Shown here piece after piece: positions 1 through 64,000 of a stretch of DNA of 64,000 nt. Both the position numbers and the translations under genes were made by a program. Each line of letters starts with the position of its first letter. Within the stretch, counting starts at the first letter, position 1. The notes below the pieces were generated by a model, which was given only the letters and a program-made list of their open reading frames with translations, was not told where the DNA came from and searched no databases. The DNA is taken from the NCBI RefSeq assembly GCF_016446395.1, contig NZ_CP051168.1, positions 3,621,579 through 3,685,578 on the forward strand. Reading direction: 5' to 3'. This DNA is from [Phormidium] sp. ETS-05. GTDB taxonomy: Bacteria; Cyanobacteriota; Cyanobacteriia; Cyanobacteriales; Laspinemataceae.

Positions 1-524
1 TGCAACCGCCAACCCTTCACCTCCACACTATTATAATTATCCAGATAAGACTCCGGTAGCACCTCCAAATTCCCCGGAATTTTCAAGCGGTTAAGGATAC
101 TGCGGATATTCGCTCTTGGGTCGCGCACGACTATGGCAAACTTAGCCTGGGGAAAATATTCGGCCAGTTGGTCGTAAAAAAAAGTCAAGTGAGTTTCCTT
201 GATGATTTCCGTAGAAAAGTAAAACTTGTACCTTTCCATCAAATCTCGCAGGGGCATTTCTCCGCCGTACAACTGCTCCCGGAAATCTGGTTCCTTAATC
301 AGGTGAAACATATCAATAATCACCGTTTTGCCCGCTGCCCGTGCCACCAGAGCCGCAATGGCAGAAGTCCCACTTTTAGGATTGCCTAAAATAATCACTG
401 GCGCCGGATGAATCCGGGAAAACTTCATCAGATAAGAAGTTTTGAGCTGCGCCGCCGCCTTTTGTAAAGGCCGGAGGGGCTGCTTCATCGATTCGGGAAT
501 GATATCTTTAATTTTGCCAGCCAT
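1..524 (-). CDS. Sulfotransferase-family protein, C-terminally truncated by the window edge. It is not in the ORF track because it has no stop in the window.
   Basis: Reverse translation from the ATG at 524 gives MAGKIKDIIPESMKQPLRPLQKAAAQLKTSYLMKFSRIHPAPVIILGNPKSGTSAIAALVARAAGKTVIID... with the PAPS-binding P-loop-like GNPKSGTS motif typical of sulfotransferases. Confidence 0.5.
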   Translation of the reverse strand, partial: MAGKIKDIIPESMKQPLRPLQKAAAQLKTSYLMKFSRIHPAPVIILGNPKSGTSAIAALVARAAGKTVIIDMFHLIKEPDFREQLYGGEMPLRDLMERYKFYFSTEIIKETHLTFFYDQLAEYFPQAKFAIVVRDPRANIRSILNRLKIPGNLEVLPESYLDNYNSVEVKGWRL

Positions 525-744
525 TTACCTCTTCTTCGCTCCTAGTTATTGGTTATTGGTCATTTGTCATAGGTCACTTGTCATATCAAGTCTGGGGTCA
601 TGGTTCTGGTTTTTTCTAGCAGTTCTCAAGAGCCCCCCGGTCGGTGAGGGAAGCAGAACCGATGCTGAACTGCCTTTTGGCTTCCCCAGTTATTCACTTT
701 CCGATGCCAGACAAATGCCCGTAAAGCCAGTTGCTGAAACAATG

Positions 745-2067
745 TTAATTATACCGATTGATTGTCCTCCCTCCTCCCGGTCTGATCGATGGCGCCGGTT
801 CCTCCTCGAGATTATCCTCTGGCAGGAGGGGAGGTTCAGTGTTTCTGCCCACATCCGCGTATTGCACCTGTGGCCACAGACTAATTGAGACATAAAGCAC
901 CCAAGGGAGAGTATTTCCTACCAAAAGCCGGGTTTCCGAGACATTATTGAGAATTAAAATCGTAACAAACATCATCGGCCAAAGACTTTCGGCAGTTTTA
1001 GTATAGTGAATCCAGCTAACCCCCCGTTTGATGGTGAGAAAAAAGCCGATTAAGAATATCCCCAAACCCAACAAACCCAGCTCCGCCGCCAGGTCGATAA
1101 ACCCATTGTGACCGTACAAAGGACGCCAGTTGACGTTCCGCCAAATCACGGCTGAAGGACCCCGCCAGCTAATCCAAAATGACTTAAACCCATAACCCAG
1201 CCAGGGTTTTTCCGCCATCAGGGGAAACATCAGTTTCCACAGGGGCACTCGTCCAGAGAGGTCAGGACTCTTATCGAGAGCCTCAAAAAAGGCATCTAGA
1301 TTATCCACAAACAACGTTCCCGCCACACCACCAGAGAGTACAGTAACAATTAAAAAGTACATCATCATGCCGTAGCGAAACCGCAATCCCTGCAAGATGG
1401 GCACCATCATCATCACCGTCAAAAAGCCCACCCGACCGCCCCCAGATTTGGTCTGAAACACCAGAAACACTGATAGGAAAAAGCCCAACCAAGCGAGCCA
1501 GCGCTTTTTGATATCACTGTGAGCCAGTACCCAAAACACTGCTGTGGCAATAACTACATTCGTTGCCATTGCATTTTTGTGGCGGTAGATACCTCGCCAA
1601 GCACCACCGTGAATCCCTGACATGACGCCGTAATTGCGGACGCCGAAACCATATATGACGCAAAAGAACCCTGTAATGCCAAAGGCAATACCTAAAAGAC
1701 GCAATTGCTCTTTGTAGGTGTAGCGAGTGCCAAAGTAAAAGGCAAATATAGTGGTGCCCACTAGCTCTCGGGCGAATTTTTGGGTTGTGGGGGGCTCGAT
1801 AGACCAGAAAAAGGAAACAACGGCAATCAGGACTAAGATGAGGGGGAATTTCCCTCCCAAAAATAGCCCTCGAGCGCATTTTTTCCAATGGGCGAAGATA
1901 AAGAAGGCACTGGCGCCATAGATGGCGTAGTAGGATAGGTCTCGCACAGCCCCCGTAAACTGCAGTTCAAAAGCGCCGCTAAATATGACGATCGCCAAGA
2001 CTGCAAAAAGTTGTTCAAAGGCAAGGCTGAGCCTAATTCCGGTGCGAATTAATGGGTGTAAATACAT
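745..2067 (-). CDS. Polytopic membrane protein, O-antigen ligase/polymerase (Wzy/WaaL)-like.
   Basis: 445-aa ORF with more than ten hydrophobic helices and a large loop. It sits downstream of a glycosyltransferase in a polysaccharide context. The likely start is M at MYLHPLIRTG. Confidence 0.5.
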   Translation of the reverse strand: MYLHPLIRTGIRLSLAFEQLFAVLAIVIFSGAFELQFTGAVRDLSYYAIYGASAFFIFAHWKKCARGLFLGGKFPLILVLIAVVSFFWSIEPPTTQKFARELVGTTIFAFYFGTRYTYKEQLRLLGIAFGITGFFCVIYGFGVRNYGVMSGIHGGAWRGIYRHKNAMATNVVIATAVFWVLAHSDIKKRWLAWLGFFLSVFLVFQTKSGGGRVGFLTVMMMVPILQGLRFRYGMMMYFLIVTVLSGGVAGTLFVDNLDAFFEALDKSPDLSGRVPLWKLMFPLMAEKPWLGYGFKSFWISWRGPSAVIWRNVNWRPLYGHNGFIDLAAELGLLGLGIFLIGFFLTIKRGVSWIHYTKTAESLWPMMFVTILILNNVSETRLLVGNTLPWVLYVSISLWPQVQYADVGRNTEPPLLPEDNLEEEPAPSIRPGGGRTINRYN

Positions 2068-2138
2068 GGCAGGGATAGGCAAATTGTAGATGCAGCATTG
2101 GCGGTTGATGCCGGGGCTGCACTATCAAGCATAAATCG

Positions 2139-3410
2139 CTATTTTCCCAGACTGGAATTGCCGGATGAAACCATTTCACCATAAACAGATAAATAACGGC
2201 GAGCTTGGATTTCCAGGGTGAACTCGGTTTCTACCTTTTCTCTGGCGCGCTGGGAGAGTTTTTGGTGACGAGAACCATTTTCTAGTACCCAAGCGATGCC
2301 TTGAGCCAAGTCATCTATATTATATGCTGCTGCTAGATAACCATTTTGCTCATGTTCAATCATATCGGGCATCCCCCCAATATCAAACGCCACGCAGGGA
2401 GTGCCGCAGGCGAGGGATTCCATAATTGTATTGGGCAGGTTATCTTGCAAGGAAGGCAGCACAAATACATCGGCGGCGCTATATGCCAGCACTAAAGATA
2501 GCTCGTCCCCCAGCTTGCCCAGATAATGACATTTAAAGCCTAATTCCTCGCTTAGGCGACCGTGGGAGGCACCAAATACGACTAACTCAATCTTATCTTG
2601 CCAGCCGGATTTACTTAATTGTAGCAGGGCGGCTTGCAATGGCTCGAAACCCTTGCGCTTGTGGGTGGTTGCCCTCATGGCACCAAATAGCACCAGTTGT
2701 TTGTCTTGGGGTAATTCGAGCAGCGATCGGGCCGTATGGCGATCGAGGGGGCGGTATTTTTGCACATCAATGCCATTAGGAATCACTTCGACCCGGGTTT
2801 TGGCAAATAGGGCACTCTCCCGAGTGCATTTTGCCAACCACTTACTGGGGGTGACAATGGTTAAATTCAGGTTTTCCCAGGCTTTGCGCTTGCGTTGCCA
2901 TACCCAGTGGGATAAATCTCCCGGTTTGGAGCTTTGCAGTTGGGGACAGGCGCCACAGGATGTCTCGTAGCGATCGCACTCCAAAGCGTAATGACAGCCC
3001 CCCGTAAACCCCCACATATCGTGGAACGTCCATACAATGGGCTGATGCAGCTTCTGAAGGGTGGCGATATTGACAAATCCTTCCCCCACCCAGTGCAAAT
3101 TCACCACATCCGGGTTGAGCTGCTGCACTTTTGTCGCCACCCGATCGGGCAACCACCCCAGAGAATAAGCCTCCTTCGTTCGCCCGGGATAAACCTGCAT
3201 CGGCAACCGGTCCAGAGTCTGCCGCAGCTTCGCCACCTCTTGTTCCAGCTTTTTAACCGGTTCGATTACCCTTGGGTCATCGCTGAGTTTTCTTTGCACC
3301 AACAACTTTGAATCTACTTGCATTCCCAGTAGCCCTTGATGCAATCTAAATGCAGCTCTTGCCGCTCCTCCCTCAATATCCGTTGTATTCACCAACAGCA
3401 CTTTCATCAT
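2139..3410 (-). CDS. Glycosyltransferase family 4 (GT-B, group 1).
   Basis: 423-aa ORF. It has the N-terminal MKVLLVNTTDIEGGAARAAFRLHQGL pattern and the C-terminal E..IPNGID / nucleotide-sugar-binding region (LPSLQDNLPNTIMESLACGTPCVAFDIGG) typical of GT4 enzymes. Confidence 0.75.
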   Translation of the reverse strand: MMKVLLVNTTDIEGGAARAAFRLHQGLLGMQVDSKLLVQRKLSDDPRVIEPVKKLEQEVAKLRQTLDRLPMQVYPGRTKEAYSLGWLPDRVATKVQQLNPDVVNLHWVGEGFVNIATLQKLHQPIVWTFHDMWGFTGGCHYALECDRYETSCGACPQLQSSKPGDLSHWVWQRKRKAWENLNLTIVTPSKWLAKCTRESALFAKTRVEVIPNGIDVQKYRPLDRHTARSLLELPQDKQLVLFGAMRATTHKRKGFEPLQAALLQLSKSGWQDKIELVVFGASHGRLSEELGFKCHYLGKLGDELSLVLAYSAADVFVLPSLQDNLPNTIMESLACGTPCVAFDIGGMPDMIEHEQNGYLAAAYNIDDLAQGIAWVLENGSRHQKLSQRAREKVETEFTLEIQARRYLSVYGEMVSSGNSSLGK

Positions 3411-3834
3411 CTACACACCTTCACCATTTCCATTTCTCAGATAATCATCATTTCTAGCCGTCAAACCCAACCAAATCTGTAAGACACCCCGTCTCTTCCA
3501 GAAGGTTGCTTTGAAATGCACCCGCTGTATTGCCTACAGTATAAGCACTTTTCCTCCCTTTTGCCTAGACTTATGTCTCTTTCTCTACCTCTCCACTGGT
3601 TTTTCCCCCTAAATTCCCCCCATTACTCGCCATATCATCATATATTTGTTACAATCATATATTACAGCCTGTTCATAAATAACCCGATCAGATCTCAAAG
3701 TCCCTCTCCCTCTCTGGGAGAGGGATTTAGGGTGAGGGCAATGTGTTAAGCGAATGGTGAACAGGCTGTAACTATCAACCCAACCAAATTAATTTACCAA
3801 ATTTTCATCAATTGCTTTTTCATAAAAAAAACTA

Positions 3835-4692
3835 TCAGGCATTGTTTTTAATTAATAGTTCAGTCATTGGCGCGTGATGTGCATTTTTCATGGCCACAGC
3901 TTCCACCGCAAATCCATACCTATGGGCGCGCTGACGGACTTCTTCCGTATTATCATAGGTCATCAAAAAATTACCCTTCAGGCGGCTAGCTATATCAAAA
4001 ATTTGTTCGTGGTTAATTTCCCAATGTTTATAAAGACGCTTTCCAGCTTTTTTACCGGCATCACTATAAGGAGGATCGATAAAAAATACTGCGTCTGTTC
4101 GGCTGACATTATGCAACAAAACTTCCATGCCGTCTCCAGGGATAAAACTGATTTTCTGCCGAATCGACATAATATCTAAAATCCGCTTTTTTAGAGTTTC
4201 TGGATACCAGCGAGATTTTAAGCCCATGCCATGTTCTCCCAGTTTAATTTTTCCGGCACCCGGAGCAAGAATACCACCTCGATTAATCCGGTTTTTTAGG
4301 ATAGTTTGAAAAGCCTTTTCTTTGGTTGATATATTCCTCTGAGAGAGTATATAATTAACTGTATCCGGGGAAAAATCAAAAGCAGCAATTTGATTGGCAA
4401 GCCATTCCGCCTCTGGGGAAAGCATCGTCAACCACACCGCTGCAACGTCTGCATCCAACTCCGCGATCGTCACATGATGAGCCAACTGCTCAAAAGCCAC
4501 AGTGAGGCTGACAATTCCCCCACCAGCAAAAGGCTCGATAAATTCCATCGGTGGTACTTCCTGGCTCGCCAGCCAGCTCCTGATTCGTGGAACGAGCCAA
4601 GTTTTCCCCCCCGGATACCGAAAAGGACTGCGCAGGGGAACAGCAGTATTTGAGCTATATTGATGTGATTCAAATAGAGATAGTTGCTGCAT
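3835..4692 (-). CDS. Dam-family (D12 class) N6-adenine DNA methyltransferase.
   Basis: N-terminal FRYPGGKTWLVPRI (motif I-like) and the catalytic FFIDPPY motif. Its 285-aa length matches Dam-family enzymes. Confidence 0.8.
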   Translation of the reverse strand: MQQLSLFESHQYSSNTAVPLRSPFRYPGGKTWLVPRIRSWLASQEVPPMEFIEPFAGGGIVSLTVAFEQLAHHVTIAELDADVAAVWLTMLSPEAEWLANQIAAFDFSPDTVNYILSQRNISTKEKAFQTILKNRINRGGILAPGAGKIKLGEHGMGLKSRWYPETLKKRILDIMSIRQKISFIPGDGMEVLLHNVSRTDAVFFIDPPYSDAGKKAGKRLYKHWEINHEQIFDIASRLKGNFLMTYDNTEEVRQRAHRYGFAVEAVAMKNAHHAPMTELLIKNNA

Positions 4693-4824
4693 GAGTACAA
4701 TAAATCTACAATATGTCGGTCAGTGTTGGTGCATCCGGGGGATTGTCCAGGCGATCGTCCAGTTTTTCTTGGATATAATTAACAAATTCTTCTATGAGTC
4801 CAGCTTCTGGAATGGTCAAGCGTT

Positions 4825-5594
4825 CTAAAGCGGGCTGAAATAAAGTATAAACTGTCTTATACTTAGTAATTGATAAATTTGGCGCTTTTCATCGTACTGT
4901 AAGTCGTAAACTAGCCAGACCATTTCTGCCAATTCCCTGTCAACTTCTGGAATTTCGGGCAGCTTGCTGTAAAATCCTTTATGCAAAGCCACAGCAATTC
5001 TCTTCCCCCATGTTTTAAAAATACCTCCTTTATATATTAGCTGCGGCGCTAGACGTTTCCGCGAAGATGATAAATAGTCAGGACGCGGATAGTTTGTGGG
5101 ACTGTTCCAGTCCATATTAAAATGCCCGGATTTTCCATGTAGTATTCAAATGGTAGCCTCACATTGCCAGAAATGTACACACCTTGCACTTCTAAGGCTC
5201 CAAAATCAATTATCCTGCCTCGGTCATCATAAGCAACGATAACCACGTCAATATTCCCAGCCGACTGTCCATTTTTATCGTTGAGGCGAATTTCTGTAAG
5301 AGAAGTCCATTTCGTCGTTTCGGGAAAAAAGAACTGGGCTGCATCTTCAGCTATGAGCCAATCCTGACGGAAGCGAATTGGACAGGTAATAGCCAAATCA
5401 TCTCCTTCATATACACTGCAAACACCCAAAGGGTCATTGGCTTTATCTTTAGTGCAAGAAGGAACTTTATTGTTGTATGGGCAAAGTCTATTTTGACGGT
5501 ATCTCTGAGCCGCCTGTGATAGGTTATGAATGGGAAATCCAAAAACTTCTCCCAGTGGTTGTTTTGGCATAAACATCAACATTTTATGAATCAA
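4825..5594 (-). CDS. Putative type II restriction endonuclease partner of the Dam-like methyltransferase, split by a frameshift into a 181-aa ORF plus a 96-aa ORF.
   Basis: Two overlapping minus-strand ORFs (5049-5594 and 4825-5115) in different frames. The first contains a Cys-rich CPYNNKVPSC...C...ITCP motif. The gene lies immediately next to, and on the same strand as, the methyltransferase. The frame change lies within 5049-5115. Confidence 0.4.
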
Positions 5595-5681
5595 ATAAAT
5601 TTGACAACAATCCCGGCAATAAAACCAATAAGATTTGTAACTTTATCAATGCCAGCAATGACGATATTACACAATCATCCC

Positions 5682-6695
5682 TCATATTACCGCCGATTCC
5701 AATAACCTAATCGTCCCTACGCGGGCATCGATTTCCGCTTCCACCCCCAGGGGAACCGTGAATTTATCCCGAATGTGACCGATCGCCGACCCATACCACG
5801 CCGGAATCCCCAAAGGTTTGATCATATCCTGCAACACCTGATTCAAAGTGAGGGATGGTTCGTCCCCTTCTCCCGCCGTGCAATCCGTACATTCCGCAAA
5901 AATGAACCCAGCTAATTTATCCAAAATACCCGCAATTTTTAGCTGAGTTAACAATCTATCAACACTATAGATATTTTCCTCAATTTCTTCTATAAATAAG
6001 ATAGTTTGACCCCAGTCGGGCAGGTAATTAGACCCCAACATGGAAGCAATTACAGATAAATTACCCCCCAAAAGTCGCCCCATAGATTTGCCACTGGTGA
6101 TAGTTTGCACCCGCAGGGTAGGGGGATTGCGCAGGGTGACAGATTCCCCAGCAAATAGCAGACGCTGAAAATAATTTACCGAAAAAGAATTCCAGCTAGA
6201 AATCCCAACCGGTCCGTGAAATGTCACCATCCCGGTCTGGGCATAAATTGCCAATAATAAAGATGTGATATCGCTGAAACCGATAATAATTTTGGGATTT
6301 TGGCGAATCAGATTGTAGTCTAGAAGAGGTAAAATGCGGTTGCACCCCCAACCGCCGCGCATGGTGATAATGGCTTTTACCGTAGGATCGCGAAACATAT
6401 TATTCACATCTGTAGCGCGGTTTTCGTCTCTACCAGCCAGATAACCGTATTCGTCGAGGATATGAGCGCCTAATTTAGCTTTTAATCCCAGTTGATTCAT
6501 TACTGCTACCGCATCCGCCACATCTTCCCGATCGACCGGAGACGCCGGACTGATTAAACCCACAGTATCTCCTAGTTGCAACCGGCGAGGTTTGAGAACT
6601 GTGGGTGAATTGGCAGCAGCAATTTTGGGCAATTGACTTGCCAATATGGTCATCCCTAGAATTTCCCCGAATTGTCGCCGCGATATTTTCGCCAT
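5682..6695 (-). CDS. ldcA: LD-carboxypeptidase (peptidase S66, LdcA-like) with a Tat-type signal.
   Basis: SRRQFGEILG twin-arginine leader. GDTVGLISPASPV and the G-S-D-x-T nucleophile region (IIGFSDITSLL) match S66 muramoyl-tetrapeptide carboxypeptidases. Confidence 0.75.
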   Translation of the reverse strand: MAKISRRQFGEILGMTILASQLPKIAAANSPTVLKPRRLQLGDTVGLISPASPVDREDVADAVAVMNQLGLKAKLGAHILDEYGYLAGRDENRATDVNNMFRDPTVKAIITMRGGWGCNRILPLLDYNLIRQNPKIIIGFSDITSLLLAIYAQTGMVTFHGPVGISSWNSFSVNYFQRLLFAGESVTLRNPPTLRVQTITSGKSMGRLLGGNLSVIASMLGSNYLPDWGQTILFIEEIEENIYSVDRLLTQLKIAGILDKLAGFIFAECTDCTAGEGDEPSLTLNQVLQDMIKPLGIPAWYGSAIGHIRDKFTVPLGVEAEIDARVGTIRLLESAVI

Positions 6696-6798
6696 TTTCC
6701 CTATCCCCGTTTTGCCATTATGATGGCTTCATCCTAATATGTTACCATACAAAGGACAAAGGACAAAGGACAAAGGACAAAGGACAAAGGACAAATCA

Positions 6799-8079
6799 TT
6801 ATTTTTGCCAAGGTGGAGCGGAGTAGTCCAGGGGGAGCTGGAAACTGCCCGGTTTTGGTTGCACCCAGGGTAGTTGTCGGCTGAACGATATGGACATCGT
6901 ACCATCACTGTTTAATTGATAAATCCACCGCTCACCCGGACAAACTTTTGATGGCAGATCTGGTAGTTCTGAGGGCCATTTCCCTGTAGTTGCTGCTGCT
7001 GTCTTCGCTGCCAATACTTGCGCCGTCAGCTCCCAGTCTAGCATCACTTTGCCTGTATTTTGCCATTGACCGGCCCAATCGGGCATACCGAGACGACCCA
7101 AATCATTCCACCAGGCGATCGCGTCCGATCGCTCTCGCTCAAAAGCATCTTTATCAAAAGTGCAGACATTTTCCCCCTCCAACTTAGCAAATGCCAGCCG
7201 GTTTTTGGCAGTTGTATCCATTGCGGATAACTGTAAATACATTAACTCCAGCGGTTGCAACGCCATATTCCCCTCATCCTTGGGAGGGAATTGCACCAAC
7301 CCGTACATCATCCAAGCTTCTAACATCAAAGCCCGCTCCAGGGATTTTTGGTAATCCACTGCCATCATATTTGCCAGCCCCTCTGGCGGGAGAGCATGGA
7401 GTTGGCGAGCCACCCCAGCTTGCATCTTCGCCACAATTAACGCCAATAACTGAGATACCGCATCTGGACGGTTCCGTAAGGCTTGATTTAGCTGATAAGA
7501 TACCGCCATCATTGGCCATAAATCTGCTTTCTTATCAATTCGATTTTTTACCAAAATATCCAACATCAAAATTTTTTGTAATTTCAGCAATCCCCCCAGA
7601 TTGGGCAGAGGGGCAGAAATATCTAAAAACCGCTCTATGTCCATTTGCCAAACAGGAGTTTCACTACTGGCAACGTGACGGCGAATGGCCGATATTTCCC
7701 CAGCTCGCTTTTGCAGATAATCTTGCAGAACCGCCGGAATCTGCACATTGCTAGTGGGTTTTTCTAGCTGACTGTTCAAAAACTTGTCTAATTCTTCTCG
7801 GATATTTTCAAACTCCTGCATTTCTCCGCCTGGGGTGGGCGGTTCTTCCCTGCTAGAGACCGCCGGACCGATACCGAGTTTTACCGTAAGTTGATTGAGT
7901 TGGCGTGCTGAGTCGTTGATTGCAGTTTTGGGGAACTGGCTAGCAAAGTTTCCCCAATCTTGGGACATTTGTTTTGCCTGTTGGCTAATCCAGAATTGAC
8001 CCCCCAATAGAACCAGGACTAACAATCCCAATCCCCCACCCATAGAGGTTAAAATTAATTGCCAAATTTTTCGGTTCAT
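6799..8079 (-). CDS. Hypothetical protein with an N-terminal transmembrane anchor.
   Basis: 426-aa ORF. N-terminal hydrophobic segment LILTSMGGGLGLLVLVLLGG. I recognise no motif. Confidence 0.4.
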   Translation of the reverse strand: MNRKIWQLILTSMGGGLGLLVLVLLGGQFWISQQAKQMSQDWGNFASQFPKTAINDSARQLNQLTVKLGIGPAVSSREEPPTPGGEMQEFENIREELDKFLNSQLEKPTSNVQIPAVLQDYLQKRAGEISAIRRHVASSETPVWQMDIERFLDISAPLPNLGGLLKLQKILMLDILVKNRIDKKADLWPMMAVSYQLNQALRNRPDAVSQLLALIVAKMQAGVARQLHALPPEGLANMMAVDYQKSLERALMLEAWMMYGLVQFPPKDEGNMALQPLELMYLQLSAMDTTAKNRLAFAKLEGENVCTFDKDAFERERSDAIAWWNDLGRLGMPDWAGQWQNTGKVMLDWELTAQVLAAKTAAATTGKWPSELPDLPSKVCPGERWIYQLNSDGTMSISFSRQLPWVQPKPGSFQLPLDYSAPPWQK

Positions 8080-8142
8080 AATAGCTAGCGGTGTTTCGGT
8101 AATGAATCCGATAATTATAAATCATTCTTCCAGATAGCCGCC

Positions 8143-9696
8143 ATGTCAAATCGGCTGGGGAGCAAAAGGTCAACTTTTGATATGATGAAGGCAACAGCCC
8201 GCATCTGGGGAAAAATTGGAGGATTGGCAATGGAGAGAGCCTGGGAAAAAAAGACGATCGGTTGGAAACTACAAGGGAAAAAGGTGGCCCGGAGAGTGCA
8301 AAAGGAGGTCAGTGCTTACCGCCGGTTTTTGGCGGAGCGGGGGTTAAACAGCAATGTGGAATTTGACCAGTTACCAGTGACGGATAAGCAATCTTATGCT
8401 CTGAGTTATCCTTATGAAGAATTGCTGGGGGGAGACCGGGAAAAATTTTTGGCGATTTTTCGCTCTTCTGGCTCTTCTGGCAACCCTTTTTTCTGGCCAG
8501 TTTTGAAGCCCAGCAGCCGGTTGATGCCCTGGTCAACCCGCCTATTTTTGGAGCAATCTTTTGCCATCCATAAGCGCAAAACAATGGTAATTGTAGGGTT
8601 GGGTTTGGGTAGCTGGTTGCCGGGGGAGCATTTTTCCTGGGGCATGAAAAATGTGGCGATGCAGGTGAGCTATCCTTTCTGGGTGTTTACTCCCGGCACC
8701 AATTTTCAGGAAATTATCGAGATGGTGCAGCGGATGGATAATCTGGTGGAACAGATTATTATTTTAATCACGCCAGCGGCGATACCGCATCTGCGGCTGA
8801 AAGCGGTTGAGTTGGGACAAACTCTGCCTTTGGCTAAATTAAGGTATGTACTGTTAGGCGAACCGTTTCCCGAAAGCATCCGCAGTTACTGGCAAACTGA
8901 AGCTGGCATTCCCCCAGAAATTGCTTTTATGCTGTCTATGTATGGGAGTAATGATACGGGTGGTTTGGGGGTGGAATCTTTAGGCTCGGTGGCGGTTCGG
9001 CAACTATTGGAGCAAAACCCTGCTCTGGCGGAGGAACTGGGAATTACACCGCCAATTCCGCTATTTTTTCACGCGATCGCCTTTGACGCCTTCCTGGAAA
9101 TTGTTGATGGCAGTCTTTGCATTACCCGCTGGCAAGGCATTCCCCTGGTGCGCTACATGGTCTATGATAAAGTGGCGTTTTATAGTTGGCAAAAACTCAA
9201 ACAAGCCATCCTCACATCAAAACACTTACCACCAGGGGATAATCCTTGGGTCGATGTGGTGGCAAAAAGTGCCAATTGGCTGCCTAATATCATCGCCGTA
9301 ACCGGTCGATCGGATAGTTGCCTGATTCTGAATGGCATTACTATTACAGAATATATGCTGGATGAAGCTGTAAGGTGCGCTGAACTGCAACCCATTCTTA
9401 CCGGCATTTATCGGGCAAGAATTATTTATGAAGAAACTAGACAGCATCTGGCTCTGGATTTGGAACTCAACCCAGATGTCATCATAGATGCTACTACCTC
9501 TGACCTAGTTTATCACCATTTAGTAAAATCCTTGGGGAGAGTAGAGCCAGTTTTTTTGGCCACGTGGAAAAATGAATACAGCCATTGGGATAATGACCCG
9601 GATAAGCGAGTTTTTAAAATCCGTCTGCTGCCCTGGCCGAGTTTGTCTCAATCTACGGAAACCAGCATCAAACAGAGAGGGATTGTCCGGGAATAG
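8143..9696 (+). CDS. Adenylate-forming enzyme, phenylacetate-CoA ligase / coenzyme F390 synthetase-like (PaaK/CapK family).
   Basis: FRSSGSSGNPFFWP resembles the PaaK-family P-loop (SSGTTGKP). The length and the downstream GLGLGSW...YGSNDTGGLG pattern are consistent with the family. Confidence 0.5.
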   Translation: MSNRLGSKRSTFDMMKATARIWGKIGGLAMERAWEKKTIGWKLQGKKVARRVQKEVSAYRRFLAERGLNSNVEFDQLPVTDKQSYALSYPYEELLGGDREKFLAIFRSSGSSGNPFFWPVLKPSSRLMPWSTRLFLEQSFAIHKRKTMVIVGLGLGSWLPGEHFSWGMKNVAMQVSYPFWVFTPGTNFQEIIEMVQRMDNLVEQIIILITPAAIPHLRLKAVELGQTLPLAKLRYVLLGEPFPESIRSYWQTEAGIPPEIAFMLSMYGSNDTGGLGVESLGSVAVRQLLEQNPALAEELGITPPIPLFFHAIAFDAFLEIVDGSLCITRWQGIPLVRYMVYDKVAFYSWQKLKQAILTSKHLPPGDNPWVDVVAKSANWLPNIIAVTGRSDSCLILNGITITEYMLDEAVRCAELQPILTGIYRARIIYEETRQHLALDLELNPDVIIDATTSDLVYHHLVKSLGRVEPVFLATWKNEYSHWDNDPDKRVFKIRLLPWPSLSQSTETSIKQRGIVRE

Positions 9697-9828
9697 TTGC
9701 ACCCAAGCATGGCGAAGCTGCTGGAGATTTATCCCCAGCAGTCAGAAAAATTTTTTTGGCAAAACTATTGACAGAAACGTGGGGTTTAGAGTAGGCTAAT
9801 TAATAGCACCAAAAGCCTACTCTCGTTC

Positions 9829-10674
9829 TTACCCTTCCACCCGATCGCTGCCCCGACCAGCAGTATCTTTTTCCACACGACCGCTACCGCGAGCGTCATC
9901 TGACTTGATGCGACCGCTGCCTCTGGCATCGGGGGTATTTTCTACGCGACCGCTACCGCGAGCATCTTCTGACTTGACGCGACCGCTACCCCGGGAGTCT
10001 TCGCTGGTTTCCACGCGACCGCTACCGCGAGCATCTTCTGACTTGACGCGACCGCTACCGCGAGCATCGGGGTGTTTTTCACGACCGCTACCGCGAGCAT
10101 CTTCTGACTTGACGCGACCGCTACCCCGGGAGTCTTCGCTGGTTTCCACGCGACCGCTACCGCGAGCATCTTCTGACTTGACGCGACCGCTACCGCGAGC
10201 ATCGGGGGTGTTTTCTACACGACCGCTACCGCGAGCATCTTCTGACTTGACGCGACCGCTACCCCGGGAGTCTTCGCTGGTTTCCACGCGACCGCTACCG
10301 CGAGCATCTTCTGACTTGACGCGACCGCTACCGCGAGCATCGGGGGCGTTTTCTACACGACCGCTACCGCGAGCATCTTCTGACTTGACGCGACCGCTAC
10401 CGCGAGCATCGGGGGCGTTTTCCACCCGACCGCTACCGCGAGGGTCTTGGCTAGTCTCTACTCGACCGCTACCGCGATGTTTGAGATTTGCTACTTGGGA
10501 CTGAGCGGGAACCGCACCCTGGGATGTTAAGGAATCTTTTTCCGTTTGTACCTGTATGATTGAGGCGGTGGTTGGCGCTGAGGATTCGCTATTGCGAGAT
10601 GAAATGGCGCGGGCGCTGTTGGCGAAACTGGCGAGGAGCAGACCGGACAAGAGGATGGAAGTGTAGACGCGCAT
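9829..10674 (-). CDS. Secreted low-complexity tandem-repeat protein with (S/P)(E)DARGSGRV(K/E) repeats.
   Basis: Clear signal peptide MRVYTSILLSGLLLASFANSARA. About 16 tandem 13-15-aa repeats are encoded by 39/45-nt DNA repeats. The opposite strand is also open, which is an artefact of the repeat. Confidence 0.55.
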   Translation of the reverse strand: MRVYTSILLSGLLLASFANSARAISSRNSESSAPTTASIIQVQTEKDSLTSQGAVPAQSQVANLKHRGSGRVETSQDPRGSGRVENAPDARGSGRVKSEDARGSGRVENAPDARGSGRVKSEDARGSGRVETSEDSRGSGRVKSEDARGSGRVENTPDARGSGRVKSEDARGSGRVETSEDSRGSGRVKSEDARGSGREKHPDARGSGRVKSEDARGSGRVETSEDSRGSGRVKSEDARGSGRVENTPDARGSGRIKSDDARGSGRVEKDTAGRGSDRVEG

Positions 10675-11095
10675 TTTAAACCTACCCGTTCATAACTGCT
10701 AACTGATTCGGATTGGTTTTGGCGGCGTCAGAAGTAAAGTCGCCTCTTGGGGTCACTTACCAGACTGTCCCAGGTTTTTGTTTCGCGGTGATGGCTGTAG
10801 CTCCCTTGGGGTGGTTGGGGGATGGTAGTCGCTCTTGTAACTGTCTTTGCTTTTGCCGCAAATAGCCCTAAATCTGCTCAATCGCTTGTCCCCCGGTTTT
10901 GGAGTCTCCGGTGTCCCCGGTGTCTGCGGTGTCTCTCTTGGTCGGGACTCAGATTGACTCAAATGGCCATTCCACAAGGCAGTTTGTAGGTAAAAACTAA
11001 AAGAAACCTTACATCAGAGGGTGATAAGGGAACTTAGCTTTATTCTGAAAGCAAGTAAACTAAAGCTGATTAACGTCTGGGGGGATTTCTGAATT

Positions 11096-12657
11096 ATGGC
11101 CCGTTTAGCTCTGGTGAGTACGTCTGATAAAACGGGGTTAGTCGAGTTCGCCCGCCACCTCGTAGAAGATTTCGGATTTGACCTGATTAGCAGTGGTGGT
11201 ACTGCTAAAACCCTGTCCGAGAATGGGTTACCGGTAATGAAAGTGTCTGATTACACCGGTTTTCCTGAGATTTTGGGGGGGAGGGTGAAAACTCTGCATC
11301 CGCGCATTCATGGTGGGATTTTGGGGCGGCGAGACTTTCCCTCAGACGTGGCAGAAATGGAAACTAACCATATCCGCCCCATAGATTTGGTGGTGGTCAA
11401 CCTTTACCCGTTCCAGGAGACGATCGCCAAACCGGGAGTGACGATGGCGGAGGCGATCGAAAATATCGATATTGGCGGACCGGCGATGCTGCGAGCTGCA
11501 GCCAAAAACCACCTGCACCTAACGGTTTTATGCAAACCGTCTCAGTATGAACCGTATTTGCAGCAGTTACAAGAACAGGGGGGGGAAGTATCCCTGGCAT
11601 TCCGCCAAGCCTGTGCCCGGGAGGCATTCTGGCATACGGCGACTTACGATGAGGCGATCGCTGCCTACCTAGGCAGCCAACCCCTGGTGGGCTCTGTGGA
11701 AGAAACCCCCTTGCCACCCCAATTTACCCTGGTGGGCAAGCAAGTGCAGCCGATGCGGTACGGTGAAAACCCGCACCAGAAAGCGGCGTGGTATCAAACC
11801 GGACAAACTTCTACCGGTTGGGCCGCCGCTACCAAAGTCCAGGGTAAAGAACTGAGCTACAACAACTTGGTGGACTTGGAAGCCGCCCGCCGCCTGATTT
11901 CCGAGTTTCCCAGTTCCGGTGAAGCCGCAGCGGCGATTTTAAAACACAACAACCCTTGCGGCGTGGCTTTGGCAAAAACGCCCGTAGAAGCATATAAAAA
12001 AGCCCTCGCCTCGGACCCGGTATCGGCTTTTGGGGTATTGTGGCTCTCAACTGCCCGATCGATGCGGATACCGCCGGGGAGCTGACCCAGATATTTTTGG
12101 AATGTGTGGTGGCTCCCGCTTGTACTCCCGAGGCGGCGGAAATTCTCCAAAGCAAATCTCGGGTGCGGGTTTTGACTCTGGCTTCGCTGACGGATGAGCC
12201 GCAGCAAACTATCAAAGCGATCGCTGGTGGTTTCTTGCTCCAAGAAGGCGATCGGGCAATGGAACAGCCCCAACATTGGAAAGTGGTAACGGAAAAACAA
12301 CCCACTCCCGACCAACTCGAAGAGCTGTTCTTCGCCTGGAAAGTGGTTAAACACGTGAAATCTAATGCTATCGTCGTCACTCGCGATCGAGCCACCGCTG
12401 GCGTGGGAGCCGGTCAAATGAACCGGGTGGGGTCAGCAAAAATCGCCTTAGAACAAGCGGGAGATAAAGCGGTAGGAGCAGTCCTCTCTAGCGATGCCTT
12501 TTTCCCCTTTGGCGACTCAGTACGCCTCGCCGCTGAGAAAGGGATCGTGGCGATCGTCCAACCAGGAGGCAGTCTGCGCGACCAAGAGTCGATCGACGCT
12601 GCCAACGAACTGGGCATCGTGATGATGTTTACTGGTATCCGCCACTTCTTGCACTAA
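11096..12657 (+). CDS. purH: Bifunctional AICAR transformylase / IMP cyclohydrolase PurH, with an apparent -1 frameshift near 12030-12040 in a G run.
   Basis: N-terminal [19 protein letters not shown] (MGS-like IMPCH domain). The second ORF (12040-12657) continues the AICARFT domain ([28 protein letters not shown]). Expected SAFGGIVALN is broken at gcttttggggtattg. Confidence 0.85.
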
Positions 12658-12755
12658 ATTTTTTTCCGTAGGGCTGGCATTGCCCACCCTACGGGACTAT
12701 CCTCTAACGTTATCCTCTGGGTAAAATTGTCCATATTGCCATCCAGAGGAAATCA

Positions 12756-13595
12756 ATGAGCGCGCAATGGGACAATTTTCTGAAAAATCTGGGGGTATGG
12801 GAGGGCTCGTTCACTCAAATATCCCCACAGGGAGAAATCTTGGGCTCTACTCCCAGTATCCTCACCCTAGAAGGTTTGGACGATAACCAGCGGGTGCGAT
12901 TTCATATCCGCCGCTTCCAAACCAACTCTAATGGAGAAACCACCGAGCAGGCGCACACCCAGGAATTTCAGTCTCTGGGGCGTCACGCCTTATTTTTTGA
13001 TAACGGCGCTTTTTCTAAAGGCAATATGCAATTAGCTCCGTTTTCTGAGTTTGTCTCTGAATTTGGGTTCGTGGAGGGAGACAGACGGTTGCGGTTCGTA
13101 CAGCAATTCAACAAAGAAAACCAATTTACCAGCCTCACCCTAATTCGGGAAACTCGGGCTGATTCTGGTGCCGTGGAAAGCCCCCCCCTAACCCTAGCGC
13201 AACTTCTGGGCAAGTGGGAAGGAACTGCCTGCACTATGTACCCGGACTGGCGAAGAGCAGATATTTATCCCACCACCTTAGAAATTAAAGATATCGGCGG
13301 CGGATATATAGAACAAAATTTGAGTTTTGCGGGTAAAATCATCAATTCCAAAGGACGGGTAGATGGTAATACCCTGCACTTTGACCAAGGCTCTCACCTA
13401 GTGCAAGTCTTGCTGCTCCCTGGTGGCGGTTCCGCTACCCAACCGCCACAACTGCCCTTGCGCCAAGCGTTTTTCTTTGAAGTGGGTTGGTTGGTGCAAC
13501 CGGGATGGCGTCAGCGCTTAATTCGCAGTTACTCTGACAAAGGGGAATGGCTTAGCTCCACTTTGGTTAACGAGCGGTTGGTGTCTGAGGGGTAG
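12756..13595 (+). CDS. Conserved hypothetical protein (cyanobacterial DUF-type, possibly lipocalin-like).
   Basis: 279-aa ORF MSAQWDNFLKNLGVWEGSFTQISPQGEILG.... I identify no catalytic motif. Confidence 0.45.
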   Translation: MSAQWDNFLKNLGVWEGSFTQISPQGEILGSTPSILTLEGLDDNQRVRFHIRRFQTNSNGETTEQAHTQEFQSLGRHALFFDNGAFSKGNMQLAPFSEFVSEFGFVEGDRRLRFVQQFNKENQFTSLTLIRETRADSGAVESPPLTLAQLLGKWEGTACTMYPDWRRADIYPTTLEIKDIGGGYIEQNLSFAGKIINSKGRVDGNTLHFDQGSHLVQVLLLPGGGSATQPPQLPLRQAFFFEVGWLVQPGWRQRLIRSYSDKGEWLSSTLVNERLVSEG

Positions 13596-13607
13596 TGAGT
13601 GAGGGAA

Positions 13608-14186
13608 TTACAATAAGGAACATCGCCGCCCCAAGGCTTGCGCCAGTAGCTCTTGATATTCTTTGTTTTTGACGATGTAGGCCCCGAAGCGCTCTAGGTG
13701 GGGGTTGGTCATTTGGGCATCGAAGAGGAGAAACTGGCGATCGCGCAGCCTTTCTACCAACTTCACCATCGCCACTTTAGAACCATCGGGAATGCGGTAA
13801 AACATTGATTCGCCAATGAAGGCGCCACCAATGACTATGCCTAAAATTCCTCCCGCCAGTTCGTCTTCCTGCCAGGTTTCAAAGCTGTGGGCCCAGCCGG
13901 AGCGATGCAGTTCCCAGTAAATTTCTTGCAGTTGAGGGGATATCCAGGTGGTTTCCCGGTTCGCGCAACCATTCACCACTGCCTCAAAATCTCGGTTCAC
14001 CGCTACGGTAAACCGCTCTTGGTTGAGGACCCGCTGCAGGGACTTGGGATAACGAAACCGATCGTCTAAAGGTATCAGCGCTCTTTTGCGGCTGCTATAC
14101 CAATCCAGGGAGTCATCGCCATCATTCGCCATCAGGAAATATCCTTTGGCATAGCCTTCGATAATTGCCGGGATGTTATACTTCAT
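13608..14186 (-). CDS. aat: Leucyl/phenylalanyl-tRNA--protein transferase.
   Basis: [54 protein letters not shown] matches the L/F-transferase family. The annotated ORF's first 11 aa ([11 protein letters not shown]) are a translated STRR array, so the true start is M at 14186. Confidence 0.8.
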
Positions 14187-14400
14187 TTCATTTGTCATTT
14201 GTCCTTTGTCCTTTGTCATTTGTCATTTGTCATTTGTCCTTTGTCCTTTGTCCTTTGTCCTTTGTTTATTTATATAATTGAAATAACACACTATTATTTA
14301 TATGTGTGTTTACTTACAAGTGACAAGTGACAAGGGACAAGTGACAAGGGACAGGTGACAAGTGACAAGTGGACTTGCGGACAAGTGACAAAGGACAAAT
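14186..14400. repeat. STRR heptanucleotide array arranged as an inverted repeat ((TTTGTCC/CATTTGT)n ... (GGACAAG/TGACAAG)n).
   Basis: Direct reading shows TTTGTCATTTGTCCTTTGTCC..., then an AT-rich centre, then CAAGTGACAAGGGACAAGTGACAAGG. Confidence 0.9.
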
Positions 14401-14439
14401 TTTAAAAAACCTGATGGGATTTGGATTTGAAAAAATCTT

Positions 14440-14769
14440 ATGTCCGAACCATTGCCACCAATAACCTTACCCCCGGCGACCGCTCCCCAACAAGAGGGGC
14501 AGTGGTTGCAGGCTGCTTTACATAGCTGGCTCGATCGCGAATTCATCCCGGAGCCAGTGAATGCAGAAATTGCTCGCCGTGCCTCCCAAATCTTCGTCCG
14601 CCACCGGATGGAAGGGGAGACAGACTTAGGCGAGTTGACGATCGCGATCGTGATGGAGATGGCCGCTTTTGACTTTTCCCAGAGCTTTTACGGCGAATTT
14701 GCCGTTGCCAACGCCGTCAGCGACCTGCTCCTAGATAGTTTGGGGATAGAGCGCTGCTGCGGCCAATAA
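14440..14769 (+). CDS. Small hypothetical protein.
   Basis: 109-aa ORF between STRR arrays, with normal amino-acid composition and no motif. Confidence 0.3.
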   Translation: MSEPLPPITLPPATAPQQEGQWLQAALHSWLDREFIPEPVNAEIARRASQIFVRHRMEGETDLGELTIAIVMEMAAFDFSQSFYGEFAVANAVSDLLLDSLGIERCCGQ

Positions 14770-14915
14770 GGCCCCAGAGCGCGAACCCCGTCCAGGGACC
14801 CTTTTACCTCGCTCCCCGCTCAATACTTTTAATTTGCATTTAGTTTCTGGCTAAACTAAACCATTGCATTTATTATCAAAATAATATAAATGCAAATTAA
14901 AAGCATGAAATTACT

Positions 14916-15218
14916 TTACCAACTGGACTTGACCACCCCGGGGAGGAGTCCCTGGTGTGCCATTTCCCGCAGCACGTTCCGAGACAAACCGAAATCCCGG
15001 TAATAGCCTCTGGGCCGTCCTGTCAGCCAGCAGCGGTTCCGCAGGCGAGTCCGGGAGCTGCTGCGGGGCAGTTGCTGGATTTCCCGGTGGATGGCGATTT
15101 TATCCTCTAAATCCGTAGCTTGCTCAAACTGTTGTTTCAGGGTGGCGCGCTTTTCTTTGTACTTGTCCACCAGGTTTTGCCGTTTCTTTTCCCGCTCGAT
15201 TATGCTTTTCTTGGCCAT
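14916..15218 (-). CDS. rpsN: 30S ribosomal protein S14.
   Basis: [28 protein letters not shown]...[41 protein letters not shown] is canonical S14. The true start is the internal M of the listed ORF. Confidence 0.9.
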
Positions 15219-15469
15219 GAATGGTTCTGATTGCCGAAAAATACACCATTTTTCATCATACCGCGTCGGGGCAGGTTTCCAACCCAACTTGACAAACCTT
15301 TTGGCTCAAGCCAACTAGGAACCTCTGTTGGAAACCCCCCCGACAAACCTTTTGGGCTTTAGCTCAACTAAGAAATCCGGGCGGAAAGTGGCAGTTTCGG
15401 CTGGTGCTTAGATAAATTGGGGCATAAATACATCAACAATATGATTGTGGTACTCATAGGTAAGTTTTT

Positions 15470-16744
15470 ATGACAACCAGGAAGAATCTGGCCAAAGCGC
15501 TTTTGTGGGAGGTTAGCTTGGCGATCGTTCTTGGGTCCGCTCCGGGCTCAGCGATCGCAGCCAAAGGGATGTTTCCCCCCCTAGGAGAAGGAGTGAGGCT
15601 GACGCCAACCCTGACGGGGGTGGCTCAAGCTGTCACCACTCCCACACCGCCGCCACCGCCTAAACCAAAAGTGCAAACCACCCCAGAAGCCAGTCCCACA
15701 CCAAGAGCCACTACCGCCCCAGCTCGGGGCGCTTCTGGAAACACCACTGCGGCTCCCACCCCCACCCCCACACCCACACCCACAGCATCCCCATCCCCAG
15801 AGGCAGTAGTTTCCCCAACCCCAACCCCAACACCAGCCGCCACCACGGCTCCGGTTCCCACTCCGATGAGTCAACCAGCCGCTGCTGCTTCTGAAGTGAT
15901 GCCAGCGAGCGCCGAAGAAGAGCGCATCCAAAAAATCGTCCAAGCCGAAGTCGATCGCCTCTTCAGTAAAACCACTAACCTCCTCAACTGGGTACTGGGG
16001 TTAACTTTGTTTCTGGTGGCTGGTACTTGGGTAGGCATTTGGCTGATGCGCCGCAGTGTCGCCGAGCAAGTGGGCACTGAGTTGAAAAAACAGCTCGGTG
16101 GTGAGTTAAACCCTCAGACGACATCGGCGAACGCCGACAGGCGTCGCGTTAGCATCGTCCCCCATTCTGCCCCACCACAACCATCAGACAATACTGCCCT
16201 ACCCGTACTCTCATCACAGCAAAAAGCCGAGCAAAACGCTCAGTTAAACGAACTAATTTCAATGGCTTTAGCCACCCAAAACCTCATCGCAGAGGCGCGC
16301 AGTGCCCTAGAAGAATCCGCCAAGTTTCAAGATAGCATTCAAAAACCCTTTCAAGATGTATTAGGCGTATATCTGACTCAGGCTCAAGAACTGGTGGCCC
16401 AGGGCAAGTATCAAGAAGCGGTGGAAATCTATGATAGGAGCATTTCTATGAATCCTGATTTCTACGATGCTTGGTTAGAGCGGGGTAAAGCCCTCTCTAA
16501 GCTGCAGCGCCACGATGAGGCGATCGCGTCTTATAACAAAGCCATCCAAATCAACTCCTCTCGCTGCGATTCTTGGTATGAAAAAGCCTGCTGCTATGCC
16601 TTAAAAGGCGATGTAGATTTAGTCATCGACAACCTCCGTCAGGCGATTAATATCGACCCCAGCAAGAAAGAAAAAGCCAAATTTGATGCCACCTTTGTCG
16701 AAATGCGTGCCGATGAAGCATTTGCCCAGTTAATCTTCGTTTAG
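15470..16744 (+). CDS. Membrane-anchored protein with a Pro/Thr/Ala-rich linker and C-terminal tetratricopeptide repeats.
   Basis: N-terminal signal/TM. A (TPTP)n low-complexity linker and a second TM (LNWVLGLTLFLVAGTWVGIWLM). C-terminal TPR-like repeats (YDAWLERGKALSKLQRHDEAIASYNKAIQINSSRCDSWYEKACCYALKGD). Confidence 0.6.
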   Translation: MTTRKNLAKALLWEVSLAIVLGSAPGSAIAAKGMFPPLGEGVRLTPTLTGVAQAVTTPTPPPPPKPKVQTTPEASPTPRATTAPARGASGNTTAAPTPTPTPTPTASPSPEAVVSPTPTPTPAATTAPVPTPMSQPAAAASEVMPASAEEERIQKIVQAEVDRLFSKTTNLLNWVLGLTLFLVAGTWVGIWLMRRSVAEQVGTELKKQLGGELNPQTTSANADRRRVSIVPHSAPPQPSDNTALPVLSSQQKAEQNAQLNELISMALATQNLIAEARSALEESAKFQDSIQKPFQDVLGVYLTQAQELVAQGKYQEAVEIYDRSISMNPDFYDAWLERGKALSKLQRHDEAIASYNKAIQINSSRCDSWYEKACCYALKGDVDLVIDNLRQAINIDPSKKEKAKFDATFVEMRADEAFAQLIFV

Positions 16745-17015
16745 TCGCCGCACCCATAAGTCCAATGCAGACTGTGGGGTGAGCCAAGGAGAGATGGGGG
16801 AGGTAGGGAATAATATTTTCTCGATCGTGGGTCTGATGGCGATTTCCCCCCTCCCCAGTCCCCCCGTCCCCCTCCAGTGAATTACCACGAAATAGGCAAA
16901 AAAAAATATGTTATAGTTAATTCAAATCAGAAAGGAAACAGAACTGCCCATAACTCTGGGGCAATTGAGCTGCTGAACTGATTTAAGCCAGAGCCAAATC
17001 TCATGCTTATTTGAA

Positions 17016-17393
17016 ATGACTAGACTTTCAGATATCGAGATAAAAGTTAACGCCCTGGGTAAAAATCCTACGGATGTATGGGAATTTCCCAAGGTGACAT
17101 CAGGTAAAAATCGGTCATCAGCAGAACGCACCCCCCATCCCGCCCAATTTCCCGCCGCTGTCATAGAACGCATTATTAAGGCTACTTCCAACTCCGATGA
17201 CATAATTTTCGACCCTTTTCTCGGTTCCGGGACTACTGCGGTGGTAGCTTTAGCTCTCCAGCGACAGGTAATCGGCTTTGAAATTAGGCAGGATTATTGC
17301 GATATCGCCGCTAACCGCATTGATGATTTTCTGACCAATCTCAGCCGTTTTGACGCGCAAAAATCACCGGCTCTAAGGGCTAGCTACCGGTGA
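17016..17393 (+). pseudogene. C-terminal fragment of a beta-class N4/N6 DNA methyltransferase (R-M remnant).
   Basis: TPHPAQFPAAVIERIIKATSNSDDIIFDPFLGSGTT matches the HPTxKP...DPFxGSGTT AdoMet-binding end of beta-class methyltransferases. There are only 125 aa, and no DPPY-containing N-terminal half lies upstream. Confidence 0.55.
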
Positions 17394-17516
17394 GTTGGGG
17401 CTGGACTTGCTGATGGCGGTTCAATCTCCCAACTATCAGATTATCCCATAATCTAAAAAAAACATCAAATTATTTCATAAATTCCATAAATTTTCCCATT
17501 GACATTTAGCATATAT

Positions 17517-17771
17517 TTACTCGATTTTTTCTAGCAACTCGCTGGGTGAGATACCCAAACCCTTGGCCAAGCGGAGAATGTTTAAAAAAGAGAGGTTTCT
17601 TTCCCCGCGCTCAATGCCACCGATGTAATTGCGGTGGAGTTGGGCTAATTCAGCTAGCTGTTCTTGGGAAAGACCCCGCGCTTTTCTCAGGCTCCGCACC
17701 GGAGTGCCAAATTGTTGTAATTGAGGATTATCTGTCACTGTTACAACATAGTAGTTGCACCCGGTTGTCAT
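17517..17771 (-). CDS. XRE-family helix-turn-helix transcriptional regulator (R-M controller 'C protein'-like).
   Basis: LRKARGLSQEQLAELAQLHRNYIGGIERGERNLSFLNILRLAKGLGISPSELL is a typical Cro/C1 HTH. 84 aa. Confidence 0.7.
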   Translation of the reverse strand: MTTGCNYYVVTVTDNPQLQQFGTPVRSLRKARGLSQEQLAELAQLHRNYIGGIERGERNLSFLNILRLAKGLGISPSELLEKIE

Positions 17772-18070
17772 CTACCCACTATCAGTATGATTAAAACCAA
17801 AATCTCAGCTACAGCTTGGGCCAGATGCGGGGTTAGGGCAGGAGGTGTGGCGGTTTGACCCGATCGGATGTACCGAGAAAATACTGATTCAGCCCGGAGC
17901 GACAGTGAAAACACGGATATCCTCTCAACCTGGTGGCTACCTCCCCCAGAGGGACCGCCCTAAGATGGCGGATGTAGGCTGAAATCTTAATTTTGTGCGT
18001 CAAATCCAGCCTATTCCAAGGAAAGGTGACTACATATATAAAGGAAAGGATATTTCAAGGAGATCAGGAT

Positions 18071-19129
18071 ATGGGAGATGCACTTCGAGTCCGAGTGGGT
18101 ATCGTGGGAGCGTCTGGCTATGGCGGGGTGCAGCTAGTTAGACTGTTGATGGAGCATCCGGGGTTAGAGGTGGTGTATTTGGGAGGGGATAGCAGTGCTG
18201 GCAAGCCTTTTTCCGATATCTATCCTCATTTGGCCCATGTGACAAATTTGATTGTGGAGCCGGTAGATGCAGAGCAAATCGCGGCTCGCTGTGAAGTGGT
18301 GTTTTTGTCTCTCCCCAATGGGTTGGCTTGCCAGATCGCACCGACGTTGTTGGATAAAGGCTGCAAGGTTCTGGACTTGTCGGCGGACTATCGGTTTAGT
18401 TCTCTGGACACTTACCAATCTTGGTATGGGATAGAGCGCCAAGACCAAGCTACCGCTGCTACTGCGGTTTATGGCTTGCCAGAACTGTATCGCGATCGCA
18501 TCAAAGACGCCCAGCTCGTGGGTTGCCCCGGATGCTACCCCACCGCCAGCCTGCTGGCCCTAGCGCCATTGCTCAAACAAGGGATGATTGTGCCAGAAAC
18601 CGCGATTATTGACGCTAAATCTGGTACATCTGGGGGGGGACGCCAAGCCAAAATCAATATGCTGTTAGCCGAAGCTGATAGCTCCGTTTCCCCCTATGGC
18701 GTGGCTCGCCACCGACATACCCCAGAAATCGAGCAAATTTGTAGCGACTTAGCCGGACATGAAGTGATGGTCCAGTTTACCCCCCACCTGATGCCAATGG
18801 TGAGAGGCATTTTGGCCACAGTTTATGCTACTTTGCGAGACCCGGGACTGGTGCGGGAAGATTTGGTCACGATTTACAATGCCTTTTATCGCAATTCCCC
18901 CTGGGTGCGGGTATTGCCTGCGGGAGTTTATCCCCAAACCAAATGGGCTGCGGGTAGTAATGCTTGCTTTATCAGTGTGGAAGTGGACCCCAGGACCGAT
19001 CGGGCAATTGTCATGTCAGCCATTGATAACCTCATCAAAGGCCAAGCCGGTCAAGCGGTGCAATGTCTCAACATTATGATGGGCTGGGATGAAACTTTGG
19101 GATTGCCCAAACTGGGATTTTATCCTTAA
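18071..19129 (+). CDS. argC: N-acetyl-gamma-glutamyl-phosphate reductase.
   Basis: [30 protein letters not shown]... has the NAD-binding GxSGYxG motif, and the catalytic Cys region ([19 protein letters not shown]) fits ArgC. The listed ORF starts about 26 aa upstream at a doubtful start. Confidence 0.9.
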
Positions 19130-19137
19130 ATTCTTGT

Positions 19138-19262
19138 TCTTTGTCCTTAGTCCCTTGTCACTTGTCCTTTGTCAAATGACTAAGGACTAAGGACAATTGA
19201 CAATTGACAATTGACAATTCAATTATCAATTATCAATTGTCAATTGTCAATTATCAAATGAC
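19138..19262. repeat. STRR/hexamer-heptamer palindromic array between the convergent argC and eno genes.
   Basis: ttgtccttagtcccttgtcacttgtcctttgtc ... gacaattgacaattgacaattcaattatcaattatcaattgtcaattgtcaattatc. Confidence 0.85.
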
Positions 19263-19263
19263 A

Positions 19264-20571
<1,308 letters not shown>

Positions 20572-20751
20572 TCAATGGTCTGTGTAATGGTGTTGCCGGG
20601 ATATTTGCTCCCAGAAATCACCGTCAAGATTAAAATACCGCCCCCATTGTCAAAAGCCCCCAGTCTTAATCATATTTATCGATCTCCGCCCCTTCCCTCC
20701 CCAAAAGTTCCCCCGTCCGGCGGCTCTGCCTTTACAATAGCTAGATAGATT

Positions 20752-21200
20752 TGTCCTTAGTCATTTGTCCCCTTCGGCAAGCTCAGGGCGGGCTTGGTCA
20801 TTTGTCCTTGGTCATTTGTCCTTGGTCATTTGTCATTGGTCATTGGTCATTGGTCATATAAGTGATAATTTGTTTGTATTTATTGTTAAAATTTTGATGT
20901 TTGGTTCATATGAACAAGTGACAAAGGACAAAGGACAAGTGACCAAGGACAAAGGACAAGAAGCAAAGGATAGCCGATACTTTATACTTGATAGTTGATA
21001 GTTGATAGTTGTCAATTGTCCGTAGGGGCACGGCGTCATCAAGATTTGGGTGAAACGATAAAGATTAATGATGCCGTGCCCTTACCAAGTGACAAAGGAC
21101 AAAGGACAAGTGACAAGTGACAAAGGACAAAGGACAAAGGACAAGTGACAAGTGACAAAGGACAAGTGACAAAGGACAAGTGACAAGTGACAAAGGACAA
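20752..21200. repeat. Composite STRR arrays (TTGGTCA, TTTGTCC, GGACAAA, GTGACAA) flanking a long-stem hairpin element (21022-21086).
   Basis: Read directly from the sequence. The arrays are upstream of the kinase gene. Confidence 0.9.
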
Positions 21201-21261
21201 ATGATTAGGGTGCTGACTCAGAAAAGGTGATGTAATAGTTGAAGGATTTGTAGCTGGCACC

Positions 21262-23841
21262 ATGAAAGGGGTTTTAAATCAAGAGGAGTTGGCTGCGATC
21301 GCCCTCGCTTCTCGGCAAAGTTTCCTCTATGAAGAGGCACCGGACCATCTGGCGACCCTGGAAAAGGGTATCGAACAACTGCGCCAAGGGGGGGAGGAAT
21401 ACACCCCCATTATCCGAGCCGCCCATTCTTTGAAAGGGGGGGCGGGTTTGGCATCGATGCCAGAATTATCCCGTTTGGCGCATAAGTTGGAAGATTTGCT
21501 CATTGCCCTGCGATCGGGAAGAATCACCGCCAGGGACACAGCCAATCGACTTTTGTCTCAAACCCTCGATCGCATCGCTGAGCAGCTATTGGCAGCAATG
21601 GGCAACCAAGAACTGCCCGAAGGCCCCCAAAAGTTGGAAGCTACCACCGCTGCTCTGGAAGAATTTTTAGCCCAGCTACCCACCGCCACCGACGCCGAAG
21701 CCGAACCCGAACCGGTGGCATTTTCATCTTTTCAGCAACCGAGTTTCTACAAAACTGCCCTCACTGAAGATTTGGAGGAATGCTTACAGCGGTTGGAAGC
21801 GGATATCACAAGTGCTGCAGCAGTTGCCAGTTTTGTGGAAGAAGCCACCCTCTTGGGGGAAACTCTGGGTTTGACTTGGTTGCGGGATATGGCGGCGGAA
21901 ATGGAGGCTGTGTCTGGTGACACACTGCCAGAGGCGGCTATATCGGAGATTATCTCTCGCATTCGTACCAGCCGCACCGAGTTTTTAACCGGTACAACGC
22001 CATCGCCGGAAACTACGCCACCGCCGGAAATTACGCCACCGCCAGAAACATCCCCCCCACCAAGGGACGATCGGGCAGGAGAAGGGGGGGTGGGAGCCAG
22101 CCTGCCGATCTTCAATTCTCAGATTCCCCAGCGGTTTTTAAAATATCTGATTTTACAGCCACAGGCAGCACCACCACCAGGGTTGCTACAGGTGCGGGTG
22201 CCTTTGTCACGCCTGGAGGCGATGGGCGATCGAGCCGCTGAGTTACTCGCTCAATGTCAGCGGTTACAAGATACCACCAATCCAGATATCCCCGCCGCCA
22301 TTACCGCCATCCGCTCTCGCTTAGAAGCCCTCAGCGCCGATATTACCGAGCTGCGCCTGGTGCCTTTCCGGCAGATAGCCGATCGCTACCACACCCCCCT
22401 AGAAAGCCTCAAACAACAATATCACAAACAAGTTCAGCTCCAAATCGAAGGCCAAGAAAACCTCGTTGATCAAGTCATCTTAGAACAACTACAAGCCCCC
22501 CTCACCCACCTATTTCGCAACGCCTTCGACCACGGTATCGAGCTACCCGTAGAAAGAAAAGCCCTGGGTAAACCCCCGATCGCCACCATCACCCTCGCCG
22601 CCACCACCCGCCGTTCTCACCTAGAAATTACCATCACCGATGATGGACGTGGCATCGATATTGAAACTGTTTATCAACGCGCTGTCGAAAAAGGACTGAC
22701 CAATCAAGATTATCACCAACTCACCACTGCAGAAATCCTGAAATTTATCTTCACCCCCGGTTTTTCCACCGCCAAACGTGTCACCGACCTATCAGGCAGG
22801 GGCGTTGGTTTAGATGTGGTCTTATCCCAAGTTTCTCGCCTCGGCGGTTCTCTAGAGCTAGCCACCAACCCGGGCTATGGCACCAAATTTATCATCACCG
22901 TGCCCCTAACCCAGACAGTTTTGCCCCTCTACTTTTTCCAATGTGGTGGTGCCTCCCTTGCCCTCCCTGCCAGCGATATTATCGATATTCTCGATATGAG
23001 CGATACCACAGAGAGGCCAGAAGAAATTATCTGGCAAAATCAATCTATCCCTTTGTTTAATTTAACCAATATCCTGCCCTATGGCCGCCAAGCTAGACGA
23101 ATAATTAACGCATCTGCAGCCCAGAGTCCAGAAACCGGGTGTCTGTCTAGCTCTCTGCTAAAGCCCTCACCCCCAGCCCCTCTCCCACCAGGGGAGAGGG
23201 GAGAAATGTTCAGCTCCGAGGTTTTGCATAGAAAACCGGTTTCTATAATTATTGATATTGGCCAAAAAATTGGGCTATTAGTAGATAATATTAGCGCCAA
23301 ATTATCCGCTGCTGTCAAGCCTTTTGACCCCACCTTACCCGTGCCAGCGTGGGTGGAGGGTTGGACTTGGGGAAGTCGTGGGGAAGTGGTGCCGATGCTA
23401 TCGGGAGCATCTCTGGCAGAAATAATTCCTGTCTCCACTGCGCCCGCTCAAACCACTATTCTCGTGGTTGATGATTCTCCCGCTGTGCGGCGCACCCTAG
23501 AAATGGTGTTATCCGCTGCAGGTTTTGCCGTTGTCACGGGCAATGATGGTCAGGAAGGTATCGCCGCTTTGACGGAAAATGCGGCGAGATTCAGTTTAGT
23601 GATATCAGATTTAGAAATGCCTAATCTGGATGGTTTTGGCTTATTGGCCGCTATCAAAAATCATCCGATTTGGCGTCGGTTGCCGGTGGCGATGCTCACT
23701 TCCCAAAACACGCCATACCACCGCCGTCGCGCTCTGGAATTGGGTGCTGCAGTTTACCTCACTAAACCTTTTGAACCGGCGACAATTTTAGCCAGTTTGT
23801 CGGGCTTGGGATTACCAAAAATCAGTGATATTATAGCCTAA
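21262..23841 (+). CDS. CheA-like hybrid histidine kinase (HPt - kinase - CheW - receiver).
   Basis: HPt motif [28 protein letters not shown]. HATPase region [13 protein letters not shown]...[12 protein letters not shown] CheW-like segment. A C-terminal REC domain ([15 protein letters not shown]...[19 protein letters not shown]...LTKPFE). A Pro-rich linker ([16 protein letters not shown]). Confidence 0.8.
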
Positions 23842-24423
23842 TTCGGCTACCATCCGCCGCAGCAGGGGCAAGCTCAAGCCGATAACGTTGGTATGGCAGC
23901 CTTCGATTTTTTCTACGAATAAGCCGCCGCGTCCATCAATGGCAAAGCAGCCAGCGCACTGGAGGGGTTCGCCGGTGGCAACGTATTCGGCAATTTCCCG
24001 ATCGCTTATATCGGCGAAAAATACCCGCGTCACCTGACATCTCACCACTGTTTGCCGTTTCCCCACATCGATTAAAGCATGACCTGTATAAAGTTCCCCC
24101 ACATTCTGGCGCATCAGCCGCCAGCGAGCTTCCGCCTCCGTTGAGTTCGCCGGTTTACCATGTATTTCCCCCGCCAAACTTAACACCGAATCACATCCCA
24201 ACACTAATAGGGGTTGTGGTCCTTCCTCTCCTCGCCAAACTCTGGCTGCCACACTTTCCGCCTTGCATAGAGCCAAAGTCTCCACCAACTCCACCGGGTT
24301 ATCTGACTCCACAGAAGTTTCATCAAAATCGCTATCTATAACCACCGGATGAATTCCCGCACTGATGAGCAACAACCGGCGAGCTTTCGACTTAGAACCC
24401 AAGATAAACTGACCTTTACCCAT
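23812..24423 (-). CDS. maf: Maf-like nucleoside triphosphate pyrophosphatase.
   Basis: [30 protein letters not shown]... and the length match Maf/YhdE. It overlaps the 3' end of the kinase gene by 30 nt. Confidence 0.75.
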
Positions 24424-24582
24424 TTGTCCTTTGTCCTTTGTCCTTTGTCCTTTGTCCTTTGTCCTTGGTCATTTGTCCTTTGTCCTTTGTCCTTTGACAA
24501 TTGACAATTGACAATTATCAATTATCAATTATCAATTATCAATTGTCAATTGTACTTTGGGGACAAGGGACAAGGGACAAAT
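24421..24582. repeat. STRR inverted-repeat array ((TTTGTCC)n ... (CAATTGA/CAATTAT)n ... (GGACAAG)n).
   Basis: Read directly from the sequence. Confidence 0.85.
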
Positions 24583-24584
24583 GA

Positions 24585-25128
24585 CTAATTCACAGAAAAA
24601 CTTTTGACCACAGTGTTAAACTGTGCTGAGCGTTTTTGCCAGCTATTTTCCGTGGTAGATAAATTCAAGGTGAATAATTTCCCCCGGCTTACAGCCACAC
24701 TAGCTAAATTGTGCCGATGCAGGTCGTTAGCCAGCTTCACGTCATATTCAAAAATGTAGTAACTTTTATCCCCTTTTTCCAGGCTTTCGGCGCTGAGCAG
24801 TTCTGCTTCCCGTCCCGAACCCGCAGGCGCGATCGCATTTTTCGACAGCTTATAACCAACTTCTGAAGGCGTGCCCAATTCTGCCAGAGTTTTGCCATCT
24901 GGTACTTGGGAAATCACCACGCTAACATTATCCATTTGGTTGATTAAATCGTGGAATACCACATCTGGTCCCTTACCCGCATTTACCTGCGTCCAGCCAT
25001 TGGGATAAAAACTGATATCCTTTGTAGCTATCTACGTATGGCTGCAGTCCCGCCGTCGCCGAAGCCGCGCAGCTAGTAACTGTCACACTCAGCACTAATA
25101 AAATAATTGTCGCAATCCGTTTGAACAT
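24585..25128 (-). CDS. cyanoP: PsbP-like protein CyanoP (lipoprotein), with an apparent 1-nt frameshift in a T run near 25000.
   Basis: The ATG at 25128 gives MFKRIATIILLVLSVTVTSC (lipobox) ...YVDSYKGYQFL, which then shifts frame to PNGWTQVNAGKGPDVVFHDLINQMDNVSVVISQV... (PsbP fold). Confidence 0.7.
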
Positions 25129-25392
25129 TGGTATGATTTCCTTGAACATCCGAGGATGTGACCCTTTTAGCTCTCATCCCGCCATTACTAGATTCTCACA
25201 ATCTGGCGGCATTTTCCACCACAGAAACCGGTTTGCTTCTGGGAAACCGGGGTGAAAACCTCGATCTATGGTGTCTGTCCCCGTTTTTCCCCGGTTATGG
25301 TGCAGACATCAAGCCAAGGCAAGAACCTCTCAGCCTTTGATGGGGTTAAACAATAAATTAGTAATTGCCAATATGCAATATTTAAACTAGCG

Positions 25393-25776
25393 TTAGGGGA
25401 TACCGGGGAAAGATTCCACCAGTTTGATTTTAATATCGGGGAAAGAATCCACGTATTTAATCTTGAAGTCAGGAAATGAATTTACTTCCTGCCATTTGCC
25501 GCACCGATCGGGAAAGGAATCAACTAACTGCACTTTTAAATCGGGAAAAGAATCAACTTTTTCCACTTTAATATCAGGAAAGCTATTGACTATCTGAAAT
25601 TTCCCATAAAGCTGCTGGCCATTATATGAGCAGTCCTGCGGGTTAAATTTGGTTTCTGTGCGCCCCGGAGTTACGGTGAGAACCAGCACCAGAGCCAAAA
25701 CAGCACAAAACAGAAATTGTAAAGTGCGCATAGAAAGCAGCCATAATTTTATCTGCAATTTTAACCTTATGGGCAC
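25393..25776 (-). CDS. Small secreted protein with six V(D/N/E)SFPD(I/L/F)K(V/I) decapeptide repeats.
   Basis: N-terminal signal/TM LQFLFCAVLALVLVLTVTPG, then repeats VNSFPDIKVEKVDSFPDLKVQLVDSFPDRCGKWQEVNSFPDFKIKYVDSFPDIKIKLVESFPGIP. Confidence 0.45.
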   Translation of the reverse strand: MPIRLKLQIKLWLLSMRTLQFLFCAVLALVLVLTVTPGRTETKFNPQDCSYNGQQLYGKFQIVNSFPDIKVEKVDSFPDLKVQLVDSFPDRCGKWQEVNSFPDFKIKYVDSFPDIKIKLVESFPGIP

Positions 25777-26567
25777 AACCGGCGAGCGGTGCGCAAAATT
25801 TGTCCGGCGAGAATGGCGGCGCCAAAACCGTTATCGATATTGACGACGCCGATGCCCGCTGCACAGGAATTGAGCATTGTCAAGAGGGGTGCGAGCCCCT
25901 GAAAGCTGGCGCCGTAACCGATGCTGGTGGGGACGGCAATTACAGGGGCGGCAGCTAACCCGGCGACGACGCTGGGGAGGGCGCCTTCCATCCCGGCGAC
26001 GACAATCAGGACGGAGGATTGGTGGATAATATGCTGGTTGGCGAATAGGCGGTGAATGCCTGCGACGCCCACATCGGCGAGCCGCTGCACCCGAAACCCG
26101 CATAATTCGGCGGTGACGGCGGCTTCTTCGGCTACGGGGAGGTCCGCAGTGCCTGCGCAGAGGATGCCAATACTGCCGGGATGTTGGGGTTCGCAGTCGG
26201 GGAGGGCGGTGGCACAGATGCGAGCTTGGGGGTAGTAGTGCAGTTCGGGGACTTTTTCCCGGACTTGCTCGAAGACTTCTGGGGTGATGCGGGTAGCCAT
26301 GACTACGGAATGGTTGCGGCGCATGGCTTGGAAGATATGGGCGATTTGCTCTGGGGTTTTCCCTGGTCCCCAGATGACTTCGGGGAAGCCGGTGCGCAGG
26401 TGGCGGTGGTTGTCGATGCGGGCGTATATTTCGCCGGAATTGGTGGCGCTGGAATTGCCGCTGAGGGGTTCAAACGCTAGGTGTTTGAGGTTTTCTAAGG
26501 CGGCGTCAGGATGGATTTTCCCGGCGGCGACGGCGGTGAGGAGGGTTTGTAGGGATTCGGGTGTCAT
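25767..26567 (-). CDS. larB: Nickel-pincer cofactor biosynthesis protein LarB (PurE-like carboxylase family).
   Basis: C-terminal PurE-like region GILCAGTADLPVAEE...IVVAGMEGALPSVVAGLAAAPVIAVPTSIGYG. An approximately 100-aa N-terminal extension is characteristic of LarB. Confidence 0.6.
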   Translation of the reverse strand: MTPESLQTLLTAVAAGKIHPDAALENLKHLAFEPLSGNSSATNSGEIYARIDNHRHLRTGFPEVIWGPGKTPEQIAHIFQAMRRNHSVVMATRITPEVFEQVREKVPELHYYPQARICATALPDCEPQHPGSIGILCAGTADLPVAEEAAVTAELCGFRVQRLADVGVAGIHRLFANQHIIHQSSVLIVVAGMEGALPSVVAGLAAAPVIAVPTSIGYGASFQGLAPLLTMLNSCAAGIGVVNIDNGFGAAILAGQILRTARRLCP

Positions 26568-26770
26568 TGGTCATTTGTCCTTGGTCATTTGTCATTGGTC
26601 ATTGGTCATTGGTCATTGGTCATTGGTCATTTGTCCTTTGTCCTTTGTCCTTTGTCTTTTTTTATTTATACAAATGAAAAAGGACAAAGTGTGACAATTG
26701 CCCTATATCTTATACAAGTGACAAGTGACAAGGGACAAGGGACAAGGGACAAGGGACAAGGGACAAATGG
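26566..26770. repeat. STRR inverted-repeat array ((TTGGTCA)n, (TTTGTCC)n ... (GTGACAA)n, (GGGACAA)n).
   Basis: Read directly from the sequence. Confidence 0.9.
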
Positions 26771-28558
26771 TTATTCTTCGATTTTCAGCTCGTTGAGGTT
26801 CCAGAAGGCGCCACCAAGGGCGGAATATTCGATGCCTTTGACCCGATCGCGCACTGCAGCCAGAGATAGGGGATTGACCAAATGAATCACCGGCAAATGC
26901 TCCTGCACAAGCTGCTGGGTTTCATTATAAATCGCTTTGCGTTTGGTCTCGTCTAGCTCTCCGGCGCCTTTGACATACAAATCCCCTAATTTCCGCTCCC
27001 AATCAAACACCTTCCTCCCCACAAGCGGGGTTTGCCCTGGTTGTCGATCGAGGTTGAAAATGTGCAACCTGCCTTCTGGAGCCCACAGGTTCGCCCCGTT
27101 ATTCGGTTCCACGCCACCAGTAAAACCGATTAAAATGCACTCCCAATCCAGAGAATCAGATAACTTGCCCACCAAGGCATTAAAGGCGATCGGCTGGAAA
27201 TCGACTCTGATGCCGATTTTGCCTAAATCTTGCTTAATTTGCGCCCCCATCGCCTCACGAGTTTGGTTGCCTGCATTAGTATGGAGGGTGAACCGCACTA
27301 AATTACCTTGAGCATCTAGCAGCTCCTGATTCTCGTTGTATTTGAACCCAGCTTCTAAAAGCAATTGTTTTGCCTTTTCTGGATTGTAATCATACACTTT
27401 CAGCCCTTTTTCTGGGGGCAGATAATAAGGACTTTGGATGGATATGTGGGAATTTTGGGGCTCGCCTAAGCCACGAAAAGTATTGTTAATCATGGTTTGG
27501 CGGTCAATGCCATAAGCCACTGCCTGCCGGAATTTCAGATTATTAAACCAGCTTGACTTGATGGGGTCAACTACGGGCTTGTTGCTATCAGCATTTCGTC
27601 CTAGATTCAGATTGAAGGCAATAAAGGTTGTCCCCATCGCCTGACCGCCGTTGTAAATCGTGAATTTACCGCGTTTTTCTTCTCTTTTGAGCAGCTCAAA
27701 AGTTTCTGGGGAAACGCCGATGTAATCTAAATCTCCAGAGCGAAATTGGAGCAGGGAAGTATCCTGTTTTTCTACAATTTGCAAAACCACACGCTCGATA
27801 TAAGGTTGGGGATTGCCTTGGGCGTCTTGCTTCCAGTAGTGAGGGTTACGCTGGAAAACCATCCGCTGATTGGTTTGGTAGTTGGTCAAGACATATGGTC
27901 CGTTGCCCACCAGTTCTTCTAAGGGGGTATCTACTCCCCACATAGAGAGAAATTCTGGCTCGCCTTTGGAGTTCAGCTTGTCAACGGATGCGCGGAGGAT
28001 GTGGGCTGGTAAAATTTCGCTTCCGGTGGTGCGCAAAAATGGGGCAAAAGGTTCTGGGAGGGTGAATTCTATGCGTCGATCGTCCAGCATTCGCACCTTT
28101 GGTAAAGCGCGACTTTCCCCAATCCGCAGCACATCGATCGTGCTGTTGGGGATTTTGGGGTTAAAGTAAACTTCATTGTAAGTAAACACCACATCATCAG
28201 CGGTGAGGGGGGCGCCATCAGACCATTTTAGTCCTGGGCGCAGGGTAAAGGTAAATCGCAGTTTATCTGGGGAGATTTCCCAAGATTCTGCCAAGCCCGG
28301 TTCTACTTCTGCGGTGATGCCATTTTGGGTGGTTAAACCTTCAAATGTATAGCCAAATGTATTGGATTCATTGCTCAGAGGGGGGTTGAAGGTTTTCGGG
28401 TCGCTTAAGCTACTGAAAACTACTTGGGGCACGCTGGCGGCTTCGGTTTTAAACCGCGCTGGACTACAGCCGCTGCTAGCAATACTGATGAGAAATATTA
28501 GGGCGATAATCAACCCATTTTGCCAAATTTTTTTGCCGAGAAAACTATTAGATTTCAT
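26771..28558 (-). CDS. ABC transporter substrate-binding lipoprotein, family 5 (peptide/nickel, OppA/DppA-like).
   Basis: 595 aa with a lipoprotein signal (LIFLISIASSGCSP). Family-5 SBP signature regions (e.g. GLKWSDGAPLTADDVVFTY, NPHYWKQDAQGNPQPYIERVV). Confidence 0.85.
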   Translation of the reverse strand: MKSNSFLGKKIWQNGLIIALIFLISIASSGCSPARFKTEAASVPQVVFSSLSDPKTFNPPLSNESNTFGYTFEGLTTQNGITAEVEPGLAESWEISPDKLRFTFTLRPGLKWSDGAPLTADDVVFTYNEVYFNPKIPNSTIDVLRIGESRALPKVRMLDDRRIEFTLPEPFAPFLRTTGSEILPAHILRASVDKLNSKGEPEFLSMWGVDTPLEELVGNGPYVLTNYQTNQRMVFQRNPHYWKQDAQGNPQPYIERVVLQIVEKQDTSLLQFRSGDLDYIGVSPETFELLKREEKRGKFTIYNGGQAMGTTFIAFNLNLGRNADSNKPVVDPIKSSWFNNLKFRQAVAYGIDRQTMINNTFRGLGEPQNSHISIQSPYYLPPEKGLKVYDYNPEKAKQLLLEAGFKYNENQELLDAQGNLVRFTLHTNAGNQTREAMGAQIKQDLGKIGIRVDFQPIAFNALVGKLSDSLDWECILIGFTGGVEPNNGANLWAPEGRLHIFNLDRQPGQTPLVGRKVFDWERKLGDLYVKGAGELDETKRKAIYNETQQLVQEHLPVIHLVNPLSLAAVRDRVKGIEYSALGGAFWNLNELKIEE

Positions 28559-28574
28559 ACTTAATTAAATTATT

Positions 28575-28740
28575 AGTTTAAGTCCTTTGTCATTTGTCAT
28601 TTGTCCTTTGTTATTTGTCATTTGTTTTGTTATACAAGGGACAAAGGACAAGGGACAAGTGACAAATGACAATCCCCCAACCCCCTTTGAAAGGGGGGGA
28701 CTTGCGGACAAGTGACAAGTGACAAATGACAAATGACATT
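28575..28740. repeat. STRR inverted-repeat array containing a GC-clamp palindrome (28676-28702).
   Basis: Read directly from the sequence. Confidence 0.85.
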
Positions 28741-28742
28741 GC

Positions 28743-29222
28743 CTATTGGGAGACTAGGAGGGTGACGGCGTAAGCGGCGATACCTTCTTCTCGTCCTACG
28801 GGGCCTAATTTTTCGTTGGTGGTGGCTTTGATGCCGATTTGGTCGGGATTTAGTTGCAGTATATGGGCGATCGCGTCTCGCATGGCCCCGATGTGGGGTT
28901 TGAGTTTGGGACGTTCAGCCACGATTACGGAGTCGATATTTTCAATCTGCCAGTGGCGCGATCGTACCAATTGATTTACCTGAGCGAGCAACTCTAAGCT
29001 ATTCGCTCCCCGCCACCGCTCATCCGTGGGGGGGAAATAATGTCCGATATCTCCCAAGCTCAAAGCTCCGAGCATAGCATCCATAATGGCGTGTGTCAGT
29101 ACATCGGCATCGCTGTGTCCGAGTAACCCCAACTCGTGTGGGATGTTGACTCCCCCCAAAATCAAGGGACGTTCTGGGGTTAACCGATGGATGTCGTAAC
29201 CGTTGCCTATGCGAAATTTCAT
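28743..29222 (-). CDS. ispF: 2-C-methyl-D-erythritol 2,4-cyclodiphosphate synthase.
   Basis: [53 protein letters not shown] is canonical IspF. Confidence 0.9.
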
Positions 29223-29463
29223 GTCATCCCCCCAGCCACTTAGAGTGGTATATTGTATCAGATTTTAGCGGTGCCAGGTGGGTTTGGCAGGGAAACACTT
29301 GATTACGGATGCGCGGAAAGTGTCATTAACCCGTAAAATGTGCGGTGTGGGGACACGGCATGGCGGCGGCGTAACTCCGGGGAAACCTTTTAGCGATCGC
29401 GCCCAATATCCTATGGACGCCGTGACCCTACGGACCTTTTTTTGATAGAGGAAGCGATACCAG

Positions 29464-29775
29464 ATGCCCGAGGCAGTTGGAGTCATTGAAACCGACGGGT
29501 TTCCGGCGGTACTTGCCGCCGCAGACGCAATGGTAAAGGCGGGTCGAGTCGCGATCGTGTATTATGGCATGGCGGAAAGTGCCCGCCTCTTGGTAGCTAT
29601 TCGCGGCCCGGTAGCGGAAGTGAGACAGGGTATGGAAGCGGGAATCGACGCTGGGGAAAAAGTCGGTAAGGGTAAAGTGATTACCCACTATATAGTTCCC
29701 AATCCGCCGCAAAATGTGGTGGCAGTCTTGCCGATCGAGTACACGAAAACTAGCGAACAATTCCGATTTACTTAA
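29464..29775 (+). CDS. ccmK3: Carboxysome shell protein CcmK (BMC-H domain), CcmK3-like.
   Basis: AVGVIETDGFPAVLAAADAMVKAGRVAIVYYG...IRGPVAEVRQGMEAG is a BMC domain. It is the first gene of the conserved ccmK3-ccmK4 pair. Confidence 0.8.
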   Translation: MPEAVGVIETDGFPAVLAAADAMVKAGRVAIVYYGMAESARLLVAIRGPVAEVRQGMEAGIDAGEKVGKGKVITHYIVPNPPQNVVAVLPIEYTKTSEQFRFT

Positions 29776-29882
29776 CTTTTAGTGCCGCCACCCCCAGCCT
29801 CAAATCATGGCAGGGGTGGGCAATTTGGCGCAGGCTTTTTGCCTGCATAGAAAATTTTATCGATTCAGGAGATTAATTCCAC

Positions 29883-30239
29883 ATGGCAGTACAGCAAGCA
29901 GTAGGGGCATTGGAAACCAAGGGTTTCCCCGGCATTCTCGCCGCCGCCGATGCAATGGTGAAAGCGGGTCGCGTTACTCTGGTGGGTTATTTGCGTGTAG
30001 GTAGTGCCCGGTTTAGCATCATCATTCGCGGTGATGTGTCGGAAGTGAAAACCTCGATGGATGCGGGGATTGCAGCGGTAGAATCGGCTTACGGTGCAAC
30101 TCTGGAATCTTGGGTGATTATTCCCCGTCCTCACGAAAACGTGGTGGCGGTTCTGCCGATCGCCTTCACCGCTGCGGTAGAAGAATACCGCGAAGCTGCA
30201 GAAGGCATCATTATGCCGGGACGCCCCCCAGTCCGCTAA
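29883..30239 (+). CDS. ccmK4: Carboxysome shell protein CcmK4-like (BMC-H).
   Basis: AVGALETKGFPGILAAADAMVKAGRVTLVGYLRVGSARFSIIIRGDVSEVKTSMDAG. Confidence 0.8.
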   Translation: MAVQQAVGALETKGFPGILAAADAMVKAGRVTLVGYLRVGSARFSIIIRGDVSEVKTSMDAGIAAVESAYGATLESWVIIPRPHENVVAVLPIAFTAAVEEYREAAEGIIMPGRPPVR

Positions 30240-30430
30240 ATTTTTGTCCTTTGTCCTTTGTCACTTGTCCCTTGTCACTTGTCACTTGTCACTTGTCACT
30301 TGTCACTTGTCCCTTGTCCCTTGTATGAGTAAGACAATAAATGTTTTTGTTTCTCACTTGTATGAAAAAACAAAGGACAAATGACAAAGGACAAATGACA
30401 AAGGACAAATGACAAATGACAATTGACAAT
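30240..30430. repeat. STRR inverted-repeat array ((CTTGTCA)n ... (GGACAAA/TGACAAA)n).
   Basis: Read directly from the sequence. Confidence 0.9.
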
Positions 30431-30433
30431 TGA

Positions 30434-33077
30434 TTAGCTGTCACTGCGTGGGGGCAGGGGGTTGACTAAACCGCTGGCGGTACTAAATAAGTTGATGGGG
30501 TTTTTGCCATCGGTAATCAGTACGCTTTGGATGCCAAGACCTTCTAGCAAACGAGCCTGCATTTCTGGGCCTGCTTGAGCGATCGCCCGGAGGGTTTCTG
30601 TCCCGATCGCTGCCACTTTCTCGGCAAATTCCCGGCTAGTAATCTCCGCCATCGCCTGGGCTTTTTGCACTTCCAAATTGCTCAAAGCCTGCTGGTGTGC
30701 CAATTCTGCCTCTTGACGTGCCCTCATTTGCGCCAATTCTGTCTCAGCACGGATGCGGGTCGCTTCGGCTTCTTGTTGCGCCATACTTACGGCTAATTCC
30801 CCTTGAATGCGAGCCGCTTCGGCTTTTGCTCGCGCTGCCGCGATCGCCTCTCCCGTAGATTCAATAGCCGCGTTTTCCGCCTTTGATTCTAGCAGATTTT
30901 TCCGCTGTGCTTCCGAAGCCGCCTTATCAATAATTGCCTGCCTTTCTAACCGGGCTCGCTTCCTGTTCCAACCGCGCCGCATCCTGTCGCGCCGCCGCTT
31001 CTTGAGCATCCGTAGTAATTTTAATCGCCAACTGCACCGATTTCTGTAAACTCTTTAACGTTTCCTCATCCACCGGTTCCACCGATTGAATATCCACGTT
31101 AAAAATCACCAGATTATTCGTCCTGAATCGGAATTCATCGCGCACGTGCCCTTGGTCATCTAAGCCAAACACTGCTTGGCGAATAATCCGCGCCGAATTG
31201 CGGTGAAATTCATCAAAAGAAACACTAGCCACCGCACCCCGCACGCGAGAAGCAATAGCTTTACAAGCCGTATCCACAAAATCAGGCGCTTGAAACAGTT
31301 TGGCCGCCTCATCTTGATTGGTTTTATCTACATTAAAATACCAATTATAAGACAAGCGCAATTGTAACCGGGCGTGGTCTGCAGTTTCCACCGCAAACAA
31401 ATCGGTCATAAAGTCGGGTCCTAACAGCAAAGCCAGAGATTTAATCACATGGGGACGCTTGGGCACTCCTCCCGATAAACTCAGCACCGTAAAGGCTTCG
31501 TCTGGACCTAACATCACCAAATCTGGGCCAAACACAGTCCGGGCAGTTCTTTCCTTATAATCGTGAATCTGTACTGCCGCATTTTGGGGCACGTGAAACA
31601 CCACGGCGCGAGTTTTATCTCTTTGAAAGCTAGATTTCTGCTCGCCATCTTGGCGATATCTGCCCCGTTCAGAAACTGGGTCATTTTTAATCGCCAGCAA
31701 CTCTTCTACGATAGGCGGTACATCTTTTTCCCATAATTCTTCATAGGGACTGAGCATATATGCTCGCGGACCGCTGACTACTTTTAATTCCCCCGTTTGC
31801 ACGTCCCGGACGTAGATGCCTTCATTTTTATCTAAGGGAATGGCTTGGCGTTTTTCTACTACTTCCACCTCCACGCGGGGAATGTATTCTCGCGGTCCGG
31901 ATATCATCCATAAATCCCCCGGTTGACGGTGGATGATTTGGTCGCCTTCACCTTCATCGAAGGCTTCATTAGCCCGGAGTAACAAGGCTTCTTGTTCGCT
32001 GAGGACATAAATTCGGCGAATGCCCTCCGGTTGACCTTCAGAATCATCATCATCCGTATAGTAGGGGATTTCCAACTCTTCTCCGGGATGGAGGAAAAAG
32101 GAGATTCTCCCTTGACGGACTTCTCGTTTCCCTAGTTGCGGTTTGCCCAATTCATCGATGGGGTTGAAGACGATGCACCATTCCCGATCGCTCAGGGTGG
32201 TAATGGGTACTTCTCCCACCACTTCTTCATAGACATCGGGGATATGAATTTCCGCATCTTCTATAGTTACGAGCCATTCATCCCCAGCTTTGCGCCGCCG
32301 TCCGAAAATATCGGTAAAAGTCCGTTTAGCGCGCAAGTGTAAAGCGGTTTGTTCTGTTAATACATAAGCATCAATCAAGTCGATAACTTCTTCATCGACT
32401 CCGGGTAAATAAGAGCCTTCTTCTCTTACCAGCCATTCTTCCCCAGCGCGGCGCCTTTGTCCCGTGCGATCGGTGCAATTTTGTCGCGCCATCAAATGCA
32501 GCGCCTGATTAGGTTTGATAATTATCGCTTTCACCGTAGCGATAACTTCCACTTCCACGCGAGGAATATAAGTTCCTGGACCTTCAAATAGCCATTCATC
32601 CCCCGCCAACTGGTGGATAACGTTGTTTTGATTGTCAGTATAGGATAAATCTCTAATCGCTCGCAACCGCAGAGCTTGATTTCTTTCTACTACCTGCAAA
32701 AGCTGGACTTTTCCCTCGATTTCTTCCCCCGGATATACTGGGAAAGGCTCTTGCTGAAAGCGGATTTCTCGGTCGCCATATCGGAGTTTAATTTGACCGT
32801 GAGTATCCGCTACTGGTTGCCCCGACTCATCCCGCAATACGGGATTTTTTACTACGCAATAATGCCTAGGCGGCACTACGGTCATTTGCTGGGGTGACAT
32901 TACTACCCGTTCTTGGTCTCGCAGAGTAATCGTTTGGGGGCCAACTTCCAAACGGGTAACGCCAGTGTTGTTATCCAAGACGTGAATAAACTGTTGGGGT
33001 TTGAGGCGGATCGATCCCCCAGATATTCCGGGGAGTTCGCTGGGAGTTTCCCCAATGCGATCGGCTTTAGTCATCAA
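30434..33077 (-). CDS. Major vault protein (MVP) homologue, split by a +1 frameshift near 30940-30960 into a 716-aa N-terminal ORF and a 191-aa C-terminal ORF.
   Basis: The N-terminus ...[53 protein letters not shown]... mirrors the eukaryotic MVP N-terminus (...YIHVLDQN..VEVGPKTY...VPPRHYC..). Multiple MVP repeat units follow. The second ORF is the Ala/Glu/Arg/Gln-rich cap-helix coiled coil. The combined length of about 880 aa matches MVP. Confidence 0.75.
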
Positions 33078-33400
33078 GTTTCCTCAGCCATGATTGGAAT
33101 TGTCTTCTGATTTATTCTAGCCTTGGCTCTATTTTTTCGTCGATAAATATTAATTAACTTTTGTTACATTTTGGCGCAAATAGATAGATTTGTAGGTTGG
33201 ATCCGCCATCGACGAAACCCAACCTACAGATTTTGGCTAAGAGCTGATTTATAAAGTACATCTTGAAGGACATCGGCGCATGAAAGCGTCAAGGATCCCC
33301 CCCTGCCCCCCCTTAAAAAAGGGGGGGAATTTCTACAGCCCCCCTTAAACAGGGGTTGGGGGATCCAGATTTTCTTTATGAATCAGCTCTAATAACGGGG

Positions 33401-34381
33401 TTAGATGATGGCGAGAGAAATCATCAGGGCATGGAGGTTATCCCCGAAGGCGGTAGTTATCTCATGGGTGATGGGCAGGCTATCAACTACCATCCCTGCA
33501 GAAAGCAGCATGAGATAAAGGATGGAGTATTTGAATAAACTGCGGGCGAGCTGCTTGTCTTCCGGTTCGCGCAATAGTTGCCATGCTTTGAGGGCGAAGA
33601 TGGCGCCCAGCCAAAGGGCGATGCTGGCGTAAACCACACCGCTGGCGTGGAGGGGATAAACCAGGAGGAAGGTGGAGGGGAGCATCACTAGGGTGTAGAG
33701 CCAAATTTGCTGGGCGGTGGGTTGGCAACCAGCGATCGCCGGGAGCATGGGGACTCCGACTCCGGCGTATTCATCCCGGATCATCATGGCGAGAGCCCAG
33801 AAGTGGGGGGGAGTCCAGAGAAAGACGATCGCGAACATTGCCCAAGCTGGCCAACTGAGGTCCCCGGTGACGGCGGCCCAGCCCACGAGAGGGGGAATAG
33901 CACCCGCTGCACCCCCGATGACGATATTTTGGGCGGTGTGGCGTTTCAGCCAGTGGGTGTAAACCAGGACATAACAGACAATACCGGACATTGCCAACAA
34001 AGCGGCGAGCAGGTTGGCAAAGATGGTGAGCAAACTAAAGGATGCGGCGGCGAGAGCCATAGCGAAGATGAGAGCATCCCGAGGCTGTACCCTACCGGAG
34101 GGGATGGGCCGCTTTCGGGTGCGTTCCATAATATAGTCGATGTCTCTGTCGTAGAGACAGTTAATGGTATTGGCGGATGCAGCGGCTAAGGCGCCACCAG
34201 TAATAGTCACCAATAGCAGCAAGGGGTCCACTTCGCCTTTGGCGGCGACCCACATGGCGGCGGCGGTGGAGATGAGCAGGAGCAGGATGATGCGTGGTTT
34301 GGTGAGTTGGTAATAACTCTGCAGCACCTGGATGAGATTTTGATGGTGTCTGATAACGGGGCGATCGATTATTTCTTGCAT
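33401..34381 (-). CDS. ctaB: Protoheme IX farnesyltransferase (heme O synthase).
   Basis: [46 protein letters not shown]... is a UbiA-family polytopic protein with CyoE/CtaB motifs ([20 protein letters not shown]). The listed ORF's first 23 aa are a translated STRR array. Confidence 0.85.
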
Positions 34382-34397
34382 CGGTTTTATTCCTAAA

Positions 34398-34580
34398 CAG
34401 CTTGTGGTTTGTCCTTTGTCATTTGTCACTTGTCCTTTGTCCTTTGTCACTTGTTACTTGTCACTTGTATGAATAAAAAATCCCAAAGGACAAAATAATC
34501 CCTACCCAAGGACAAAGGACAAATGACAAAGGACAAATGACAAAGGACAAATGACAAAGGACAAAGGACAAAGGACAAAG
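34398..34580. repeat. STRR inverted-repeat array between ctaB and ctaA.
   Basis: Read directly from the sequence. Confidence 0.9.
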
Positions 34581-34588
34581 GACAAAAA

Positions 34589-35518
34589 TTAATCCCGCAT
34601 CGCCAGGGTGGCGAATACGACCAAAGTGCCCAACAAGGCGGCCCCGGTGGTGTGGTGAGCGACGGTGAGGGGTTCGACTTGCAGGTGGAGGTAGAAGGTG
34701 GCGACGCCTAAACTAATTTGGCAAACCAGCAAAGTGGTGGCGGCGATCGCGAGACGGCCCAGAGTGGGATGGAGGTTTTGGTGCGCCAAGCCATGACGGC
34801 GAGGGTAAGGATGGCGGTGGTGGGGAAGACTACCCCGATGATGTGGCTGTGCATCACTGTGCATAGCTGCTGGTAGCCAAAGCATTGGTGTAAAGCCCAT
34901 TGGGAGGCGACTAGACCGCCGGAGATGCTTTGCAGATACACCAGGATGGCGCTACCAACTGCCACCCAGGGGAGTTTAGATCCCCCAACCCCCTTTTAAA
35001 GGGGGGGAAATGACGCCGGTGCCTTCATAGGGGGTGAGTGCGGCGGCGATCGTCAATAAGGTGATGAAAAATAACAAAGCGGTGCCCAAATGAGCGGTGA
35101 CAATATCAAACCGCAGCAGCTCAGTCACGGTGAGCCCGCCCAAAACCCCTTGAAACACGATTAAACCGAGGGCACCCGTGGCGGCCCAAGGTAGCCAACT
35201 GGGCAAGTGGCGGCGATACCACCAGCTACCCCCTGCGAGAGCAATGGCCATAATGCCAATTAGGGAAGCATCGAGGCGGTGAAACCATTCTAAGAACACT
35301 TGCAGATTCATTTGCCGAGCGGGCAATAATTCCCCGTAGCACAGGGGCCAGTCAGGGCAAGCTAGTCCCGCATTCATCACCCGCGTGGCGCTACCCACCG
35401 CCATGAGTAACAGGGTGGCAATAGCGATTTTCCAGACAAAACCACGGATCCGCTGTTGGGTTAAGGTGCTGTCACTGTTGGTAGTTGCCTGCTTCGGCTC
35501 CATCACTGAGTTAGCCAT
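34589..35518 (-). CDS. ctaA: Heme A synthase (CtaA/COX15), disrupted. An inserted GC-clamp palindromic element introduces a stop, and at least one further frameshift follows.
   Basis: Three consecutive minus ORFs in three frames (34976-35518, 34708-34965, 34589-34900) all look like COX15 transmembrane segments with conserved His (e.g. LACPDWPLCYG, TVMHSHIIGV, LTVAHHTTGA). The first ends inside the palindromic repeat at 34978-35010. Confidence 0.6.
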
Positions 35519-35914
35519 AGGCTGTTTTTCCCCTCAATTTACACCAAACTTAATTTATCTGTGAGTTTTGACTCTTAGGTTAACTCCCCCTCCGCCTCTG
35601 TGGGAGAATTTGCTTCATACCAGCTTAATCAGGCTTTTGGGATTGGCAGTGGGTTTTATAATTTTTTCGGGATTGTTACAATTAGTGCCTCGGTGCATTG
35701 GGACTATTGCCGTCTGAGTTAATATAACTTGGGATTTTTCCGCCATAAATGGAACACAGGGGACAAAGACAATGCCGGATCCCGAATAAATTCTAAAGAT
35801 TTGTCACAACGTCGTCCCGCTCCGGATACCTGCTTTACCGTTGTTAGGGGATGGATATGCAAAAATTGCTAAGTTTAAGTCTGAACATCTGTTCTGGCTG
35901 TATGGGCGGTGTTT

Positions 35915-36045
35915 GGGCTTCAGCCCAACTACAAACCCAAGATGGGCTTCAGCCCAACTACGAACCTCATAAGTTACGTGATATTTGGGCTTCAGCCCAA
36001 CTACGAACCAAAAGAGGGCTTCAGCCCAACTACGAACCATTCGAT
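35915..36045. promoter_or_regulatory. Four direct copies of a 23-nt motif GGGCTTCAGCCCAACTAC(A/G)AACC, each with a GGGC-TTCA-GCCC mini-hairpin, in the ctaC leader.
   Basis: Copies near 35923, 35951, 35994 and 36023, with spacers of 5, 20 and 6 nt. Confidence 0.6.
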
Positions 36046-36077
36046 AGGCGAGGGGTTTCAATTGAGGAGGTTATGAT

Positions 36078-37091
36078 TTGAAGATACCGAATGCTATAAC
36101 TGCGATGCTTGCGGGCATCGTCTTAACCCTGGCGAGTCTCTGGTTTGGTCAAAATCACGGTCTGATGCCAGTGGCTGCCTCAGAAGAGGCCCCCTTGGTG
36201 GATGGTCTGTTTAATGCGATGATGACGATCGCCGCCGGTCTGTTTATCCTGGTGCAGGGAGCGCTGGTGATTTCGATTATCAAATTCCGGAAGCGTCCGG
36301 GGGATGAAACCGATGCGCCGCCAGTGGATGGCAACCTATCCCTGGAAATTGTCTGGACCGCTATCCCGGTAGTCATAGTCTTGGGTCTGAGTGTATATAG
36401 TTTTGAGGTGTACAACACGATGGGGGGTCTCGACCCGATGGCATCCCACGACCACGGCCCCCACCAGATGGCTATGACTAGCGGGTCTGCCATAGCTGCT
36501 CCCCTTCCTGGCAGTGAAGATGCGATACCACCGGCGAAAGAAGAGAAAATCGCCCTAGGGGTAGGCGCTTCCCCGGAAAACCAAGGGAACCCCGCCGATT
36601 TAGAAGTGAATGTGCTGGGTTTACAATTTGCCTGGATTTTTACTTATCCTGAAAGCGGCGTTGTTTCTGGCGAACTGCATATCCCTGCTGGCAAAGAAGT
36701 TCAGCTCAACATTGCGGCTCAAGATGTTCTCCATGCCTTCTGGGTGCCGCAGTTCCGCCTGAAACAAGATGCGATTCCCGCACGGACTACGGAACTGCGG
36801 TTTAAACCAAAAACTCCGGGAGATTATCCGATCGTCTGTGCGGAACTCTGCGGCGCCTATCATGGGGCAATGCAGACTCGGGTATTGGTGGAAACGCCAG
36901 AAGATTTCGAGGCTTGGTTGCAAACCCAAATCGCTCTCCAGAAGGATGCGGCGTCTCAAACTGTGGCCATGAACCCGGGCGAATTATCCGATGGGGAGTT
37001 TTTGGCTCCTTTTGTTAGGGATATGGGGATTAATTCTGCAGCTTTGGAGCAGTTGCACCCAGCAGCTCACCACGAACATCACAATAGTTAG
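36078..37091 (+). CDS. ctaC: Cytochrome c oxidase subunit II.
   Basis: CuA centre HAFWVPQFRLKQDAIP...CAELCGAYHGAMQ. Two N-terminal TM helices. Confidence 0.9.
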   Translation: MKIPNAITAMLAGIVLTLASLWFGQNHGLMPVAASEEAPLVDGLFNAMMTIAAGLFILVQGALVISIIKFRKRPGDETDAPPVDGNLSLEIVWTAIPVVIVLGLSVYSFEVYNTMGGLDPMASHDHGPHQMAMTSGSAIAAPLPGSEDAIPPAKEEKIALGVGASPENQGNPADLEVNVLGLQFAWIFTYPESGVVSGELHIPAGKEVQLNIAAQDVLHAFWVPQFRLKQDAIPARTTELRFKPKTPGDYPIVCAELCGAYHGAMQTRVLVETPEDFEAWLQTQIALQKDAASQTVAMNPGELSDGEFLAPFVRDMGINSAALEQLHPAAHHEHHNS

Positions 37092-37220
37092 CTAGGAAGA
37101 TAAAATCCGGTTAATTACCCAGACTAACCTCTCCCTAAACTCCTCTACTCCCCTCTCCCTGTTTGGCAGAGGGGGCGGGGGTGAGGGGTTTTGAGAGCCT
37201 CATTTGTGCAAAAAAGATAA

Positions 37221-38900
37221 TTGATTATGACAACTACAGGAATCGAAACCACGATGAAGCCGCCAGAGCCTGACGAGGCAAGTAATGGCAATAATTGGCG
37301 AAAATACTTTGGCTTTAGCACTGACCACAAGGTGATTGGGATTCAATATCTTGTCACCAGCTTTTTGTTTTACTTGATTGGTGGTCTGTTGGCGGAAGGT
37401 GTGCGGGTGGAACTGGCAACCCCAGACCCGGATTTTGTGGACCCACAGCTTTATAATGGGTTGTTTACGGTTCACGCCACGGTGATGATTTTCCTGTGGA
37501 TTGTGCCAGCAACGGCGGGTTTTGCTAATTATGTGATTCCCCTGGCGATCGGGGCAAAAGACATGGCCTTCCCTCGGTTGAATGGGGTGGGTTTTTGGTT
37601 GATTCCCCCAGGAGGAATTTTGCTCCTATCCAGCTTTTTTGTGGGCGCGCCTGCAGCGGGTTGGACTTCTTATCCCCCTTTAAGTGTGGTGGGGGAAAAA
37701 GGCGGCCAGTTACTGTGGATTCTCAGCGTGTTGGTGCTGGGAACTTCATCGATTTTGGGTGCGATAAATTTTCTCTCTACGATTCTGAAAATGCGCATCC
37801 GAGAGATGGAGCTAAATGATATGCCCTTGTTTTGTTGGGCAATGCTGGCGGCTTCGGCGCTGATTTTGGTGTCAACGCCGGTGCTGGCGGGGGCGCTGAT
37901 TTTGCTCTGTTTTGATTTGATGGCGGGTACTCCTTTCTTTAACCCAATGGCTGGCGGAGACCCGGTGGTTTACCAGCATATGTTCTGGTTTTATTCCCAC
38001 CCGGCGGTTTATATTATGATTCTGCCAGTGTTTGGGATGATTTCAGAAATTATCCCGGTTCACGCTCGCAAGCCGATTTTTGGTTATCAGGCGATCGCTT
38101 ATTCCAGTCTCGCTATCAGCTTCTTGGGTCTCATCGTCTGGGCTCACCATATGTTCACCAGTGGGACTCCCGGCTGGTTGCGGATGTTCTTTATGATTGC
38201 CACAATGGCGATCGCTGTCCCCACCGGTATCAAAGTCTTTAGCTGGGTTGCCACCATTTGGGGGGGCAAACTCCGTCTCAATAGCGCCATGTTATTCGCG
38301 ATCGGGTTCGTCTCTATGTTCCTCGTGGGTGGACTCAGCGGCGTCATGCTCGCCTCGGTTCCCTTTGATATCCACGTTCACGATACCTATTTCATCGTCG
38401 CTCACCTCCACTACGTTCTATTTGGCGGTAGCGTTTTCGGCATTTACGCCGGTGTTTACCACTGGTTCCCCAAAATGACCGGGCGGATGATGAACGAATT
38501 TTGGGGCAAAGTTCATTTCTTCCTCACCTTTTTCGGTTTTAACCTTTGCTTCTTACCCATGCACTGGTTGGGGCTCCAAGGTATGCCTCGCCGCGTTGCC
38601 CAATACAACCCAGAATTTGCCACGGTGAATATGGTTTGTACTGTGGGCTCTTTCATTTTGGCCATTTCTACTCTGCCTTTTCTGTTTAACGCGATTTGGA
38701 GCTGGATAGCCGGACCAAAAGCCTCTGCTAATCCCTGGCGGGCTCTAACTTTAGAGTGGCAGACTTCTTCTCCTCCTCCGGTAGAAAACTTTCTCGAGGA
38801 ACCGGTTTTGTGGTCTGGTCCTTATGAGTACGGCATTGATACCCTCTATGACCGTCAGTCTGCCGATGAATTGCTCGCAGAAGTGAAAGGGGAAGTTTGA
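37221..38900 (+). CDS. ctaD: Cytochrome c oxidase subunit I.
   Basis: 559 aa, 12 TM helices, canonical heme-copper oxidase motifs (WFFGHPEVY-like FWFYSHPAVYIMILPVFG, HHMF). Confidence 0.95.
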   Translation: MIMTTTGIETTMKPPEPDEASNGNNWRKYFGFSTDHKVIGIQYLVTSFLFYLIGGLLAEGVRVELATPDPDFVDPQLYNGLFTVHATVMIFLWIVPATAGFANYVIPLAIGAKDMAFPRLNGVGFWLIPPGGILLLSSFFVGAPAAGWTSYPPLSVVGEKGGQLLWILSVLVLGTSSILGAINFLSTILKMRIREMELNDMPLFCWAMLAASALILVSTPVLAGALILLCFDLMAGTPFFNPMAGGDPVVYQHMFWFYSHPAVYIMILPVFGMISEIIPVHARKPIFGYQAIAYSSLAISFLGLIVWAHHMFTSGTPGWLRMFFMIATMAIAVPTGIKVFSWVATIWGGKLRLNSAMLFAIGFVSMFLVGGLSGVMLASVPFDIHVHDTYFIVAHLHYVLFGGSVFGIYAGVYHWFPKMTGRMMNEFWGKVHFFLTFFGFNLCFLPMHWLGLQGMPRRVAQYNPEFATVNMVCTVGSFILAISTLPFLFNAIWSWIAGPKASANPWRALTLEWQTSSPPPVENFLEEPVLWSGPYEYGIDTLYDRQSADELLAEVKGEV

Positions 38901-39050
38901 TTTTTGTCCTTTGTCCTTTGTCATTTGTCCTTTGTCATTTGTCATTTGTCCTTTGTCCCTTGTCACTTGTAACTTGTATTCACAAAAAATGACAAATCTC
39001 ACTTGTATGACAAAACAAAGGACAAAGGACAAATGACAAATGACCAATTT
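38900..39050. repeat. STRR inverted-repeat array between ctaD and ctaE.
   Basis: Read directly from the sequence. Confidence 0.9.
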
Positions 39051-39075
39051 GTAGTTTTCAAATAGGCGTAAATTC

Positions 39076-39702
39076 ATGCAAGGTTCTGCGATTGAAACTT
39101 CTCAAACAACTGTAGATATGCAGCATGGTCACGGCCATGCTGCGGCTCATCACGAAGCACATCCCGACCACCGCATTTTTGGCATTGTCTTGTTTCTAAT
39201 TGCGGAGTCGATGATATTTTTGGGCTTGTTTGCTGCTTATCTGACTTTCCGCGCTGTCTCCCCGGAATGGCCCCCAGAAGGGACGCCGGAAATGGAGCTA
39301 TTACTGCCGGGAATCAACACGATTATCCTGATTTCTAGCAGTTTTGTGATGAATCAAGGCAATGCCGCAATCAAGCAAAATAATGTGGGCGGTATGCGCG
39401 CTTGGTTTGGTGCTACGGCTTTGATGGGTGTGGTGTTCTTGTGCGGTCAGCTTTATGAGTATTTCCACACCGGTTTCGGTCTCACGGATAATATTTTTAC
39501 CAGCACTTTTTACGTCCTTACTGGTTTCCACGGTTTGCACGTCTGTTTTGGTTTGATGTTGATTTTGGCGGTGATGTGGCGATCGCTCAAGGCCGATCGC
39601 TATTCCAGCGCCAGCCACTTCGGTCCCGAAGCCGCCGAACTTTACTGGCACTTCGTCGATGTGGTGTGGATCGTCCTTTTCCTCATCTTGTACCTGCTCT
39701 GA
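39076..39702 (+). CDS. ctaE: Cytochrome c oxidase subunit III.
   Basis: ...HHEAHPDHRIFGIVLFLIAESMIFLGLFAAYLTFR... is typical subunit III. Confidence 0.9.
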   Translation: MQGSAIETSQTTVDMQHGHGHAAAHHEAHPDHRIFGIVLFLIAESMIFLGLFAAYLTFRAVSPEWPPEGTPEMELLLPGINTIILISSSFVMNQGNAAIKQNNVGGMRAWFGATALMGVVFLCGQLYEYFHTGFGLTDNIFTSTFYVLTGFHGLHVCFGLMLILAVMWRSLKADRYSSASHFGPEAAELYWHFVDVVWIVLFLILYLL

Positions 39703-39894
39703 ACTCTACCAGGTAACTTACCTCAACTAGAAACCGGGTTTCTGCCTAGAAACCCGGTTTCTGCCTATTTTTGGCGATTTCTGGCGGTTTGTGGCAACGG
39801 AAAAAATTTTTCGCGTACCCCTTGACAGCCCCAGCTTTATCCACTATACTACTATATAGTGATATATATGCTCAGCCTGCTTCGGAGAACTCTT

Positions 39895-40437
39895 ATGACT
39901 TTATCCCTAGAGCCAAAAATCCACGACATCGACGCCACCACCCTCAAGCAATGGTTGGATAGGGAAGAAGTGCTGCTAGTGGATGTGCGCGAACCCGCAG
40001 AATACGCCGGGGAACATATTCCCGGGGCGCAACTGATGCCTTTATCCGGGTTTAACCCCGCGAAGCTACCCCAAAATGGGAGCAAAAAGCTGGTGTTGCA
40101 TTGTCAGTCGGGCCGCCGGTCCTACCGCGCTGCGCAGCTACTCCTAGAAGCTGGTTTCCCGGACGTGACGCAACTGCAAGGTGGACTCACGGCGTGGAAA
40201 GCTGCTGGTTATCGGACTTTAATTAATAAAAAAGCCCCAATTAGTTTGATGCGGCAAGTGCAGATTGTGGCCGGTTCTTTGGTATTTATCGGCACGACTT
40301 TAGGCGCTTTTGTCTCGCCTGGTTTTTTGATTCTCAGTGGGTTTGTAGGGTGTGGTTTGGTCTTTGCTGGGGTCACGGATACTTGTATGATGGCGCAGCT
40401 TTTGGCCAAGTTGCCTTATAATCAAGTTAAGAATTAA
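39895..40437 (+). CDS. Rhodanese-domain sulfurtransferase fused to a C-terminal membrane domain (YgaP/DUF2892-like).
   Basis: Rhodanese active-site loop LHCQSGRRS. C-terminal hydrophobic helices (IVAGSLVFIGTTLGAFVSPGFLILSGFVGCGLVFAGV). The start is taken at MTLSLEPK. Confidence 0.7.
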   Translation: MTLSLEPKIHDIDATTLKQWLDREEVLLVDVREPAEYAGEHIPGAQLMPLSGFNPAKLPQNGSKKLVLHCQSGRRSYRAAQLLLEAGFPDVTQLQGGLTAWKAAGYRTLINKKAPISLMRQVQIVAGSLVFIGTTLGAFVSPGFLILSGFVGCGLVFAGVTDTCMMAQLLAKLPYNQVKN

Positions 40438-40613
40438 GTTTTTTGTCCTTTGTCCTTTGTCCTTTGTTATCAAAATGTAGGGGCACGGCATCATTAATCT
40501 GGAGGATTGACGAAAAATATTAATAACGCCGTGCCCCCTGTTTTGGGTAGTATAGCCCACCCTACTACTTTAAAAGGACAAAGGACAAAGGACTAATGAC
40601 CAATGACCAATAT

Positions 40614-41096
40614 TTAACGTTCTAACAGGTCAATCAGAAATTTTTTAGAGCCATTGGCTTCAGGGCGAAAGCCTAGGGGACAGATCAACAGCCCAACCAG
40701 AAACATCCCCAATGGTGTCAAATAGGTGGGATCAAAGGTGGCACTGGAGAAAGCGGCAATTAACACCCCCACGGCGGCTTGTCCCACCACACTCAACCAA
40801 ATTGCCATAAAAACCATCACAAATGGGTGCATGGTCATTTCAATATGAATTTTACTGCCTGTGCCGTCAGGGTAAATGCGGCCTTTGATGACCGGGATAA
40901 AAGAGTTGCGATAATTGATAATCCGGCTAATCTCGAAATAACTCTCACTAATTTTCCCTTGGTATGGTTTATCCGGCTTGGTCATTCCCCATCGGATATT
41001 GCGGCTGGGAGGTTCTACGACTGAGATTAACTTTTCTCGGACGATATCGGGAGGCAGAGCGGTGGTGATGGTGAAACGCTCGAACGGGAAAATCAT
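40614..41096 (-). CDS. Hypothetical membrane protein.
   Basis: 160 aa with two C-terminal TM helices and no motif. Confidence 0.4.
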   Translation of the reverse strand: MIFPFERFTITTALPPDIVREKLISVVEPPSRNIRWGMTKPDKPYQGKISESYFEISRIINYRNSFIPVIKGRIYPDGTGSKIHIEMTMHPFVMVFMAIWLSVVGQAAVGVLIAAFSSATFDPTYLTPLGMFLVGLLICPLGFRPEANGSKKFLIDLLER

Positions 41097-41325
41097 ACCT
41101 CGCCCTCAAATGCGCTCTCCCCATTCTGGCACAAAAGTTCGGAGTTGAGCTTTAGCCGAAAAGGGGACGGGGAGACGGGGGGACGGGGGGACTTCTGGAC
41201 CAGGGGACTAGGGGACGGGGAGACCAGGGGACCAGGGGACGGGGGGACCAGGGGACTGGGGACCGTCACCCCCTCACCCCGTCTCCCCGTCCCTTTGGGT
41301 GTTGGGTTTCGTTCCTCAACCCAAC

Positions 41326-44300
41326 CTACCAAGGAGTGCCAATCAGAGTAAATGGGGCCCAGTAGTAGGGGTGAGTAAAATCGAGGTCGGCTTGCTTTGG
41401 CTTCACCTCGCCGCGCAACATGGCTATTTGTGCTTGCTGTAGGGCCTCGACTTTGGTGGGGGACTGTCCGAGATTCTGGTAAAGTTGCGCCATGAGTTCT
41501 GAGGTGCCGCCGTCGCTGACTTCCCACAGGGTGGCGATCGCGGTTTTTACCCCCGCTTGCACCGATAAGCCTGCAAACCCCATTTCCGCGTCCCGGTTGC
41601 CCACGGCGGTTTCACAGGCACTGAGTACGAGTAATTCTACCGAGCGATCGCCATACCATTGCACCTGGCGTAAATCTTCCAAATGCTTCTGGCCATCCCA
41701 AAATTGGATGTAGTTATTATCCTTATTCTGGAATGCGGCATGGGTGGAAATGTGAATGATGTTAAACCGCTGGCTTTGGCGAGCTTCAGCGAGATTCGCT
41801 AACGTAGCTTGTTCGTTGCGATAAATGGCGACTCCATTCGGCCATGAAGAGTTGATGGCGTCCAGTGTTTCATTTACCCCCAGGAGGTTTTCTAATTTTT
41901 TGACATTGGCCAACCTCTCAAAATCAGATATTCCCATTGCCAACACTTCCCCATCCTGCAATCTGTTGTAGGTAGCGTCACTGAAGGAAGAACTACTGAT
42001 AATTTGGGCTACTTTGTATTTCTCTACCAGAAATTGTTGGCCATCATGCAAAGCTGCTATCGGTAGCAGACTCATACTATCTGGCAGCCCAAATATTAAT
42101 GTGTTGATTCCCAGGGATTGCAACTCTGCTTCCAAAGGTTTAATCAGGATATTATACAGAATTTGTGCATCATGTACTACAGATGTTTTGGCTGTGTTCT
42201 TATCACGTACACTATTGTGAAATAATTTCACCATTTCTTTCAATTCATCAATTTTATTGGTAGTAACTATCTCCTCAACCAGTTGTCCTTCACTATTGAT
42301 GCGGCGCTGGATGCGATGTTCTGTCAGTGGATAGACAGAGGTTGGTCGCCCAGAACCAGTCAACATCACTAACCGCATTCCTATCCCTTTTTGGTCATCT
42401 ACATAAATGATTGCGGGTTTTAAGCTTGTCTCCCGACTTATTTTAGTAAGCATTTCGCGCATTTGAGTTTCGCTTTTGGTTTTCGGTAGCTCTTTATTGC
42501 GCAAATACTCGGTATATTCATTAGTGCGCTGTTGATCAATCAAATCGAATAGGCTTTCTCCATTAGCAGGAGGAGAGGTCGGTAAATTGCTGGCGGGGTT
42601 GAGATTGGGACTCTGTGGTGGCGCCAGGAATCGGGGATTTTTGGGGTTATCACGTCCCAGGGAAACTGGTTCAGTGGTAGGGTTGCTGCTATCCCCTGCA
42701 TTAGGAGAAACTCCATTCCCTTGATTGAGTGGTTGCTCTGTTGGGGGGGTTGCTGGTGCGGGTGCTACGGTTCCGGGAAAATCGGGAGCCGCATTCGGGG
42801 TTGAAGTTTGGTTAACGGTGGGTTGGTTGTATGGGCGCTGATACTGCTGAAGACCAAGGGAAAGTTTCACCGAAGGCTCGATTATCAGAATATTATCCGA
42901 CAATACAGGGCCAATGGTTATGCCTTGGGGAGCTTGTAATGTAATTTGTGCATCGGGAAATCCTGACCCAGAATTGGCGTCTAAAGCACCGGTGACAATA
43001 CGTCCCACGTCAGAGTTTAAACTGATAATTCCCGCTTGTTGATTTTCAGAACGGCTAGTAATGTCGCCGGTGGTGATATTTTGGTTGGCATTTATCTGGA
43101 CGTTACCGGCTGGTCCGTCGATCGCGCTACCATTCACATCACCCAGATTAACTTCACCTGCGGTACTGGTGATGGTGACATTGCCAGCAGCATTCAGGGG
43201 AGTAGGTTCTGGGCCGCTAGTGGGTGTTGGCGCCACAACTGTGGCAGTGGGAGTGGGGTTATTCACTACAGGAGCAGCAGTGACTGACGATGGCGATATG
43301 TTGGCGGGAGCAATTACTGGCGAAGCAGTGGCGGTAGCAGTTGCTGGTGATGTGGTGGTGGGGGTGGTTGGTCCAGCAGAAGTATTGATATTTCCCAGAT
43401 TGATATCTCCAGGAGCTGTGGCGGTAACGCCGCCACCAGAACCATTACTGGCAGAACTGCTGTTGATATCACCGATGGTAATGCTGCCTTCTGTACTGGT
43501 GGCAGTAACATCACCTGCATTTCCAGAATTAACGTTGGTGCTAATATCCTCGGCGGTAACGTTTCCAGCAGCTTGTAAGTTTACCGGTCCACCTGTACCC
43601 ACGTTGGCTTTAGTAGTGAGAATGTTAGCGGTGACATTGCCGTTTGTGCTGGTAATAGTGATGCTGCCGCTGGTTCCCAGTGCGGTTGCGGGAAGAGCGG
43701 GGGAATTACTCGTGGCTGGTGGAGTGGTGGCTGCAGGTTGTGCCGGAGCTGTGGCTGTAGGTTGTGCCGGAGCTGTGGTTACAGGTTGTGGTGTGGGAGT
43801 CGTGGCTGCAGGTTGTGCCGGAGCTGTGGTTACAGGTTGTGCCGGAGTGGCGCTAGCTGGTGGAGTCGTGGCTGCAGGTTGTGCTGGATCTGTGGTTGTT
43901 GGCGGGGGACTGTAGTTGGTAGAGGCATCAACATTACCCACGGTGACATTATTGTTACCGGATACACCAATATTTCCCGCATTTCCCTGCTGCGCGGAAC
44001 TATTCAAATCTTCGGCTTTAACGCCGCCTTCGCTGCTGTTGACTGAAATATTGTTGCCGTTGCCTTCTAAGCCCGATCGGCTATCGATACTCCCAGTGTT
44101 AACATCATCTGTGGCGTTGATGCTAGTTTCTCCGGCATCCCCTTCTACGGTTGATGTCACCACAGTGGGATTGCTAACGGATTCCTCTCGACCGTCCGTG
44201 GTCTCCACTTCGATTTTAATTCCTGAATTGCCGTTATTGGGAGTTGTGCTGTCACTGTCGCCGGTTTGAGTGTCAGTACCATCATCAGTAGGGGTATCTT

Positions 44301-46401
44301 CAGATGGAGGGGTTGTTGGTTCTGGTTCTGGCTGTGGTTCCGGTTCTGGCTGTGGTTCCGGTTCTGGCTGTGGTTCTGGTTCCGGTTCTGGTTCCGGTTC
44401 TGGTTCCGGTTCTGGTTCCGGTTCTGATGTAGTGGGTGGTTTTGGGGCGATCGGCGTAATTTTCACCGGTCCAGCCAGCAAACCCTGACCCGGTAAAGAC
44501 ATAGTTTCTGAAGGAGTTAGCGTCACCGAACCATCATCATTACAAGCCACAGTTCCCGATGCACTGGTGCCGCAATTGTTCTGGAAAAAATCATACACAG
44601 CGCCGCTGGTAATGGTAATACTGCCACCCACTTCTATGGTGATACTGCCTGCATTTCCGAACCAAGTGCCAGTTATGGTTTCTCCGATATTAATATTCTC
44701 AGCCGCTTTCAGGTAAATAGGGCCACCATCACCGGACATAGAGCCAGTAGTAATCACGCCACCGGTCAAATTAGCGCCGCTCGTGAGGGAAATAGAGCCA
44801 CCATTGCCATTAGGCGCATTTGCATCTATCCCCCCAGCATTGATATTGCCAGTAGCATTGACCGTAATCGAACCTGCATCGCCGCCGTACTTAGTGTTAA
44901 CGGCTAGATGAGTACCGCCAGAAAAGGCAGGAATCATCCCAAAATCGCCCCCAGCGGTGATATCAATCGTGCCACCACTTCCCTCCTTGCTAACAGCACG
45001 AACTTTATCCGTAGCAATGTTGCCTCCGGCGTCTAAAATAATACTGCCTGCATCCCCTTTCTGCCATACGCTAGCTTCTACCTGACCAGTGGTAATATCA
45101 TTCATGGCTCGAATTTCTATATTGCCGCCATGACCGGAGTCCGTCGTAGCGCCCACGTTTTCAAGTTTAATGCTACCGTTAGTGCTGTTAATGGTGATGT
45201 CGGCAGCAGTTCCACTCGCGCTATAGCCACTAATTAATCCTGTGGCATTAATATCGCCGTTGGCGTCGATGGTGATGTCACCTGCATCAGCAGCAGCAGT
45301 GGAAGAAGAATTGAGGGAACCGGTTATCTCAATTTTGCCATCACTATTGATATGGATATCTCCCCCCGGCGAACCACCGGTATTGATACTGTCAAGAGTG
45401 ATATCCCCTTTTGCTTCCAAGGTGACGTTACTACCTGCAGCATTGAGGGTTCCAGCGTTCAGAAAACCGCCAGACAGAAGATGGATACCACCACCAGCAA
45501 TACCAGATGTAGTGGTGGCATTTGTGGCAACTAAAGCGCCGTTTTCTATTTTGACTCCAGAACCGGTCAAGTTTACAGTACCATCGGCATTTTTTTGCAC
45601 TCCCGTGGCATGAGTGGCGACACCCCCCGTGAGCAATCCCGGTAAATCTAGCGGAGAAAATGTCAAATCATTAGGCAGACTTCCCGCCGCACTGCTAGGG
45701 ATGATATCCAAACTCAACAACATACCATCTTGACTCAGGCGCAGGACATTGCCACCGTCCACCGATGCTATATTTATTTGGCCACCTGGTGCAGTTAAGC
45801 TACCGGTACTGATGACTGTGCCTCCGAATAGGTTTAAATTTTTTCCCTCTAATACGGATAAATTACCAGAATTGATAATTGTCCCCGGTTGGGACATGGT
45901 GAAGGCAAATTGATTGGGGGTTCCGGTTAAATTGGTGTAGTCGTTATTGCCAATGGCGTTAAACCAGTTGCTGCCTAAACCTATGCCATTGGCGGTAGTT
46001 GCCGTAAATGAACCCATAACGTTTAATTGGGCGTTGGCACCAAAAACAATTCCCGCTGGATTCATTAGAAACAAATTGGCATTGCCGCCCGTCACCTGTA
46101 TTAGCCCATTAATTAGTGAGGCATCGCCGCCAACTACACGACCGAGGATGTTTTGAATGGTGGGGTTTGTCTGGAAATTGGCAGTTTGTCCAGAATCGAG
46201 ATTAAATTGGTCAAAACTGTGAAATAGATTCGTCCCCCCGGTTGTACCGTCTTTAATATCTATGGTGGTGCCGTTAATATTGATATTGGTGTTGGTGGGG
46301 TTGCCGGTTTCTGGGGTGATTTGTGCCAGAACTGGTGTCCCAGCTAATCCGATTCCTAATGGTAGTAGGCATAAAGCTGTATGCAATCCTGATGGTTTCA
46401 T
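41326..46401 (-). CDS. Giant secreted two-partner-secretion exoprotein: N-terminal haemagglutination (TPS) domain, beta-helical repeat body, Pro/Thr/Glu-rich linkers, and a C-terminal CHAT (caspase-like) protease domain.
   Basis: Signal peptide. The TPS domain ...IDIKDGTTGGTNLFHSFDQFNLDSGQTANFQ...NILGRVVGGDASLINGLIQVTGGNANLFLMNPAGIVFG. Gly/Asn/Thr-rich beta-helix repeats. (PEPE/PQPE)n linkers. C-terminal CHAT His/Cys dyad (IIHISTHAAF ... LLVLSACETAVG). Confidence 0.75.
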   Translation of the reverse strand: MKPSGLHTALCLLPLGIGLAGTPVLAQITPETGNPTNTNININGTTIDIKDGTTGGTNLFHSFDQFNLDSGQTANFQTNPTIQNILGRVVGGDASLINGLIQVTGGNANLFLMNPAGIVFGANAQLNVMGSFTATTANGIGLGSNWFNAIGNNDYTNLTGTPNQFAFTMSQPGTIINSGNLSVLEGKNLNLFGGTVISTGSLTAPGGQINIASVDGGNVLRLSQDGMLLSLDIIPSSAAGSLPNDLTFSPLDLPGLLTGGVATHATGVQKNADGTVNLTGSGVKIENGALVATNATTTSGIAGGGIHLLSGGFLNAGTLNAAGSNVTLEAKGDITLDSINTGGSPGGDIHINSDGKIEITGSLNSSSTAAADAGDITIDANGDINATGLISGYSASGTAADITINSTNGSIKLENVGATTDSGHGGNIEIRAMNDITTGQVEASVWQKGDAGSIILDAGGNIATDKVRAVSKEGSGGTIDITAGGDFGMIPAFSGGTHLAVNTKYGGDAGSITVNATGNINAGGIDANAPNGNGGSISLTSGANLTGGVITTGSMSGDGGPIYLKAAENINIGETITGTWFGNAGSITIEVGGSITITSGAVYDFFQNNCGTSASGTVACNDDGSVTLTPSETMSLPGQGLLAGPVKITPIAPKPPTTSEPEPEPEPEPEPEPEPEPQPEPEPQPEPEPQPEPEPTTPPSEDTPTDDGTDTQTGDSDSTTPNNGNSGIKIEVETTDGREESVSNPTVVTSTVEGDAGETSINATDDVNTGSIDSRSGLEGNGNNISVNSSEGGVKAEDLNSSAQQGNAGNIGVSGNNNVTVGNVDASTNYSPPPTTTDPAQPAATTPPASATPAQPVTTAPAQPAATTPTPQPVTTAPAQPTATAPAQPAATTPPATSNSPALPATALGTSGSITITSTNGNVTANILTTKANVGTGGPVNLQAAGNVTAEDISTNVNSGNAGDVTATSTEGSITIGDINSSSASNGSGGGVTATAPGDINLGNINTSAGPTTPTTTSPATATATASPVIAPANISPSSVTAAPVVNNPTPTATVVAPTPTSGPEPTPLNAAGNVTITSTAGEVNLGDVNGSAIDGPAGNVQINANQNITTGDITSRSENQQAGIISLNSDVGRIVTGALDANSGSGFPDAQITLQAPQGITIGPVLSDNILIIEPSVKLSLGLQQYQRPYNQPTVNQTSTPNAAPDFPGTVAPAPATPPTEQPLNQGNGVSPNAGDSSNPTTEPVSLGRDNPKNPRFLAPPQSPNLNPASNLPTSPPANGESLFDLIDQQRTNEYTEYLRNKELPKTKSETQMREMLTKISRETSLKPAIIYVDDQKGIGMRLVMLTGSGRPTSVYPLTEHRIQRRINSEGQLVEEIVTTNKIDELKEMVKLFHNSVRDKNTAKTSVVHDAQILYNILIKPLEAELQSLGINTLIFGLPDSMSLLPIAALHDGQQFLVEKYKVAQIISSSSFSDATYNRLQDGEVLAMGISDFERLANVKKLENLLGVNETLDAINSSWPNGVAIYRNEQATLANLAEARQSQRFNIIHISTHAAFQNKDNNYIQFWDGQKHLEDLRQVQWYGDRSVELLVLSACETAVGNRDAEMGFAGLSVQAGVKTAIATLWEVSDGGTSELMAQLYQNLGQSPTKVEALQQAQIAMLRGEVKPKQADLDFTHPYYWAPFTLIGTPW

Positions 46402-46459
46402 CTTATTTTTACTTCATGTGTATTCGGTGATTTATCCCCTACTTTCAAAGGGGGTTGGG

Positions 46460-46800
46460 GGATTCTTTTGTCTTTGGTCATTGGCTGTAGGGGCACGGCG
46501 TCATTGAGATTTCTCGTGAAACCCAGATATTAATGAGGCCGTGCCCCTACCACGGGATGATTTTTTTCATATGTGCAATTGTTATTTGTCGTTGGCCATT
46601 GGTTGTGGGGGCACTGCGTTATTAAGATTTCTCGTGAAACCTAGATATTAATGAGGCCGTGCCCCTACCAGGGGAGGCTTTTTTCATATGTGCAATTGTC
46701 ATTTGTACTTGGTCATTGGTTGTGGGGGCACGGCGTTATTAAGATTTCTCGTGAAACCCAGATATTAATGAGGCCGTGCCCCTACCACGGTAGATTGAGG
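46460..46800. repeat. Three tandem copies of an approximately 120-bp unit, each containing a 21-bp-stem hairpin (GTAGGGGCACGGCGTCATTAA ... TTAATGAGGCCGTGCCCCTAC).
   Basis: Units start near 46486, 46606 and 46726. Single copies of the hairpin occur at 21022-21086 and 40478-40543. Confidence 0.85.
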
Positions 46801-46827
46801 TTCGGGGTACGGTGCCAGGGATGCCCA

Positions 46828-47916
46828 TTACGGCTGTAATTTTTGTAAGTTTTGCACTCGTGTGACATCACCTAATGTTTCATAACCTTGAATTGCCTCC
46901 TGGAGAAATCGCTGGGCTTGGGGGGTATCTTTCAGGGCGGAATAAATTTCTGCCAATTTTGCCGCTGCTTCGGTTTTGATGACTAAATCGGGGGTTTCAG
47001 TGGCGAGTTGGAAGGCTTGGAGATAGTTGTTTATGGCTAGCTGGTTTAGTTGTACTTCCTCGTACAAACCTGCTAGGGTGTGGTAAATTTGGGCTGATTT
47101 TATATTGGCACTGATGGCGGTTTCTAGGGTCTCAATGGCTTCGGCTCTTAACTTATATTTCTGGTATAATATGACTTGGGCTAGAGTCTGCGTGGGTTGG
47201 CCTGGTTGCTGCTGACTTAGTTCGGTGAGGTCGGCTTGGAGGTTGGCTCTTTTACTGTCATCAAGTATGGTGAATCCGAGCTGCATTCCGGGGTCATCAG
47301 TGGAACTAGCCCCGCTGTCGGTGATGATGGTAATTAAGTAATATTCTCCGGGTTGTAAGGGGGTTTCGCCTCCATAAACTACTTGATTGGTGGTGACTTC
47401 TGTTTTCCAATCGACTCCGACTCCCCGCACGCGCACGCGATAGCTGTTGGCTCCGGTTACGGCGTTCCAGCGGATGGTTGGGGTTGGGGAAAGTAGGTGG
47501 GTGCGGCGGGGACTGATGAGATAGGGAAGGTTGGCATCGATACCGGCGATCGCGTCCCCCATAGTGGGATCGGGATTCACAGTCGGCACCGGACAGATAT
47601 TTGCTACCCCTGACGGACTGCCACTGGGTACAGGCTGTGTGGTGCCGTTGCTGCATTGCAGCTTGACTTGGCTCCCGGCGGCGGGCCAAATTAAATCGCC
47701 GTTATCCAGGCTGGTGCCTACGGCGGCGGGTTGGTAGCTGCTCCACCCACTACGTTTGATAGATACTTGTCCGGTGGCGGTGAGGATCGTTCCCAGGGAA
47801 GCGGCGACGGCGGTTGGGGCAGTGGTGAATGCCCCAGTCACCATGATGGACGTGGTAAGTCCGAGGGAACTAAAGCGGTTTAAATACAGGTTTTTGGTGA
47901 GAGTTTGACTGCACAT
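46828..47916 (-). CDS. Secreted FecR-domain protein with C-terminal TPR repeats.
   Basis: Signal peptide. FecR-like GQVSIKRSGWSSYQPAAVGTSLDNGDLIWPAAGSQVKLQCSNGT. C-terminal TPR-like helices. It is paralogous to the ORF at 51545-51916. Confidence 0.55.
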   Translation of the reverse strand: MCSQTLTKNLYLNRFSSLGLTTSIMVTGAFTTAPTAVAASLGTILTATGQVSIKRSGWSSYQPAAVGTSLDNGDLIWPAAGSQVKLQCSNGTTQPVPSGSPSGVANICPVPTVNPDPTMGDAIAGIDANLPYLISPRRTHLLSPTPTIRWNAVTGANSYRVRVRGVGVDWKTEVTTNQVVYGGETPLQPGEYYLITIITDSGASSTDDPGMQLGFTILDDSKRANLQADLTELSQQQPGQPTQTLAQVILYQKYKLRAEAIETLETAISANIKSAQIYHTLAGLYEEVQLNQLAINNYLQAFQLATETPDLVIKTEAAAKLAEIYSALKDTPQAQRFLQEAIQGYETLGDVTRVQNLQKLQP

Positions 47917-49615
47917 CTAATTGCCTCTGTTGCATCAGCATAACTTCATAACTTACCAACCGTTGCTGAGCCATATCAATCCACTTACTTTCTTCGGGAG
48001 TAGTAGTGGGTTGAGCGTAACGCAGACAGTTTTCCCACTCGGTCAAAGCTGCCTTTGGTTGGTTTTGGTTTTCTAGCACTTGCGCTAATAAGCAGTAAGC
48101 GGAGGCTCGTTCTGGGTTGAGGCTGATAGCCATCCGCAAATTGGCTTCGGCGACTGCATAGCCTTTTTGGATAGCTCTTGCCCATCCCAAGTTTTTGTGC
48201 AGGGAATATTTCACCCCATTACTAAAATTGTTTTTCTGTAGTTCAGGCAATATTAGTTGTACTGCTGCCTCGGGATTTCCCGCTAGAATTTCCAACCGAG
48301 CTAAATTATTTACCGCTGGGGTGTAGCCTTTTTTGGCGGCTTTGTAGTAATACTCTTTGGCTAGGTTTTGGTTGAAAAAAGGCTGTTTTTCATACAGCAA
48401 ACCCAGATTATTATAAGGTTTGGGGTAATTGGGTTTGACCCAAATGGCGGTGTGATACCAAAATTCGGCTTGTTCTGGGTTTGTGGTTCCTGCGGCTTGT
48501 CCTAACCGGGTGCAAAAGTCGGCTATGGGTTGCAGAGTTAGCTGCAAGCCAATACACAATATCAATAAGCTGATGGCCGATCGCCGCATTTGCTGTGGGG
48601 AAAACGGCCATGAGAAGATGATTCCTAGACGCAGGTTCTGGCGACGAAACTCCCCAGAGATGTGAGGATTTGAGGGATTTTCCTCGGTGCTTTCTGAGGG
48701 AGCATCATAAAGATGCTGTAGCCGCTCTAACAGCACTTGGGGATTGGCTGGTCGCTGCTGGGGGAGAGGGGATATCATTTGGTCGAGCAAATCTGCCAAC
48801 GGTTTGGAGATTCCCTCTACCCGATCGCGCCATAGCAGTTTATTGGTGCGCCGATGTTTGGGCAAATCGTCGGGATATGAGCCGGTGAGCAAATGGACGA
48901 TCGTGCAGCCAAGACCAAAAATATCTGATTGGGGAACCGCCCCCCCGCTGCGCTGTTCTGGTGCGGTGTATCCATAGGAACCCACCGGCGTCACAGCGCG
49001 ATTAATAAACCCCACGTTGCCAAAGTCGATTAATGCTAATTCTCCGTTAGCTTTCAGGATAATGTTGCTGGGTTTGATATCCCGATGCAGCAATCCTTCT
49101 TCATGTACGTAAATCAGCAGTTGGGTGATTTGGCGCAACCAATTTACCGCGATCGCTTCGGTAATCTCCCCATTTTCCTGGAGCCATGCTCGGAGGTTAG
49201 TCCCCTCAATCTGCTCCATTACCAGACAGGGCAATTGCCTGTGAGCATCTAGAGAAATGGTGAAGAAGCCATCCGGTTCGACCCGAGGCAAACCGGGATG
49301 ACGCAACCGCTTTAATATGGTGGCTTCTCGTTCAAACAGAGTTTGGGCGCCGGTTTCCTGCATTTTGAGAACTTTCAGCACTTTGGGCCAGTCCTCTCGG
49401 TCAGGATTGATGTCCCAGTCTTCCACCTCAAAGACATCGGTTGTGTATTCTTCGTCCAATTGCCGCAGGGGTTTGGCGAGGCGATAGCGATCGTTGATCA
49501 GCAGTGGCGTACCGCAACTGAGACAGCGAGAGCCATCATCGGGGTTGAAGCGGTTGATACAACGGGGGTTAATGCAGTAACACCCGATTTCGGGGGGTTG
49601 ATTAGCGGCAGTCAT
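47870..49615 (-). CDS. Membrane Ser/Thr protein kinase with an N-terminal zinc-ribbon and C-terminal TPR/Sel1-like repeats.
   Basis: CINPRCINRFNPDDGSRCLSCGTPL zinc ribbon. Kinase subdomains (HRDIKPSNIIL, IDFGNVG, GSYGYTAPE). A TM helix, then TPR-like repeats. Confidence 0.8.
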   Translation of the reverse strand: MTAANQPPEIGCYCINPRCINRFNPDDGSRCLSCGTPLLINDRYRLAKPLRQLDEEYTTDVFEVEDWDINPDREDWPKVLKVLKMQETGAQTLFEREATILKRLRHPGLPRVEPDGFFTISLDAHRQLPCLVMEQIEGTNLRAWLQENGEITEAIAVNWLRQITQLLIYVHEEGLLHRDIKPSNIILKANGELALIDFGNVGFINRAVTPVGSYGYTAPEQRSGGAVPQSDIFGLGCTIVHLLTGSYPDDLPKHRRTNKLLWRDRVEGISKPLADLLDQMISPLPQQRPANPQVLLERLQHLYDAPSESTEENPSNPHISGEFRRQNLRLGIIFSWPFSPQQMRRSAISLLILCIGLQLTLQPIADFCTRLGQAAGTTNPEQAEFWYHTAIWVKPNYPKPYNNLGLLYEKQPFFNQNLAKEYYYKAAKKGYTPAVNNLARLEILAGNPEAAVQLILPELQKNNFSNGVKYSLHKNLGWARAIQKGYAVAEANLRMAISLNPERASAYCLLAQVLENQNQPKAALTEWENCLRYAQPTTTPEESKWIDMAQQRLVSYEVMLMQQRQLDVQSNSHQKPVFKPL

Positions 49616-49642
49616 GGCGGCACCCCATAGTTTGATTGATTT

Positions 49643-51247
49643 TTAACTGGCGAGGGAATTTCCAGCCGGATCGGGCGGTAGGGCTTTGATTAATGATTGG
49701 ATGTTGTCAGCGGCATAGCCGACTTCAAACAGAGACCGATCGCCCAGCCAGCCTAGTAACCGATTATATCGCTCTTCCACTTTCTTTTGACTGCGGAACG
49801 CCTTACACAGCCGCTCGTTTACCTGTTGTAAAATTGGGTGTTCCGTCACAGCATCGCCGCTATCTGATCCTAGAGACCCTTTCCCCAGGTCATGGCTTCT
49901 TAACAAGCTCAATTTTTCGGCGTCTTGGGTTTTCACTGCCTCCATAATTTCGTTGCCAGCTTGAACCACCAGTTGATTCGTCACATATTCCAGCACCATC
50001 GGTTGCAGACTAAACCGAGCGCTGCCGGACTCAGTGATTTTTTCAATCAGGTTGCGCCGTCCCAGAGATTCTAAAGCCTCTAGGAGTTCGGCCTGATGTT
50101 CCGATAGTTCGATATCGTCTTGCAGGGTAAAGAATGTCACCGGTTGGCGCTCGATCGCCAGCCAGTAGAGAATTTCTTTCTCAAACTCATACAAGCGCTC
50201 AAACTGAAAGTCCAGCAAATCCCGAATGTTGCCAAACACAAAGGTTTTTTGCTTCAGGAACTCGGACACATTGCCGCCAAACAGCTCTTTAATCGTGGTA
50301 GCGACAATCTTTAAAGCCAAAGGATTGCCTCGGTAGAGGCGCGTTAGCTCTACCCACTGCTCCGGTTCCGATAACCCTTTAGCGCGGAAAATTTCCCACG
50401 ATTGCTCTTCGTCTAATTCCCTTAGCTCCATCACCCGCACGGGCATGGTTTCACCTTGCAGCAAGGCAATATCGTCGATTTGCTCCAGACTGGTAATCAC
50501 CAAGCAGCTTTGGTGGGATTCCGTGGCCACTCGTTTGATGAGATTGCCATAATCTTGATAGCTATCGCCATAATGCCCCGCTAGGTTGCCACTTCTGAGA
50601 ATCGCTTGGGCGCTATCTAGCACAATCAGACAGCGCTTGGCTTTCAATGTATCCATCAGTCGCGATATCCTGTCGTCAGTTTCATATGGTGGGCTGACGC
50701 CGGGGGCGAAAAATTTAATCAAATCTGCCAGCAGTTCCCTGGCTGGGGGAGCGTCCCGCAGACTGCGCCAAATTACTCCATCAAATTGGTCTTGAATTTG
50801 TTTGGCGAGTTTGATGGCTAGGGTGGTTTTGCCAATTCCCCCCATCCCGCAAATGGCGACCAAACGACAGCGATCGTTTAGTATCCACCCGGCTAAGGTG
50901 TCTAGCTGTTCGCTGCGACCGTAAAAAATGGACACATCGGGTGCTTCTCCCCAGTCGCGGCGGGGTTCTCCGTCCCACTCGAGGCTACTGCCATCTGGTG
51001 TTTGCCCCCGAGACAAAGCCAAGAGATGCTGCTGTAGTTTCGCCAGCTTCACAGGCCCGCGCCCCGGAATCTCAAATTTTTTGTAGATGTCGCTCAGGCG
51101 CTTGCGTACTAGGTCTTCGCTAATCTCGACTTTGGCGGCGATCGTCGGTGTTGATTCTCCCTTCATGGCTAGGGACAACACATGGAACTCTCCATCGGAA
51201 ACTTGCTTCTCGTCGGCGATGGCTTTTAACAGGTCCTCCTGAATCAC
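49643..51247 (-). CDS. STAND-class NB-ARC ATPase with an N-terminal LuxR/sigma-70 region-4-like HTH; no C-terminal repeat sensor domain.
   Basis: HTH segment LSLAMKGESTPTIAAKVEISEDLVRKRLSDIYKKF. Walker A VAICGMGGIGKTTLA and Walker B RCLIVLDSAQ. NB-ARC-type helical region. Confidence 0.7.
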   Translation of the reverse strand: MIQEDLLKAIADEKQVSDGEFHVLSLAMKGESTPTIAAKVEISEDLVRKRLSDIYKKFEIPGRGPVKLAKLQQHLLALSRGQTPDGSSLEWDGEPRRDWGEAPDVSIFYGRSEQLDTLAGWILNDRCRLVAICGMGGIGKTTLAIKLAKQIQDQFDGVIWRSLRDAPPARELLADLIKFFAPGVSPPYETDDRISRLMDTLKAKRCLIVLDSAQAILRSGNLAGHYGDSYQDYGNLIKRVATESHQSCLVITSLEQIDDIALLQGETMPVRVMELRELDEEQSWEIFRAKGLSEPEQWVELTRLYRGNPLALKIVATTIKELFGGNVSEFLKQKTFVFGNIRDLLDFQFERLYEFEKEILYWLAIERQPVTFFTLQDDIELSEHQAELLEALESLGRRNLIEKITESGSARFSLQPMVLEYVTNQLVVQAGNEIMEAVKTQDAEKLSLLRSHDLGKGSLGSDSGDAVTEHPILQQVNERLCKAFRSQKKVEERYNRLLGWLGDRSLFEVGYAADNIQSLIKALPPDPAGNSLAS

Positions 51248-51544
51248 GCCTTATTCCTCCCTTTAACTTCTTGGTACTCTATCATACCCGTGAAAAAAAC
51301 GCAAGGTTTTTTTCATCCTCGTGCGATTCTGGGCTTTGGCGTTTCTAACCTTTTTATATCAAAGGTTAGCCGCCATATTCATAGATGCCTTATCATCGCA
51401 TAATTCCATTATTGGTCATATGAGTTAATTTTAACCTCCTGGGGTATGTAAATTTTTGTTGCAAAAATCCCCAGCTCGGCAAAAAAAGCCAAATTTCCCC
51501 CCGATAGAAGGTTGACGGCTATTCACTGCTGGGGACCGTGCTAG

Positions 51545-51916
51545 ATGTCAACCAAAATTACTGTGAGGGGAATTTCCACGAACCTGCTGGGGTGGGCAAT
51601 GCCGATCGCCACGGCTGCAGTTGCAGGGCTGGTAATATCTCCCCTGCTCACACCCGGGAGAGCCGATGCAGCCACCAGTGTGGGCGCGATCAGCAGCGCC
51701 TCTGGAACCGTATGGGTTAAACCCAGCAACTCCAGCCAATATTATGCCGCCCCTGTAGGCACCACATTATATGTTGGGGATTTGATTTGGCCCGACGCCG
51801 GGAGCGAAGTGATTCTGGAATGCAGCAGTGGGAAAAAATTGCGCGTTCCCAGCGGTGTTCCCTCCGGGGTCACGAATATTTGTCCCCTACCCCAGTCTGA
51901 GGACACTGGGATTTAA
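51545..51916 (+). CDS. Small secreted FecR-like domain protein, paralogous to the N-terminal domain of the ORF at 46828-47916.
   Basis: Signal peptide LLGWAMPIATAAVAGLVISPLLTPGRADA. GTVWVKPSNSSQYYAAPVGTTLYVGDLIWPDAGSEVILECSSGKKLRVPSGVPSGVTNICP aligns with the paralogue. Confidence 0.45.
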   Translation: MSTKITVRGISTNLLGWAMPIATAAVAGLVISPLLTPGRADAATSVGAISSASGTVWVKPSNSSQYYAAPVGTTLYVGDLIWPDAGSEVILECSSGKKLRVPSGVPSGVTNICPLPQSEDTGI

Positions 51917-52066
51917 ATTGTCTGTTATCGCGGAAATTCTCTGTGGTCATACTTCGCCCCTACAGATTGACACCCTACTGGCTAGCCAGAAATAGCGCTC
52001 CAGAAACCGGGTTTCTTTCACCCTGCGACTAGCCAGAAGGTTTCTTTCCCTTGCCCATATTGTTGA

Positions 52067-52363
52067 TTAGCGGCGCAGCACCGAACTGATAATTATTGTA
52101 ATCGTCGCACTAGCAATCAGAGTAAAAGCCAGTTGCACCACCCACGGCATTGCTTGCTGGTAGTTGGCAAAGCGATCGTTAAACTTCTCCGAGTCTCTTG
52201 ACAGCTTGTCAACTTCGGTGGTCAGCTTGTCAACTTCGGTGGTCAGCTTGTCAACATCAGTCGATAGCTCATCTAACTTTTCTATGACATCCGCTAAGGT
52301 TGGTTCTTGATTGGCTGTCCTGGTCATCTGTGTACCTTTCCCTCGATAATTGTATTTGACCAT
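52067..52363 (-). CDS. Small coiled-coil protein with a C-terminal TM helix (XhlA/holin-accessory-like topology).
   Basis: (VDKLTTE)x3 heptad repeats, then the hydrophobic C-terminus WVVQLAFTLIASATITIIISSVL. Confidence 0.35.
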   Translation of the reverse strand: MVKYNYRGKGTQMTRTANQEPTLADVIEKLDELSTDVDKLTTEVDKLTTEVDKLSRDSEKFNDRFANYQQAMPWVVQLAFTLIASATITIIISSVLRR

Positions 52364-52508
52364 ATAATTCGAAAAGTTGCCAATATTTTTTTACCTTTGT
52401 CGATTTTTCAAAAAGTAGAAAATTTTATTTTTGCTTAATTTTAAAAATCCCAAACACAAGCGATAATTAAATTAGGTAAAAACTCCGACCTTTAAAGAGG
52501 AGGACAAT

Positions 52509-52952
52509 ATGTCAAGTCAAAACGATAAAGAAATGGGAAAAGTTTTCGCCAGTATGACGATCGTTAACCGAGCTGACCAAATTTTGGCAGAAGCGGGGGT
52601 GATACCAGAAGACCAAATCCGATCACTCCACCTCAAAAACGTCCTAGTGGATACCGGAGCAACCACCTTGTGTTTGCCACCAGAGTTAATTAGCAAGCTG
52701 GGACTAAAAATCCTCAAAGAGGTAGATGTAGCCACAGCAATGGGCATTGGCAAAGCCCGCATTTTCCGAGATGCCTCCATCTTGATATCTGACCGAGAAG
52801 GAACCTTCGAGTGTTTGGAGCTACCGGGGGGTAGCGAACCGCTACTGGGAGTAATTCCTTTAGAATCTTTGGGCTTAGAAGTAGATTTGCAAAATCAAAC
52901 CTTAAAGCTCTTGCCCATCAGTCCCACCGAAACCTATTTGACGATTTTGTAG
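52509..52952 (+). CDS. Retropepsin-like (clan AA) aspartic protease, copy 1 of a tandem triplication.
   Basis: The catalytic NVLVDTGATTLCLPPELISKLGL (D-T-G-A) motif and a 147-aa size are typical of bacterial retropepsin-like proteases. Confidence 0.7.
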   Translation: MSSQNDKEMGKVFASMTIVNRADQILAEAGVIPEDQIRSLHLKNVLVDTGATTLCLPPELISKLGLKILKEVDVATAMGIGKARIFRDASILISDREGTFECLELPGGSEPLLGVIPLESLGLEVDLQNQTLKLLPISPTETYLTIL

Positions 52953-53112
52953 GGAAAAATTTCTAGGAGAGCCGTAGTAGGGTGGGCAATGCCTGACGGA
53001 TAATTTTTTTATAACCATTGTTCTATAGTTAGCACTGCCCACCCTACAGAACTCCCATTATTAGCTATAATTAAATTAGGTAAAAACTCCGACCTTTAAA
53101 GAGGAGGACAAT

Positions 53113-53556
53113 ATGTCAAGTCAAAACGATAAAGAAATGGGAAAAGTTTTCGCCAGTCTAACCATCGTTAACCGAGCCGACCAAATTCGCGCCGAGGATG
53201 GGACAATCCCCCTAGACCAAATCCGATCGCTCCACCTCAAAAACGTCCTAGTGGATACCGGAGCAACCACCTTGTGTTTGCCACCAGAGTTAATTAGCAA
53301 GCTGGGACTAAAAATCCTCAAAGAGGTAGATGTAGCCACAGCAATGGGCATTGGCAAAGCCCGCATTTTCCAAGATGCCAAAATCTCCATATATGACCGA
53401 GAAGGCACTTTCGAGTGTTTGGAGTTACCGGGGGGTAGCGAACCGCTACTGGGAGTAATTCCTTTAGAATCTTTGGGCTTAGAGGTAGATTTGCAAAATC
53501 AAACCTTAAAGCTCTTGCCCATCAGTCCCACCGAAACCTATTTGACGATTTTGTAG
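53113..53556 (+). CDS. Retropepsin-like aspartic protease, copy 2.
   Basis: About 90% identical to copy 1 and has the same DTGA motif. Variable patches IRAEDGTIPLDQ and QDAKISIYD. Confidence 0.7.
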   Translation: MSSQNDKEMGKVFASLTIVNRADQIRAEDGTIPLDQIRSLHLKNVLVDTGATTLCLPPELISKLGLKILKEVDVATAMGIGKARIFQDAKISIYDREGTFECLELPGGSEPLLGVIPLESLGLEVDLQNQTLKLLPISPTETYLTIL

Positions 53557-53717
53557 GGAAAAATTTCTAGGAGAGCCGTAGTAGGGTGGGCAATGCCTGA
53601 CGGATAATTTTTTTTATGACCATTGTTCTATAGTTAGCACTGCCCACCCGACAGAACTCTAAACACAAGCTATAATTAAATTAGGTAAAAACTCCGACCT
53701 TTAAAGAGGAGGACAAT

Positions 53718-54159
53718 ATGTCAAGTCAAAACGATAAAGAAATGGGAAAAGTTTTCGCCAGTCTAACCATCGTTAACCGAGCCGACCAAATTTTGGCAGA
53801 AGCGGGGGTGATACCAGAAGACCAAATCCGATCGCTCCACCTCAAAAACGTCCTAGTGGATACCGGAGCAACCACCTTGTGTTTGCCACCAGAGTTAATT
53901 AGCAAGCTGGGACTAAAAATCCTCAAAGAGGTAGATGTAGCCACAGCAATGGGCATTGGCAAAGCCCGCATTTTCCAAGATGCCAAAATCTCCATATCTG
54001 ACCGAGAAGGCACTTTCGAGTGTTTGAGTTACCGGGGGTAGCGAACCGCTACTGGGAGTAATTCCTTTAGAATCTTTGGGCTTAGAGGTAGATTTGCAAA
54101 ATCAAACCTTAAAGCTCTTGCCCATCAGTCCCACGGAAACCTATTTGACGATTTTGTAG
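53718..54159 (+). CDS. Retropepsin-like aspartic protease, copy 3. It is a mosaic of copies 1 and 2 and is frameshifted near 54025-54040.
   Basis: The N-terminal part equals copy 1 (ILAEAGVIPEDQ) and the middle equals copy 2 (QDAKISI). Two single-G losses (gtttggag to gtttgag; ccgggggg to ccggggg) truncate the ORF at FECLSYRG*. The downstream sequence still encodes the conserved C-terminus out of frame. Confidence 0.5.
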
Positions 54160-54418
54160 GGAAAAATTTCTAGGAGAGCCGTAGTAGGGTGGGCAGTGCC
54201 TGACGGATAATTCTTTTTATAACTATTGTTCTGTAGGGGCGAATGGCCATTCGCCCCTACAGCCCACCCTACAGAACTACCCAGAAACCTTCGGCAACCA
54301 ATATTTCGGTTTTGATGCAGAGATGGTCGCCGCAGGTTTCTTGACTTTAATTTTTGTAAATTAATTAAAAAAATCGCCAATCCATGCTATCATAGAATCA
54401 ACTCCAGGATAATTTGGT

Positions 54419-54745
54419 ATGAATCAACCGAATCAAATCCCCGAAATTATGAAAAAAACCAGCCAGGAAATCAAGAAAATTTATGGCGATCGATTAGACA
54501 GAATTATTTTATTTGGCTCCCAAGCTAGAGGCGATGCTAGACCCGACTCAGATATTGATGTTATGATTGTCTTGAAAAATAATTTCAATTATTTTCAAGA
54601 AAGCCAGCGCATCAGTGAGCCGATCGCGGACTTATGTTTAGAGTATAATGTTTTAATTAGCTGTGCCTTTGCCACCCGCGAACAATTTCAACAGCGCAAC
54701 ACCGGATTCTTCCGCAACATCCGCCGCGAAGGAGTTGCTCTATGA
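54419..54745 (+). CDS. mntA: Nucleotidyltransferase (MNT) antitoxin of a HEPN/MNT pair.
   Basis: GSQARGDARPDSDIDVMIV is the minimal nucleotidyltransferase motif. It overlaps the downstream HEPN gene by 4 nt. Confidence 0.85.
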   Translation: MNQPNQIPEIMKKTSQEIKKIYGDRLDRIILFGSQARGDARPDSDIDVMIVLKNNFNYFQESQRISEPIADLCLEYNVLISCAFATREQFQQRNTGFFRNIRREGVAL

Positions 54746-55137
54746 CTCCCGAACAACAAATCCTGTTAGATAAAGCAGCCAGAAGCCTGCAAGCTGCCCG
54801 GGAGCTAAACCAGACAGGTTTTGCCGAATTTGCCGCCTCCCGCGCCTACTACGCCATGTTTTATGTAGCCACAGCATTTCTCGAAGGAGAAGGACTATCC
54901 TATGCTCGACATTCAGCCGTTATTTCTGCTTTTGGTCAACAATTTACTAAAACTGGAAGAATTCCTGTTAAATATCACCGTTACCTCATTGATGCCGAAA
55001 GAAATCGTTTAAGTGCTGATTACGATTTAGAACCGAATATAACCACAGCAGAAGCCGAGCAGATAATATCTTATGCCGACGAAATATTAAATTTTGCCCG
55101 CGCTAATATGGATTCTCTTCCTCCCCCCTCTCCTTAA
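54742..55137 (+). CDS. hepT: HEPN-domain toxin of the HEPN/MNT module.
   Basis: 131 aa. HEPN-type helices SRAYYAMFYVATAFLEGEGLSYARHSAVISAF. The ATGA start overlaps the MNT stop. Confidence 0.8.
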   Translation: MTPEQQILLDKAARSLQAARELNQTGFAEFAASRAYYAMFYVATAFLEGEGLSYARHSAVISAFGQQFTKTGRIPVKYHRYLIDAERNRLSADYDLEPNITTAEAEQIISYADEILNFARANMDSLPPPSP

Positions 55138-55665
55138 CCATAGATTATATCAAGTCCTACTGCGTCGTTTGTGAATATTTGCCATAGGGGGAGGAGGGGG
55201 AAGAGGGGGAAGAGCAGAGGTAAAATAACCCCCCCAAAGGGGGTTTGATTCATGTAGCCACAGGTTTTAACCTGTGGCGTCAGAGGGCGTTGCCCCGCCC
55301 GACCTAATTCCGATCGCCACCGCATTCCGCCACTATCAAAGCCCCTCTCCCTACCGCCGGTGTGGGGTTTGGGGTGAGGGCAAGAGCTGATTTTTCGCCC
55401 GAGGGCAACTATTCACATGACGATGCGAACAGACTTGATATTACTCTTTTTCCCGCAACTACCCAGAAACCTTCTTCACCAAGATTTCGGTCCAGATGCA
55501 GAGCCGATCGCCCCCACCCCATGAACCGCAAAAGGTCCCCCGCCCCATCCCCCCATCAACACCCCCCAGCAGTCCTATGCCCAAATTTCAGGCACTACGG
55601 TGAGGATTGACAAGTAAAAAGGCTACAATTAAAGATAGGAAAGCTGAAATTTACGGGTAATTGGC

Positions 55666-57354
55666 TTGAATTCTGTGGAATCGCCGGACAACGCCTCAAA
55701 ACCAAACTTTGAATTTGACTCGATCGACACCGCTCTCGCTGCCATCAAAGCAGGGCGACCCATCATCGTGGTGGACGATGAGAACCGGGAAAATGAAGGG
55801 GACCTCATTTGCGCCGCTCAGTTTGCCACCCCCGACACCATCAACTTCATGGCAGTGCATGCCAGAGGTCTAATTTGTCTGGCCATGACAGGCGATCGCC
55901 TCGACAGCCTCGACCTCCCCTTAATGGTCACAAACAACACCGACAGCAACCAAACCGCGTTCACCGTCAGCATCGATGCCGGACCTCATTTGGGCGTCAC
56001 CACCGGCATTTCCGCAGACGATCGGGCCCGCACCATCCAAACCGCCATTCATCCCAACACCAAACCCACCGACCTACGCCGTCCCGGTCATATCTTCCCC
56101 CTCCGCGCCCGAGATGGTGGGGTATTAAAACGCGCCGGTCACACCGAAGCCGCCGTGGACCTCACCAGACTCGCCGGTTTATACCCCGCTGGAGTCATCT
56201 GCGAAATCCAAAACCCCGACGGCTCAATGGCGCGGCTACCCGAACTCATAGAATATTCCCAAACACACCACCTCGCCATCATCAGCATCGCCGATTTAAT
56301 CGCCTACCGACTGCAACACGAGCGATTCGTCATCCGCGAAACCGTCGCCAACCTCCCCACCGAATTTGGCCAATTCAAAATCTACGCCTATCGCAACACC
56401 CTAGACGGCTCCGACCATATAGCCATTGTCAAAGGAGACCCCGCCGACTTTTACAACCAACCCATCATGGTGCGGGTCCATTCCGAATGTCTCACCGGCG
56501 ACGCCTTGGGCTCCCTGCGCTGTGACTGCCGGATGCAGCTCCAAGCCGCCATGAAAATGATAGAAAACAAAGGTCAAGGAGTAGTGGTCTATCTGCGCCA
56601 AGAAGGACGCGGTATCGGCTTGATTAACAAACTCAAAGCCTACTCCCTGCAAGATTCCGGTCTCGACACCGTAGAAGCCAACGAACGCCTCGGCTTTCCC
56701 GCCGACCTGCGCAACTACGGCGTCGGTGCCCAAATTCTCAACGATTTACGAGTTAACAAAATCCGCCTCGTCACCAACAACCCCCGCAAAATCGCCGGGT
56801 TAAAAGGCTATGGATTGGAAATAGTCGATCGCGTCCCCCTACTCATCGAGACCAACCCCTACAACTGCAGCTATCTCGCCACCAAAGCCGAAAAACTCGG
56901 TCATATGCTCCTGCAGACCTATCTCATCACCGTCGCCCTCCATTGGACTGAAGAAGAACTCACACCCCAGCAGACATATGAATATCTAGAGAAAGTCCGG
57001 TCCATAGCCGCCGAAGAACATTTACTCCTCCAAGAAGAAAAACGACCAGTCACAGTAGCCGTATTCGGCAAACCCACCCTCACCTTTCACCTAGGCTTCG
57101 ACCAACCCCAACTAGCCGCCCCCGACTGGTATCAACAACCAGACCATCCCTACCTCCAGGCGATCGGTCAAATACTCGACGAACTAGCCACCTGGCCGGG
57201 ACTCGACTGCCTAGAATTTCTAGTATCATCAGGCAGCGACCCCCTCACCAGCCTAGGAGTGCAACTCAACCGCATCACCTTCCCCCGCACCAAACCCCCA
57301 TCCACCCTCAGCGGCGAACTCAACCACCAGATAGTCTATAGTTTCAGCAATTAA
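55666..57354 (+). CDS. ribBA: Bifunctional DHBP synthase / GTP cyclohydrolase II (RibBA) with an approximately 160-aa C-terminal extension.
   Basis: RENEGDLICAAQF (RibB) and HSECLTGDALGSLRCDCRMQ ... RNYGVGAQIL (RibA). 562 aa against about 400 aa typical. Starts at a TTG/GTG. Confidence 0.9.
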   Translation: MNSVESPDNASKPNFEFDSIDTALAAIKAGRPIIVVDDENRENEGDLICAAQFATPDTINFMAVHARGLICLAMTGDRLDSLDLPLMVTNNTDSNQTAFTVSIDAGPHLGVTTGISADDRARTIQTAIHPNTKPTDLRRPGHIFPLRARDGGVLKRAGHTEAAVDLTRLAGLYPAGVICEIQNPDGSMARLPELIEYSQTHHLAIISIADLIAYRLQHERFVIRETVANLPTEFGQFKIYAYRNTLDGSDHIAIVKGDPADFYNQPIMVRVHSECLTGDALGSLRCDCRMQLQAAMKMIENKGQGVVVYLRQEGRGIGLINKLKAYSLQDSGLDTVEANERLGFPADLRNYGVGAQILNDLRVNKIRLVTNNPRKIAGLKGYGLEIVDRVPLLIETNPYNCSYLATKAEKLGHMLLQTYLITVALHWTEEELTPQQTYEYLEKVRSIAAEEHLLLQEEKRPVTVAVFGKPTLTFHLGFDQPQLAAPDWYQQPDHPYLQAIGQILDELATWPGLDCLEFLVSSGSDPLTSLGVQLNRITFPRTKPPSTLSGELNHQIVYSFSN

Positions 57355-57360
57355 TGTCCT

Positions 57361-57700
57361 ACTCCCCTCTCCCTACCTGGGAGAGGGGATGGGGGTGAGG
57401 GCTTTAGAGGCTTCAGTGTGGTGATAAAGCCAGCCCTCTATCCCCCAACCCCTTTCTCCCAGGGGGGGAGAAAGGGGCTAAAGCCCTCTCCCGTTTTCTC
57501 CCCTCTCCCTACTTGGGAGAGGGGCCGGGGGTGAGGGCTTTAGAGGCTTCAGTGTGGTGATAAAGCCAGCCCTCTATCCCCCAACCCCTTTCTCCCAGGG
57601 GGGGAGAAAGGGGCTAAAGCCCTCTCCCGTTTTCTCCCCTCTCCCTACCTGGGAGAGGGGATGGGGGTGAGGGCAGATTTGCGGTGAGGGTCTGCACCAA
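57361..57700. repeat. Approximately 140-bp unit repeated about 2.3 times, containing the CCCTCTCCC-N-GGGAGAGGG and CCCCTTTCTCCC-GGGGGGGAGAAAGGGG palindromes.
   Basis: Read directly. Unit starts near 57361, 57502 and 57640. Confidence 0.8.
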
Positions 57701-57760
57701 ATCGAGCCCCTCTCATACGATATAATAGAAAACTGCCTTGAATCACCAAGAGGAAAAACC

Positions 57761-57997
57761 ATGTCCCGTAGATGCCAACTCACCGACAAAAAAGCCAATA
57801 ACGGCATGTCCGTTTCCCACTCCCACCGCCGCACCCACAAACTGCAACAAGCCAACCTGCAGTGGAAACGCATCTGGTGGCCCCAAGAAAAGCGCTGGGT
57901 AAAACTCCACCTCTCCACCAAAGCCATCAAAACCATTCAGCAGAAAGGCTTACAAGCATACGCCAAAGAATGCGGCGTCAACCTGCATCAATTCTAG
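57761..57997 (+). CDS. rpmB: 50S ribosomal protein L28.
   Basis: [59 protein letters not shown] is canonical L28. Confidence 0.9.
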
Positions 57998-58023
57998 GAA
58001 CCATTTAACCGTAGGGACACGGC

Positions 58024-58260
58024 ATGCCGTGTCCCCCTGCACCCCCCGACAGGGGACCAGGGGACGGGGAGACGGGGGGCAGGGGGGATGGGGAGGATAG
58101 GGAGGATAGGGAGGATAGGGAGGAAGATTGCTTCCCACACTCCCCACACTCCCCACACTCCCCACACTCCCCACACTCCCCACACTCCCCACACTCCCCA
58201 CACTCCCCACACTCCCCACACTCCCCTGCACCCCGGTCCCCCGCCTCCCCGTCCCCCCGT
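58024..58260. repeat. Mixed short tandem repeats: (GGGGACN)n, (GGGAGGATA)x3, (CTCCCCACA)x10, then the reverse-complement G/C-rich arm.
   Basis: Read directly, between rpmB and the DUF433 gene. Confidence 0.8.
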
Positions 58261-58280
58261 CCCCATCACCTCCAAAAGAT

Positions 58281-58517
58281 ATGGAAAATACCCTTGGGCA
58301 GAGAATTACCCTAGATGCAGATATTTGTCACGGAAAACCCTGTATCCGGGGACTGCGTTACCCAGTAGAGTTCATCCTAGAATTACTTAGTGCCGGGATG
58401 AACATAGAAGACATCCTCGCCGACTATGAAGACTTGGAAAGAGAGGATATTCTAGCAGCTTTGGTGTTTGCCACTCGGCTGACCCAGGTAAAAAGCATCT
58501 ATAAAATAGCTCCATGA
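58281..58517 (+). CDS. DUF433-family small protein (putative antitoxin).
   Basis: MENTLGQRITLDADICHGKPCIRGLRYPVEFILELLSAGMNIEDILADY matches DUF433. The listed ORF's N-terminal extension is a translated LPT repeat artefact. It overlaps the next gene by 4 nt. Confidence 0.7.
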   Translation: MENTLGQRITLDADICHGKPCIRGLRYPVEFILELLSAGMNIEDILADYEDLEREDILAALVFATRLTQVKSIYKIAP

Positions 58518-58867
58518 AATTTTTAGTCGATGCCCAGTTACCCTTACGGCTAGCACGTTTTTTGCAACTTTCCGGTTACGATACCCTCCATACCAAAGAT
58601 TTGAAACTGGGAAACTCAACCCCAGATTCAGCAATTAATGATATTTCCCTGCAGGAAAACCGGATTGTCATTACAAAAGACCGGGATTTCTATGATTCGT
58701 TTTTGATTAAAAACGAACCTTATAAACTGTTAATCGTGACTACCGGCAACATCACCAATGCTGATCTAGAAAATTTATTTAAAAACAATTTACCCCAGCT
58801 AACGGAACTATTCCAGGTGCATTCTCTGATAGAAATGAGCCGCCATACCCTGGTGGTACATCAGTAG
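58514..58867 (+). CDS. DUF5615 / Mut7-C-like PIN-fold protein (putative toxin).
   Basis: MKFLVDAQLPLRLARFL...ITKDRDF pattern of DUF5615 PIN-like proteins. Operonic with DUF433. Confidence 0.65.
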   Translation: MKFLVDAQLPLRLARFLQLSGYDTLHTKDLKLGNSTPDSAINDISLQENRIVITKDRDFYDSFLIKNEPYKLLIVTTGNITNADLENLFKNNLPQLTELFQVHSLIEMSRHTLVVHQ

Positions 58868-58889
58868 ATTGACTCCTGGTGGCTGACAG

Positions 58890-59340
58890 GTCCCCCCATC
58901 ACCCCGTCTCCGGAGTCTTACCCTCTCCCCACCTGGGAGAGGGGTTGGGGGTGAGGGCTTTCTGGGTCAGATAAGGTCCCCCCATCACCCCGTCTCCGGA
59001 GTCTTACCCTCTCCCCACCTGGGAGAGGGGTTGGGGTGAGGGCTTTCTGGGTCAGATAAGGCCCCCCATCACCCCGTCTCCGGAGTCTTACCCTCTCCCC
59101 ACCTGGGAGAGGGGTTGGGGGTGAGGGCTTTCTGGGTCAGATAAGGTCCCCCCATCACCCCGTCTCCGGAGTCTTACCCTCTCCCCACCTGGGAGAGGGG
59201 TTGGGGGTGAGGGCTTTCTGGGTCAGATAAGGTCCCCCCATCACCCCGTCTCCGGAGTCTTACCCTCTCCCCACCTGGGAGAGGGGTTGGGGGTGAGGGC
59301 TTTCTGGGTCAGATAAGGTCCCCCCATCACCCCGTCTCCC
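58890..59340. repeat. Five tandem copies of an approximately 84-bp unit (CCCTCTCCCCACCTGGGAGAGGGGTTGGGGGTGAGGGCTTTCTGGGTCAGATAAGGTCCCCCCATCACCCCGTCTCCGGAGTCTTA).
   Basis: Read directly. The core palindrome begins at about 58921, 59005, 59085, 59169 and 59253. Confidence 0.85.
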
Positions 59341-59698
59341 CAAGGGGTGATATGTTTCCCAGAGAAAATGGGTATCATAAAAATAGACCTCATCCCCACC
59401 CACATATCAGCCGTAAAATCACGGACACAAAAATTAACATAAATTAATTTCCACCTGGGGTAATCACGGTTGACGTTCAGGCGGGGAAAGGTTAGGAAGG
59501 TAAAAGGGAAGATGCGTGGATCTGCCATTCGGGCTGCCTCCTATGCCTAAAATGCTGCCATCGCTGAAACACTTAAATTATACAAATAATGCTCAAGCAG
59601 CATACTTCATATAAATAAAAACACCAAAAGCGAAGCCAGCAGCTAATTTCACCCTTTTTCCCAACCTAGGTTGATGCCATTCACTCAGGAAAGCAGCT

Positions 59699-62600
59699 AT
59701 GTCAACAAGACACAGGGGCAAACTTAACCGGCTTATCTACTACTGGTGGCTCCAGATAGCCAAACGCGCCAGCCGTATCGGCAAAAGTTTCCGCAACTTG
59801 CTACTGCAACCGCTACAACTCCTGAAACCAGGACTGAAAAGGCAGGAAGCGGCGGGTTTCGTGCTACCCACCATCACTATGATTATGTTGGTGGTGGTAT
59901 TGGTGGTATCAGCCATAGTCCTGCGTTCTTTTGACAGAGCCAATAACGCCCGGAATATCCGCGTCAACCAGGCAGTTTTGGCAGCAGCGCAACCAGCTTT
60001 GGATAGAGCTAATGCGAAATTAAACTATTTGTTGGGAGGAGAGCCAGACCCGGATCCATCCATCCCCCCCACCACCCCAACTGACCTGACACTTTATCAA
60101 GCTCTCTTAGCAGATGACTACACTTTTGGCGATGAAGATCGACTAAAAGTTAGATATGATATTGACGGTGATGGTACTCCTCTTCCCAAAGGAGCGGATG
60201 ATGATTCTTCAACCATTGAAGATAATGAAGAGATAAAGACCGCTTGGCGGTTTCCCATCGATACTGATAATAACGGGAAATTTGATACCTTCACACTCTA
60301 CGGGATTTATCTCAAAACACCCACTCGCGATGAGACAACAGGAGAATTCAATACAGCCAGAAGTCCTCTGGATGCAAGAACACCTCCCATGCCTCCTGTA
60401 GAAGCCGGAAGCAATGCTGCATGTGCCGGGGCTTTAGGCACCAGCGCCAGCTTGGTAGGAGATTCTGGTTGGTACAAGTCAGACGCAAAGCTGAAAAAGA
60501 GCTTTTATGTCTTTGCTGTTAACGTGCCGATTACAGCTCTTGGCACTCTAGACCCAAATAAATACGAAACGGGTAAATCAGGCTTCTCTGCTCTGGAATA
60601 CCAGCAAGACAGGTCACGGATTCCTCTAACCAACAATGCTGTAGTTTATGACAACGACTTGGAAGTAACCCCTGGTGTCACCTTGCGCCTCAACGGACGC
60701 ATCCAAGCCAATAGTAATTTTATAGTTTCTTATACAGGCAGTGGTACAACTTTAGATTTTTATCAAGTCAGCTCCCCTGAATCTTGCTTTTATGACCAAG
60801 AAAATAGCAAGATCGTCGTGGGCGGTAATGTGATTAATGGTAAGTCAGATACCACCGCCGATCGCCGCCCAGTGGCGGTACATCTATTCAATGGTGCTGG
60901 TGCCAGTCCCAACACAAGTCCCCGTATTGAGAATAACACCAGTGGGGGTCAGTCTGTTGGCAACACTTCTCTGCAAGCACAATACAATAACAACGCCTAT
61001 GAGCAGCGCATCGCTTGCTTATTAGAAGCTCAGATAGGGGATCCCGCTAATCCCACCCCAGAAAGCAACGATCCAAAAGCTGTCACCGAGGCAGTAGAGC
61101 AGAAGCTAGACGAGAATCCCAGTTTAGACCGAGCCAAAGTCCGCCGTCAAGAACTGGAGGCATATTTCCGGAACCGCACCCGCCAAGTACCCTTTGCGGA
61201 AGTGGCTGATGGTGCCAATGCCATCTCCGGAGCCCCTGCTCCACCGGCTGACCAGGCTCCTTGGTGCCGTCAAAATGCCAGTTCAGTTCTAGCCGGTAGC
61301 AACGACACTCTCCGACCAATTGATAGCTGGATATGGCCAACAGACTTTAGTGGTGGTGTTGCTCGTGCCACGGGCCCCACAAATTTAAATCTGGTTCAGC
61401 TCCCAGCAACAGAATTTGGCAAACAAAAAAACTTGGGGAAAGAACAGTACCTCGGAGATAGAGTCCTAGTTGGCAACAACCTGCCCGCCGTCTGGTGGAA
61501 TGGTAGCAAGTTTGCAGAAGGACCACCGAACCCCCCAGAAACAGATAACCTTCAAACGCTGAATGAAAATTGGACAGACCCCAATAACGAGCCACGCACT
61601 CGGGCTACTCGCGTGCGCAAAATTCCTGAAGTCGGGGCAATAGACCGGGATGGTTTCTGGGAAAAATCCGCTGCCGTCAAACCCCAAACTGCTGTATCTG
61701 GTAGAGGTGGTCTGCGGATAATCACCAGTGGTGGTGTGTATGAGCGCCTCAACTCCTTCCTCCCACCGCCACCAGCTCCAGCCAATGACCCAATCACCAC
61801 AGAGGACGAATCTAAGTTTATTGTGGTCTGGCCGGACACAATGCCCATGTCTCCGGGATTGAAATCTGCGGTTTACGATAATGATGCCACTGTTTGGAAG
61901 AAGCCGGATGAGTGGAACGGTACCCCGCCTGATTGGCTCCTCACCACTACCAATTCACCCCCAAAAACTCCTACTATTGACCCCAGCACACCCAAATATG
62001 CCAAAGGGGACCTGCGGATGCGGGCAACTGCCGTCTATCACTACGCCCAAGACCCCATCGACCCACCAGAAAATACAGACCCAAACAAAGACACTGACCA
62101 GCAACCCATCGCCTGCATCAGCAGCTACTACGACCCCACCGACTTTGAAACGGCTCGCAACGCCCCGGGACTGCCAGACGTGAGCGGCTGGGGACCACCA
62201 TCCTATACCAAACCCACTGGTGCTGCCGCCCAAAGTGCGAAAAACAAATCCAACAACGGTGTAGCCTATCCCAAACCCACCACTGCCCGCCCTACTTCTG
62301 CCAGTTACAACAGCACTACCGGCTTGTTTACAGGTAGCAGCGAGCTGGAAAAGCAAGCCAATATGGTCTTTCCTGATGGTCGCTTTGCCAACAAACCCCT
62401 GCGGGAAGCCTTGAAAAAGCTGGCCAACAGTGAGGAGTTGACTCTGGCTGACCAATCCGCCATTGACTCTACCCTCTGTGCCTTGGACATTCTGGCAGGG
62501 AACATCTCCCCGAATAACTCCGTGATTCCCCACGGGGCAATTAAAGAAATCAGTTTCCTCAACCCCAGGGAAATCAAGGCTCTTGATAAAGACGACCCCG

Positions 62601-64000
62601 CTACCACTGTTGACGAAACCTTTACCCTCAACAGCCCCCTATATCCTGACGCCCAAGCCGCCAACCTAACCGGACTATATGACCAACCCATAGAAGAGCG
62701 GCAACCCCTAGAAATTAGGGTGACGCAGATAGACCTTCATTTGCTGCGTAACCAAACCATTAGTTTGGCTTCCAATATCAAAGGTCCCAACCCAGAATAC
62801 CTCCTACCCAGCAGCGGCATTATCTATGCTACCCGGGACGATGCTCTGCCAGACCGGAGCTATCGCAGCATCAGCGACGACGGCAGCAAACTCATCAGCC
62901 CCACGGATTTTAGGCTCGACCCCACCCGCCGTCCCAACGGCATTATGCTGATTAACGGCAGATTCCTTGCCCGTAATGATGGCAATAATGATGGTCAAAA
63001 CGATACTGACCCAGCCAAGCCATCGGATGTGGTCAAAGAAAAGGGCATCATCTTGGTCAGCAATGAACCAGTTTATGTCCAGGGGAATTTTAACCTGCAC
63101 AACCAAGAAGAATTTGACACCGCATTAAACGGGAATTGGAGCAACTTCTACACACGCACCATCAGCAATATTGATGAAAACTTTGCCTGCCGTCAAAATG
63201 ACCCCCGCATCTCCCAATGTACCCAAGGCGACACCTGGCGCCCCGCCACGGTTCTCGCTGATGCCGTCACCCTGCTATCGGACAACTTCCGCCCCGGTTT
63301 CCGCAATGAAGGCGACTTCGACCTGAGAAATAATGCGGGTAATCCTTTGGTTCTGCCTGACGGCGGTTATGACATCGATGGCAATGGAACTATTGGTACT
63401 AACACAGTGGCTGAAGTTGCTATCGGGTTAGACCTCAATAGTGATGGAGATACTACTGACACAGTAGCAGAGAACCAAATATCAGTCGGAGCCGCTCGCC
63501 GTCTCAACGGTTTTCTCGCCAACGACTACGCCGTTAATGGCTTGAGTATGGGTGGTAGCCCTGCCGTCCGCGTTTTTGACCTGAACGGTAATGGTCGAAT
63601 TGATACCAGTGGCACCACTGACAACACCCCCACTGATGAACGATATGCTACTGCTGGCGGTAGTGCTAACCTGCGCCTCAACAGCTCATACTTTAACAAC
63701 TTCGTCACCCCAGTGCAGCGCCGAGGCGAATTCCCAGAATACGTCATGGAAATCTGCCGCAAGCTGCCTGTTTCCACCTGTCAACCAGAAGACTGGGTAG
63801 TGGGTACTCTGACTGTACCTACTGCTAAAGCTAGCGATATAGCAGTAGGAACCCCTGTCAGCGACCTACTATCAGGAACCACAGCGCTCCCACCACAAGA
63901 CCCAGCGGACCAGCGCTATCCCCGCCGTGTAGCTTTTAAGCGAAATGCCAACAACCAACTGACATTGAATAACAATCTACCCATTCCTTTGGGCATAAAT
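59699..64000 (+). CDS. Large (>1434 aa, 3'-truncated by the window) membrane-anchored, Thr/Pro/Asn/Asp-rich secreted protein; candidate HpsA-like hormogonium polysaccharide protein.
   Basis: Continuous frame from the ATG at 59699 to the window end, ending exactly on a codon boundary. N-terminal basic leader then a hydrophobic helix (AGFVLPTITMIMLVVVLVVSAIVL, pseudopilin-like). Calcium-binding-like DxDGDG/DxDGNG motifs. The ORF track shows no competing large ORFs. Confidence 0.45.
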   Translation, partial: MSTRHRGKLNRLIYYWWLQIAKRASRIGKSFRNLLLQPLQLLKPGLKRQEAAGFVLPTITMIMLVVVLVVSAIVLRSFDRANNARNIRVNQAVLAAAQPALDRANAKLNYLLGGEPDPDPSIPPTTPTDLTLYQALLADDYTFGDEDRLKVRYDIDGDGTPLPKGADDDSSTIEDNEEIKTAWRFPIDTDNNGKFDTFTLYGIYLKTPTRDETTGEFNTARSPLDARTPPMPPVEAGSNAACAGALGTSASLVGDSGWYKSDAKLKKSFYVFAVNVPITALGTLDPNKYETGKSGFSALEYQQDRSRIPLTNNAVVYDNDLEVTPGVTLRLNGRIQANSNFIVSYTGSGTTLDFYQVSSPESCFYDQENSKIVVGGNVINGKSDTTADRRPVAVHLFNGAGASPNTSPRIENNTSGGQSVGNTSLQAQYNNNAYEQRIACLLEAQIGDPANPTPESNDPKAVTEAVEQKLDENPSLDRAKVRRQELEAYFRNRTRQVPFAEVADGANAISGAPAPPADQAPWCRQNASSVLAGSNDTLRPIDSWIWPTDFSGGVARATGPTNLNLVQLPATEFGKQKNLGKEQYLGDRVLVGNNLPAVWWNGSKFAEGPPNPPETDNLQTLNENWTDPNNEPRTRATRVRKIPEVGAIDRDGFWEKSAAVKPQTAVSGRGGLRIITSGGVYERLNSFLPPPPAPANDPITTEDESKFIVVWPDTMPMSPGLKSAVYDNDATVWKKPDEWNGTPPDWLLTTTNSPPKTPTIDPSTPKYAKGDLRMRATAVYHYAQDPIDPPENTDPNKDTDQQPIACISSYYDPTDFETARNAPGLPDVSGWGPPSYTKPTGAAAQSAKNKSNNGVAYPKPTTARPTSASYNSTTGLFTGSSELEKQANMVFPDGRFANKPLREALKKLANSEELTLADQSAIDSTLCALDILAGNISPNNSVIPHGAIKEISFLNPREIKALDKDDPATTVDETFTLNSPLYPDAQAANLTGLYDQPIEERQPLEIRVTQIDLHLLRNQTISLASNIKGPNPEYLLPSSGIIYATRDDALPDRSYRSISDDGSKLISPTDFRLDPTRRPNGIMLINGRFLARNDGNNDGQNDTDPAKPSDVVKEKGIILVSNEPVYVQGNFNLHNQEEFDTALNGNWSNFYTRTISNIDENFACRQNDPRISQCTQGDTWRPATVLADAVTLLSDNFRPGFRNEGDFDLRNNAGNPLVLPDGGYDIDGNGTIGTNTVAEVAIGLDLNSDGDTTDTVAENQISVGAARRLNGFLANDYAVNGLSMGGSPAVRVFDLNGNGRIDTSGTTDNTPTDERYATAGGSANLRLNSSYFNNFVTPVQRRGEFPEYVMEICRKLPVSTCQPEDWVVGTLTVPTAKASDIAVGTPVSDLLSGTTALPPQDPADQRYPRRVAFKRNANNQLTLNNNLPIPLGIN

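Follow-up and report, generated by a model that had tools for sequence, protein, structure and literature searches.

The window that we analyzed, a stretch of 64,000 nucleotides from [Phormidium] sp. ETS-05, contains five full copies of a 64-nt hairpin and at least five related elements revealed by a covariance-model scan. Two of the full copies (A and B) are singletons and three form a tandem cluster. They lie essentially where the initial annotation had placed hairpins (21022–21086, 40478–40543 and 46460–46800); the hairpins are thus real, while the sequence quoted for them proved to be a composite of several copies.

Copy A (21022–21085, minus strand), located between divergent enolase and CheA-like genes, is a long-loop double-foot hairpin of 64 nt, GTAGGGGCACGGC-N38-GCCGTGCCCTTAC, with a point change in one foot. 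A covariance model derived from copies in other genomes gives it 69.4 bits on the minus strand and 64.6 bits on the plus strand, and its fold z-score is -5.2. It lies within a block of 448 bp (20754–21201) in which an AT-rich centre is flanked by inverted arrays of 7-nt repeats, TTGGTCA/TTTGTCC to its left and GACAAAG/GTGACAA to its right. A further match inside the CheA-like gene (22897–22909) was within chance expectation and was set aside.

Copy B (40477–40540, minus strand; 64.4 bits, fold z-score -4.0) is a 64-nt hairpin that has lost one foot (CCCCCTG) and is located between convergent genes, one for a rhodanese and one of 160 aa. It is abutted by a fragment of a second hairpin family, family 2 (40541–40567, minus strand; reverse complement GTAGTAGGGTGGGCTATACTACCC), which has 14 nt in common with the 5' end of the hairpins at 52974, 53578 and 54181. 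Copy B and this fragment make up a small REP cluster (the identification of the hairpins as REPs is discussed below). To the left of copy B, TRF revealed an array of TTTGTCC heptamers (40442–40467), the inverted partner of which, (GGACAAA)n, is located at about 40575–40603.

The tandem cluster (46467–46790, plus strand) is flanked by a TPR gene and a TPS/CHAT gene, both on the minus strand, and consists of 2.8 units with a period of 117 bp and 90% matches. It includes three full 64-nt copies on the plus strand (46487–46550, 46605–46668 and 46722–46785) with scores of 61.5–72.6 bits and z-scores of -4.6 to -7.4. In each 117-bp unit, heptamer-like sequences (TTTGTC/TTGGTCATTGG) are followed by the hairpin and then by a T-rich spacer. 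Since the inter-hairpin segments are mutually homologous and not unique spacers, the array represents a duplication of whole 117-bp units, and its interpretation as a CRISPR array was rejected. Every copy in this genome sits within inverted arrays of STRR-like heptamers.

The unit has a GTAG foot at its 5' end, followed by a G+C-rich stem of 10 bp that begins with GGGG, an interior of some 38 nt, the complementary arm and, usually, CTAC. The interior is well conserved in length and poorly conserved in sequence; the 13-nt arms are separated by exactly 38 nt in five of the five full copies. As single-stranded DNA, these copies fold with z-scores from -4.0 to -7.4 into a 13-bp stem, then a mismatch, roughly seven weak pairs and a loop of some 22 nt, and they score 61–73 bits with the covariance model. 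A GTAG or GTGG tag (GT[AG]G, 0–2 nt 5' of the foot) was found in all five of them, in both short REPs described below and in family 2, and all copies have the GGGG/CCCC stem base. The CCCCTAC double foot is present in the three array copies, in the element at 54233–54260 and in family 2, and both singletons have a degenerate 3' foot (CCCTTAC at 21079–21085 in copy A and CCCCCTG at 40534–40540 in copy B). In total, GTAGGGGCACGGC with up to two mismatches occurs 13 times in the window versus 1.25 expected, a number reached in none of 100 shuffles.

Hairpins were also found after each of the retropepsin copies. They had been described as shorter hairpins sharing the same ends but are in fact 71–89 nt long and form a distinct family, family 2 (GTAGGGTGGGCA...), with a 12-bp stem; fold z-scores of -4.7 and -7.5 were obtained for them. 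The first one (52977–53047, plus strand; GTAGGGTGGGCAATGCC...GCACTGCCCACCCTAC) follows retropepsin copy 1, the second (53581–53652) has a foot mutated to CCCGAC, and the third (54184–54272) carries a nested REP. All three result from one tandem duplication of about 605 bp comprising the gene and the hairpin, and not from three insertions. The nested element is the perfect palindrome reported in this region, a double-foot REP of 28 nt (54233–54260; GTAGGGGCGAATGGCCATTCGCCCCTAC) replacing 12 nt of its host hairpin.

Besides these, a short canonical REP of the A:T subfamily (GTAG plus GGGACACGGC-AT-GCCGTGTCCC) is located at 58011–58036 on the plus strand (24.3 bits and E about 5e-4 with the covariance model; z-score -4.4). 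Both this element and that at 54233–54260 fit the short loop of 2–5 nt of the published RNAMotif descriptor. A short intergenic REP of family 2 (12668–12692; GTAGGGCTGGCATTGCCCACCCTAC) has a weak covariance score of 10.5 bits. Finally, a degenerate relative of 85 nt (29347–29431, plus strand; GTGGGGACACGGC...GCCGTGACCCTAC) was revealed upstream of ccmK. It is conserved in the related contigs L124, L126 and L127 and was set aside as a hairpin, because it folds no better than shuffled sequences (z-score -0.46).

A scan of genomes revealed at least 158 copies of the hairpin in at least 120 loci, which rules out that the copies are limited to the window. Approximately 76 of the loci listed are cyanobacterial and come from more than 20 assemblies, mostly with the 38-nt spacer; among all copies listed, the spacer is 38 nt long in 65 of 158 and 36–39 nt long in 119 of 158. 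At least 17 loci were found in Microseira wollei, at least 12 in Microseira BLCC-F43 and at least eight in a Phormidiaceae MAG. Microseira and Phormidiaceae loci likewise contain tandem clusters of a REP with its flank, as known from REPIN clusters (PMC3116915), and many Microseira contigs end in these hairpins or in heptamer arrays. Among the matches listed, 51 of the 54 classifiable sites are extragenic (28 between tandem, 17 between convergent and six between divergent genes). The interior contains weak recurrent asymmetric motifs, TAA.ATT ... AAA.ATT, followed by GAT beside the better-conserved foot, and its length and motifs recur in Nostocales, Oscillatoriales, Pleurocapsales and Microcystaceae. 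Local duplication alone, without a family outside the window, can therefore be considered practically excluded: the array at 46467–46790 and the three post-retropepsin hairpins did arise by local tandem duplication, but the same element is found in all these loci of other genomes, and the unlinked sites in the window have unrelated flanks.

The changes in the stems had been taken to be compensatory. Within the window, however, all stem differences are one-sided and lead to a G-T pair, which is tolerated in the stems, or to a mismatch. Compensation was observed only between subfamilies of different genomes, for example G:C to A:T at stem position 4, or T:A to C:G when the REP at 54233–54260 is compared with the REP in loci L197 and L167. 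Among cyanobacterial copies collected in a relaxed search (up to two mismatches per arm), there were 33 one-sided breaks versus five compensatory cells, and these five represent one and the same substitution; decay accounts for most of the stem variation in these copies. The scan matches do not allow covariation in the main stem to be assessed, because the scan pattern fixed those bases, and RNAalifold retains just this ascertained stem, with no covariation term. For an inner extension of the stem (columns 15–21 with 44–50), 84% of cells are paired versus 82% in shuffles, and the covariation score is 0.118 versus 0.095, with five of 500 shuffles reaching the observed value. These figures suggest such an extension only weakly, and RNAalifold drops it. 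Single-footed copies, when oriented by the interior alone, are divided 21 versus eight, which, the copies not being independent, is suggestive of an element polarity with one foot better kept.

The same hairpins are physically associated with RAYT genes in other genomes. Three non-cyanobacterial loci of the scan (L001, L070 and L088) contain a RAYT gene whose coding sequence includes or adjoins the hairpin; homologues of the encoded protein carry the name "REP element-mobilizing transposase RayT" and match PF01797. In 71 of 80 metagenomic RAYT loci a GTAGGGG...CCCCTAC hairpin is located within the gene; 15 of these belong to the GGCACGG type. REPs nearly identical to that at 54233–54260 were found inside the RAYT coding sequences of L197 and L167, and long forms of 69–71 nt, comparable to the 64-nt copies, were present in the RAYT genes of L128, L171, L179 and L183. 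Two loci, rich in HIP1 and presumably cyanobacterial, contain long-loop REPs both in and beside the RAYT gene, one of them with a near-twin of 54233–54260. No RAYT gene was revealed within the 64-kb window. Two homology searches for a cyanobacterial RAYT (with the L088 RAYT and with a three-sequence profile) gave only Chloroflexi-like or unnamed proteins, a tblastn search of plasmids gave five matches, all non-cyanobacterial, and the RAYT alignment in the supplement of Di Nocera et al. (PMC3733652) includes no cyanobacterial sequence. This genome probably possesses a RAYT nevertheless, and some of the copies may still be active.

We consider it likely that the window hairpins are GTAG-tagged "double-foot" repetitive extragenic palindromes (REPs), the non-autonomous counterpart of RAYT/TnpA_REP HUH-tyrosine transposases of subclass 2.4. 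Elements of this kind are already known: they are small selfish palindromic REPs moved by RAYT, a domesticated single-strand transposase.

Differences in the presence of these sequences were observed between near-identical genomes. A close relative (L121, about 96% identity) lacks the 448-bp block holding copy A: BLAST comparison revealed a clean junction from position 20753 to 21202 of the window, at which the aligned relative reads ATTTG^ATT, with TG possibly duplicated, in an intergenic region of 255 bp. The relative has its own hairpin copy at a non-syntenic place, and the content of heptamer arrays also differs between near-identical strains. The clean case of presence and absence concerns the heptamer block together with the hairpin and is therefore no proof that the 64-nt unit moves alone. 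The 28-nt REP is nested in just one of the three recent tandem duplicates described above.

The suggestion that the elements are MITE-like mobile hairpins thus holds in its mobile part, given their occurrence in more than 20 cyanobacterial genomes, the relative without the block and the nested REP, but not in the MITE label. A classical MITE would be a deletion derivative of an IS, with terminal inverted repeats (GTAGGGGCACGGC) bound by a DDE transposase and with TA-type duplications. Inverted-repeat ends and a short, non-coding, multi-copy element agree with this, as does the larger inverted-repeat unit, ATAGACCAC...GTGGTCTAT, within which the hairpin lies in Nostocales. The proposed check of flanking sequences for TA target-site duplications was carried out and revealed no flanking direct repeat of 2, 3 or 4 bp in any of 53 intact copies, while about 3.3 repeats of 2 bp are expected by chance among 53 copies; this argues against a classical MITE. 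Moreover, the same hairpins are found inside or beside Y1/HUH RAYT genes and not DDE genes, and the 5' GTAG tag with a G-C stem base is a REP signature (PMC6006769; PMC3733652). A classical MITE is therefore very improbable.

Somewhat less remote, but still unlikely, is a family of RNA elements spread by host selection, such as terminators, attenuators, mRNA stabilisers or small RNAs. Consistent with a role in RNA, 45 of the 51 extragenic sites are tandem or convergent, i.e., mostly downstream of genes, G-T pairs are tolerated, a plus-strand T-run follows the array units, and many REPs are transcribed, as argued by Di Nocera et al. (PMC3733652). However, Rfam 15 gave no match at the gathering threshold in the whole window, and at E<=1 only sub-threshold chance matches of the array to miRNA and snoRNA models. 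The window sites represent three gene contexts (divergent, convergent and co-directional), one of them between divergent promoters, and there is no conserved promoter-like site. The T-runs of the array lie antisense to the genes on either side, T-runs are lacking in copies A and B, and in a scan for Rho-independent terminators only small sub-hairpins of the array pass, on the same antisense strand. In addition, RNAalifold detects no more than the ascertained stem, and the copies decay through one-sided stem changes. The terminator and small RNA functions that had been proposed are thus not supported as primary roles, in view of the missing Rfam match, the mixed contexts and the T-runs in antisense orientation only.

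Under the REP reading, by analogy with E. coli TnpA_REP and IS200/IS605, a RAYT would bind the folded hairpin and the GTAG tetranucleotide on single-stranded DNA and would cut and rejoin beside the foot. New copies would land beside or inside other hairpins, building clusters and tandem arrays. Spread without target-site duplications, nesting and clustering could all be expected because the proposed cutting and rejoining occurs next to the foot; effects on neighbouring transcripts, if any, would be secondary. What counts against this model is that the interior of 22–38 nt exceeds the 2–5-nt loops of canonical REPs, and it gives no account of the interior motifs (TAA.ATT, AAA.ATT) or of the fixed spacer length. 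The absence of a RAYT gene from the window, the non-palindromic single arms, the heptamer block involved in the clean indel and the mainly one-sided stem changes also speak against it. It is conceivable, though improbable, that the 64-nt form is more than a passive RAYT substrate, its interior being a second recognition or cleavage determinant or a site used by the host, or that the heptamer palindromes are landing pads for REPs and small cassettes or their co-mobile carriers.

The finding opens no new mechanism. It extends the known RAYT-type REPs by an Oscillatoriaceae genome and by a GGGGCACGGC variant with a long loop, a form widespread in cyanobacteria that is missed by REP descriptor searches restricted to short loops. 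Together with the surrounding heptamer arrays, the hairpins account for indels that distinguish near-identical strains, for breaks in assemblies and for in-frame insertions within genes, and they would be useful as strain markers.

Among known systems, the small dispersed repeats (SDRs) of Nostoc resemble the window hairpins as small palindromes embedded in heptamers and nested, but are smaller (21–27 nt). Elhai et al. reportedly described them in 2008 as very small mobile palindromic repeats of filamentous cyanobacteria, 21–27 nt long, that frequently lie within tandem heptamers and within each other. According to the description by Di Nocera et al. (PMC3733652), SDRs are treated as untagged REP-like sequences. 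No SDRs were reported outside the Nostocaceae (PMC5861425), whereas the window comes from an Oscillatoriaceae genome. The GTAG-12, GTAG-15 and GTAG-16 REPs, to go by their description in Di Nocera et al. (2013; PMC3733652), are, like the window elements, GTAG-tagged stem-loops and are found in Anabaena, Nostoc and Cyanothece. In the same description they are located mostly between unidirectional and convergent genes, their subfamilies differ by complementary stem changes, and GTAG-15 has unusually large loops (9–15 nt), which the window interiors still exceed.

The REPs of subclass 2.4 RAYTs (Quentin et al., 2018, PMC6006769; group 4 of Bertels) share with the window elements the GTAG/CTAC feet and at least three G-C pairs at the stem base. 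The text of that study describes the double foot, the three G-C pairs and in-frame REPs inside tnpA_REP, the last of which are reproduced here in 71 of 80 loci. Its table of subclass 2.4 REPs gives GTAGGGGCACGGCATTGCCGTGCCC for the Calothrix PCC 7507 RAYT AFY32102, GTAGGGGCACGGCATGCCGTGCCC for Pelodictyon and long forms of 69–71 nt for Anabaena cylindrica. The core GTAGGGGCACGGC...GCCGTGCCC was therefore already present there for the Calothrix and Pelodictyon RAYTs, and the arm GGGCACGGC/GCCGTGCCC is identical in the window and in both of these REPs. This table does not include the 64-nt form, with its GGGGCACGGC arms and its interior of a fixed 38 nt containing weak motifs, and the search descriptor of that study admitted only loops of 2–5 nt or bulged stems.

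Similarly to the window elements, REPINs (Bertels and Rainey, 2011, PMC3116915) are long hairpins in which the ends are highly conserved and the spacer, though variable, is conserved in length, and they occur both as singletons and in ordered tandem clusters that take in flanking sequence. RAYT-dependent spread was argued for them, and the type was reported in Nostoc punctiforme. The window element is not a strict REPIN, because each of its arms (GTAGGGGCACGGCRTCATTAA) alone is not self-complementary and the unit folds as one hairpin only. True doublets of the short GGGGCACGGC REP were found in the non-cyanobacterial loci L075, L057, L060 and L104. The window unit looks like a REPIN without inner arms, and the loss of inner arms from a REPIN is the route that Quentin et al. 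(PMC6006769) suggest for the origin of double-foot REPs.

The long-stem hairpins described by the initial annotation were recovered as five full units at or near the places it gave, and they are RAYT subclass 2.4-type repetitive extragenic palindromes (REPs) with long loops, carried on the chromosome of a filamentous Oscillatoriaceae cyanobacterium. Each unit is 64 nt long with 38 nt between the arms. Two are singletons (21022–21085 and 40477–40540), each with one degenerate foot, and three (46487–46550, 46605–46668 and 46722–46785) lie in a tandem repeat (period 117 bp, 2.8 copies, 90% identity). The inter-hairpin segments of this array are homologous, and therefore whole units were duplicated. 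The sequence GTAGGGGCACGGC with two or fewer mismatches was found 13 times in the window against 1.25 expected, a number that no shuffled sequence reached; folded as single-stranded DNA, the five units gave z-scores of -4.0 to -7.4 relative to shuffles. Short canonical relatives are present at 58011–58036 and 54233–54260 (the latter a 28-nt REP). The neighbours of the window hairpins are ordinary housekeeping genes: enolase, CheA-like hybrid kinase, ispF, ccmK, ctaCDE, rhodanese, TPS/CHAT protein and ribBA.

A second family (GTAGGGTGGGCA...TGCCCACCCTAC) contributes one hairpin after each of three tandem retropepsin-like gene copies, and these hairpins and genes arose by a single 605-bp duplication. 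A short member of the family is located at 12668–12692, and a fragment at 40541–40567 abuts the second singleton. It should be mentioned that the gene, which encodes a retropepsin-like aspartyl protease of 147 aa (PF13975, PF13650), is a tandem triplicate at 52509–54041 with a period of ~605 bp, its third copy being shortened to a 107-aa ORF. Overall, the REPs of the window comprise singletons, one small cluster and one tandem cluster.

The GTAG foot of the elements pointed to the REP literature. The GTAG-tagged REPs on record (Di Nocera et al., PMC3733652) comprise cyanobacterial families as well as dimers and clusters, and there are subfamilies whose stems show complementary changes. Subclass 2.4 of RAYT, the REP-associated transposase, is abundant in cyanobacteria, and long and "double-foot" REPs (5' GT[AG]G, 3' C[TC]AC, a stem base of three G-C pairs) have been defined for it, with in-frame REPs recorded within the RAYT gene (Quentin et al., PMC6006769). 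No cognate RAYT of the [Phormidium] sp. ETS-05 elements was seen in the 64-kb window. In three scan loci from other genomes (L001, L070, L088) a RAYT is encoded, and the hairpin lies within or adjoining its coding sequence; the hairpin arms translate to RGTA...RAPT. Homologues of this RAYT bear the name "REP element-mobilizing transposase RayT".

A RAYT-profile scan of metagenomes yielded 80 loci (L128–L207), 71 of which carry a GTAGGGG...CCCCTAC hairpin inside the RAYT gene at the same relative position, with stems varying among loci; 15 of the 71 are of the GGCACGG type, and several have long loops. Two loci (L171, L197) we infer to be cyanobacterial because they are HIP1-rich. The former contains an in-frame long-loop REP of 65 nt; the RAYT gene of the latter holds GTAGGGGCGAACGGCCGTTCGCCCTTAC, a near-twin of the window REP at 54233–54260 with a T:A to C:G double change, and a long-loop REP also lies just upstream of the gene. 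Judging from their reading frames, part of these RAYTs look inactivated: a frameshift coincides with the REP in L001 (2473–3044), and an in-frame stop follows the REP in L197 (992–1489).

Scanning species-representative genomes with the pattern GGGGCACGGC-N28-48-GCCGTGCCCC revealed at least 158 copies in at least 120 loci. Among the matches listed, ~76 loci in more than 20 assemblies are cyanobacterial (Microseira, Nostoc, Calothrix, Tolypothrix, Aulosira, Hormoscilla, Argonema, Phormidiaceae, Xenococcaceae, Microcystaceae), while the others (Chlorobi, Anaerolineae, Coxiellaceae and others) are mostly the short palindrome GTAGGGGCACGGCATGCCGTGCCCCTAC or its inverted doublets. Among the at least 158 copies listed, the spacer measures 38 nt in 65 and 36–39 nt in 119. 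When ORFs were called crudely, extragenic positions accounted for 51 of 54 sites (28 tandem, 17 convergent, 6 divergent). Hairpin-plus-flank tandem clusters with periods of 79–97 bp are frequent in Microseira and Phormidiaceae. The 64-nt hairpins of Calothrix and Tolypothrix lie within a larger inverted-repeat unit, ATAGACCACGCT-[REP]-GACAGATGTGGTCTAT (Nostocales loci L046, L053, L094, L098, L105, L106), which suggests a REP nested inside a second small element. The palindrome AGAAACC(C/G)GGTTTCT, repeated in the window (39727–39767, ~23128–23145/23225–23240), alternates with GGGGCACGGC hairpins in a REP cluster of the Oscillatoriaceae MAG M33_DOE_052 (L047, 7085–7160 and 7365–7440).

Changes in the stems had been called compensatory; in the window they proved to be G-T pairs or mismatches (21082, 46615 and inner-stem positions). 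Because the first scan pattern fixed the arms, the search was redone allowing two mismatches per arm. It returned 33 one-sided breaks and 6 G-T pairs, along with 5 compensatory cells that all represent one G:C to A:T subfamily, which is also seen at window position 58011. Beyond the main stem RNAalifold retained a single pair, and it assigned no covariation; the inner-stem extension was only marginally above controls. An Rfam search gave no matches, and terminator and promoter scans were at background level. When copies were oriented by the interior alone, the foot beside the conserved GAT was retained more often (49 vs 36 of 58), suggesting that the element may have polarity. The REP reading does not account for the conservation of spacer length and interior motifs or for the consistent embedding in heptamer palindromes.

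The proposed TA target-site duplication did not hold, since flanking direct repeats were absent from all 53 intact copies; this absence fits IS200/IS605-type chemistry. At 99% identity, the best match to the enolase of the window comes from an Oscillatoriaceae MAG (next-best 87%, Oscillatoria and Kamptonema), and the contig of this relative (L121, GCA_054682715.1) aligns to 11365–25751 with ~96% nucleotide identity. The relative lacks 20754–21201, with a clean junction, and carries its own REP copy where synteny stops. As the missing block consists of the first singleton within inverted 7-nt-repeat arrays, simple insertion of the 64-nt unit does not account for the event. Of the three near-identical duplicates, only the third contains the 28-nt REP at 54233–54260, which takes the place of 12 nt there and therefore arrived after the duplication. 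In a related contig (L126, ~700–760), a 53-nt hairpin of another kind, CGAAGGTAAGCA...TGCTTACCTTCG, with a HIP1 site has been inserted precisely at the CCCTAC foot of the degenerate element 29347–29431 upstream of ccmK; it is missing from the window (29425–29435 compared) and from two other related contigs (L124, L127).

STRR-like heptamer arrays (TTTGTCC, TTGGTCA, TTGTCAC and complements) occupy most intergenic regions of the window and form long inverted repeats about a short centre (6749–6795, 14191–14398, 19133–19263, 20793–21201, 24423–24553, 26562–26766, 28582–28738, 30243–30433, 34402–34586, 38903–39048, 40442–40603). In L121, a ~960-bp PIN/RHH toxin-antitoxin cassette lies between heptamer arms that abut at window 19133–19263. 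The palindrome at 34402–34586 adjoins a CtaA/COX15 haem A synthase present as two ORFs (34589–34900 and 34976–35518, minus strand), which may reflect a frameshift, pseudogene or interruption.

A third hairpin family, GCCCTCACCCCCAGCCCCTCTCCC-ACCA-GGGGAGAGGGG, forms an in-frame insertion (~23146–23244) in the CheA-like hybrid kinase gene (859 aa in the window vs 828 aa in the relative) and recurs in 136-bp and 86-bp tandem arrays (57362–57674, 58888–59339). G-rich octamer and nonamer units, (GGGGACGG)n and (AGGGAGGAT)n, are repeated in tandem, and CCCACACTC forms a perfect array of 10 copies; these repeats lie at 41162–41263 (within or close to the beginning of the TPS/CHAT gene region), 58040–58130 and 58134–58226. 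Two more intergenic GTAG hairpins with other stems, GTAGGTTGGATCC...CCCAACCTAC (33192–33227) and GTAG+CCACAGGTT-TT-AACCTGTGG (55254–55277), possibly belong to additional REP families. A 716-aa protein (30927–33077, minus strand; L124, 2566–5205) strongly matches eukaryote-type major vault protein domains (Vault, Vault_2/3/4, MVP_shoulder).

In the supplementary table of PMC6006769, GTAGGGGCACGGCATTGCCGTGCCC is entered for the Calothrix PCC 7507 RAYT AFY32102, its core also for Pelodictyon and one gammaproteobacterium, and long forms of 69–71 nt for Anabaena cylindrica; the 28-nt double-foot forms in that table resemble the window REP at 54233–54260. This kind of element is already known and its core sequence already catalogued, and the modest addition made here consists of this one 64-nt variant together with its broad distribution in cyanobacteria.

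Follow-up and report, generated by a model that had tools for sequence, protein, structure and literature searches.

The segment from position 30434 to 33077 of the window, by which we refer to the whole 64,000-nucleotide stretch of DNA that was analysed, is very probably a cyanobacterial major vault protein (MVP) gene of a documented family, in which a break of 2 nt represents either an artefact or a very recent mutation and whose adjacency to BMC shell genes is coincidental. The gene is a typical, damaged member of the already known MVP family, and as such the finding is not new.

The larger of the two open reading frames (ORFs) into which the gene is divided extends over 30927..33077 on the reverse strand, encodes 716 aa when read from a TTG and covers MVP from repeat R1 through R9 and the shoulder to the beginning of the cap-helix. 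Its tail past the frameshift consists of 11 out-of-frame codons followed by a TGA. The ATG at position 33074 is likely the true start of this body ORF; it is preceded by GAGGAAA, and the closest homologue, P0001, opens with MTKADR. The initial annotation had described the ORF as an MVP homologue with MVP repeats, an assignment that is borne out by matches to all Pfam MVP repeat families and to the shoulder. Vault was matched in four stretches (E 6e-71) and Vault_2 in two, next to Vault_3 and Vault_4, all of them far over the gathering scores, and MVP_shoulder (PF11978, SPFH-like) was found at residues 553-670 with its whole profile covered (positions 1-118 of 118, E 8e-52). A phmmer comparison with PDB chains aligned residues 22-708 to MVP 7-685 in one stretch (E 1.9e-244), with 389 of the 668 aligned positions identical to the solved MVPs (58%). 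This colinear match to rat/human MVP 7-685 is interrupted by just one 14-aa insertion. A 14-residue acidic loop is present in the window copy and its closest relative, and missing from rat MVP and Planktothricoides.

The cap-helix and cap-ring are carried by a second ORF of 191 aa, located in the +1 frame at 30434..31009 on the reverse strand, of which the part from ~30955 to 30437 is homologous to MVP. Its first ~17 codons, counted from the ATG at 31009, are an out-of-frame overlap with the body ORF, and the two ORFs overlap by 83 nt in total. A Pfam search of the 191-aa ORF gave no match. In the phmmer comparison with the PDB, its residues 13-182 aligned to MVP 680-849 (E 1e-38, ~50% identity), which confirms the cap-helix coiled coil recognised earlier and also takes in the cap-ring motif. 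The strength of this match rules out Ala/Glu-rich low complexity as the sole cause of the likeness. The ORF is furthermore 95% identical to the C-terminus of P0001. When joined, body and cap parts give a product of 880/881 aa, in agreement with the full MVP size of ~880 aa proposed before. One continuous chain of ~850-900 aa is thus present in P0001 (880 aa) and absent in the window copy, in which the frame is broken. Taken together, these alignments show that the gene encodes all parts of a eukaryotic-type MVP in unchanged order.

The frame break maps to 30950..30962 on the reverse strand, which is in line with the frameshift that the initial annotation had placed at ~30940-30960 in the stretch gaagcgagcccgg. 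In a MAFFT pairwise DNA alignment with the locus of the closest relative (L002), the relative reads GAAGCCAGAGCCCGG (E-A-R-A-R) and the window reads GAAGC--GAGCCCGG, so that two bases are missing at ~30957/30958. This is the only indel of a length not divisible by three in the entire MVP gene. Restoring the Arg codon results in a single ORF of 881 aa that reads LEQEARARLERQ as does P0001, and the rat protein is similar at this place (LEQEARGRLERQ). The two missing nucleotides are situated outside any homopolymer run and could have been lost from a short AG/GA repeat.

The closest homologue identified in our protein search, P0001, is an intact protein of 880 aa with 96% identity from the metagenome-assembled genome (MAG) of Oscillatoriaceae cyanobacterium M33_DOE_052, whose contig was also recovered independently from ENA, JGI and Logan assemblies. 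The host of the window is a filamentous cyanobacterium related to this organism. Both share the gene order ctaCDE / ctaA-ctaB-MVP, and their DNA is ~91-92% identical over ctaCDE, ctaA, ctaB and MVP. We employed this alignment for a Nei-Gojobori analysis, in which dS in the MVP gene amounted to ~0.32-0.37. The dN/dS ratio was 0.057 over the 703 codons before the break and 0.056 over the 172 codons past it, the latter being read in the shifted frame; the intact ctaB yielded a value close to these (0.071). As judged from these ratios, strong purifying selection has acted on the segment that encodes the cap-helix to the same degree as on the remainder of the gene. Since dN/dS is equal on either side of the break, the lesion must be either very young or not real.

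An uninterrupted full-length tblastn match was obtained in 60 of the 70 MVP loci fetched, the exceptions being contig ends, a few deletion remnants (L063 and L070) and a single MAG with a frameshift (L052). Across these sequences, the frameshift does not characterise the MVP family. The exact 715-aa product had no record in public collections, and metagenome scans for the frameshift site with 1-5 variable bases retrieved only the relative's contig and no second sample of the window lineage.

The MVP gene is not the only one in the window with a broken frame. In purH, which belongs to the core genes of de novo purine synthesis, the coding sequence falls into two ORFs matching positions 1-170 and 173-311 of the Pfam profile AICARFT_IMPCHas. 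The break lies inside a run of four G, and the addition of one G yields a protein of 520 aa with the motif SAFGGIVALN. Closer to MVP, the haem A synthase gene ctaA (34589..35518, reverse strand) is broken into three ORFs, two of which give Pfam matches to COX15-CtaA. Alignment with the relative revealed two lesions in ctaA, namely the loss of one A from an A5 run at ~34780 and a palindromic insertion of 28 nt with an in-frame TAA at ~34981-35008. The inserted sequence belongs to a repeat that occurs three times in the window. Because a repeat element of this kind cannot be produced by base-calling, real gene decay does occur in this region. Of the restriction-modification genes for a NotI-like endonuclease and for a DNA methylase, the window likewise contains fragments only.

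While the initial annotation considered prokaryotic MVP genes to be rare, our searches and the literature contradict this notion for filamentous cyanobacteria. The protein search returned 2624 matches at E<=1e-20, of which the best 120 are all 860-930 aa in length with the full domain set. Close relatives are found in 66 species-level prokaryotic genomes, mostly those of filamentous cyanobacteria, with a minority belonging to Anaerolineae or Chloroflexaceae and to Thiomargarita or Parabeggiatoa. Cyanobacterial MVPs were described in 2013 by Daly et al., who noted their labelling as 'colicin uptake protein' and suggested horizontal transfer; these proteins are ~74% identical to each other and ~54-56% to eukaryotic ones (PMC3762200). 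MVP was subsequently associated with gliding filamentous bacteria (Sokolskyi 2019, bioRxiv 10.1101/872010), and a preprint of 2023 places cyanobacterial MVPs at the base of the eukaryotic cluster. NCBIfam has no MVP model, which explains the persistence of the 'colicin uptake protein' mislabel.

When compared to the MVPs of other cyanobacteria, such as Moorena/Lyngbya (F4Y3B4), Allocoleopsis franciscana, Oxynema aestuarii and Planktothricoides raciborskii, the window copy has the same length of ~880 aa and the same Pfam architecture, shows 71-79% identity across genera and, like them, lacks a conserved partner. It differs from them in the 2-nt deletion that divides it into ORFs of 716 and 191 aa. 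The eukaryotic MVPs of rat and human (PDB 4V60, 4HL8, 7PKZ and 6BP7) consist of nine repeats, shoulder, cap-helix and cap-ring, which occur here in the same order with 58% identity in the body and 50% in the cap. In contrast to the bacterial host studied here, the eukaryotic vault possesses vPARP, TEP1 and vault RNA, none of which turned up in the window. The ~40 window ORFs scanned contained neither a PARP nor a TROVE domain, in accordance with the earlier statement that a vPARP or TEP1 partner is missing, and an Rfam search of the 64 kb, Vault RNA included, gave no match reaching the threshold. A further group is formed by distant MVP-like proteins of Plesiocystis, Saprospira, Microscilla and Herpetosiphon (Myxococcota, Bacteroidota and Chloroflexota), which have the SPFH-like shoulder fold and a long Ala/Glu-rich helix in common with SPFH/band-7 proteins and TolA domain II. 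The likeness to TolA-type proteins in shoulder fold and helix accounts for the annotation as 'colicin uptake/TolA' (PMC3762200). These distant bacterial proteins are ~16% identical to cyanobacterial MVPs (PMC3762200). The window protein belongs to the group close to eukaryotes and not to the distant MVP-like group.

The genomic surroundings are those of an unremarkable stretch of filamentous cyanobacterial chromosome with a GC content of ~0.50 throughout, containing enolase, purH, asd, psbP, maf, ispF, ribBA, a CheA-like hybrid kinase and cytochrome oxidase genes, and no tRNA was found in the window. The MVP gene had been described as standing alone on its strand, which does not hold: immediately upstream of it, ctaA and ctaB are read in the same direction, an order kept in the closest relative, and ctaCDE diverges from them. 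The haem O synthase gene ctaB (33401..34381, reverse strand; UbiA family, Pfam UbiA E 1e-73) is intact and aligns to the relative's gene without gaps at 96% identity. Its listed ORF extends to 34450, and the relative's start corresponds to MQEIIDR. The spacer between ctaB and MVP (33078..33400) holds a weak promoter-like site at 33143-33114 on the reverse strand; a scan for promoters and terminators gave counts at chance level. This spacer is 152 nt longer than that of the relative owing to copies of a palindromic C-run/G-run repeat at 33298-33365.

On the other side, the MVP gene is followed at 30239..30433 by two opposed tandem arrays of 7 nt, (TTGTCAC)n and (ACAAATG/ACAAAGG)n, which were detected by Tandem Repeats Finder and form a long inverted repeat (I21) between the convergent 3' ends of MVP and of the second of two BMC genes. 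Similar 7-nt arrays are present at 28582-28738 and 34402-34586, and the relative is devoid of them at the corresponding places. The BMC genes constitute a tandem pair of single-domain (BMC-H) genes for proteins of 103 and 118 aa (29464..30239, forward strand; Pfam BMC, E 3e-22 and 4e-23). In NCBIfam, both proteins produced only sub-threshold shell-protein matches and no equivalog above the cut-off. Their tandem arrangement away from the main ccm operon fits a putative ccmK3-ccmK4 satellite pair. The gene order common to the window and the relative stops at the 7-nt arrays, and the alignment breaks down past 30434. Beyond the 3' end of MVP, the relative carries def, an HtrA protease gene, dnaA and dnaN, a place taken in the window by the pair of BMC genes, ispF and a gene for a solute-binding protein. 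We extended this comparison to 66 different MVP loci from prokaryotes, fetched together with flanks of at most 8 kb. A tblastn search with both BMC proteins detected no homologue within 8 kb of MVP in any of the 66 loci, and clustering of 700 flanking ORFs revealed no conserved or MVP-specific neighbour, the largest cluster being generic PAS sensor proteins in 14 of the 66. When BMC, ctaB, ctaA, ispF and the solute-binding protein were sought near other MVPs, only ctaA, ctaB and ctaC were encountered, and those only in the closest relative.

The initial annotation had pointed to the adjacency of two protein-shell systems. As a physical arrangement this is correct, and the adjacency is the sole support for a functional pairing of MVP and BMC shell genes, for example in the form of a vault-like cage acting with carboxysomes. 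We regard such a pairing as highly improbable, given that the genes are convergent, belong to no common operon and are separated by a repeat hairpin, that the closest relative carries other genes at this place, and that neither a BMC gene nor a conserved neighbour family accompanies MVP in the other loci. We rather infer that the adjacency is the outcome of a rearrangement at the repeat-rich spacer and has no functional meaning. An identity of 58% to vertebrate MVP is more than one would usually expect of a bacterial protein and might raise the suspicion of eukaryotic contamination or a chimeric assembly. The probability of this is practically negligible and we rejected it on the grounds of synteny and composition: the gene is flanked by cyanobacterial genes on one contig, with the same order in the MAG and in the ENA, JGI metagenome and Logan assemblies, it is free of introns, and the gene occurs in dozens of cultured cyanobacterial genomes. 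Its GC content of 0.50 equals that of its flanks and of the rest of the window, and hence the MVP gene is a resident gene.

With respect to the frame break, we lean towards a consensus error in a sequence that has other indel problems. The purH frameshift points in this direction, since the loss of this gene through a break in a G-run is hard to believe in a free-living phototroph. The A missing from the A5 run of ctaA likewise speaks for an artefact. A serious competitor, which we hold to be quite possible while not favouring it, is a very recent inactivating mutation, i.e. a real deletion of 2 nt that cut the cap-helix from the frame in a gene now decaying like the nearby ctaA. A loss of 2 nt outside a homopolymer run does not look like a typical consensus error, the repeat copy that brings a stop codon into ctaA, two genes further upstream, is genuine, restriction-modification gene fragments occur elsewhere in the window, and the truncated or deleted MVPs of L063 and L070 imply that loss of the gene is tolerable. 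Against a pseudogene stands the dN/dS past the break, which is as low as before it and would require the inactivation to be very recent. Anything other than an artefact or a recent pseudogene appears very improbable to us. This applies to a functional split, be it through programmed +1/-2 ribosomal frameshifting or through a 716-aa body and a cap translated from the ATG at 31009 that cooperate as separate chains. The overlap of the two ORFs, the ATG of the second and the intact selection on the downstream part would be compatible with a split of this kind. The arrangement is, however, not conserved, as the 96%-identical relative and 60 of the 70 loci have a single ORF; no Shine-Dalgarno-like sequence precedes the ATG at 31009, the break site showed no recognisable slippery or stimulatory motif, and rat MVP requires for its assembly a cap-helix that is attached to the shell (van Zon 2002, as cited in PMC3762200). 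Similarly, we consider it very doubtful that the deletion is real and the gene still in use, with a capless body or a two-chain MVP giving rise to an open or differently closed vault-type shell. If this were true, a natural split MVP would show which part does what in a prokaryote.

The alignments show a gene that was a single ORF of ~880 aa before the 2-nt deletion shifted its cap-helix and cap-ring to the +1 frame; neither the closest relative nor, with few exceptions, the other homologues have this deletion. The eukaryotic vault shell is a hollow 39-fold barrel made of 78 copies of MVP. From the 50-58% identity to solved MVPs, the intact protein of ~880 aa may be expected to self-assemble like rat MVP, in such a way that the coiled coils of the cap-helices would hold 39 monomers together as a closed half-shell, and a pair of these would join via their N-terminal repeats to form a hollow cage. 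Daly et al. predicted that cyanobacterial MVPs fold and dock as rat MVP does (PMC3762200). According to van Zon 2002, as cited in PMC3762200, vaults do not assemble without the cap-helix, and hence the 716-aa product as written, which lacks this part, should by analogy not assemble. Since the window contains no vault RNA, PARP or TROVE partner, any particle would be a bare MVP cage or a cage with unknown cargo. In the literature searched, we found no experimental evidence of a vault particle from any bacterium, cyanobacteria included.

The gene carries little weight as a discovery, as MVPs of cyanobacteria have been in the literature for over ten years and are common among filamentous gliding species, with MVP occurring also in some Chloroflexota and giant sulfur bacteria. 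The window sequence contains several frame-breaking lesions in core genes, and apparent pseudogenes in it need read-level support before a biological meaning is attached to them. The general questions that the gene raises concern the family as a whole, namely whether bacterial MVPs that are 58% identical to animal MVP build vaults, which role they might have without vPARP, TEP1 and vault RNA, and in which direction the gene was transferred. For addressing these questions, the intact P0001 would be a better starting point than the frameshifted copy in the window.

The purH gene, which encodes AICAR transformylase/IMP cyclohydrolase (positions 11096–12657, plus strand), is interrupted at ~12032–12035 and appears as two ORFs of 329 and 205 aa because one G is missing from a G-run; putting one G back regains a PurH of 520 aa. 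Since purH is a core biosynthetic gene, its frameshift suggests that the window sequence contains indel errors. The haem A synthase gene ctaA (34589–35518, minus strand) is likewise broken and falls into three ORFs. It lacks one base in an A5 run at ~34780, and at about mid-gene carries a 28-nt palindromic insertion with an in-frame TAA (~34981–35008). The neighbouring ctaB and ctaCDE genes are intact.

Three copies of a short palindromic repeat, ATCCCCCAACCCCCTTTNAAAGGGGGGGA, are present in the window (28671–28700, 33298–33365 and 34979–35008), where none would be expected by chance; two of these sites are intergenic and one lies within ctaA. The repeat is absent at the corresponding places of the closest relative, Oscillatoriaceae cyanobacterium M33_DOE_052, and its behaviour resembles that of a small mobile element or a hairpin element. 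Three intergenic spacers (28582–28738, 30239–30433 and 34402–34586) additionally contain paired, opposed 7-nt tandem repeat arrays with units of (TTGTCAC/TTGTCCT)n facing (GACAAAT/GACAAAG)n, which can form hairpins of 60–80 nt. These arrays appear similar to the short heptamer tandem repeats known from filamentous cyanobacteria. None of the arrays of the window spacers is present in the closest relative, and one of them marks where synteny breaks off, at the MVP gene's 3′ end.

Elsewhere in the window, a NotI-family restriction endonuclease ORF (5049–5594, minus strand) covers only profile positions 8–153 of 238, and a DNA methylase ORF (17016–17393, plus strand) matches no more than the final third of N6_N4_Mtase. 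The two ORFs appear to be remnants of restriction-modification genes. The minus-strand region 41326–51247 encodes a 1691-aa protein with a two-partner secretion (TPS) domain at its N-terminus and a CHAT protease domain at its C-terminus. Next come a Ser/Thr kinase-TPR gene and an NB-ARC/NACHT ATPase gene, and the three together could represent a signalling or defence cluster. The kinase gene may itself be split into the overlapping segments 47870..49615 and 46828..47916, both with TPR repeats. Two tandem 147-aa paralogues with a retroviral-type aspartyl protease domain (52509–52952 and 53113–53556, plus strand) lie near a gene for a HEPN-domain protein (54742–55137, plus strand), in a region of low GC content (0.44).

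Compared to rat MVP, the window protein contains a 14-residue acidic loop inserted in an MVP repeat (residues ~337–352; 32055–32100, minus strand), and the same insertion distinguishes it from the Planktothricoides MVP; its sole other bearer is the MVP of the closest relative. Close relatives of the cyanobacterial MVP are carried by giant sulfur bacteria (Thiomargarita and Parabeggiatoa; fetched loci L048, L054 and L064) and also by filamentous Chloroflexota (Anaerolineae and Chloroflexaceae; L045, L047, L051 and L057), with identities of 64–70%. The occurrence of such close relatives in both groups suggests MVP transfer among mat-sharing filamentous bacteria.

Follow-up and report, generated by a model that had tools for sequence, protein, structure and literature searches.

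A palindromic repeat of about 30 nt in a cyanobacterial ctaA gene: in-frame insertion in relatives and a probably artefactual truncation

Introduction

A short palindromic repeat lies inside the coding sequence of the heme A synthase gene ctaA in the window (the whole 64-kb stretch of DNA analysed here), and the gene is interrupted as assembled. This locus raises the question of whether the repeat has truncated its host gene, as the preliminary description of this DNA proposed, or whether the gene can carry the repeat and stay intact. On balance, the analysis leans towards a palindromic repeat of ~30 nt that was inserted in ctaA, is in frame in relatives, and only appears to truncate the window gene because of an artefact. 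The genes around it are ordered ctaB (33401-34450, minus strand), ctaA (minus strand), and ctaC, ctaD and ctaE (plus strand).

Results

A dispersed repeat family in the window

As found in the window, the motif noticed in the preliminary description can be recast as (G/A)ATC5AAC5-TTTNAAA-G7. Its hairpin core, CCCCCTTTNAAAGGGGG, has five window matches with at most two mismatches against 0.08 expected from shuffled sequences, and its head, GATCCCCCAACCCCC, has seven against 0.33. The counts are far over chance, and the motif family is genuine. The window holds four copies in 64 kb versus two in ~1.3 Mb of other cyanobacterial ctaA loci. Four of the sites first listed were recovered with coordinates within a few bases of those given here (Table 1), and the copy placed at 34978 does lie inside ctaA. 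The remaining site, a 'partial' copy at 55205-55232, contains only C7-AAA-G5 (55229-55243) without the C-AA-C head and is not a member of the family.

The three single copies have an identical architecture, all with C5-AA-C5. The copy at 28671 sits within an array of heptamer repeats (GACAAAT/GACAAGT); such heptamer tandem repeats occupy most intergenic regions of the window. The copy at 46434 has a degraded G arm and is located directly upstream of a 1691-aa ORF. The end of the ctaA copy depends on the definition used, being 35009 for the motif (...G7-A) and 35010 for the 32-nt block (...G7-AAA). The compound copy consists of a forward half (GGATC7-TG-C7-TTAAAAAA-G7), an 11-nt spacer and a reverse half (C6-TTAAACA-G4-TT-G5-ATCC), and when its single-stranded DNA is folded, the whole compound forms an extended hairpin (-23.9 kcal/mol, z = -3.3). 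Two further repeat families of the window have the head ATCCCCCAACCCC in common, joined to other hairpins. A search of 15 loci against Rfam returned no match at gathering thresholds; the only sub-threshold window matches, to plant and animal miRNA models, were spurious and arose from inverted heptamer arrays.

Table 1 Coordinates of the ctaA gene, the repeat copies and the presence/absence sites in the window.
Feature	Position	Strand	Basis or remark
ctaA, heme A synthase, COX15/CtaA family	34589-35518	-	PF02628 homologues
Second ctaA lesion, 1-nt homopolymer deletion	34776-34781	-	Alignment to relatives
Intergenic copy AAT-C5-AA-C5-TTTGAAA-G7-A	28671-28700	+	Exact, read from sequence
Compound, two inverted copies	33293-33366	.	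Between vault-protein gene and ctaB
ctaA copy GAT-C5-AA-C5-TTTTAAA-G7-AAA	34979-35010	+	Exact, from sequence; C5-AA-C5 at 34982-34993
Intergenic copy AAT-C5-AA-C5-TTTGAAA-GTAGGGG-AT	46434-46464	-	Exact, from sequence
Second-family hairpin CCCCTCTCCC-TGTTT-GGCAGAGGGG	37150-37175	+	From sequence
Related element, same head TATCCCCCAACCCC and different hairpin CCCCTTTCTCCC/GGGAGAAAGGGG	57439-57468	+	
Related element of the 57439 type, second copy	57575-57604		
Presence/absence site 1	ctaA copy		Filled/empty alleles
Presence/absence site 2	33243-33388	.	~146 nt including the compound copy; absent in L084 and L087
Presence/absence site 3	37150-37175		Between ctaC and ctaD; empty (TGTTT only) in window and L081

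Empty and filled alleles of ctaA

At 80 orthologous loci (65-74% identity), CtaA is an uninterrupted protein of ~298 aa that reads PY(Q/E)GTGxxGKLPW and has no insert. Closer relatives were found by protein search, the nearest CtaA proteins being named Oscillatoriaceae cyanobacterium M33_DOE_052 and Planktothricoides sp. SpSt-374. Five of these alleles, P0001 (98%) and its cluster-mates P0121-P0124, are empty and encode 300 aa with GTGVTGKLRW. Filled alleles are represented by 310-aa gene calls with an insert at the same site, namely P0002 (94%; GTGV-ISPPIIGGLGGS-KLPW) and P0125 (GTGV-ISPPFKGGLGGS-KLRW). In all, three alleles are filled and at least five are empty at this site; presence or absence of the insert in related strains, a comparison suggested by the preliminary description, is polymorphic.

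The DNA of the empty allele is GGCGTC-ACCGGT-AAACTC and that of the filled allele GGCGTC-ATTT-C7-TTTCAAA (or GATCATC)-G6-TT-G6-ATCT-AAACTC. Thus, the relatives have 34 nt in place of CCGG, a net gain of 30 nt. In the window, a 32-nt block replaces CCGG at the same junctions, with G5-TT-G5 on the coding strand and a net gain of 28 nt, and the alignment to the empty allele of L081 breaks at 35011 and 34978. The orthologous copies in L082 and L088 have C6-AA-C6. As judged from these aligned alleles, the ctaA insert is a true insertion polymorphism. The preliminary description had contrasted its view with that of an ancient insert, in frame after error correction and with no insertion polymorphism among orthologues; the gene is indeed in frame after correction, and the insertion polymorphism does exist.

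Over its first 300 nt, the window ctaA is identical to the empty L081 allele, its junctions match the filled L082 allele, and L088 carries the insert together with the KLRW flank. The filled or empty state therefore does not track the flanking haplotypes, which fits a single insertion followed by recombination. All filled alleles have the same junction changes (T-G to I...S), and no excision product was seen among the ctaA alleles compared. The loops of L082 and L088 differ by four substitutions that make up two compensatory pairs (TTTCAAA to GATCATC), and in another orthologous pair, L170 and L207, the 8-nt loop of one is the exact reverse complement of that of the other. Read from the sequences, this loop change and this loop inversion point to hairpin-templated events.

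Presence/absence sites and the lack of target duplication

The ctaA copy is one of three presence/absence sites within 6 kb, seen between relatives with DNA identities of 91-98%, which bears out the original proposal of a small dispersed palindromic repeat with recent turnover. At site 3 the C6 element of L082 and L084 is nested in the loop of the second-family hairpin, where it replaces GTTT (T[GTTT]G to T[31 nt]G). Four nucleotides are replaced in both empty/filled comparisons. The target duplications that the preliminary description had looked to at insertion sites are absent from these two comparisons, at ctaA (A[CCGG]T to A[34 nt]T) and at site 3, and none was found across the copies. A tblastn search with an approximate IS200 TnpA query, which is of low sensitivity, gave no transposase match in the window or in the compared loci.

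The interrupted reading frame of the window ctaA

The coding strand of ctaA is the minus strand, on which the gene reads the G-rich reverse complement of the element. As assembled, the gene occupies two frames: a first ORF of 180 aa, a middle part in the +1 frame, and a C-terminal part back in the first frame. The first ORF runs ...PYEGTGV ISPPLKGGWGI, as previously read. It passes through the element and stops at a TAA (34976-34978) that is native sequence read out of frame and lies just outside the element, so this stop is not the element's own. The downstream frame meets a TAA inside the element loop, and the third coding-strand frame is open across the element (HFPPFKRGLGDLNSPG). The element thus carries a stop in one of the three coding-strand frames, and the earlier claim of stops in all three does not hold.

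A second frameshift, overlooked in the preliminary description, is located ~200 nt downstream of the element and shifts the frame back. Its coding strand reads CC-AAAA versus CCC-AAAA or CC-AAAAA in all relatives (T4 at 34776-34779). Within the element, the window copy is 2 nt short, the two C6 runs of the relatives being C5. All three ctaA lesions are therefore single-base homopolymer deletions, and they add up to exactly 3 nt. When the three bases are restored, an uninterrupted 310-aa CtaA with ISPPLKGGLGGS results, which is identical to P0002 at 300 of 310 positions. The proposal that the element truncates ctaA finds no support in that form, as the two relatives with the insert (net 30 nt) have intact 310-aa gene calls.

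Assembly error or pseudogene

It is fairly likely that the truncation of ctaA is an assembly artefact, produced by base-calling or consensus deletions, rather than the mark of a pseudogene, and with the same degree of confidence the actual gene would encode an intact 310-aa CtaA carrying ISPPLKGGLGGS. On the two sides of the insert, the window ctaA matches L081 at 98.4% and 96.8% identity, above the 94.5% of ctaC-ctaD, and this indicates no decay beyond the indels and no excess of substitutions. Similar lesions occur elsewhere in the window. The essential gene purH is split by the loss of one G from a G5 run in its SAFGGIVA motif (G4 at 12032-12035). A 2-nt deletion divides a major-vault-protein homologue that is a single 880-aa ORF in relatives, and in a set of three tandem 604-nt gene copies, one lacks two single G bases at sites 8 nt from each other. 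The reading frame of a NotI-like endonuclease gene is likewise broken, at a site not localised. Every localised frameshift in the window is a small deletion, and the recurrence of this deletion type in purH and other genes makes assembly error the more likely source of the ctaA disruption. A frameshift scan with ORFs of the relatives was informative only for ctaA, as synteny was limited. The run lengths of the family also favour an error: for 128 listed copies from metagenomes, (C, C, G) is most often (6,6,6) in 63, (7,7,7) in 13 and (7,6,6) in 11, and C5/C5 is found in only 3 of these 128 versus all 3 single copies of the window.

The competing reading, which is rather unlikely, takes the sequence to be correct and ctaA to be a real, recent pseudogene in which the C6 runs each lost a base, by slippage or by conversion to a genome-specific C5-AA-C5 subfamily, and a further 1-nt deletion followed. 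The assembled ORF does end after 180 aa, and homopolymer tracts are natural slippage hotspots. The C5-AA-C5 form of all three single copies in the window is what a genome-specific master copy or homogenisation would be expected to produce. Many G/C runs of 6-8 in the window lie in intact ORFs, and the G7 of the element equals the G7 of the relatives. This excludes a blanket collapse of homopolymers as the error model, and under-calling would need to be motif-specific. The lesions are also clustered, with three in 0.9 kb of ctaA versus none in 4.3 kb of ctaB, ctaC, ctaD and ctaE. Against a pseudogene, ctaB and ctaC, ctaD and ctaE are intact, the three frameshifts come with no extra substitutions in a gene whose 97-98% identity to L081 exceeds that of its neighbours, the three deletions total exactly 3 nt, and purH and several other genes carry like deletions. 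If the pseudogene were true, the strain would be without heme A and aa3-type oxidase activity.

A third reading is that the insert makes ctaA phase-variable through slippage of its G/C tracts (n=3), the window representing the OFF variant of a mixed population. Both length differences from the in-frame alleles within the insert do fall in the element's own homopolymer tracts. However, efficient slippage usually takes tracts longer than 5-7, the reading requires two changes at once and a third one beyond the element, and the same deletion pattern is present in unrelated genes, which renders phase variation very improbable.

Returning to the artefact reading, ctaA is probably intact, with a ten-residue, strain-polymorphic loop insertion, and this assembly by itself is no ground for annotating it as a pseudogene. 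The pattern of deletion frameshifts in this window will inflate pseudogene counts.

Matches in metagenomes

A scan of metagenome contigs with the pattern CCCCCAACCCCC-N6-10-GGGGGG found at least 120 stretches. The listed matches share features that the pattern did not demand, namely a prefix of AAAT or (G/T)AT and loop ends of the form TT(T)...(A)AA; among 128 listed copies, AAAT precedes 56 and AGAT precedes 10. In many listed matches a second arm, G6-ATTT, is present, and the element then forms a double hairpin of 46 nt (-20.2 kcal/mol, z = -4.6). Only this long form and the doublet of the window exceed shuffled sequences in folding. The short form gains no stability over shuffles of matched composition (z = -0.7 to -1.4), so that folding energy alone is no evidence for it.

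HIP1 is an octamer, GCGATCGC, that is over-abundant in cyanobacterial genomes. Among the matches listed, HIP1-rich contigs carry the short form, and contigs free of HIP1, with 44-71% G+C, carry the long form. A search for NuoN-like sequences on the lower-GC contigs with the long form pointed to no clear taxon. Many copies are found in frame in Pfam-supported genes, including those for NRPS adenylation domains, a Mur ligase and MurB (two tandem copies), and further in a CysJ-like reductase, QueA, a NuoN-like subunit, and NB-ARC and TPR proteins. The peptide of the in-frame copies is PP(N/Q/T)PP(L/F)xKGG. The inserts of MurB and the CysJ-like reductase fall between Pfam domains. QueA orthologues (72-92% identical, 349-434 aa) have 0, 1 or 2 copies at one site, and a QueA contig is labelled Chloroflexi by its source. 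Neither the DNA core nor the encoded peptides were found in bacterial papers in a literature search.

The repeats may alternatively be host-selected sites, such as RNA-stability or terminator hairpins, protein-binding sites or a Pro/Gly linker, with the ctaA copy being adaptive. In keeping with selection, the core is conserved across distant taxa, pairing between the loop ends adds 2-4 pairs to the stem in 101 of 132 listed copies versus ~18 in shuffles, and pairing is kept where the L082 loop sequence has changed from TTTCAAA to GATCATC. This explanation is nonetheless improbable. The copies come and go among near-identical strains and in both orientations, and they are genic, intergenic or nested in other repeats. 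There is no Rfam match, and the short form folds like its shuffles. Nor is the ctaA copy an intrinsic terminator, since no T-run follows the hairpin (3' flank AAATGAC on the plus strand, TTGGGGG on the minus strand) and a terminator scan of 34400-36100 did not flag the element.

The repeats may tentatively be seen as a cross-phylum family (Cyanobacteria, Chloroflexi and unplaced metagenome lineages) of mini-elements of 30-46 nt that are kept preferentially inside genes as loop peptides and spread by hairpin-dependent copy-and-paste; this is a possibility to which we give distinctly less than even weight. The proposed core is (A)AAT-C6-AA-C6-TTT-n-AAA-G6, to which the long form adds nnn-G6-ATTT. 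Either strand would encode Pro-Pro...Gly-Gly, e.g. PPNPPLxKGG or ISPPxKGGLGGS, and insertion would swap a few target bases without duplication. The cross-phylum in-frame family is a lead that deserves a dedicated study. If true, it would be a general, overlooked source of small bacterial protein insertions. If the family is both real and undescribed, it would explain many short Pro/Gly-rich indels in alignments of bacterial proteins and would point to a mobilising activity yet to be named.

Discussion

Origin and spread of the ctaA insertion

The family architecture may be written as (G/A)AT-C6-AA for the head and C6-TT(T)-n-(A)AA-G6/7 for the hairpin that comes after it. One copy entered the codons of the loop between helix 4 and helix 5 of CtaA in the Planktothricoides-like population, turning 4 nt into 34 nt without duplication. 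The filled allele segregates beside the empty allele, and recombination appears to have shuffled it among lineages. The element would be non-autonomous and may spread by copy-and-paste of a single-stranded DNA hairpin, catalysed by a trans-acting Y1/HUH transposase or arising from template switching. DDE-type transposases are the kind that mobilises ordinary MITEs, and spread here would not be classical cut-and-paste of that kind.

Tolerance of the insert in CtaA

The insert site corresponds to codons of the cytoplasmic loop between helices 4 and 5 of CtaA. In the AF2 model of P0002, helices 137-160 and 183-211 are joined by a loop that holds the insert (residues 171-180, pLDDT <50), and B. 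subtilis CtaA (6A2J) has a similarly long linker at the insert position. Presumably, the element is accommodated because its C runs encode Pro and its G runs Gly on either strand and its loop seldom gives a stop; a 30-nt copy would then add ten loop-friendly residues (ISPP-xx-GGLGGS) and the gene would stay intact. Tolerance in frame is seen directly in the gene calls of the relatives, and at the protein level it is suggested by their sequences and the predicted loop.

The ctaA locus is a clean natural case of a 30-nt selfish hairpin living in a gene of an essential pathway without destroying it, and the comparison offers empty and filled alleles together with two loop variants. The insertion also brings slippage-prone tracts into ctaA.

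Comparison with known repeat systems

Small dispersed repeats of 21-27 nt, SDR1-8, have reportedly been described from Nostoc punctiforme and relatives (Elhai et al. 2008, Genome Res 18:1484). They resemble the window element in being hairpin-forming dispersed repeats of tens of nt in filamentous cyanobacteria, in lying within heptamer tandem repeats (as does the copy at 28671) or nested in other repeats (as at site 3 in L082 and L084), and in showing recent mobility while encoding no enzyme. The window element, at 29-34 nt, is by description longer than the 21-27 nt given for SDRs. To our knowledge, the SDR description includes neither in-frame residence in genes nor occurrence in Chloroflexi. 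The host of the window element belongs to the Oscillatoriales (nearest relatives Oscillatoriaceae/Planktothricoides) and the element is also found on Chloroflexi contigs, whereas SDR-like repeats are confined to Nostocaceae, none being reported outside that family (PMC5861425).

Rickettsia palindromic elements (RPE; Ogata et al. 2000) are ~100-150 bp long and found in Rickettsia only (PMC10969869). Like the element described here, they are palindromes that reside in frame in unrelated housekeeping genes, with their peptide placed where the fold can accommodate it, and they also occur between genes (PMC10969869). The window element differs in its length of ~30 nt (10 aa), in a core present in several phyla, with cyanobacteria and Chloroflexi as hosts, and in being tolerated simply as C/G runs that read Pro/Gly on both strands.

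REP sequences are extragenic and species-specific, have a GT(A/G)G head, and each family lies beside its own RAYT gene (PMC3116915). Shared with REP/REPIN sequences are the short imperfect palindromes, the conserved head 5' of the hairpin and the lack of target duplication, as well as the occurrence of singlets (three sites) and an inverted doublet hairpin (33293-33366), clusters and nesting (PMC3116915). Unlike REPs, the element has the head (G/A)ATC6AA and a core common to several phyla, and copies are found in coding sequence (ctaA, NRPS, Mur ligase, MurB, QueA). A tblastn query of low sensitivity detected no RAYT in the 64-kb window. Bacterial MITEs, for example Nezha in cyanobacteria, are 50-500 bp long with terminal inverted repeats and target-site duplications (PMC10969869). 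They are likewise non-autonomous and multi-copy, present or absent by strain, and able to disrupt or extend genes (PMC10969869), whereas the element described here has neither terminal inverted repeats nor target-site duplication. The REP/MITE-like analogy of the preliminary description applies to the REP-type doublets and the absence of duplication, but not to the coding location or the head, and the target duplication of MITEs is missing. Thus, the element works like SDR, REP/REPIN and RPE sequences, yet it fails the defining features of each, which are size or taxon for SDRs, extragenic location and head for REPs, and length for RPEs.

The C6 element in other contigs

Copies of the C6 element, a palindromic repeat of about 30 nt, were also examined in metagenome contigs. 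Two related cyanobacterial contigs carry orthologous copies (near 1570-1607 in L170 and near 6613-6650 in L207) whose 8-nt loops, GAACTCGC and GCGAGTTC, are exact reverse complements; as judged from the sequence, this difference looks like an inversion of the loop inside the hairpin. A third contig (L100) has, at 13645-13890, four tandem copies of a 72-nt unit within an ORF (TPPTPPYQGGA...); each unit includes the element, which therefore contributes to a repeat protein. In the queA gene of a contig named Chloroflexi by its source (L105, 480-590; columns 113-200 of alignment A3), outer arms AAATCCCCCC...GGGGGGATTT surround two inner hairpins and a spacer. The length of the QueA orthologues varies between 349 and 434 aa, according to what this one site contains.

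Other repeats in the window

A second hairpin family has the form CCCCTCTCCC-loop-GGGAGAGGGG, followed by (A/T)TGGGGGTGAGGGC, and occurs both as single copies and in 136-nt and 86-nt tandem arrays. In relatives, a copy of the C6 element is nested in the loop of this family. The ctaA-ctaC intergenic region, with its own small hairpin repeat, shows indel differences among relatives. Most intergenic regions of the window are filled by heptamer tandem repeats (GACAAAG, GACAAGT, TTGTCAT and similar), which often form inverted arrays and thus long hairpins. The sub-threshold matches to miRNA families of Rfam were dismissed as spurious products of these inverted arrays.

Features of the window (positions in nt)
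Feature	Position	Remarks
NotI-like restriction endonuclease gene	4828-5642	split over two frames
purH (AICARFT/IMPCHase)	11096-12657	two overlapping ORFs; lesion 12032-12035
Major vault protein homologue (eukaryotic MVP-like)	30434-33077	adjoins ctaB; lesion near 30958
Ser/Thr kinase ORF with TPR repeats and TPR ORF	46828-49615	581 aa and 362 aa
Tandem ~604-nt units	52459-54270	three; 147-aa ORF in each
Nucleotidyltransferase/HEPN gene pair	54413-55134	overlap about 80 nt
Second hairpin family	3701-3726, 23177-23202, 37150-37175, 57364-57661, 58920-59287	
GGGCTTCAGCCCAACTACGAACC	35914-36040	four copies; small GGGC/GCCC hairpin and tail; ctaA-ctaC intergenic region
Heptamer arrays (examples)	14161-14408, 19110-19270, 21052-21235, 24393-24598, 28568-28743, 30220-30450, 34371-34613, 38873-39047	
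Octamer array GGGGACNN	41137-41277	
Nonamer array CTCCCCACA	58113-58247	perfect; about 11 units

Broken and overlapping reading frames

The G5 run coding for the conserved SAFGGIVA motif of purH is one G short in the window, and because the frameshift hits an essential gene, an assembly error is suggested. The vault-protein gene, which encodes Vault repeats and an MVP shoulder domain, is a single 880-aa ORF in five relatives (L083-L087); a 2-nt deletion splits the window copy. The kinase/TPR ORF and its TPR neighbor overlap by 47 nt in different frames and are probably a single gene carrying a frameshift. The halves of the NotI-like gene cover positions 8-153 and 153-238 of the Pfam profile, the lesion site not being pinpointed, and in the third ~604-nt unit the ORF is broken by two 1-nt G deletions at a distance of 8 nt.

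The nucleotidyltransferase/HEPN pair resembles a toxin-antitoxin module, and a comparable HepT/NTase pair lies close to the cox genes in one relative (L082).

What the first reader, a model, noticed from the sequence alone, without database searches (positions are those of the whole stretch)
41326..46401. 1691-aa two-partner-secretion exoprotein with a C-terminal CHAT caspase-like domain and no TpsB nearby
A haemagglutination-type TPS domain leads the protein. It is followed by roughly 1000 aa of Gly/Asn/Thr beta-helix repeats and (PEPEPQ)n and Pro/Thr/Ala linkers, and it ends in a CHAT His/Cys dyad. Filamentous-haemagglutinin-type carriers normally deliver C-terminal toxin or adhesin domains, so a caspase-like protease cargo is unusual.

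No Omp85/TpsB transporter gene is in the window. The hexanucleotide microsatellite ccggaaccagaacc at 44330-44440, which encodes the PEPEPQ linker, is a candidate for length variation.
Basis: partly seen in the sequence, partly recalled or inferred. Interest (0 to 1): 0.6.

Follow-up and report, generated by a model that had tools for sequence, protein, structure and literature searches.

The report
Cyanobacterial secreted fibre with caspase-like end
This is a real gene for a giant surface or secreted fibre protein of a filamentous cyanobacterium that ends in a caspase-like protease; it is one of thousands of annotated but unstudied relatives, so the single gene is ordinary, though its conserved neighbours are worth a look.

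Summary
It has a Sec signal peptide and a TPS secretion domain (Pfam E 1e-43). A Gly/Thr/Asn-rich shaft is interrupted by four Pro-rich linkers. The C-terminal 400-aa CHAT module (Pfam E 3e-59) folds like Craspase Csx29 and separase and keeps the His1554/Cys1596 dyad. No TpsB is encoded anywhere in the 64 kb.

The claim that this is unusual does not hold:
- 118 of the 120 best homologues share TPS+CHAT, and all named ones are filamentous cyanobacteria.
- The CHAT module has 3,228 clusters (50% identity) at E<=1e-30.
- An adjacent ShlB-type TpsB is found in 13 of 13 Nostocales loci and 0 of 70 other loci. An unlinked transporter is therefore normal for this lineage.

The C-terminus is conserved, there is no pretoxin motif and no conserved immunity gene, so this is not a CDI-type polymorphic toxin. 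Linker length variation is real.

The new point is a conserved upstream cassette: a STAND/LuxR regulator, a transmembrane Ser/Thr kinase with a periplasmic TPR domain, and an exported beta-sandwich+TPR protein. Function has not been tested. I found no paper on this family.

The parts
41326..46401 (-). TPS-CHAT gene, 1691 aa plus stop codon
   Evidence: ORF list and translation; Pfam TPS and CHAT; orthologue P0001 starts with the same MKPSGLH
46324..46401 (-). Sec-type signal peptide, aa 1-26 (MKPSGLHTALCLLPLGIGLAGTPVLA | QI)
   Evidence: Read from the sequence. The TPS domain starts at aa 26. No predictor was run.
45721..46326 (-). TPS secretion domain, aa 26-227, with the NLFHSF and LMNPAGI motifs
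   Evidence: PF05860 E 1.1e-43; TIGR01901 E 4.9e-24; motifs invariant in A2; family profile matches EtpA 8vba (E 5e-26) and HMW1 2odl
44452..45720 (-). Shaft segment 1, aa 228-650, G/T/N/I-rich, inferred beta-helix, with the Cys610/Cys620 pair
   Evidence: Composition; profile match to EtpA extends to profile position 857; 85-90% identical to the orthologue; Cys positions
44311..44451 (-). Linker 1, aa 651-697, (PE)n/PEPEPQ, encoded by 12- and 18-bp tandem repeats
   Evidence: TRF 44317-44426; DNA. The orthologue has a different S/T/D linker here, and that linker varies in copy number between two assemblies.
43708..43908 (-). Linker 2, aa 832-898, PAQPAATT-type Pro/Thr/Ala repeat
   Evidence: TRF 24-bp period at 43727-43847; a 54-aa block is absent from the orthologue
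43204..43371 (-). Linker 3, aa 1011-1066, Pro/Thr/Ala-rich
   Evidence: Translation; TRF 27-bp period at 43291-43362; indels against the orthologue
42556..42861 (-). Linker 4, aa 1181-1282, Pro/Asn/Gln-rich, poorly conserved
   Evidence: Translation; low identity to the orthologue
41329..42555 (-). C-terminal CHAT module, aa 1283-1691 (N-terminal subdomain plus caspase-like domain); His1554 at 41740-41742, Cys1596 at 41614-41616
   Evidence: PF12770 E 2.9e-59. AF2 model of aa 1290-1691: pLDDT 85, pTM 0.88. Foldseek: Csx29 7y9x_B E 4e-13, then separase, SAVED-CHAT, DdvA, gingipain, caspase-7. Dyad conservation; codons checked.
46467..46790 (-). 117-bp tandem repeat, 2.8 copies, each with a GC-rich hairpin, between the upstream gene and the TPS-CHAT start
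   Evidence: TRF score 543, 90% matches; three exact 26-mers where 0 are expected; fold z-score -3.9; only partly present in the orthologue; no Rfam family
46828..47916 (-). Upstream partner, 362 aa: signal peptide, two beta-sandwich domains (conserved C88, C108) and TPR repeats
   Evidence: TPR_12; AF2 pLDDT 83; Foldseek MtxA-C/FnIII and TPR proteins. It is the immediate upstream neighbour of TPS-CHAT in 8 loci. Only 23 homologues were found; P0245 and P0246 share contig lengths with the TPS-CHAT hits P0006 and P0003, which suggests they lie on the same contigs.
47870..49615 (-). Ser/Thr kinase, 581 aa: 4-Cys prefix, kinase domain, one TM helix at about aa 346-368, C-terminal TPR (inferred periplasmic)
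   Evidence: Pkinase and TPR; 4Cys_prefix_kin; hydropathy. Conserved before the 362-aa gene in L001, L057 and L086. Its TPR part is about 34% identical to that of the CHAT-TM-TPR proteins in Microcoleus loci.
49643..51247 (-). GerE/LuxR plus NB-ARC STAND NTPase, 534 aa, first gene of the co-oriented cluster
   Evidence: Pfam; conserved in L001 (92%), L057 (46%) and L086
51545..51916 (+). Divergent 123-aa ORF, a paralogue of the N-terminal beta domain of the 362-aa protein
   Evidence: hmmsearch E 1.5e-21 against the A3 profile, positions 11-111; the L001 counterpart at 4647-5114 matches the same profile; L086 has a 131-aa gene in the same position whose homology was not tested
40614..41096 (-). 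Downstream 160-aa two-TM protein; membership doubtful
   Evidence: No family hit; conserved only in the closest orthologous locus L001

Best explanation
The gene encodes a type Vb (two-partner secretion) TpsA-type exoprotein of a filamentous, Oscillatoriaceae-like cyanobacterium. It belongs to the very large cyanobacterial TPS-CHAT family.

Shown here:
- a Sec signal peptide and a bona fide TPS domain;
- a long Gly/Thr/Asn-rich shaft cut into four segments by Pro-rich linkers that vary in length;
- a conserved 400-aa C-terminal CHAT module with a caspase/separase-like fold and an intact His1554/Cys1596 dyad.

Inferred mechanism:
1. After Sec export, the TPS domain is recognised by the POTRA domains of a ShlB-type TpsB encoded elsewhere in the genome. 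One transporter probably serves several TPS-CHAT paralogues.
2. The chain is threaded N-terminus first through the barrel and the shaft folds outside as a fibre.
3. The CHAT protease, which emerges last, is the functional end. By analogy with the C-terminal parts of CdiA and FhaB, it is probably held in the periplasm before it acts or is released.
4. There it would be controlled by the co-encoded periplasmic beta-sandwich/TPR protein and by the TPR ectodomain of the adjacent transmembrane kinase.

The substrate is unknown. Candidates are the protein itself, its TPR partners, or surface proteins of the same or a neighbouring filament. The restriction to filamentous cyanobacteria points to a role at the filament surface, such as adhesion, bundling or contact sensing, rather than virulence.
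For: - Domains and motifs.
- TpsA homology: the family profile matches EtpA 8vba (E 5e-26, profile positions 31-857) and HMW1 2odl.
- CHAT fold and dyad.
- Family size and taxonomy: 2332 hits at E<=1e-10 with 118 of the best 120 being TPS+CHAT; all named loci among the 80 genome loci are cyanobacterial (the rest are unnamed MAGs); 59 intact TPS+CHAT ORFs, several in tandem; 3,228 clusters at E<=1e-30.
- A dedicated TpsB exists for the family: ShlB+POTRA_2 proteins lie next to TPS-CHAT in 13 of 13 Nostocales loci. The same TpsB family, at 65% identity, occurs in non-Nostocales genera that hold several unlinked TPS-CHAT genes.
- Envelope location of the partners: signal peptide and conserved Cys pair in the 362-aa protein; a TM helix between the kinase and TPR domains.
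- Conserved gene order STAND-kinase-362-TPS/CHAT in L001, L086 and, at 34-46% identity, L057.
- The mature protein has only three cysteines: a C610/C620 pair and the catalytic C1596.
- A TpsA-type surface protein is mutated in a phage-resistant Nostoc 7120 substrain with lowered adsorption (PMC10811720).
Against: - No TpsB could be shown for this genome, because only 64 kb are available.
- No experiment on any TPS-CHAT protein was found.
- The beta-helix is inferred from composition and a profile match. The single sequence gives no PDB hit and Fil_haemagg_2 is not detected.
- Whether CHAT ends up outside, stays in the periplasm or is cleaved off is unknown.
- The partner cassette accompanies only 8 of about 83 loci sampled. 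Other loci have different cassettes or no recognisable partner, so it may be lineage-specific regulation rather than core mechanism.
- The 426-nt gap with a tandem repeat between the 362-aa gene and the TPS-CHAT gene leaves co-transcription open.
Confidence: 0.55

Rival explanations
1. Trans-envelope contact sensor. The shaft is a surface antenna and the CHAT module never leaves the periplasm. On a surface signal, such as contact, tension or phage binding, it cleaves the TPR adaptor or the TPR ectodomain of the kinase. The signal then passes through the kinase (or, in other loci, a cytoplasmic CHAT) to the STAND/LuxR regulator.
For: - Three cassette types place a transmembrane protein with an extracytoplasmic sensor (TPR or CHASE2) and a swappable cytoplasmic effector (kinase or CHAT) next to TPS-CHAT, followed by a small exported protein (the 362-aa family or DUF928).
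- Calothrix L031 holds CHAT-CHASE2, DUF928, TPS-CHAT and TpsB together.
- The structural neighbours of the CHAT module include the transmembrane anti-sigma factor DdvA, 8rot.
- From established knowledge: the C-terminal halves of CdiA and FhaB stay in the periplasm.
Against: This rests on gene neighbourhood only. The cassette is present in a minority of loci. No interaction or cleavage site was predicted or tested. Many TPS-CHAT genes stand alone.
Confidence: 0.2
2. Contact-dependent toxin of the CDI type. The CHAT protease is delivered into neighbouring cells and kills or arrests those that lack an immunity protein.
For: It has a TpsA architecture with an enzymatic C-terminal domain. Zhang et al. 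2012 propose that C-terminal caspase-like domains act as toxins in polymorphic toxin systems (PMC3482391).
Against: - The C-terminal module is conserved, not polymorphic: 37 invariant positions and 40-50% identity across 43 homologues.
- The variable parts are the linkers.
- No VENN/pretoxin domain was found by Pfam.
- The downstream 160-aa gene is conserved only in the nearest orthologue.
- No cdiB is adjacent.
- Zhang et al. do not list T5SS among the export routes for Tox-Caspase.
Confidence: 0.1
3. The CHAT module is only a maturation or releasing peptidase. It cuts its own chain, for example in a linker, to shed the shaft from the cell. The real function lies in the shaft, as an adhesin or matrix fibre.
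For: Caspase-like domains are frequent releasing peptidases in large secreted proteins (PMC3482391). Four exposed Pro-rich linkers are available as cleavage sites. From established knowledge: the FhaB prodomain is removed during maturation.
Against: In Zhang et al., releasing peptidases usually sit upstream of a cargo domain, whereas here CHAT is the last domain. The very strong conservation of the whole 400-aa module, including its N-terminal subdomain, suggests more than self-cleavage.
Confidence: 0.12
4. The locus is an anti-phage or programmed-cell-death module in which the STAND NTPase and the kinase sense infection and the CHAT protease executes. The TPS domain would be a relic and the protein would not be secreted.
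For: The kinase matches PADLOC PD-T4-6 models (E 6e-91) and the STAND weakly matches PDC-S27. CHAT proteases act as effectors in Craspase and SAVED-CHAT systems, which are structural neighbours.
Against: - TPS-CHAT itself has no PADLOC hit.
- The signal peptide and TPS motifs are strictly conserved, and a cognate TpsB is adjacent in Nostocales.
- The PD-T4-6 models match the kinase domain only (aa 13-316), which suggests a generic kinase match.
- The neighbouring genes are housekeeping genes (cox operon, rhodanese).
Confidence: 0.03

Closest known systems
Characterised TpsA exoproteins of type Vb secretion (FHA/FhaB, HMW1, EtpA, ShlA, CdiA)
   Same: An N-terminal Sec signal followed by a TPS domain with the conserved N-x-F and NPxG(I) motifs. 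A long repetitive shaft. The functional domain at the C-terminal end. The family profile aligns to EtpA and HMW1 structures. A ShlB/POTRA_2 partner lies next to family members in Nostocales.
   Different: The organisms are cyanobacteria, not proteobacterial pathogens. No TpsB is linked in this lineage. Fil_haemagg_2 repeats are not detected. The shaft is broken by four Pro-rich linkers. The cargo is a CHAT protease, which no reviewed TPS system carries (the TPS review PMC5422565 has 0 mentions of CHAT or caspase).
CHAT-domain proteases: Craspase Csx29 (TPR-CHAT), separase, SAVED-CHAT, DdvA, HetF
   Same: A two-subdomain caspase-like fold over about 390 aligned columns (Csx29 E 4e-13, TMq 0.58-0.60; separase E 2e-9). 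The His...Cys motifs IHISTHA and LSACET. Genomic association with TPR proteins, which gave the domain its name.
   Different: Those proteins are cytoplasmic, or membrane-anchored in the case of DdvA, and are switched on by RNA, nucleotides or securin removal. Here the module sits at the end of a secreted fibre, behind a signal peptide. Sequence identity is only 12-16%, and no PDB hit is found by sequence.
CDI / polymorphic toxin systems (CdiBAI; Tox-Caspase of Zhang et al. 2012)
   Same: A TpsA carrier with an enzymatic C-terminus. Caspase-like domains have been proposed as terminal toxins.
   Different: There is no pretoxin motif, no hypervariable C-terminus, no conserved immunity gene and no adjacent CdiB.
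Database family 'CHAT domain-containing protein / filamentous hemagglutinin family protein' of filamentous cyanobacteria (e.g. P0001 of Oscillatoriaceae cyanobacterium M33_DOE_052)
   Same: The same architecture from end to end. P0001 is 69% identical overall and about 85-90% identical in the folded parts, with the same flanking genes.
   Different: Only the linkers differ: (PE)n and PAQPAATT repeats here, against a TTTTPDTDTSG repeat or nothing there.

Membership tests
TpsA (two-partner secretion exoprotein, type Vb) | N-terminal Sec signal peptide | tested here: met
   aa 1-26 have a basic n-region, a hydrophobic core and VLA|Q. This was read from the sequence; no predictor was run.
TpsA (two-partner secretion exoprotein, type Vb) | TPS domain above the curated thresholds, with conserved motifs | tested here: met
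   PF05860 150 bits against a cut-off of 33.5; TIGR01901 84 bits against 29.1; NLFHSF and LMNPAGI invariant or nearly invariant in A2
TpsA (two-partner secretion exoprotein, type Vb) | Right-handed beta-helix shaft | tested here: inconclusive
   The family profile aligns to EtpA over positions 31-857. The single sequence has no PDB hit, Fil_haemagg_2 is not detected, and the shaft was not modelled.
TpsA (two-partner secretion exoprotein, type Vb) | Cognate TpsB (ShlB/FhaC-type Omp85 with POTRA domains) | not testable with these tools
   Absent from the 64-kb window, and the rest of the genome is not available. It is present next to family members in 13 of 13 Nostocales loci and unlinked in other genera.
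TpsA (two-partner secretion exoprotein, type Vb) | Demonstrated TpsB-dependent export | not testable with these tools
   Needs experiment.
CHAT (caspase-like, clan CD) peptidase | PF12770 match above the gathering score | tested here: met
   201 bits against 24, covering profile positions 4-288 of 289
CHAT (caspase-like, clan CD) peptidase | Caspase/separase-like fold | tested here: met
   AF2 pLDDT 85, pTM 0.88; Foldseek hits to Csx29, separase, SAVED-CHAT, gingipain and caspase-7
CHAT (caspase-like, clan CD) peptidase | Catalytic His and Cys present | tested here: met
   H1554 (THA) and C1596 (SAC) are invariant in A1 and present in 98% of 120 homologues. Assigning H1554 rather than H1550 as the catalytic residue rests on the known caspase His-Gly/Ala pattern.
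CHAT (caspase-like, clan CD) peptidase | Peptidase activity | not testable with these tools
   Needs an enzyme assay.
CDI / polymorphic toxin (CdiA-type) | Pretoxin (VENN or similar) motif marking off a variable C-terminal toxin | tested here: not met
   No such Pfam domain. The junction is a low-complexity Pro/Asn/Gln linker.
CDI / polymorphic toxin (CdiA-type) | C-terminal domain polymorphic between strains, with a cognate immunity gene downstream | tested here: not met
   The C-terminus is the best-conserved part. The downstream gene is conserved only in L001.
CDI / polymorphic toxin (CdiA-type) | cdiB adjacent in the operon | tested here: not met
FHA-type adhesin (Fil_haemagg_2 repeats) | PF13332 repeats in the shaft | tested here: not met
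   No hit at E<0.01.

The most novel reading that the evidence does not exclude
TPS-CHAT proteins are the outer arm of a previously undescribed trans-envelope signalling device of filamentous cyanobacteria. It would consist of a surface fibre whose periplasmic caspase-like end talks to an exported adaptor (the beta-sandwich/TPR family or DUF928). A membrane protein with an extracytoplasmic TPR or CHASE2 sensor and an interchangeable cytoplasmic output (Ser/Thr kinase or a second CHAT protease) would then feed a STAND/LuxR regulator. This would be a bacterial case of surface contact being converted into intracellular proteolytic or phospho-signalling.
Probability: 0.2. Interest if true: 0.75.

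Novelty: new member of a known kind. Interest (0 to 1): 0.38.

Why it matters
As a single gene it adds little. It is one more member of a family that annotation pipelines already recognise.

The family itself deserves attention. It is among the largest groups of giant proteins in filamentous cyanobacteria, with several copies per genome, in organisms that build mats and soil crusts. It joins a secretion device known from pathogens to a protease of the caspase/separase type, and I found no experimental or comparative paper on it.

Three points from this work give a concrete starting point:
- the lineage split in TpsB linkage;
- the conserved partner cassettes with swapped kinase or CHAT outputs;
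- the copy-number-variable linkers.

They frame testable questions: what does a caspase-like enzyme do at a bacterial cell surface, and does it take part in filament-to-filament or phage-to-surface interactions?

Tried and rejected
1. Plus-strand reading of the coordinates: full of stops.
2. Exact look-up of the protein in public assemblies: not on record. P0040 was not on record either.
3. PDB sequence search with the single CHAT segment and with the single N-terminal 650 aa: no hits. Only the family profile and the fold search gave matches.
4. Looking for a hidden or divergent TpsB among the large ORFs and in all six frames of the window and of the 70 non-Nostocales loci: none.
5. The downstream 160-aa protein as an immunity candidate: rejected, because it is conserved only in the nearest orthologue.
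6. Homology between the 362-aa partner family and DUF928, which occupies the same position in other cassettes: hhalign probability 9%, not established.
7. The 362-aa protein as a novel transporter: rejected. The model shows two beta-sandwiches plus TPR and no barrel.
8. Rfam on the whole window, including the repeat-bearing leader: nothing. The promoter and terminator scan did not exceed shuffles.
9. Literature searches with several term sets for TPS+CHAT and DUF928: nothing relevant.
10. PADLOC: only the kinase domain (aa 13-316) matches PD-T4-6 models and the STAND match is weak, so I did not take this as evidence for a defence system.
11. Finding a nearer orthologue that covers the linker: the closest relative, L086, ends before the gene. 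The metagenome scan returned only the P0001-type gene.
Full report
**1. What is there**

The coordinates 41326-46401 hold a single ATG-started ORF of 1691 codons on the minus strand. The plus-strand frame is full of stops.

Pfam finds a TPS secretion domain at aa 26-227 (E 1.1e-43) and a CHAT domain at aa 1412-1688 (E 2.9e-59). Both lie far above their curated cut-offs. NCBIfam adds the 'adhes_NPXG' filamentous-haemagglutinin N-terminal domain. Fil_haemagg_2 is not detected.

The first 26 residues look like a Sec signal peptide ending in VLA|Q.

The composition is G/T/N/A/S/I-rich up to about aa 1180. It is interrupted by four Pro-rich linkers:
- aa 651-697, (PE)n/PEPEPQ;
- aa 832-898, PAQPAATT-like;
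- aa 1011-1066, Pro/Thr/Ala-rich;
- aa 1181-1282, Pro/Asn/Gln-rich.

The first two linkers are encoded by tandem DNA repeats. The PE linker consists of 4.5 perfect 12-mers followed by three 18-mers, all multiples of three. Slippage would therefore change length, not reading frame.

The mature protein has only three cysteines: a C610/C620 pair in the shaft and C1596.

The window is cyanobacterial. All named homologues come from filamentous cyanobacteria, and the HIP1 octamer GCGATCGC occurs 25 times in 64 kb.

**2. Are the two end domains real?**

*N-terminal end.* A profile built from 44 family members matches the solved two-partner-secretion adhesins EtpA (8vba, E 5e-26, profile positions 31-857) and HMW1 (2odl). 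The motifs NLFHSF and LMNPAGI are invariant or nearly invariant across the family.

*C-terminal end.* An AlphaFold2 model of aa 1290-1691 is confident (pLDDT 85, pTM 0.88). Its best structural neighbours are the TPR-CHAT protease Csx29 of Craspase (E 4e-13, TM about 0.6 over about 390 columns). Separases, SAVED-CHAT, the CHAT anti-sigma factor DdvA, gingipain and caspase-7 follow. H1550, H1554 and C1596 are invariant in the 44-sequence alignment and present in 98% of 120 homologues.

The domain calls stand.

**3. Is it unusual?**

It is not unusual in its own lineage.
Of the best 120, 118 carry both PF05860 and PF12770. All named ones are from Oscillatoriales, Nostocales, Coleofasciculales and similar orders. 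Single genomes hold many copies, at least seven in Oscillatoria princeps.
- A scan of one genome per species gave 360 confirmed loci, of which the best 80 were kept. All named ones are cyanobacteria; the rest are unnamed MAGs. They contain 59 intact TPS+CHAT ORFs, several tandem pairs and some frameshifted copies.
- An exhaustive HMMER scan of 1.84 billion cluster representatives with the CHAT module found 3,228 clusters at E<=1e-30. In the great majority of the 150 best hits the module reaches or nearly reaches the C-terminus of a long protein.

Sources already name these proteins 'CHAT domain-containing protein' or 'filamentous hemagglutinin family protein'.

No paper in the searchable library joins CHAT with two-partner secretion. 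The TPS review does not mention CHAT or caspase. The polymorphic-toxin survey lists Tox-Caspase with T2SS, T6SS, T7SS and PVC export, but not T5SS.

The architecture is thus common and annotated, but it appears to be unstudied.

**4. The missing TpsB**

No ShlB/POTRA/Omp85 protein is encoded in the window. This holds for the large ORFs and for a six-frame search with an HMM built from 14 cyanobacterial TpsB proteins.

Clustering the neighbours of the 83 related loci shows a sharp split. A 600-630-aa ShlB+POTRA_2 protein lies directly next to TPS-CHAT in all 13 Nostocales loci. It is found in none of the 70 others, 41 of which have at least 5 kb of upstream sequence.

The same TpsB family has 2730 hits. 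At 65% identity it occurs in non-Nostocales genera such as Trichocoleus and Funiculus. There it sits behind two DUF928 genes and 4 kb from one short TPS-CHAT gene. Other, longer TPS-CHAT proteins from these genera (P0050, P0096, P0105) are not in those two loci.

The simplest reading is one transporter for several substrates, so an unlinked TpsB is the norm for this lineage. I could not verify this for the genome behind the window.

**5. Conserved neighbours**

Upstream, on the same strand, lie three genes:
- a GerE/LuxR+NB-ARC STAND NTPase (49643-51247);
- a Ser/Thr kinase with a 4-Cys prefix, one TM helix at about aa 346-368 and C-terminal TPR repeats (47870-49615);
- a 362-aa protein (46828-47916) that overlaps the kinase gene by 47 nt.

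The order STAND-kinase-362-TPS/CHAT recurs in three places. These are the nearest relative L001, a 95%-identical Logan contig L086, and Microcoleus vaginatus L057 at only 34-46% identity.

The 362-aa family is small, with 23 hits in 5.8 billion sequences. Two hits (P0245, P0246) share contig lengths with TPS-CHAT hits P0006 and P0003, which suggests they lie on the same contigs. Its model (pLDDT 83) shows a signal peptide, two beta-sandwich domains with a conserved Cys pair, and a TPR domain. It looks like an exported adaptor, not a transporter.

In five Microcoleus-type loci the kinase is replaced by a protein with an N-terminal CHAT, in some a hydrophobic segment, and a homologous TPR domain.

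A third cassette type has CHAT-CHASE2 plus DUF928 before TPS-CHAT. In Calothrix L031 this also includes TpsB.

A divergent 123-aa ORF (51545-51916) is a paralogue of the first beta domain of the 362-aa protein.

These cassettes accompany a minority of TPS-CHAT genes. Others, such as L002 and L003, stand among unrelated genes.

**6. Linker variation**

Against the orthologue P0001, the folded parts are about 85-90% identical. The (PE)n linker, however, is replaced by a shorter S/T/D-rich one, and a 54-aa block of the PAQPAATT linker is absent.

A metagenome contig (L087) encodes a protein 100% identical to P0001 over all 1613 aligned residues but 44 aa longer. It has six rather than two copies of TTTTPDTDTSG at exactly this linker position. 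The caveat is that short-read assemblies can collapse repeats.

**7. How it most likely works**

*Shown:* the signal peptide, the TPS domain, the CHAT fold and dyad, the family size, TpsB adjacency in Nostocales, and the envelope-type partners.

*Inferred:* the chain is exported through an unlinked TpsB, N-terminus first. The shaft folds outside. The CHAT module emerges last and is the functional end. By analogy with CdiA and FhaB, it is probably held and controlled in the periplasm by the TPR partners before it acts or is released.

A CDI-type toxin reading is disfavoured. The C-terminus is the most conserved part, there is no pretoxin motif, no conserved immunity gene and no adjacent cdiB.

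A pure self-releasing peptidase and a periplasmic signalling role both remain open.

One experimental hint that TpsA-type proteins sit on the cyanobacterial surface comes from a phage-resistant Nostoc 7120 substrain. It carries a mutation in such a gene and shows lowered adsorption (PMC10811720). Whether that protein has a CHAT domain is not stated.

**8. Verdict**

The gene is a new member (69% identity to the nearest relative) of a known, heavily populated but uncharacterised family. Interest is modest for the gene itself. It is higher for the family and for the partner cassettes, which I did not find described anywhere.

Noticed in passing
window 30927-33077 (-): A 716-aa ORF with a full set of Major Vault Protein domains: Vault repeats E 6e-71, MVP shoulder E 8e-52, plus Vault_2, Vault_3 and Vault_4. 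This is a eukaryote-type vault shell protein homologue in a cyanobacterial window.
   Followed up: no
window 46467-46790: A 117-bp tandem repeat (2.8 copies, 90% matches) fills the gap between the 362-aa gene and the TPS-CHAT start. Each unit has a GGGGCACGGC...GCCGTGCCCC hairpin. The fold z-score is -3.9 and there is no Rfam match. Only part of one unit is present in the orthologous locus L001.
   Followed up: partly
window 51545-51916 (+): A small divergent ORF of 123 aa is a paralogue of the N-terminal beta domain of the 362-aa partner protein (E 1.5e-21). The L001 counterpart (4647-5114) matches the same profile; L086 has a 131-aa gene in the same position (1300-1695) that was not tested for homology.
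   Followed up: partly
window 47870-49615 (-): The transmembrane kinase scores E 6e-91 against PADLOC PD-T4-6 (single-gene kinase defence) models, and the neighbouring STAND weakly matches PDC-S27. The PD-T4-6 match covers only the kinase domain (aa 13-316), so it may be a generic kinase match, but a defence role was not excluded.
   Followed up: partly
L031 6296-17769; L074, L038, L035; L084/L085 7035-11932: A second recurring cassette around TPS-CHAT and TpsB: a CHAT-CHASE2 membrane protein and one or two DUF928 proteins. Calothrix PCC 7103 (L031) has CHAT-CHASE2, DUF928, TPS-CHAT and TpsB in a row. No paper on DUF928 function was found.
   Followed up: partly
L087 4534-9531 versus P0001 / L001: Two public assemblies of the same gene are 100% identical over 1613 aa and differ only by four extra copies of an 11-aa (33-bp) linker unit.
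   Followed up: yes
L036, L045, L058, L077, L081; L004, L014, L022, L034, L039, L073, L082: TPS-CHAT genes often occur as tandem pairs. In several loci the gene is split into a TPS ORF and a CHAT ORF. This may reflect frameshifts, pseudogenes or assembly errors in the repeats.
   Followed up: no
homologues P0048, P0066, P0074, P0077, P0089, P0114, P0085: Some family members carry glycosyltransferase family 2 domains (PF00535, PF13641, PF10111) in addition to TPS and CHAT. In P0085 they occur without a CHAT domain. L005, L020 and L052 have TPR repeats inside the TPS-CHAT protein.
   Followed up: no
window, whole: The HIP1 octamer GCGATCGC occurs 25 times in 64 kb and the GC content is 49.8%. 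This is consistent with a cyanobacterial chromosome. A cox operon (36078-39702) and a rhodanese gene flank the locus.
   Followed up: no
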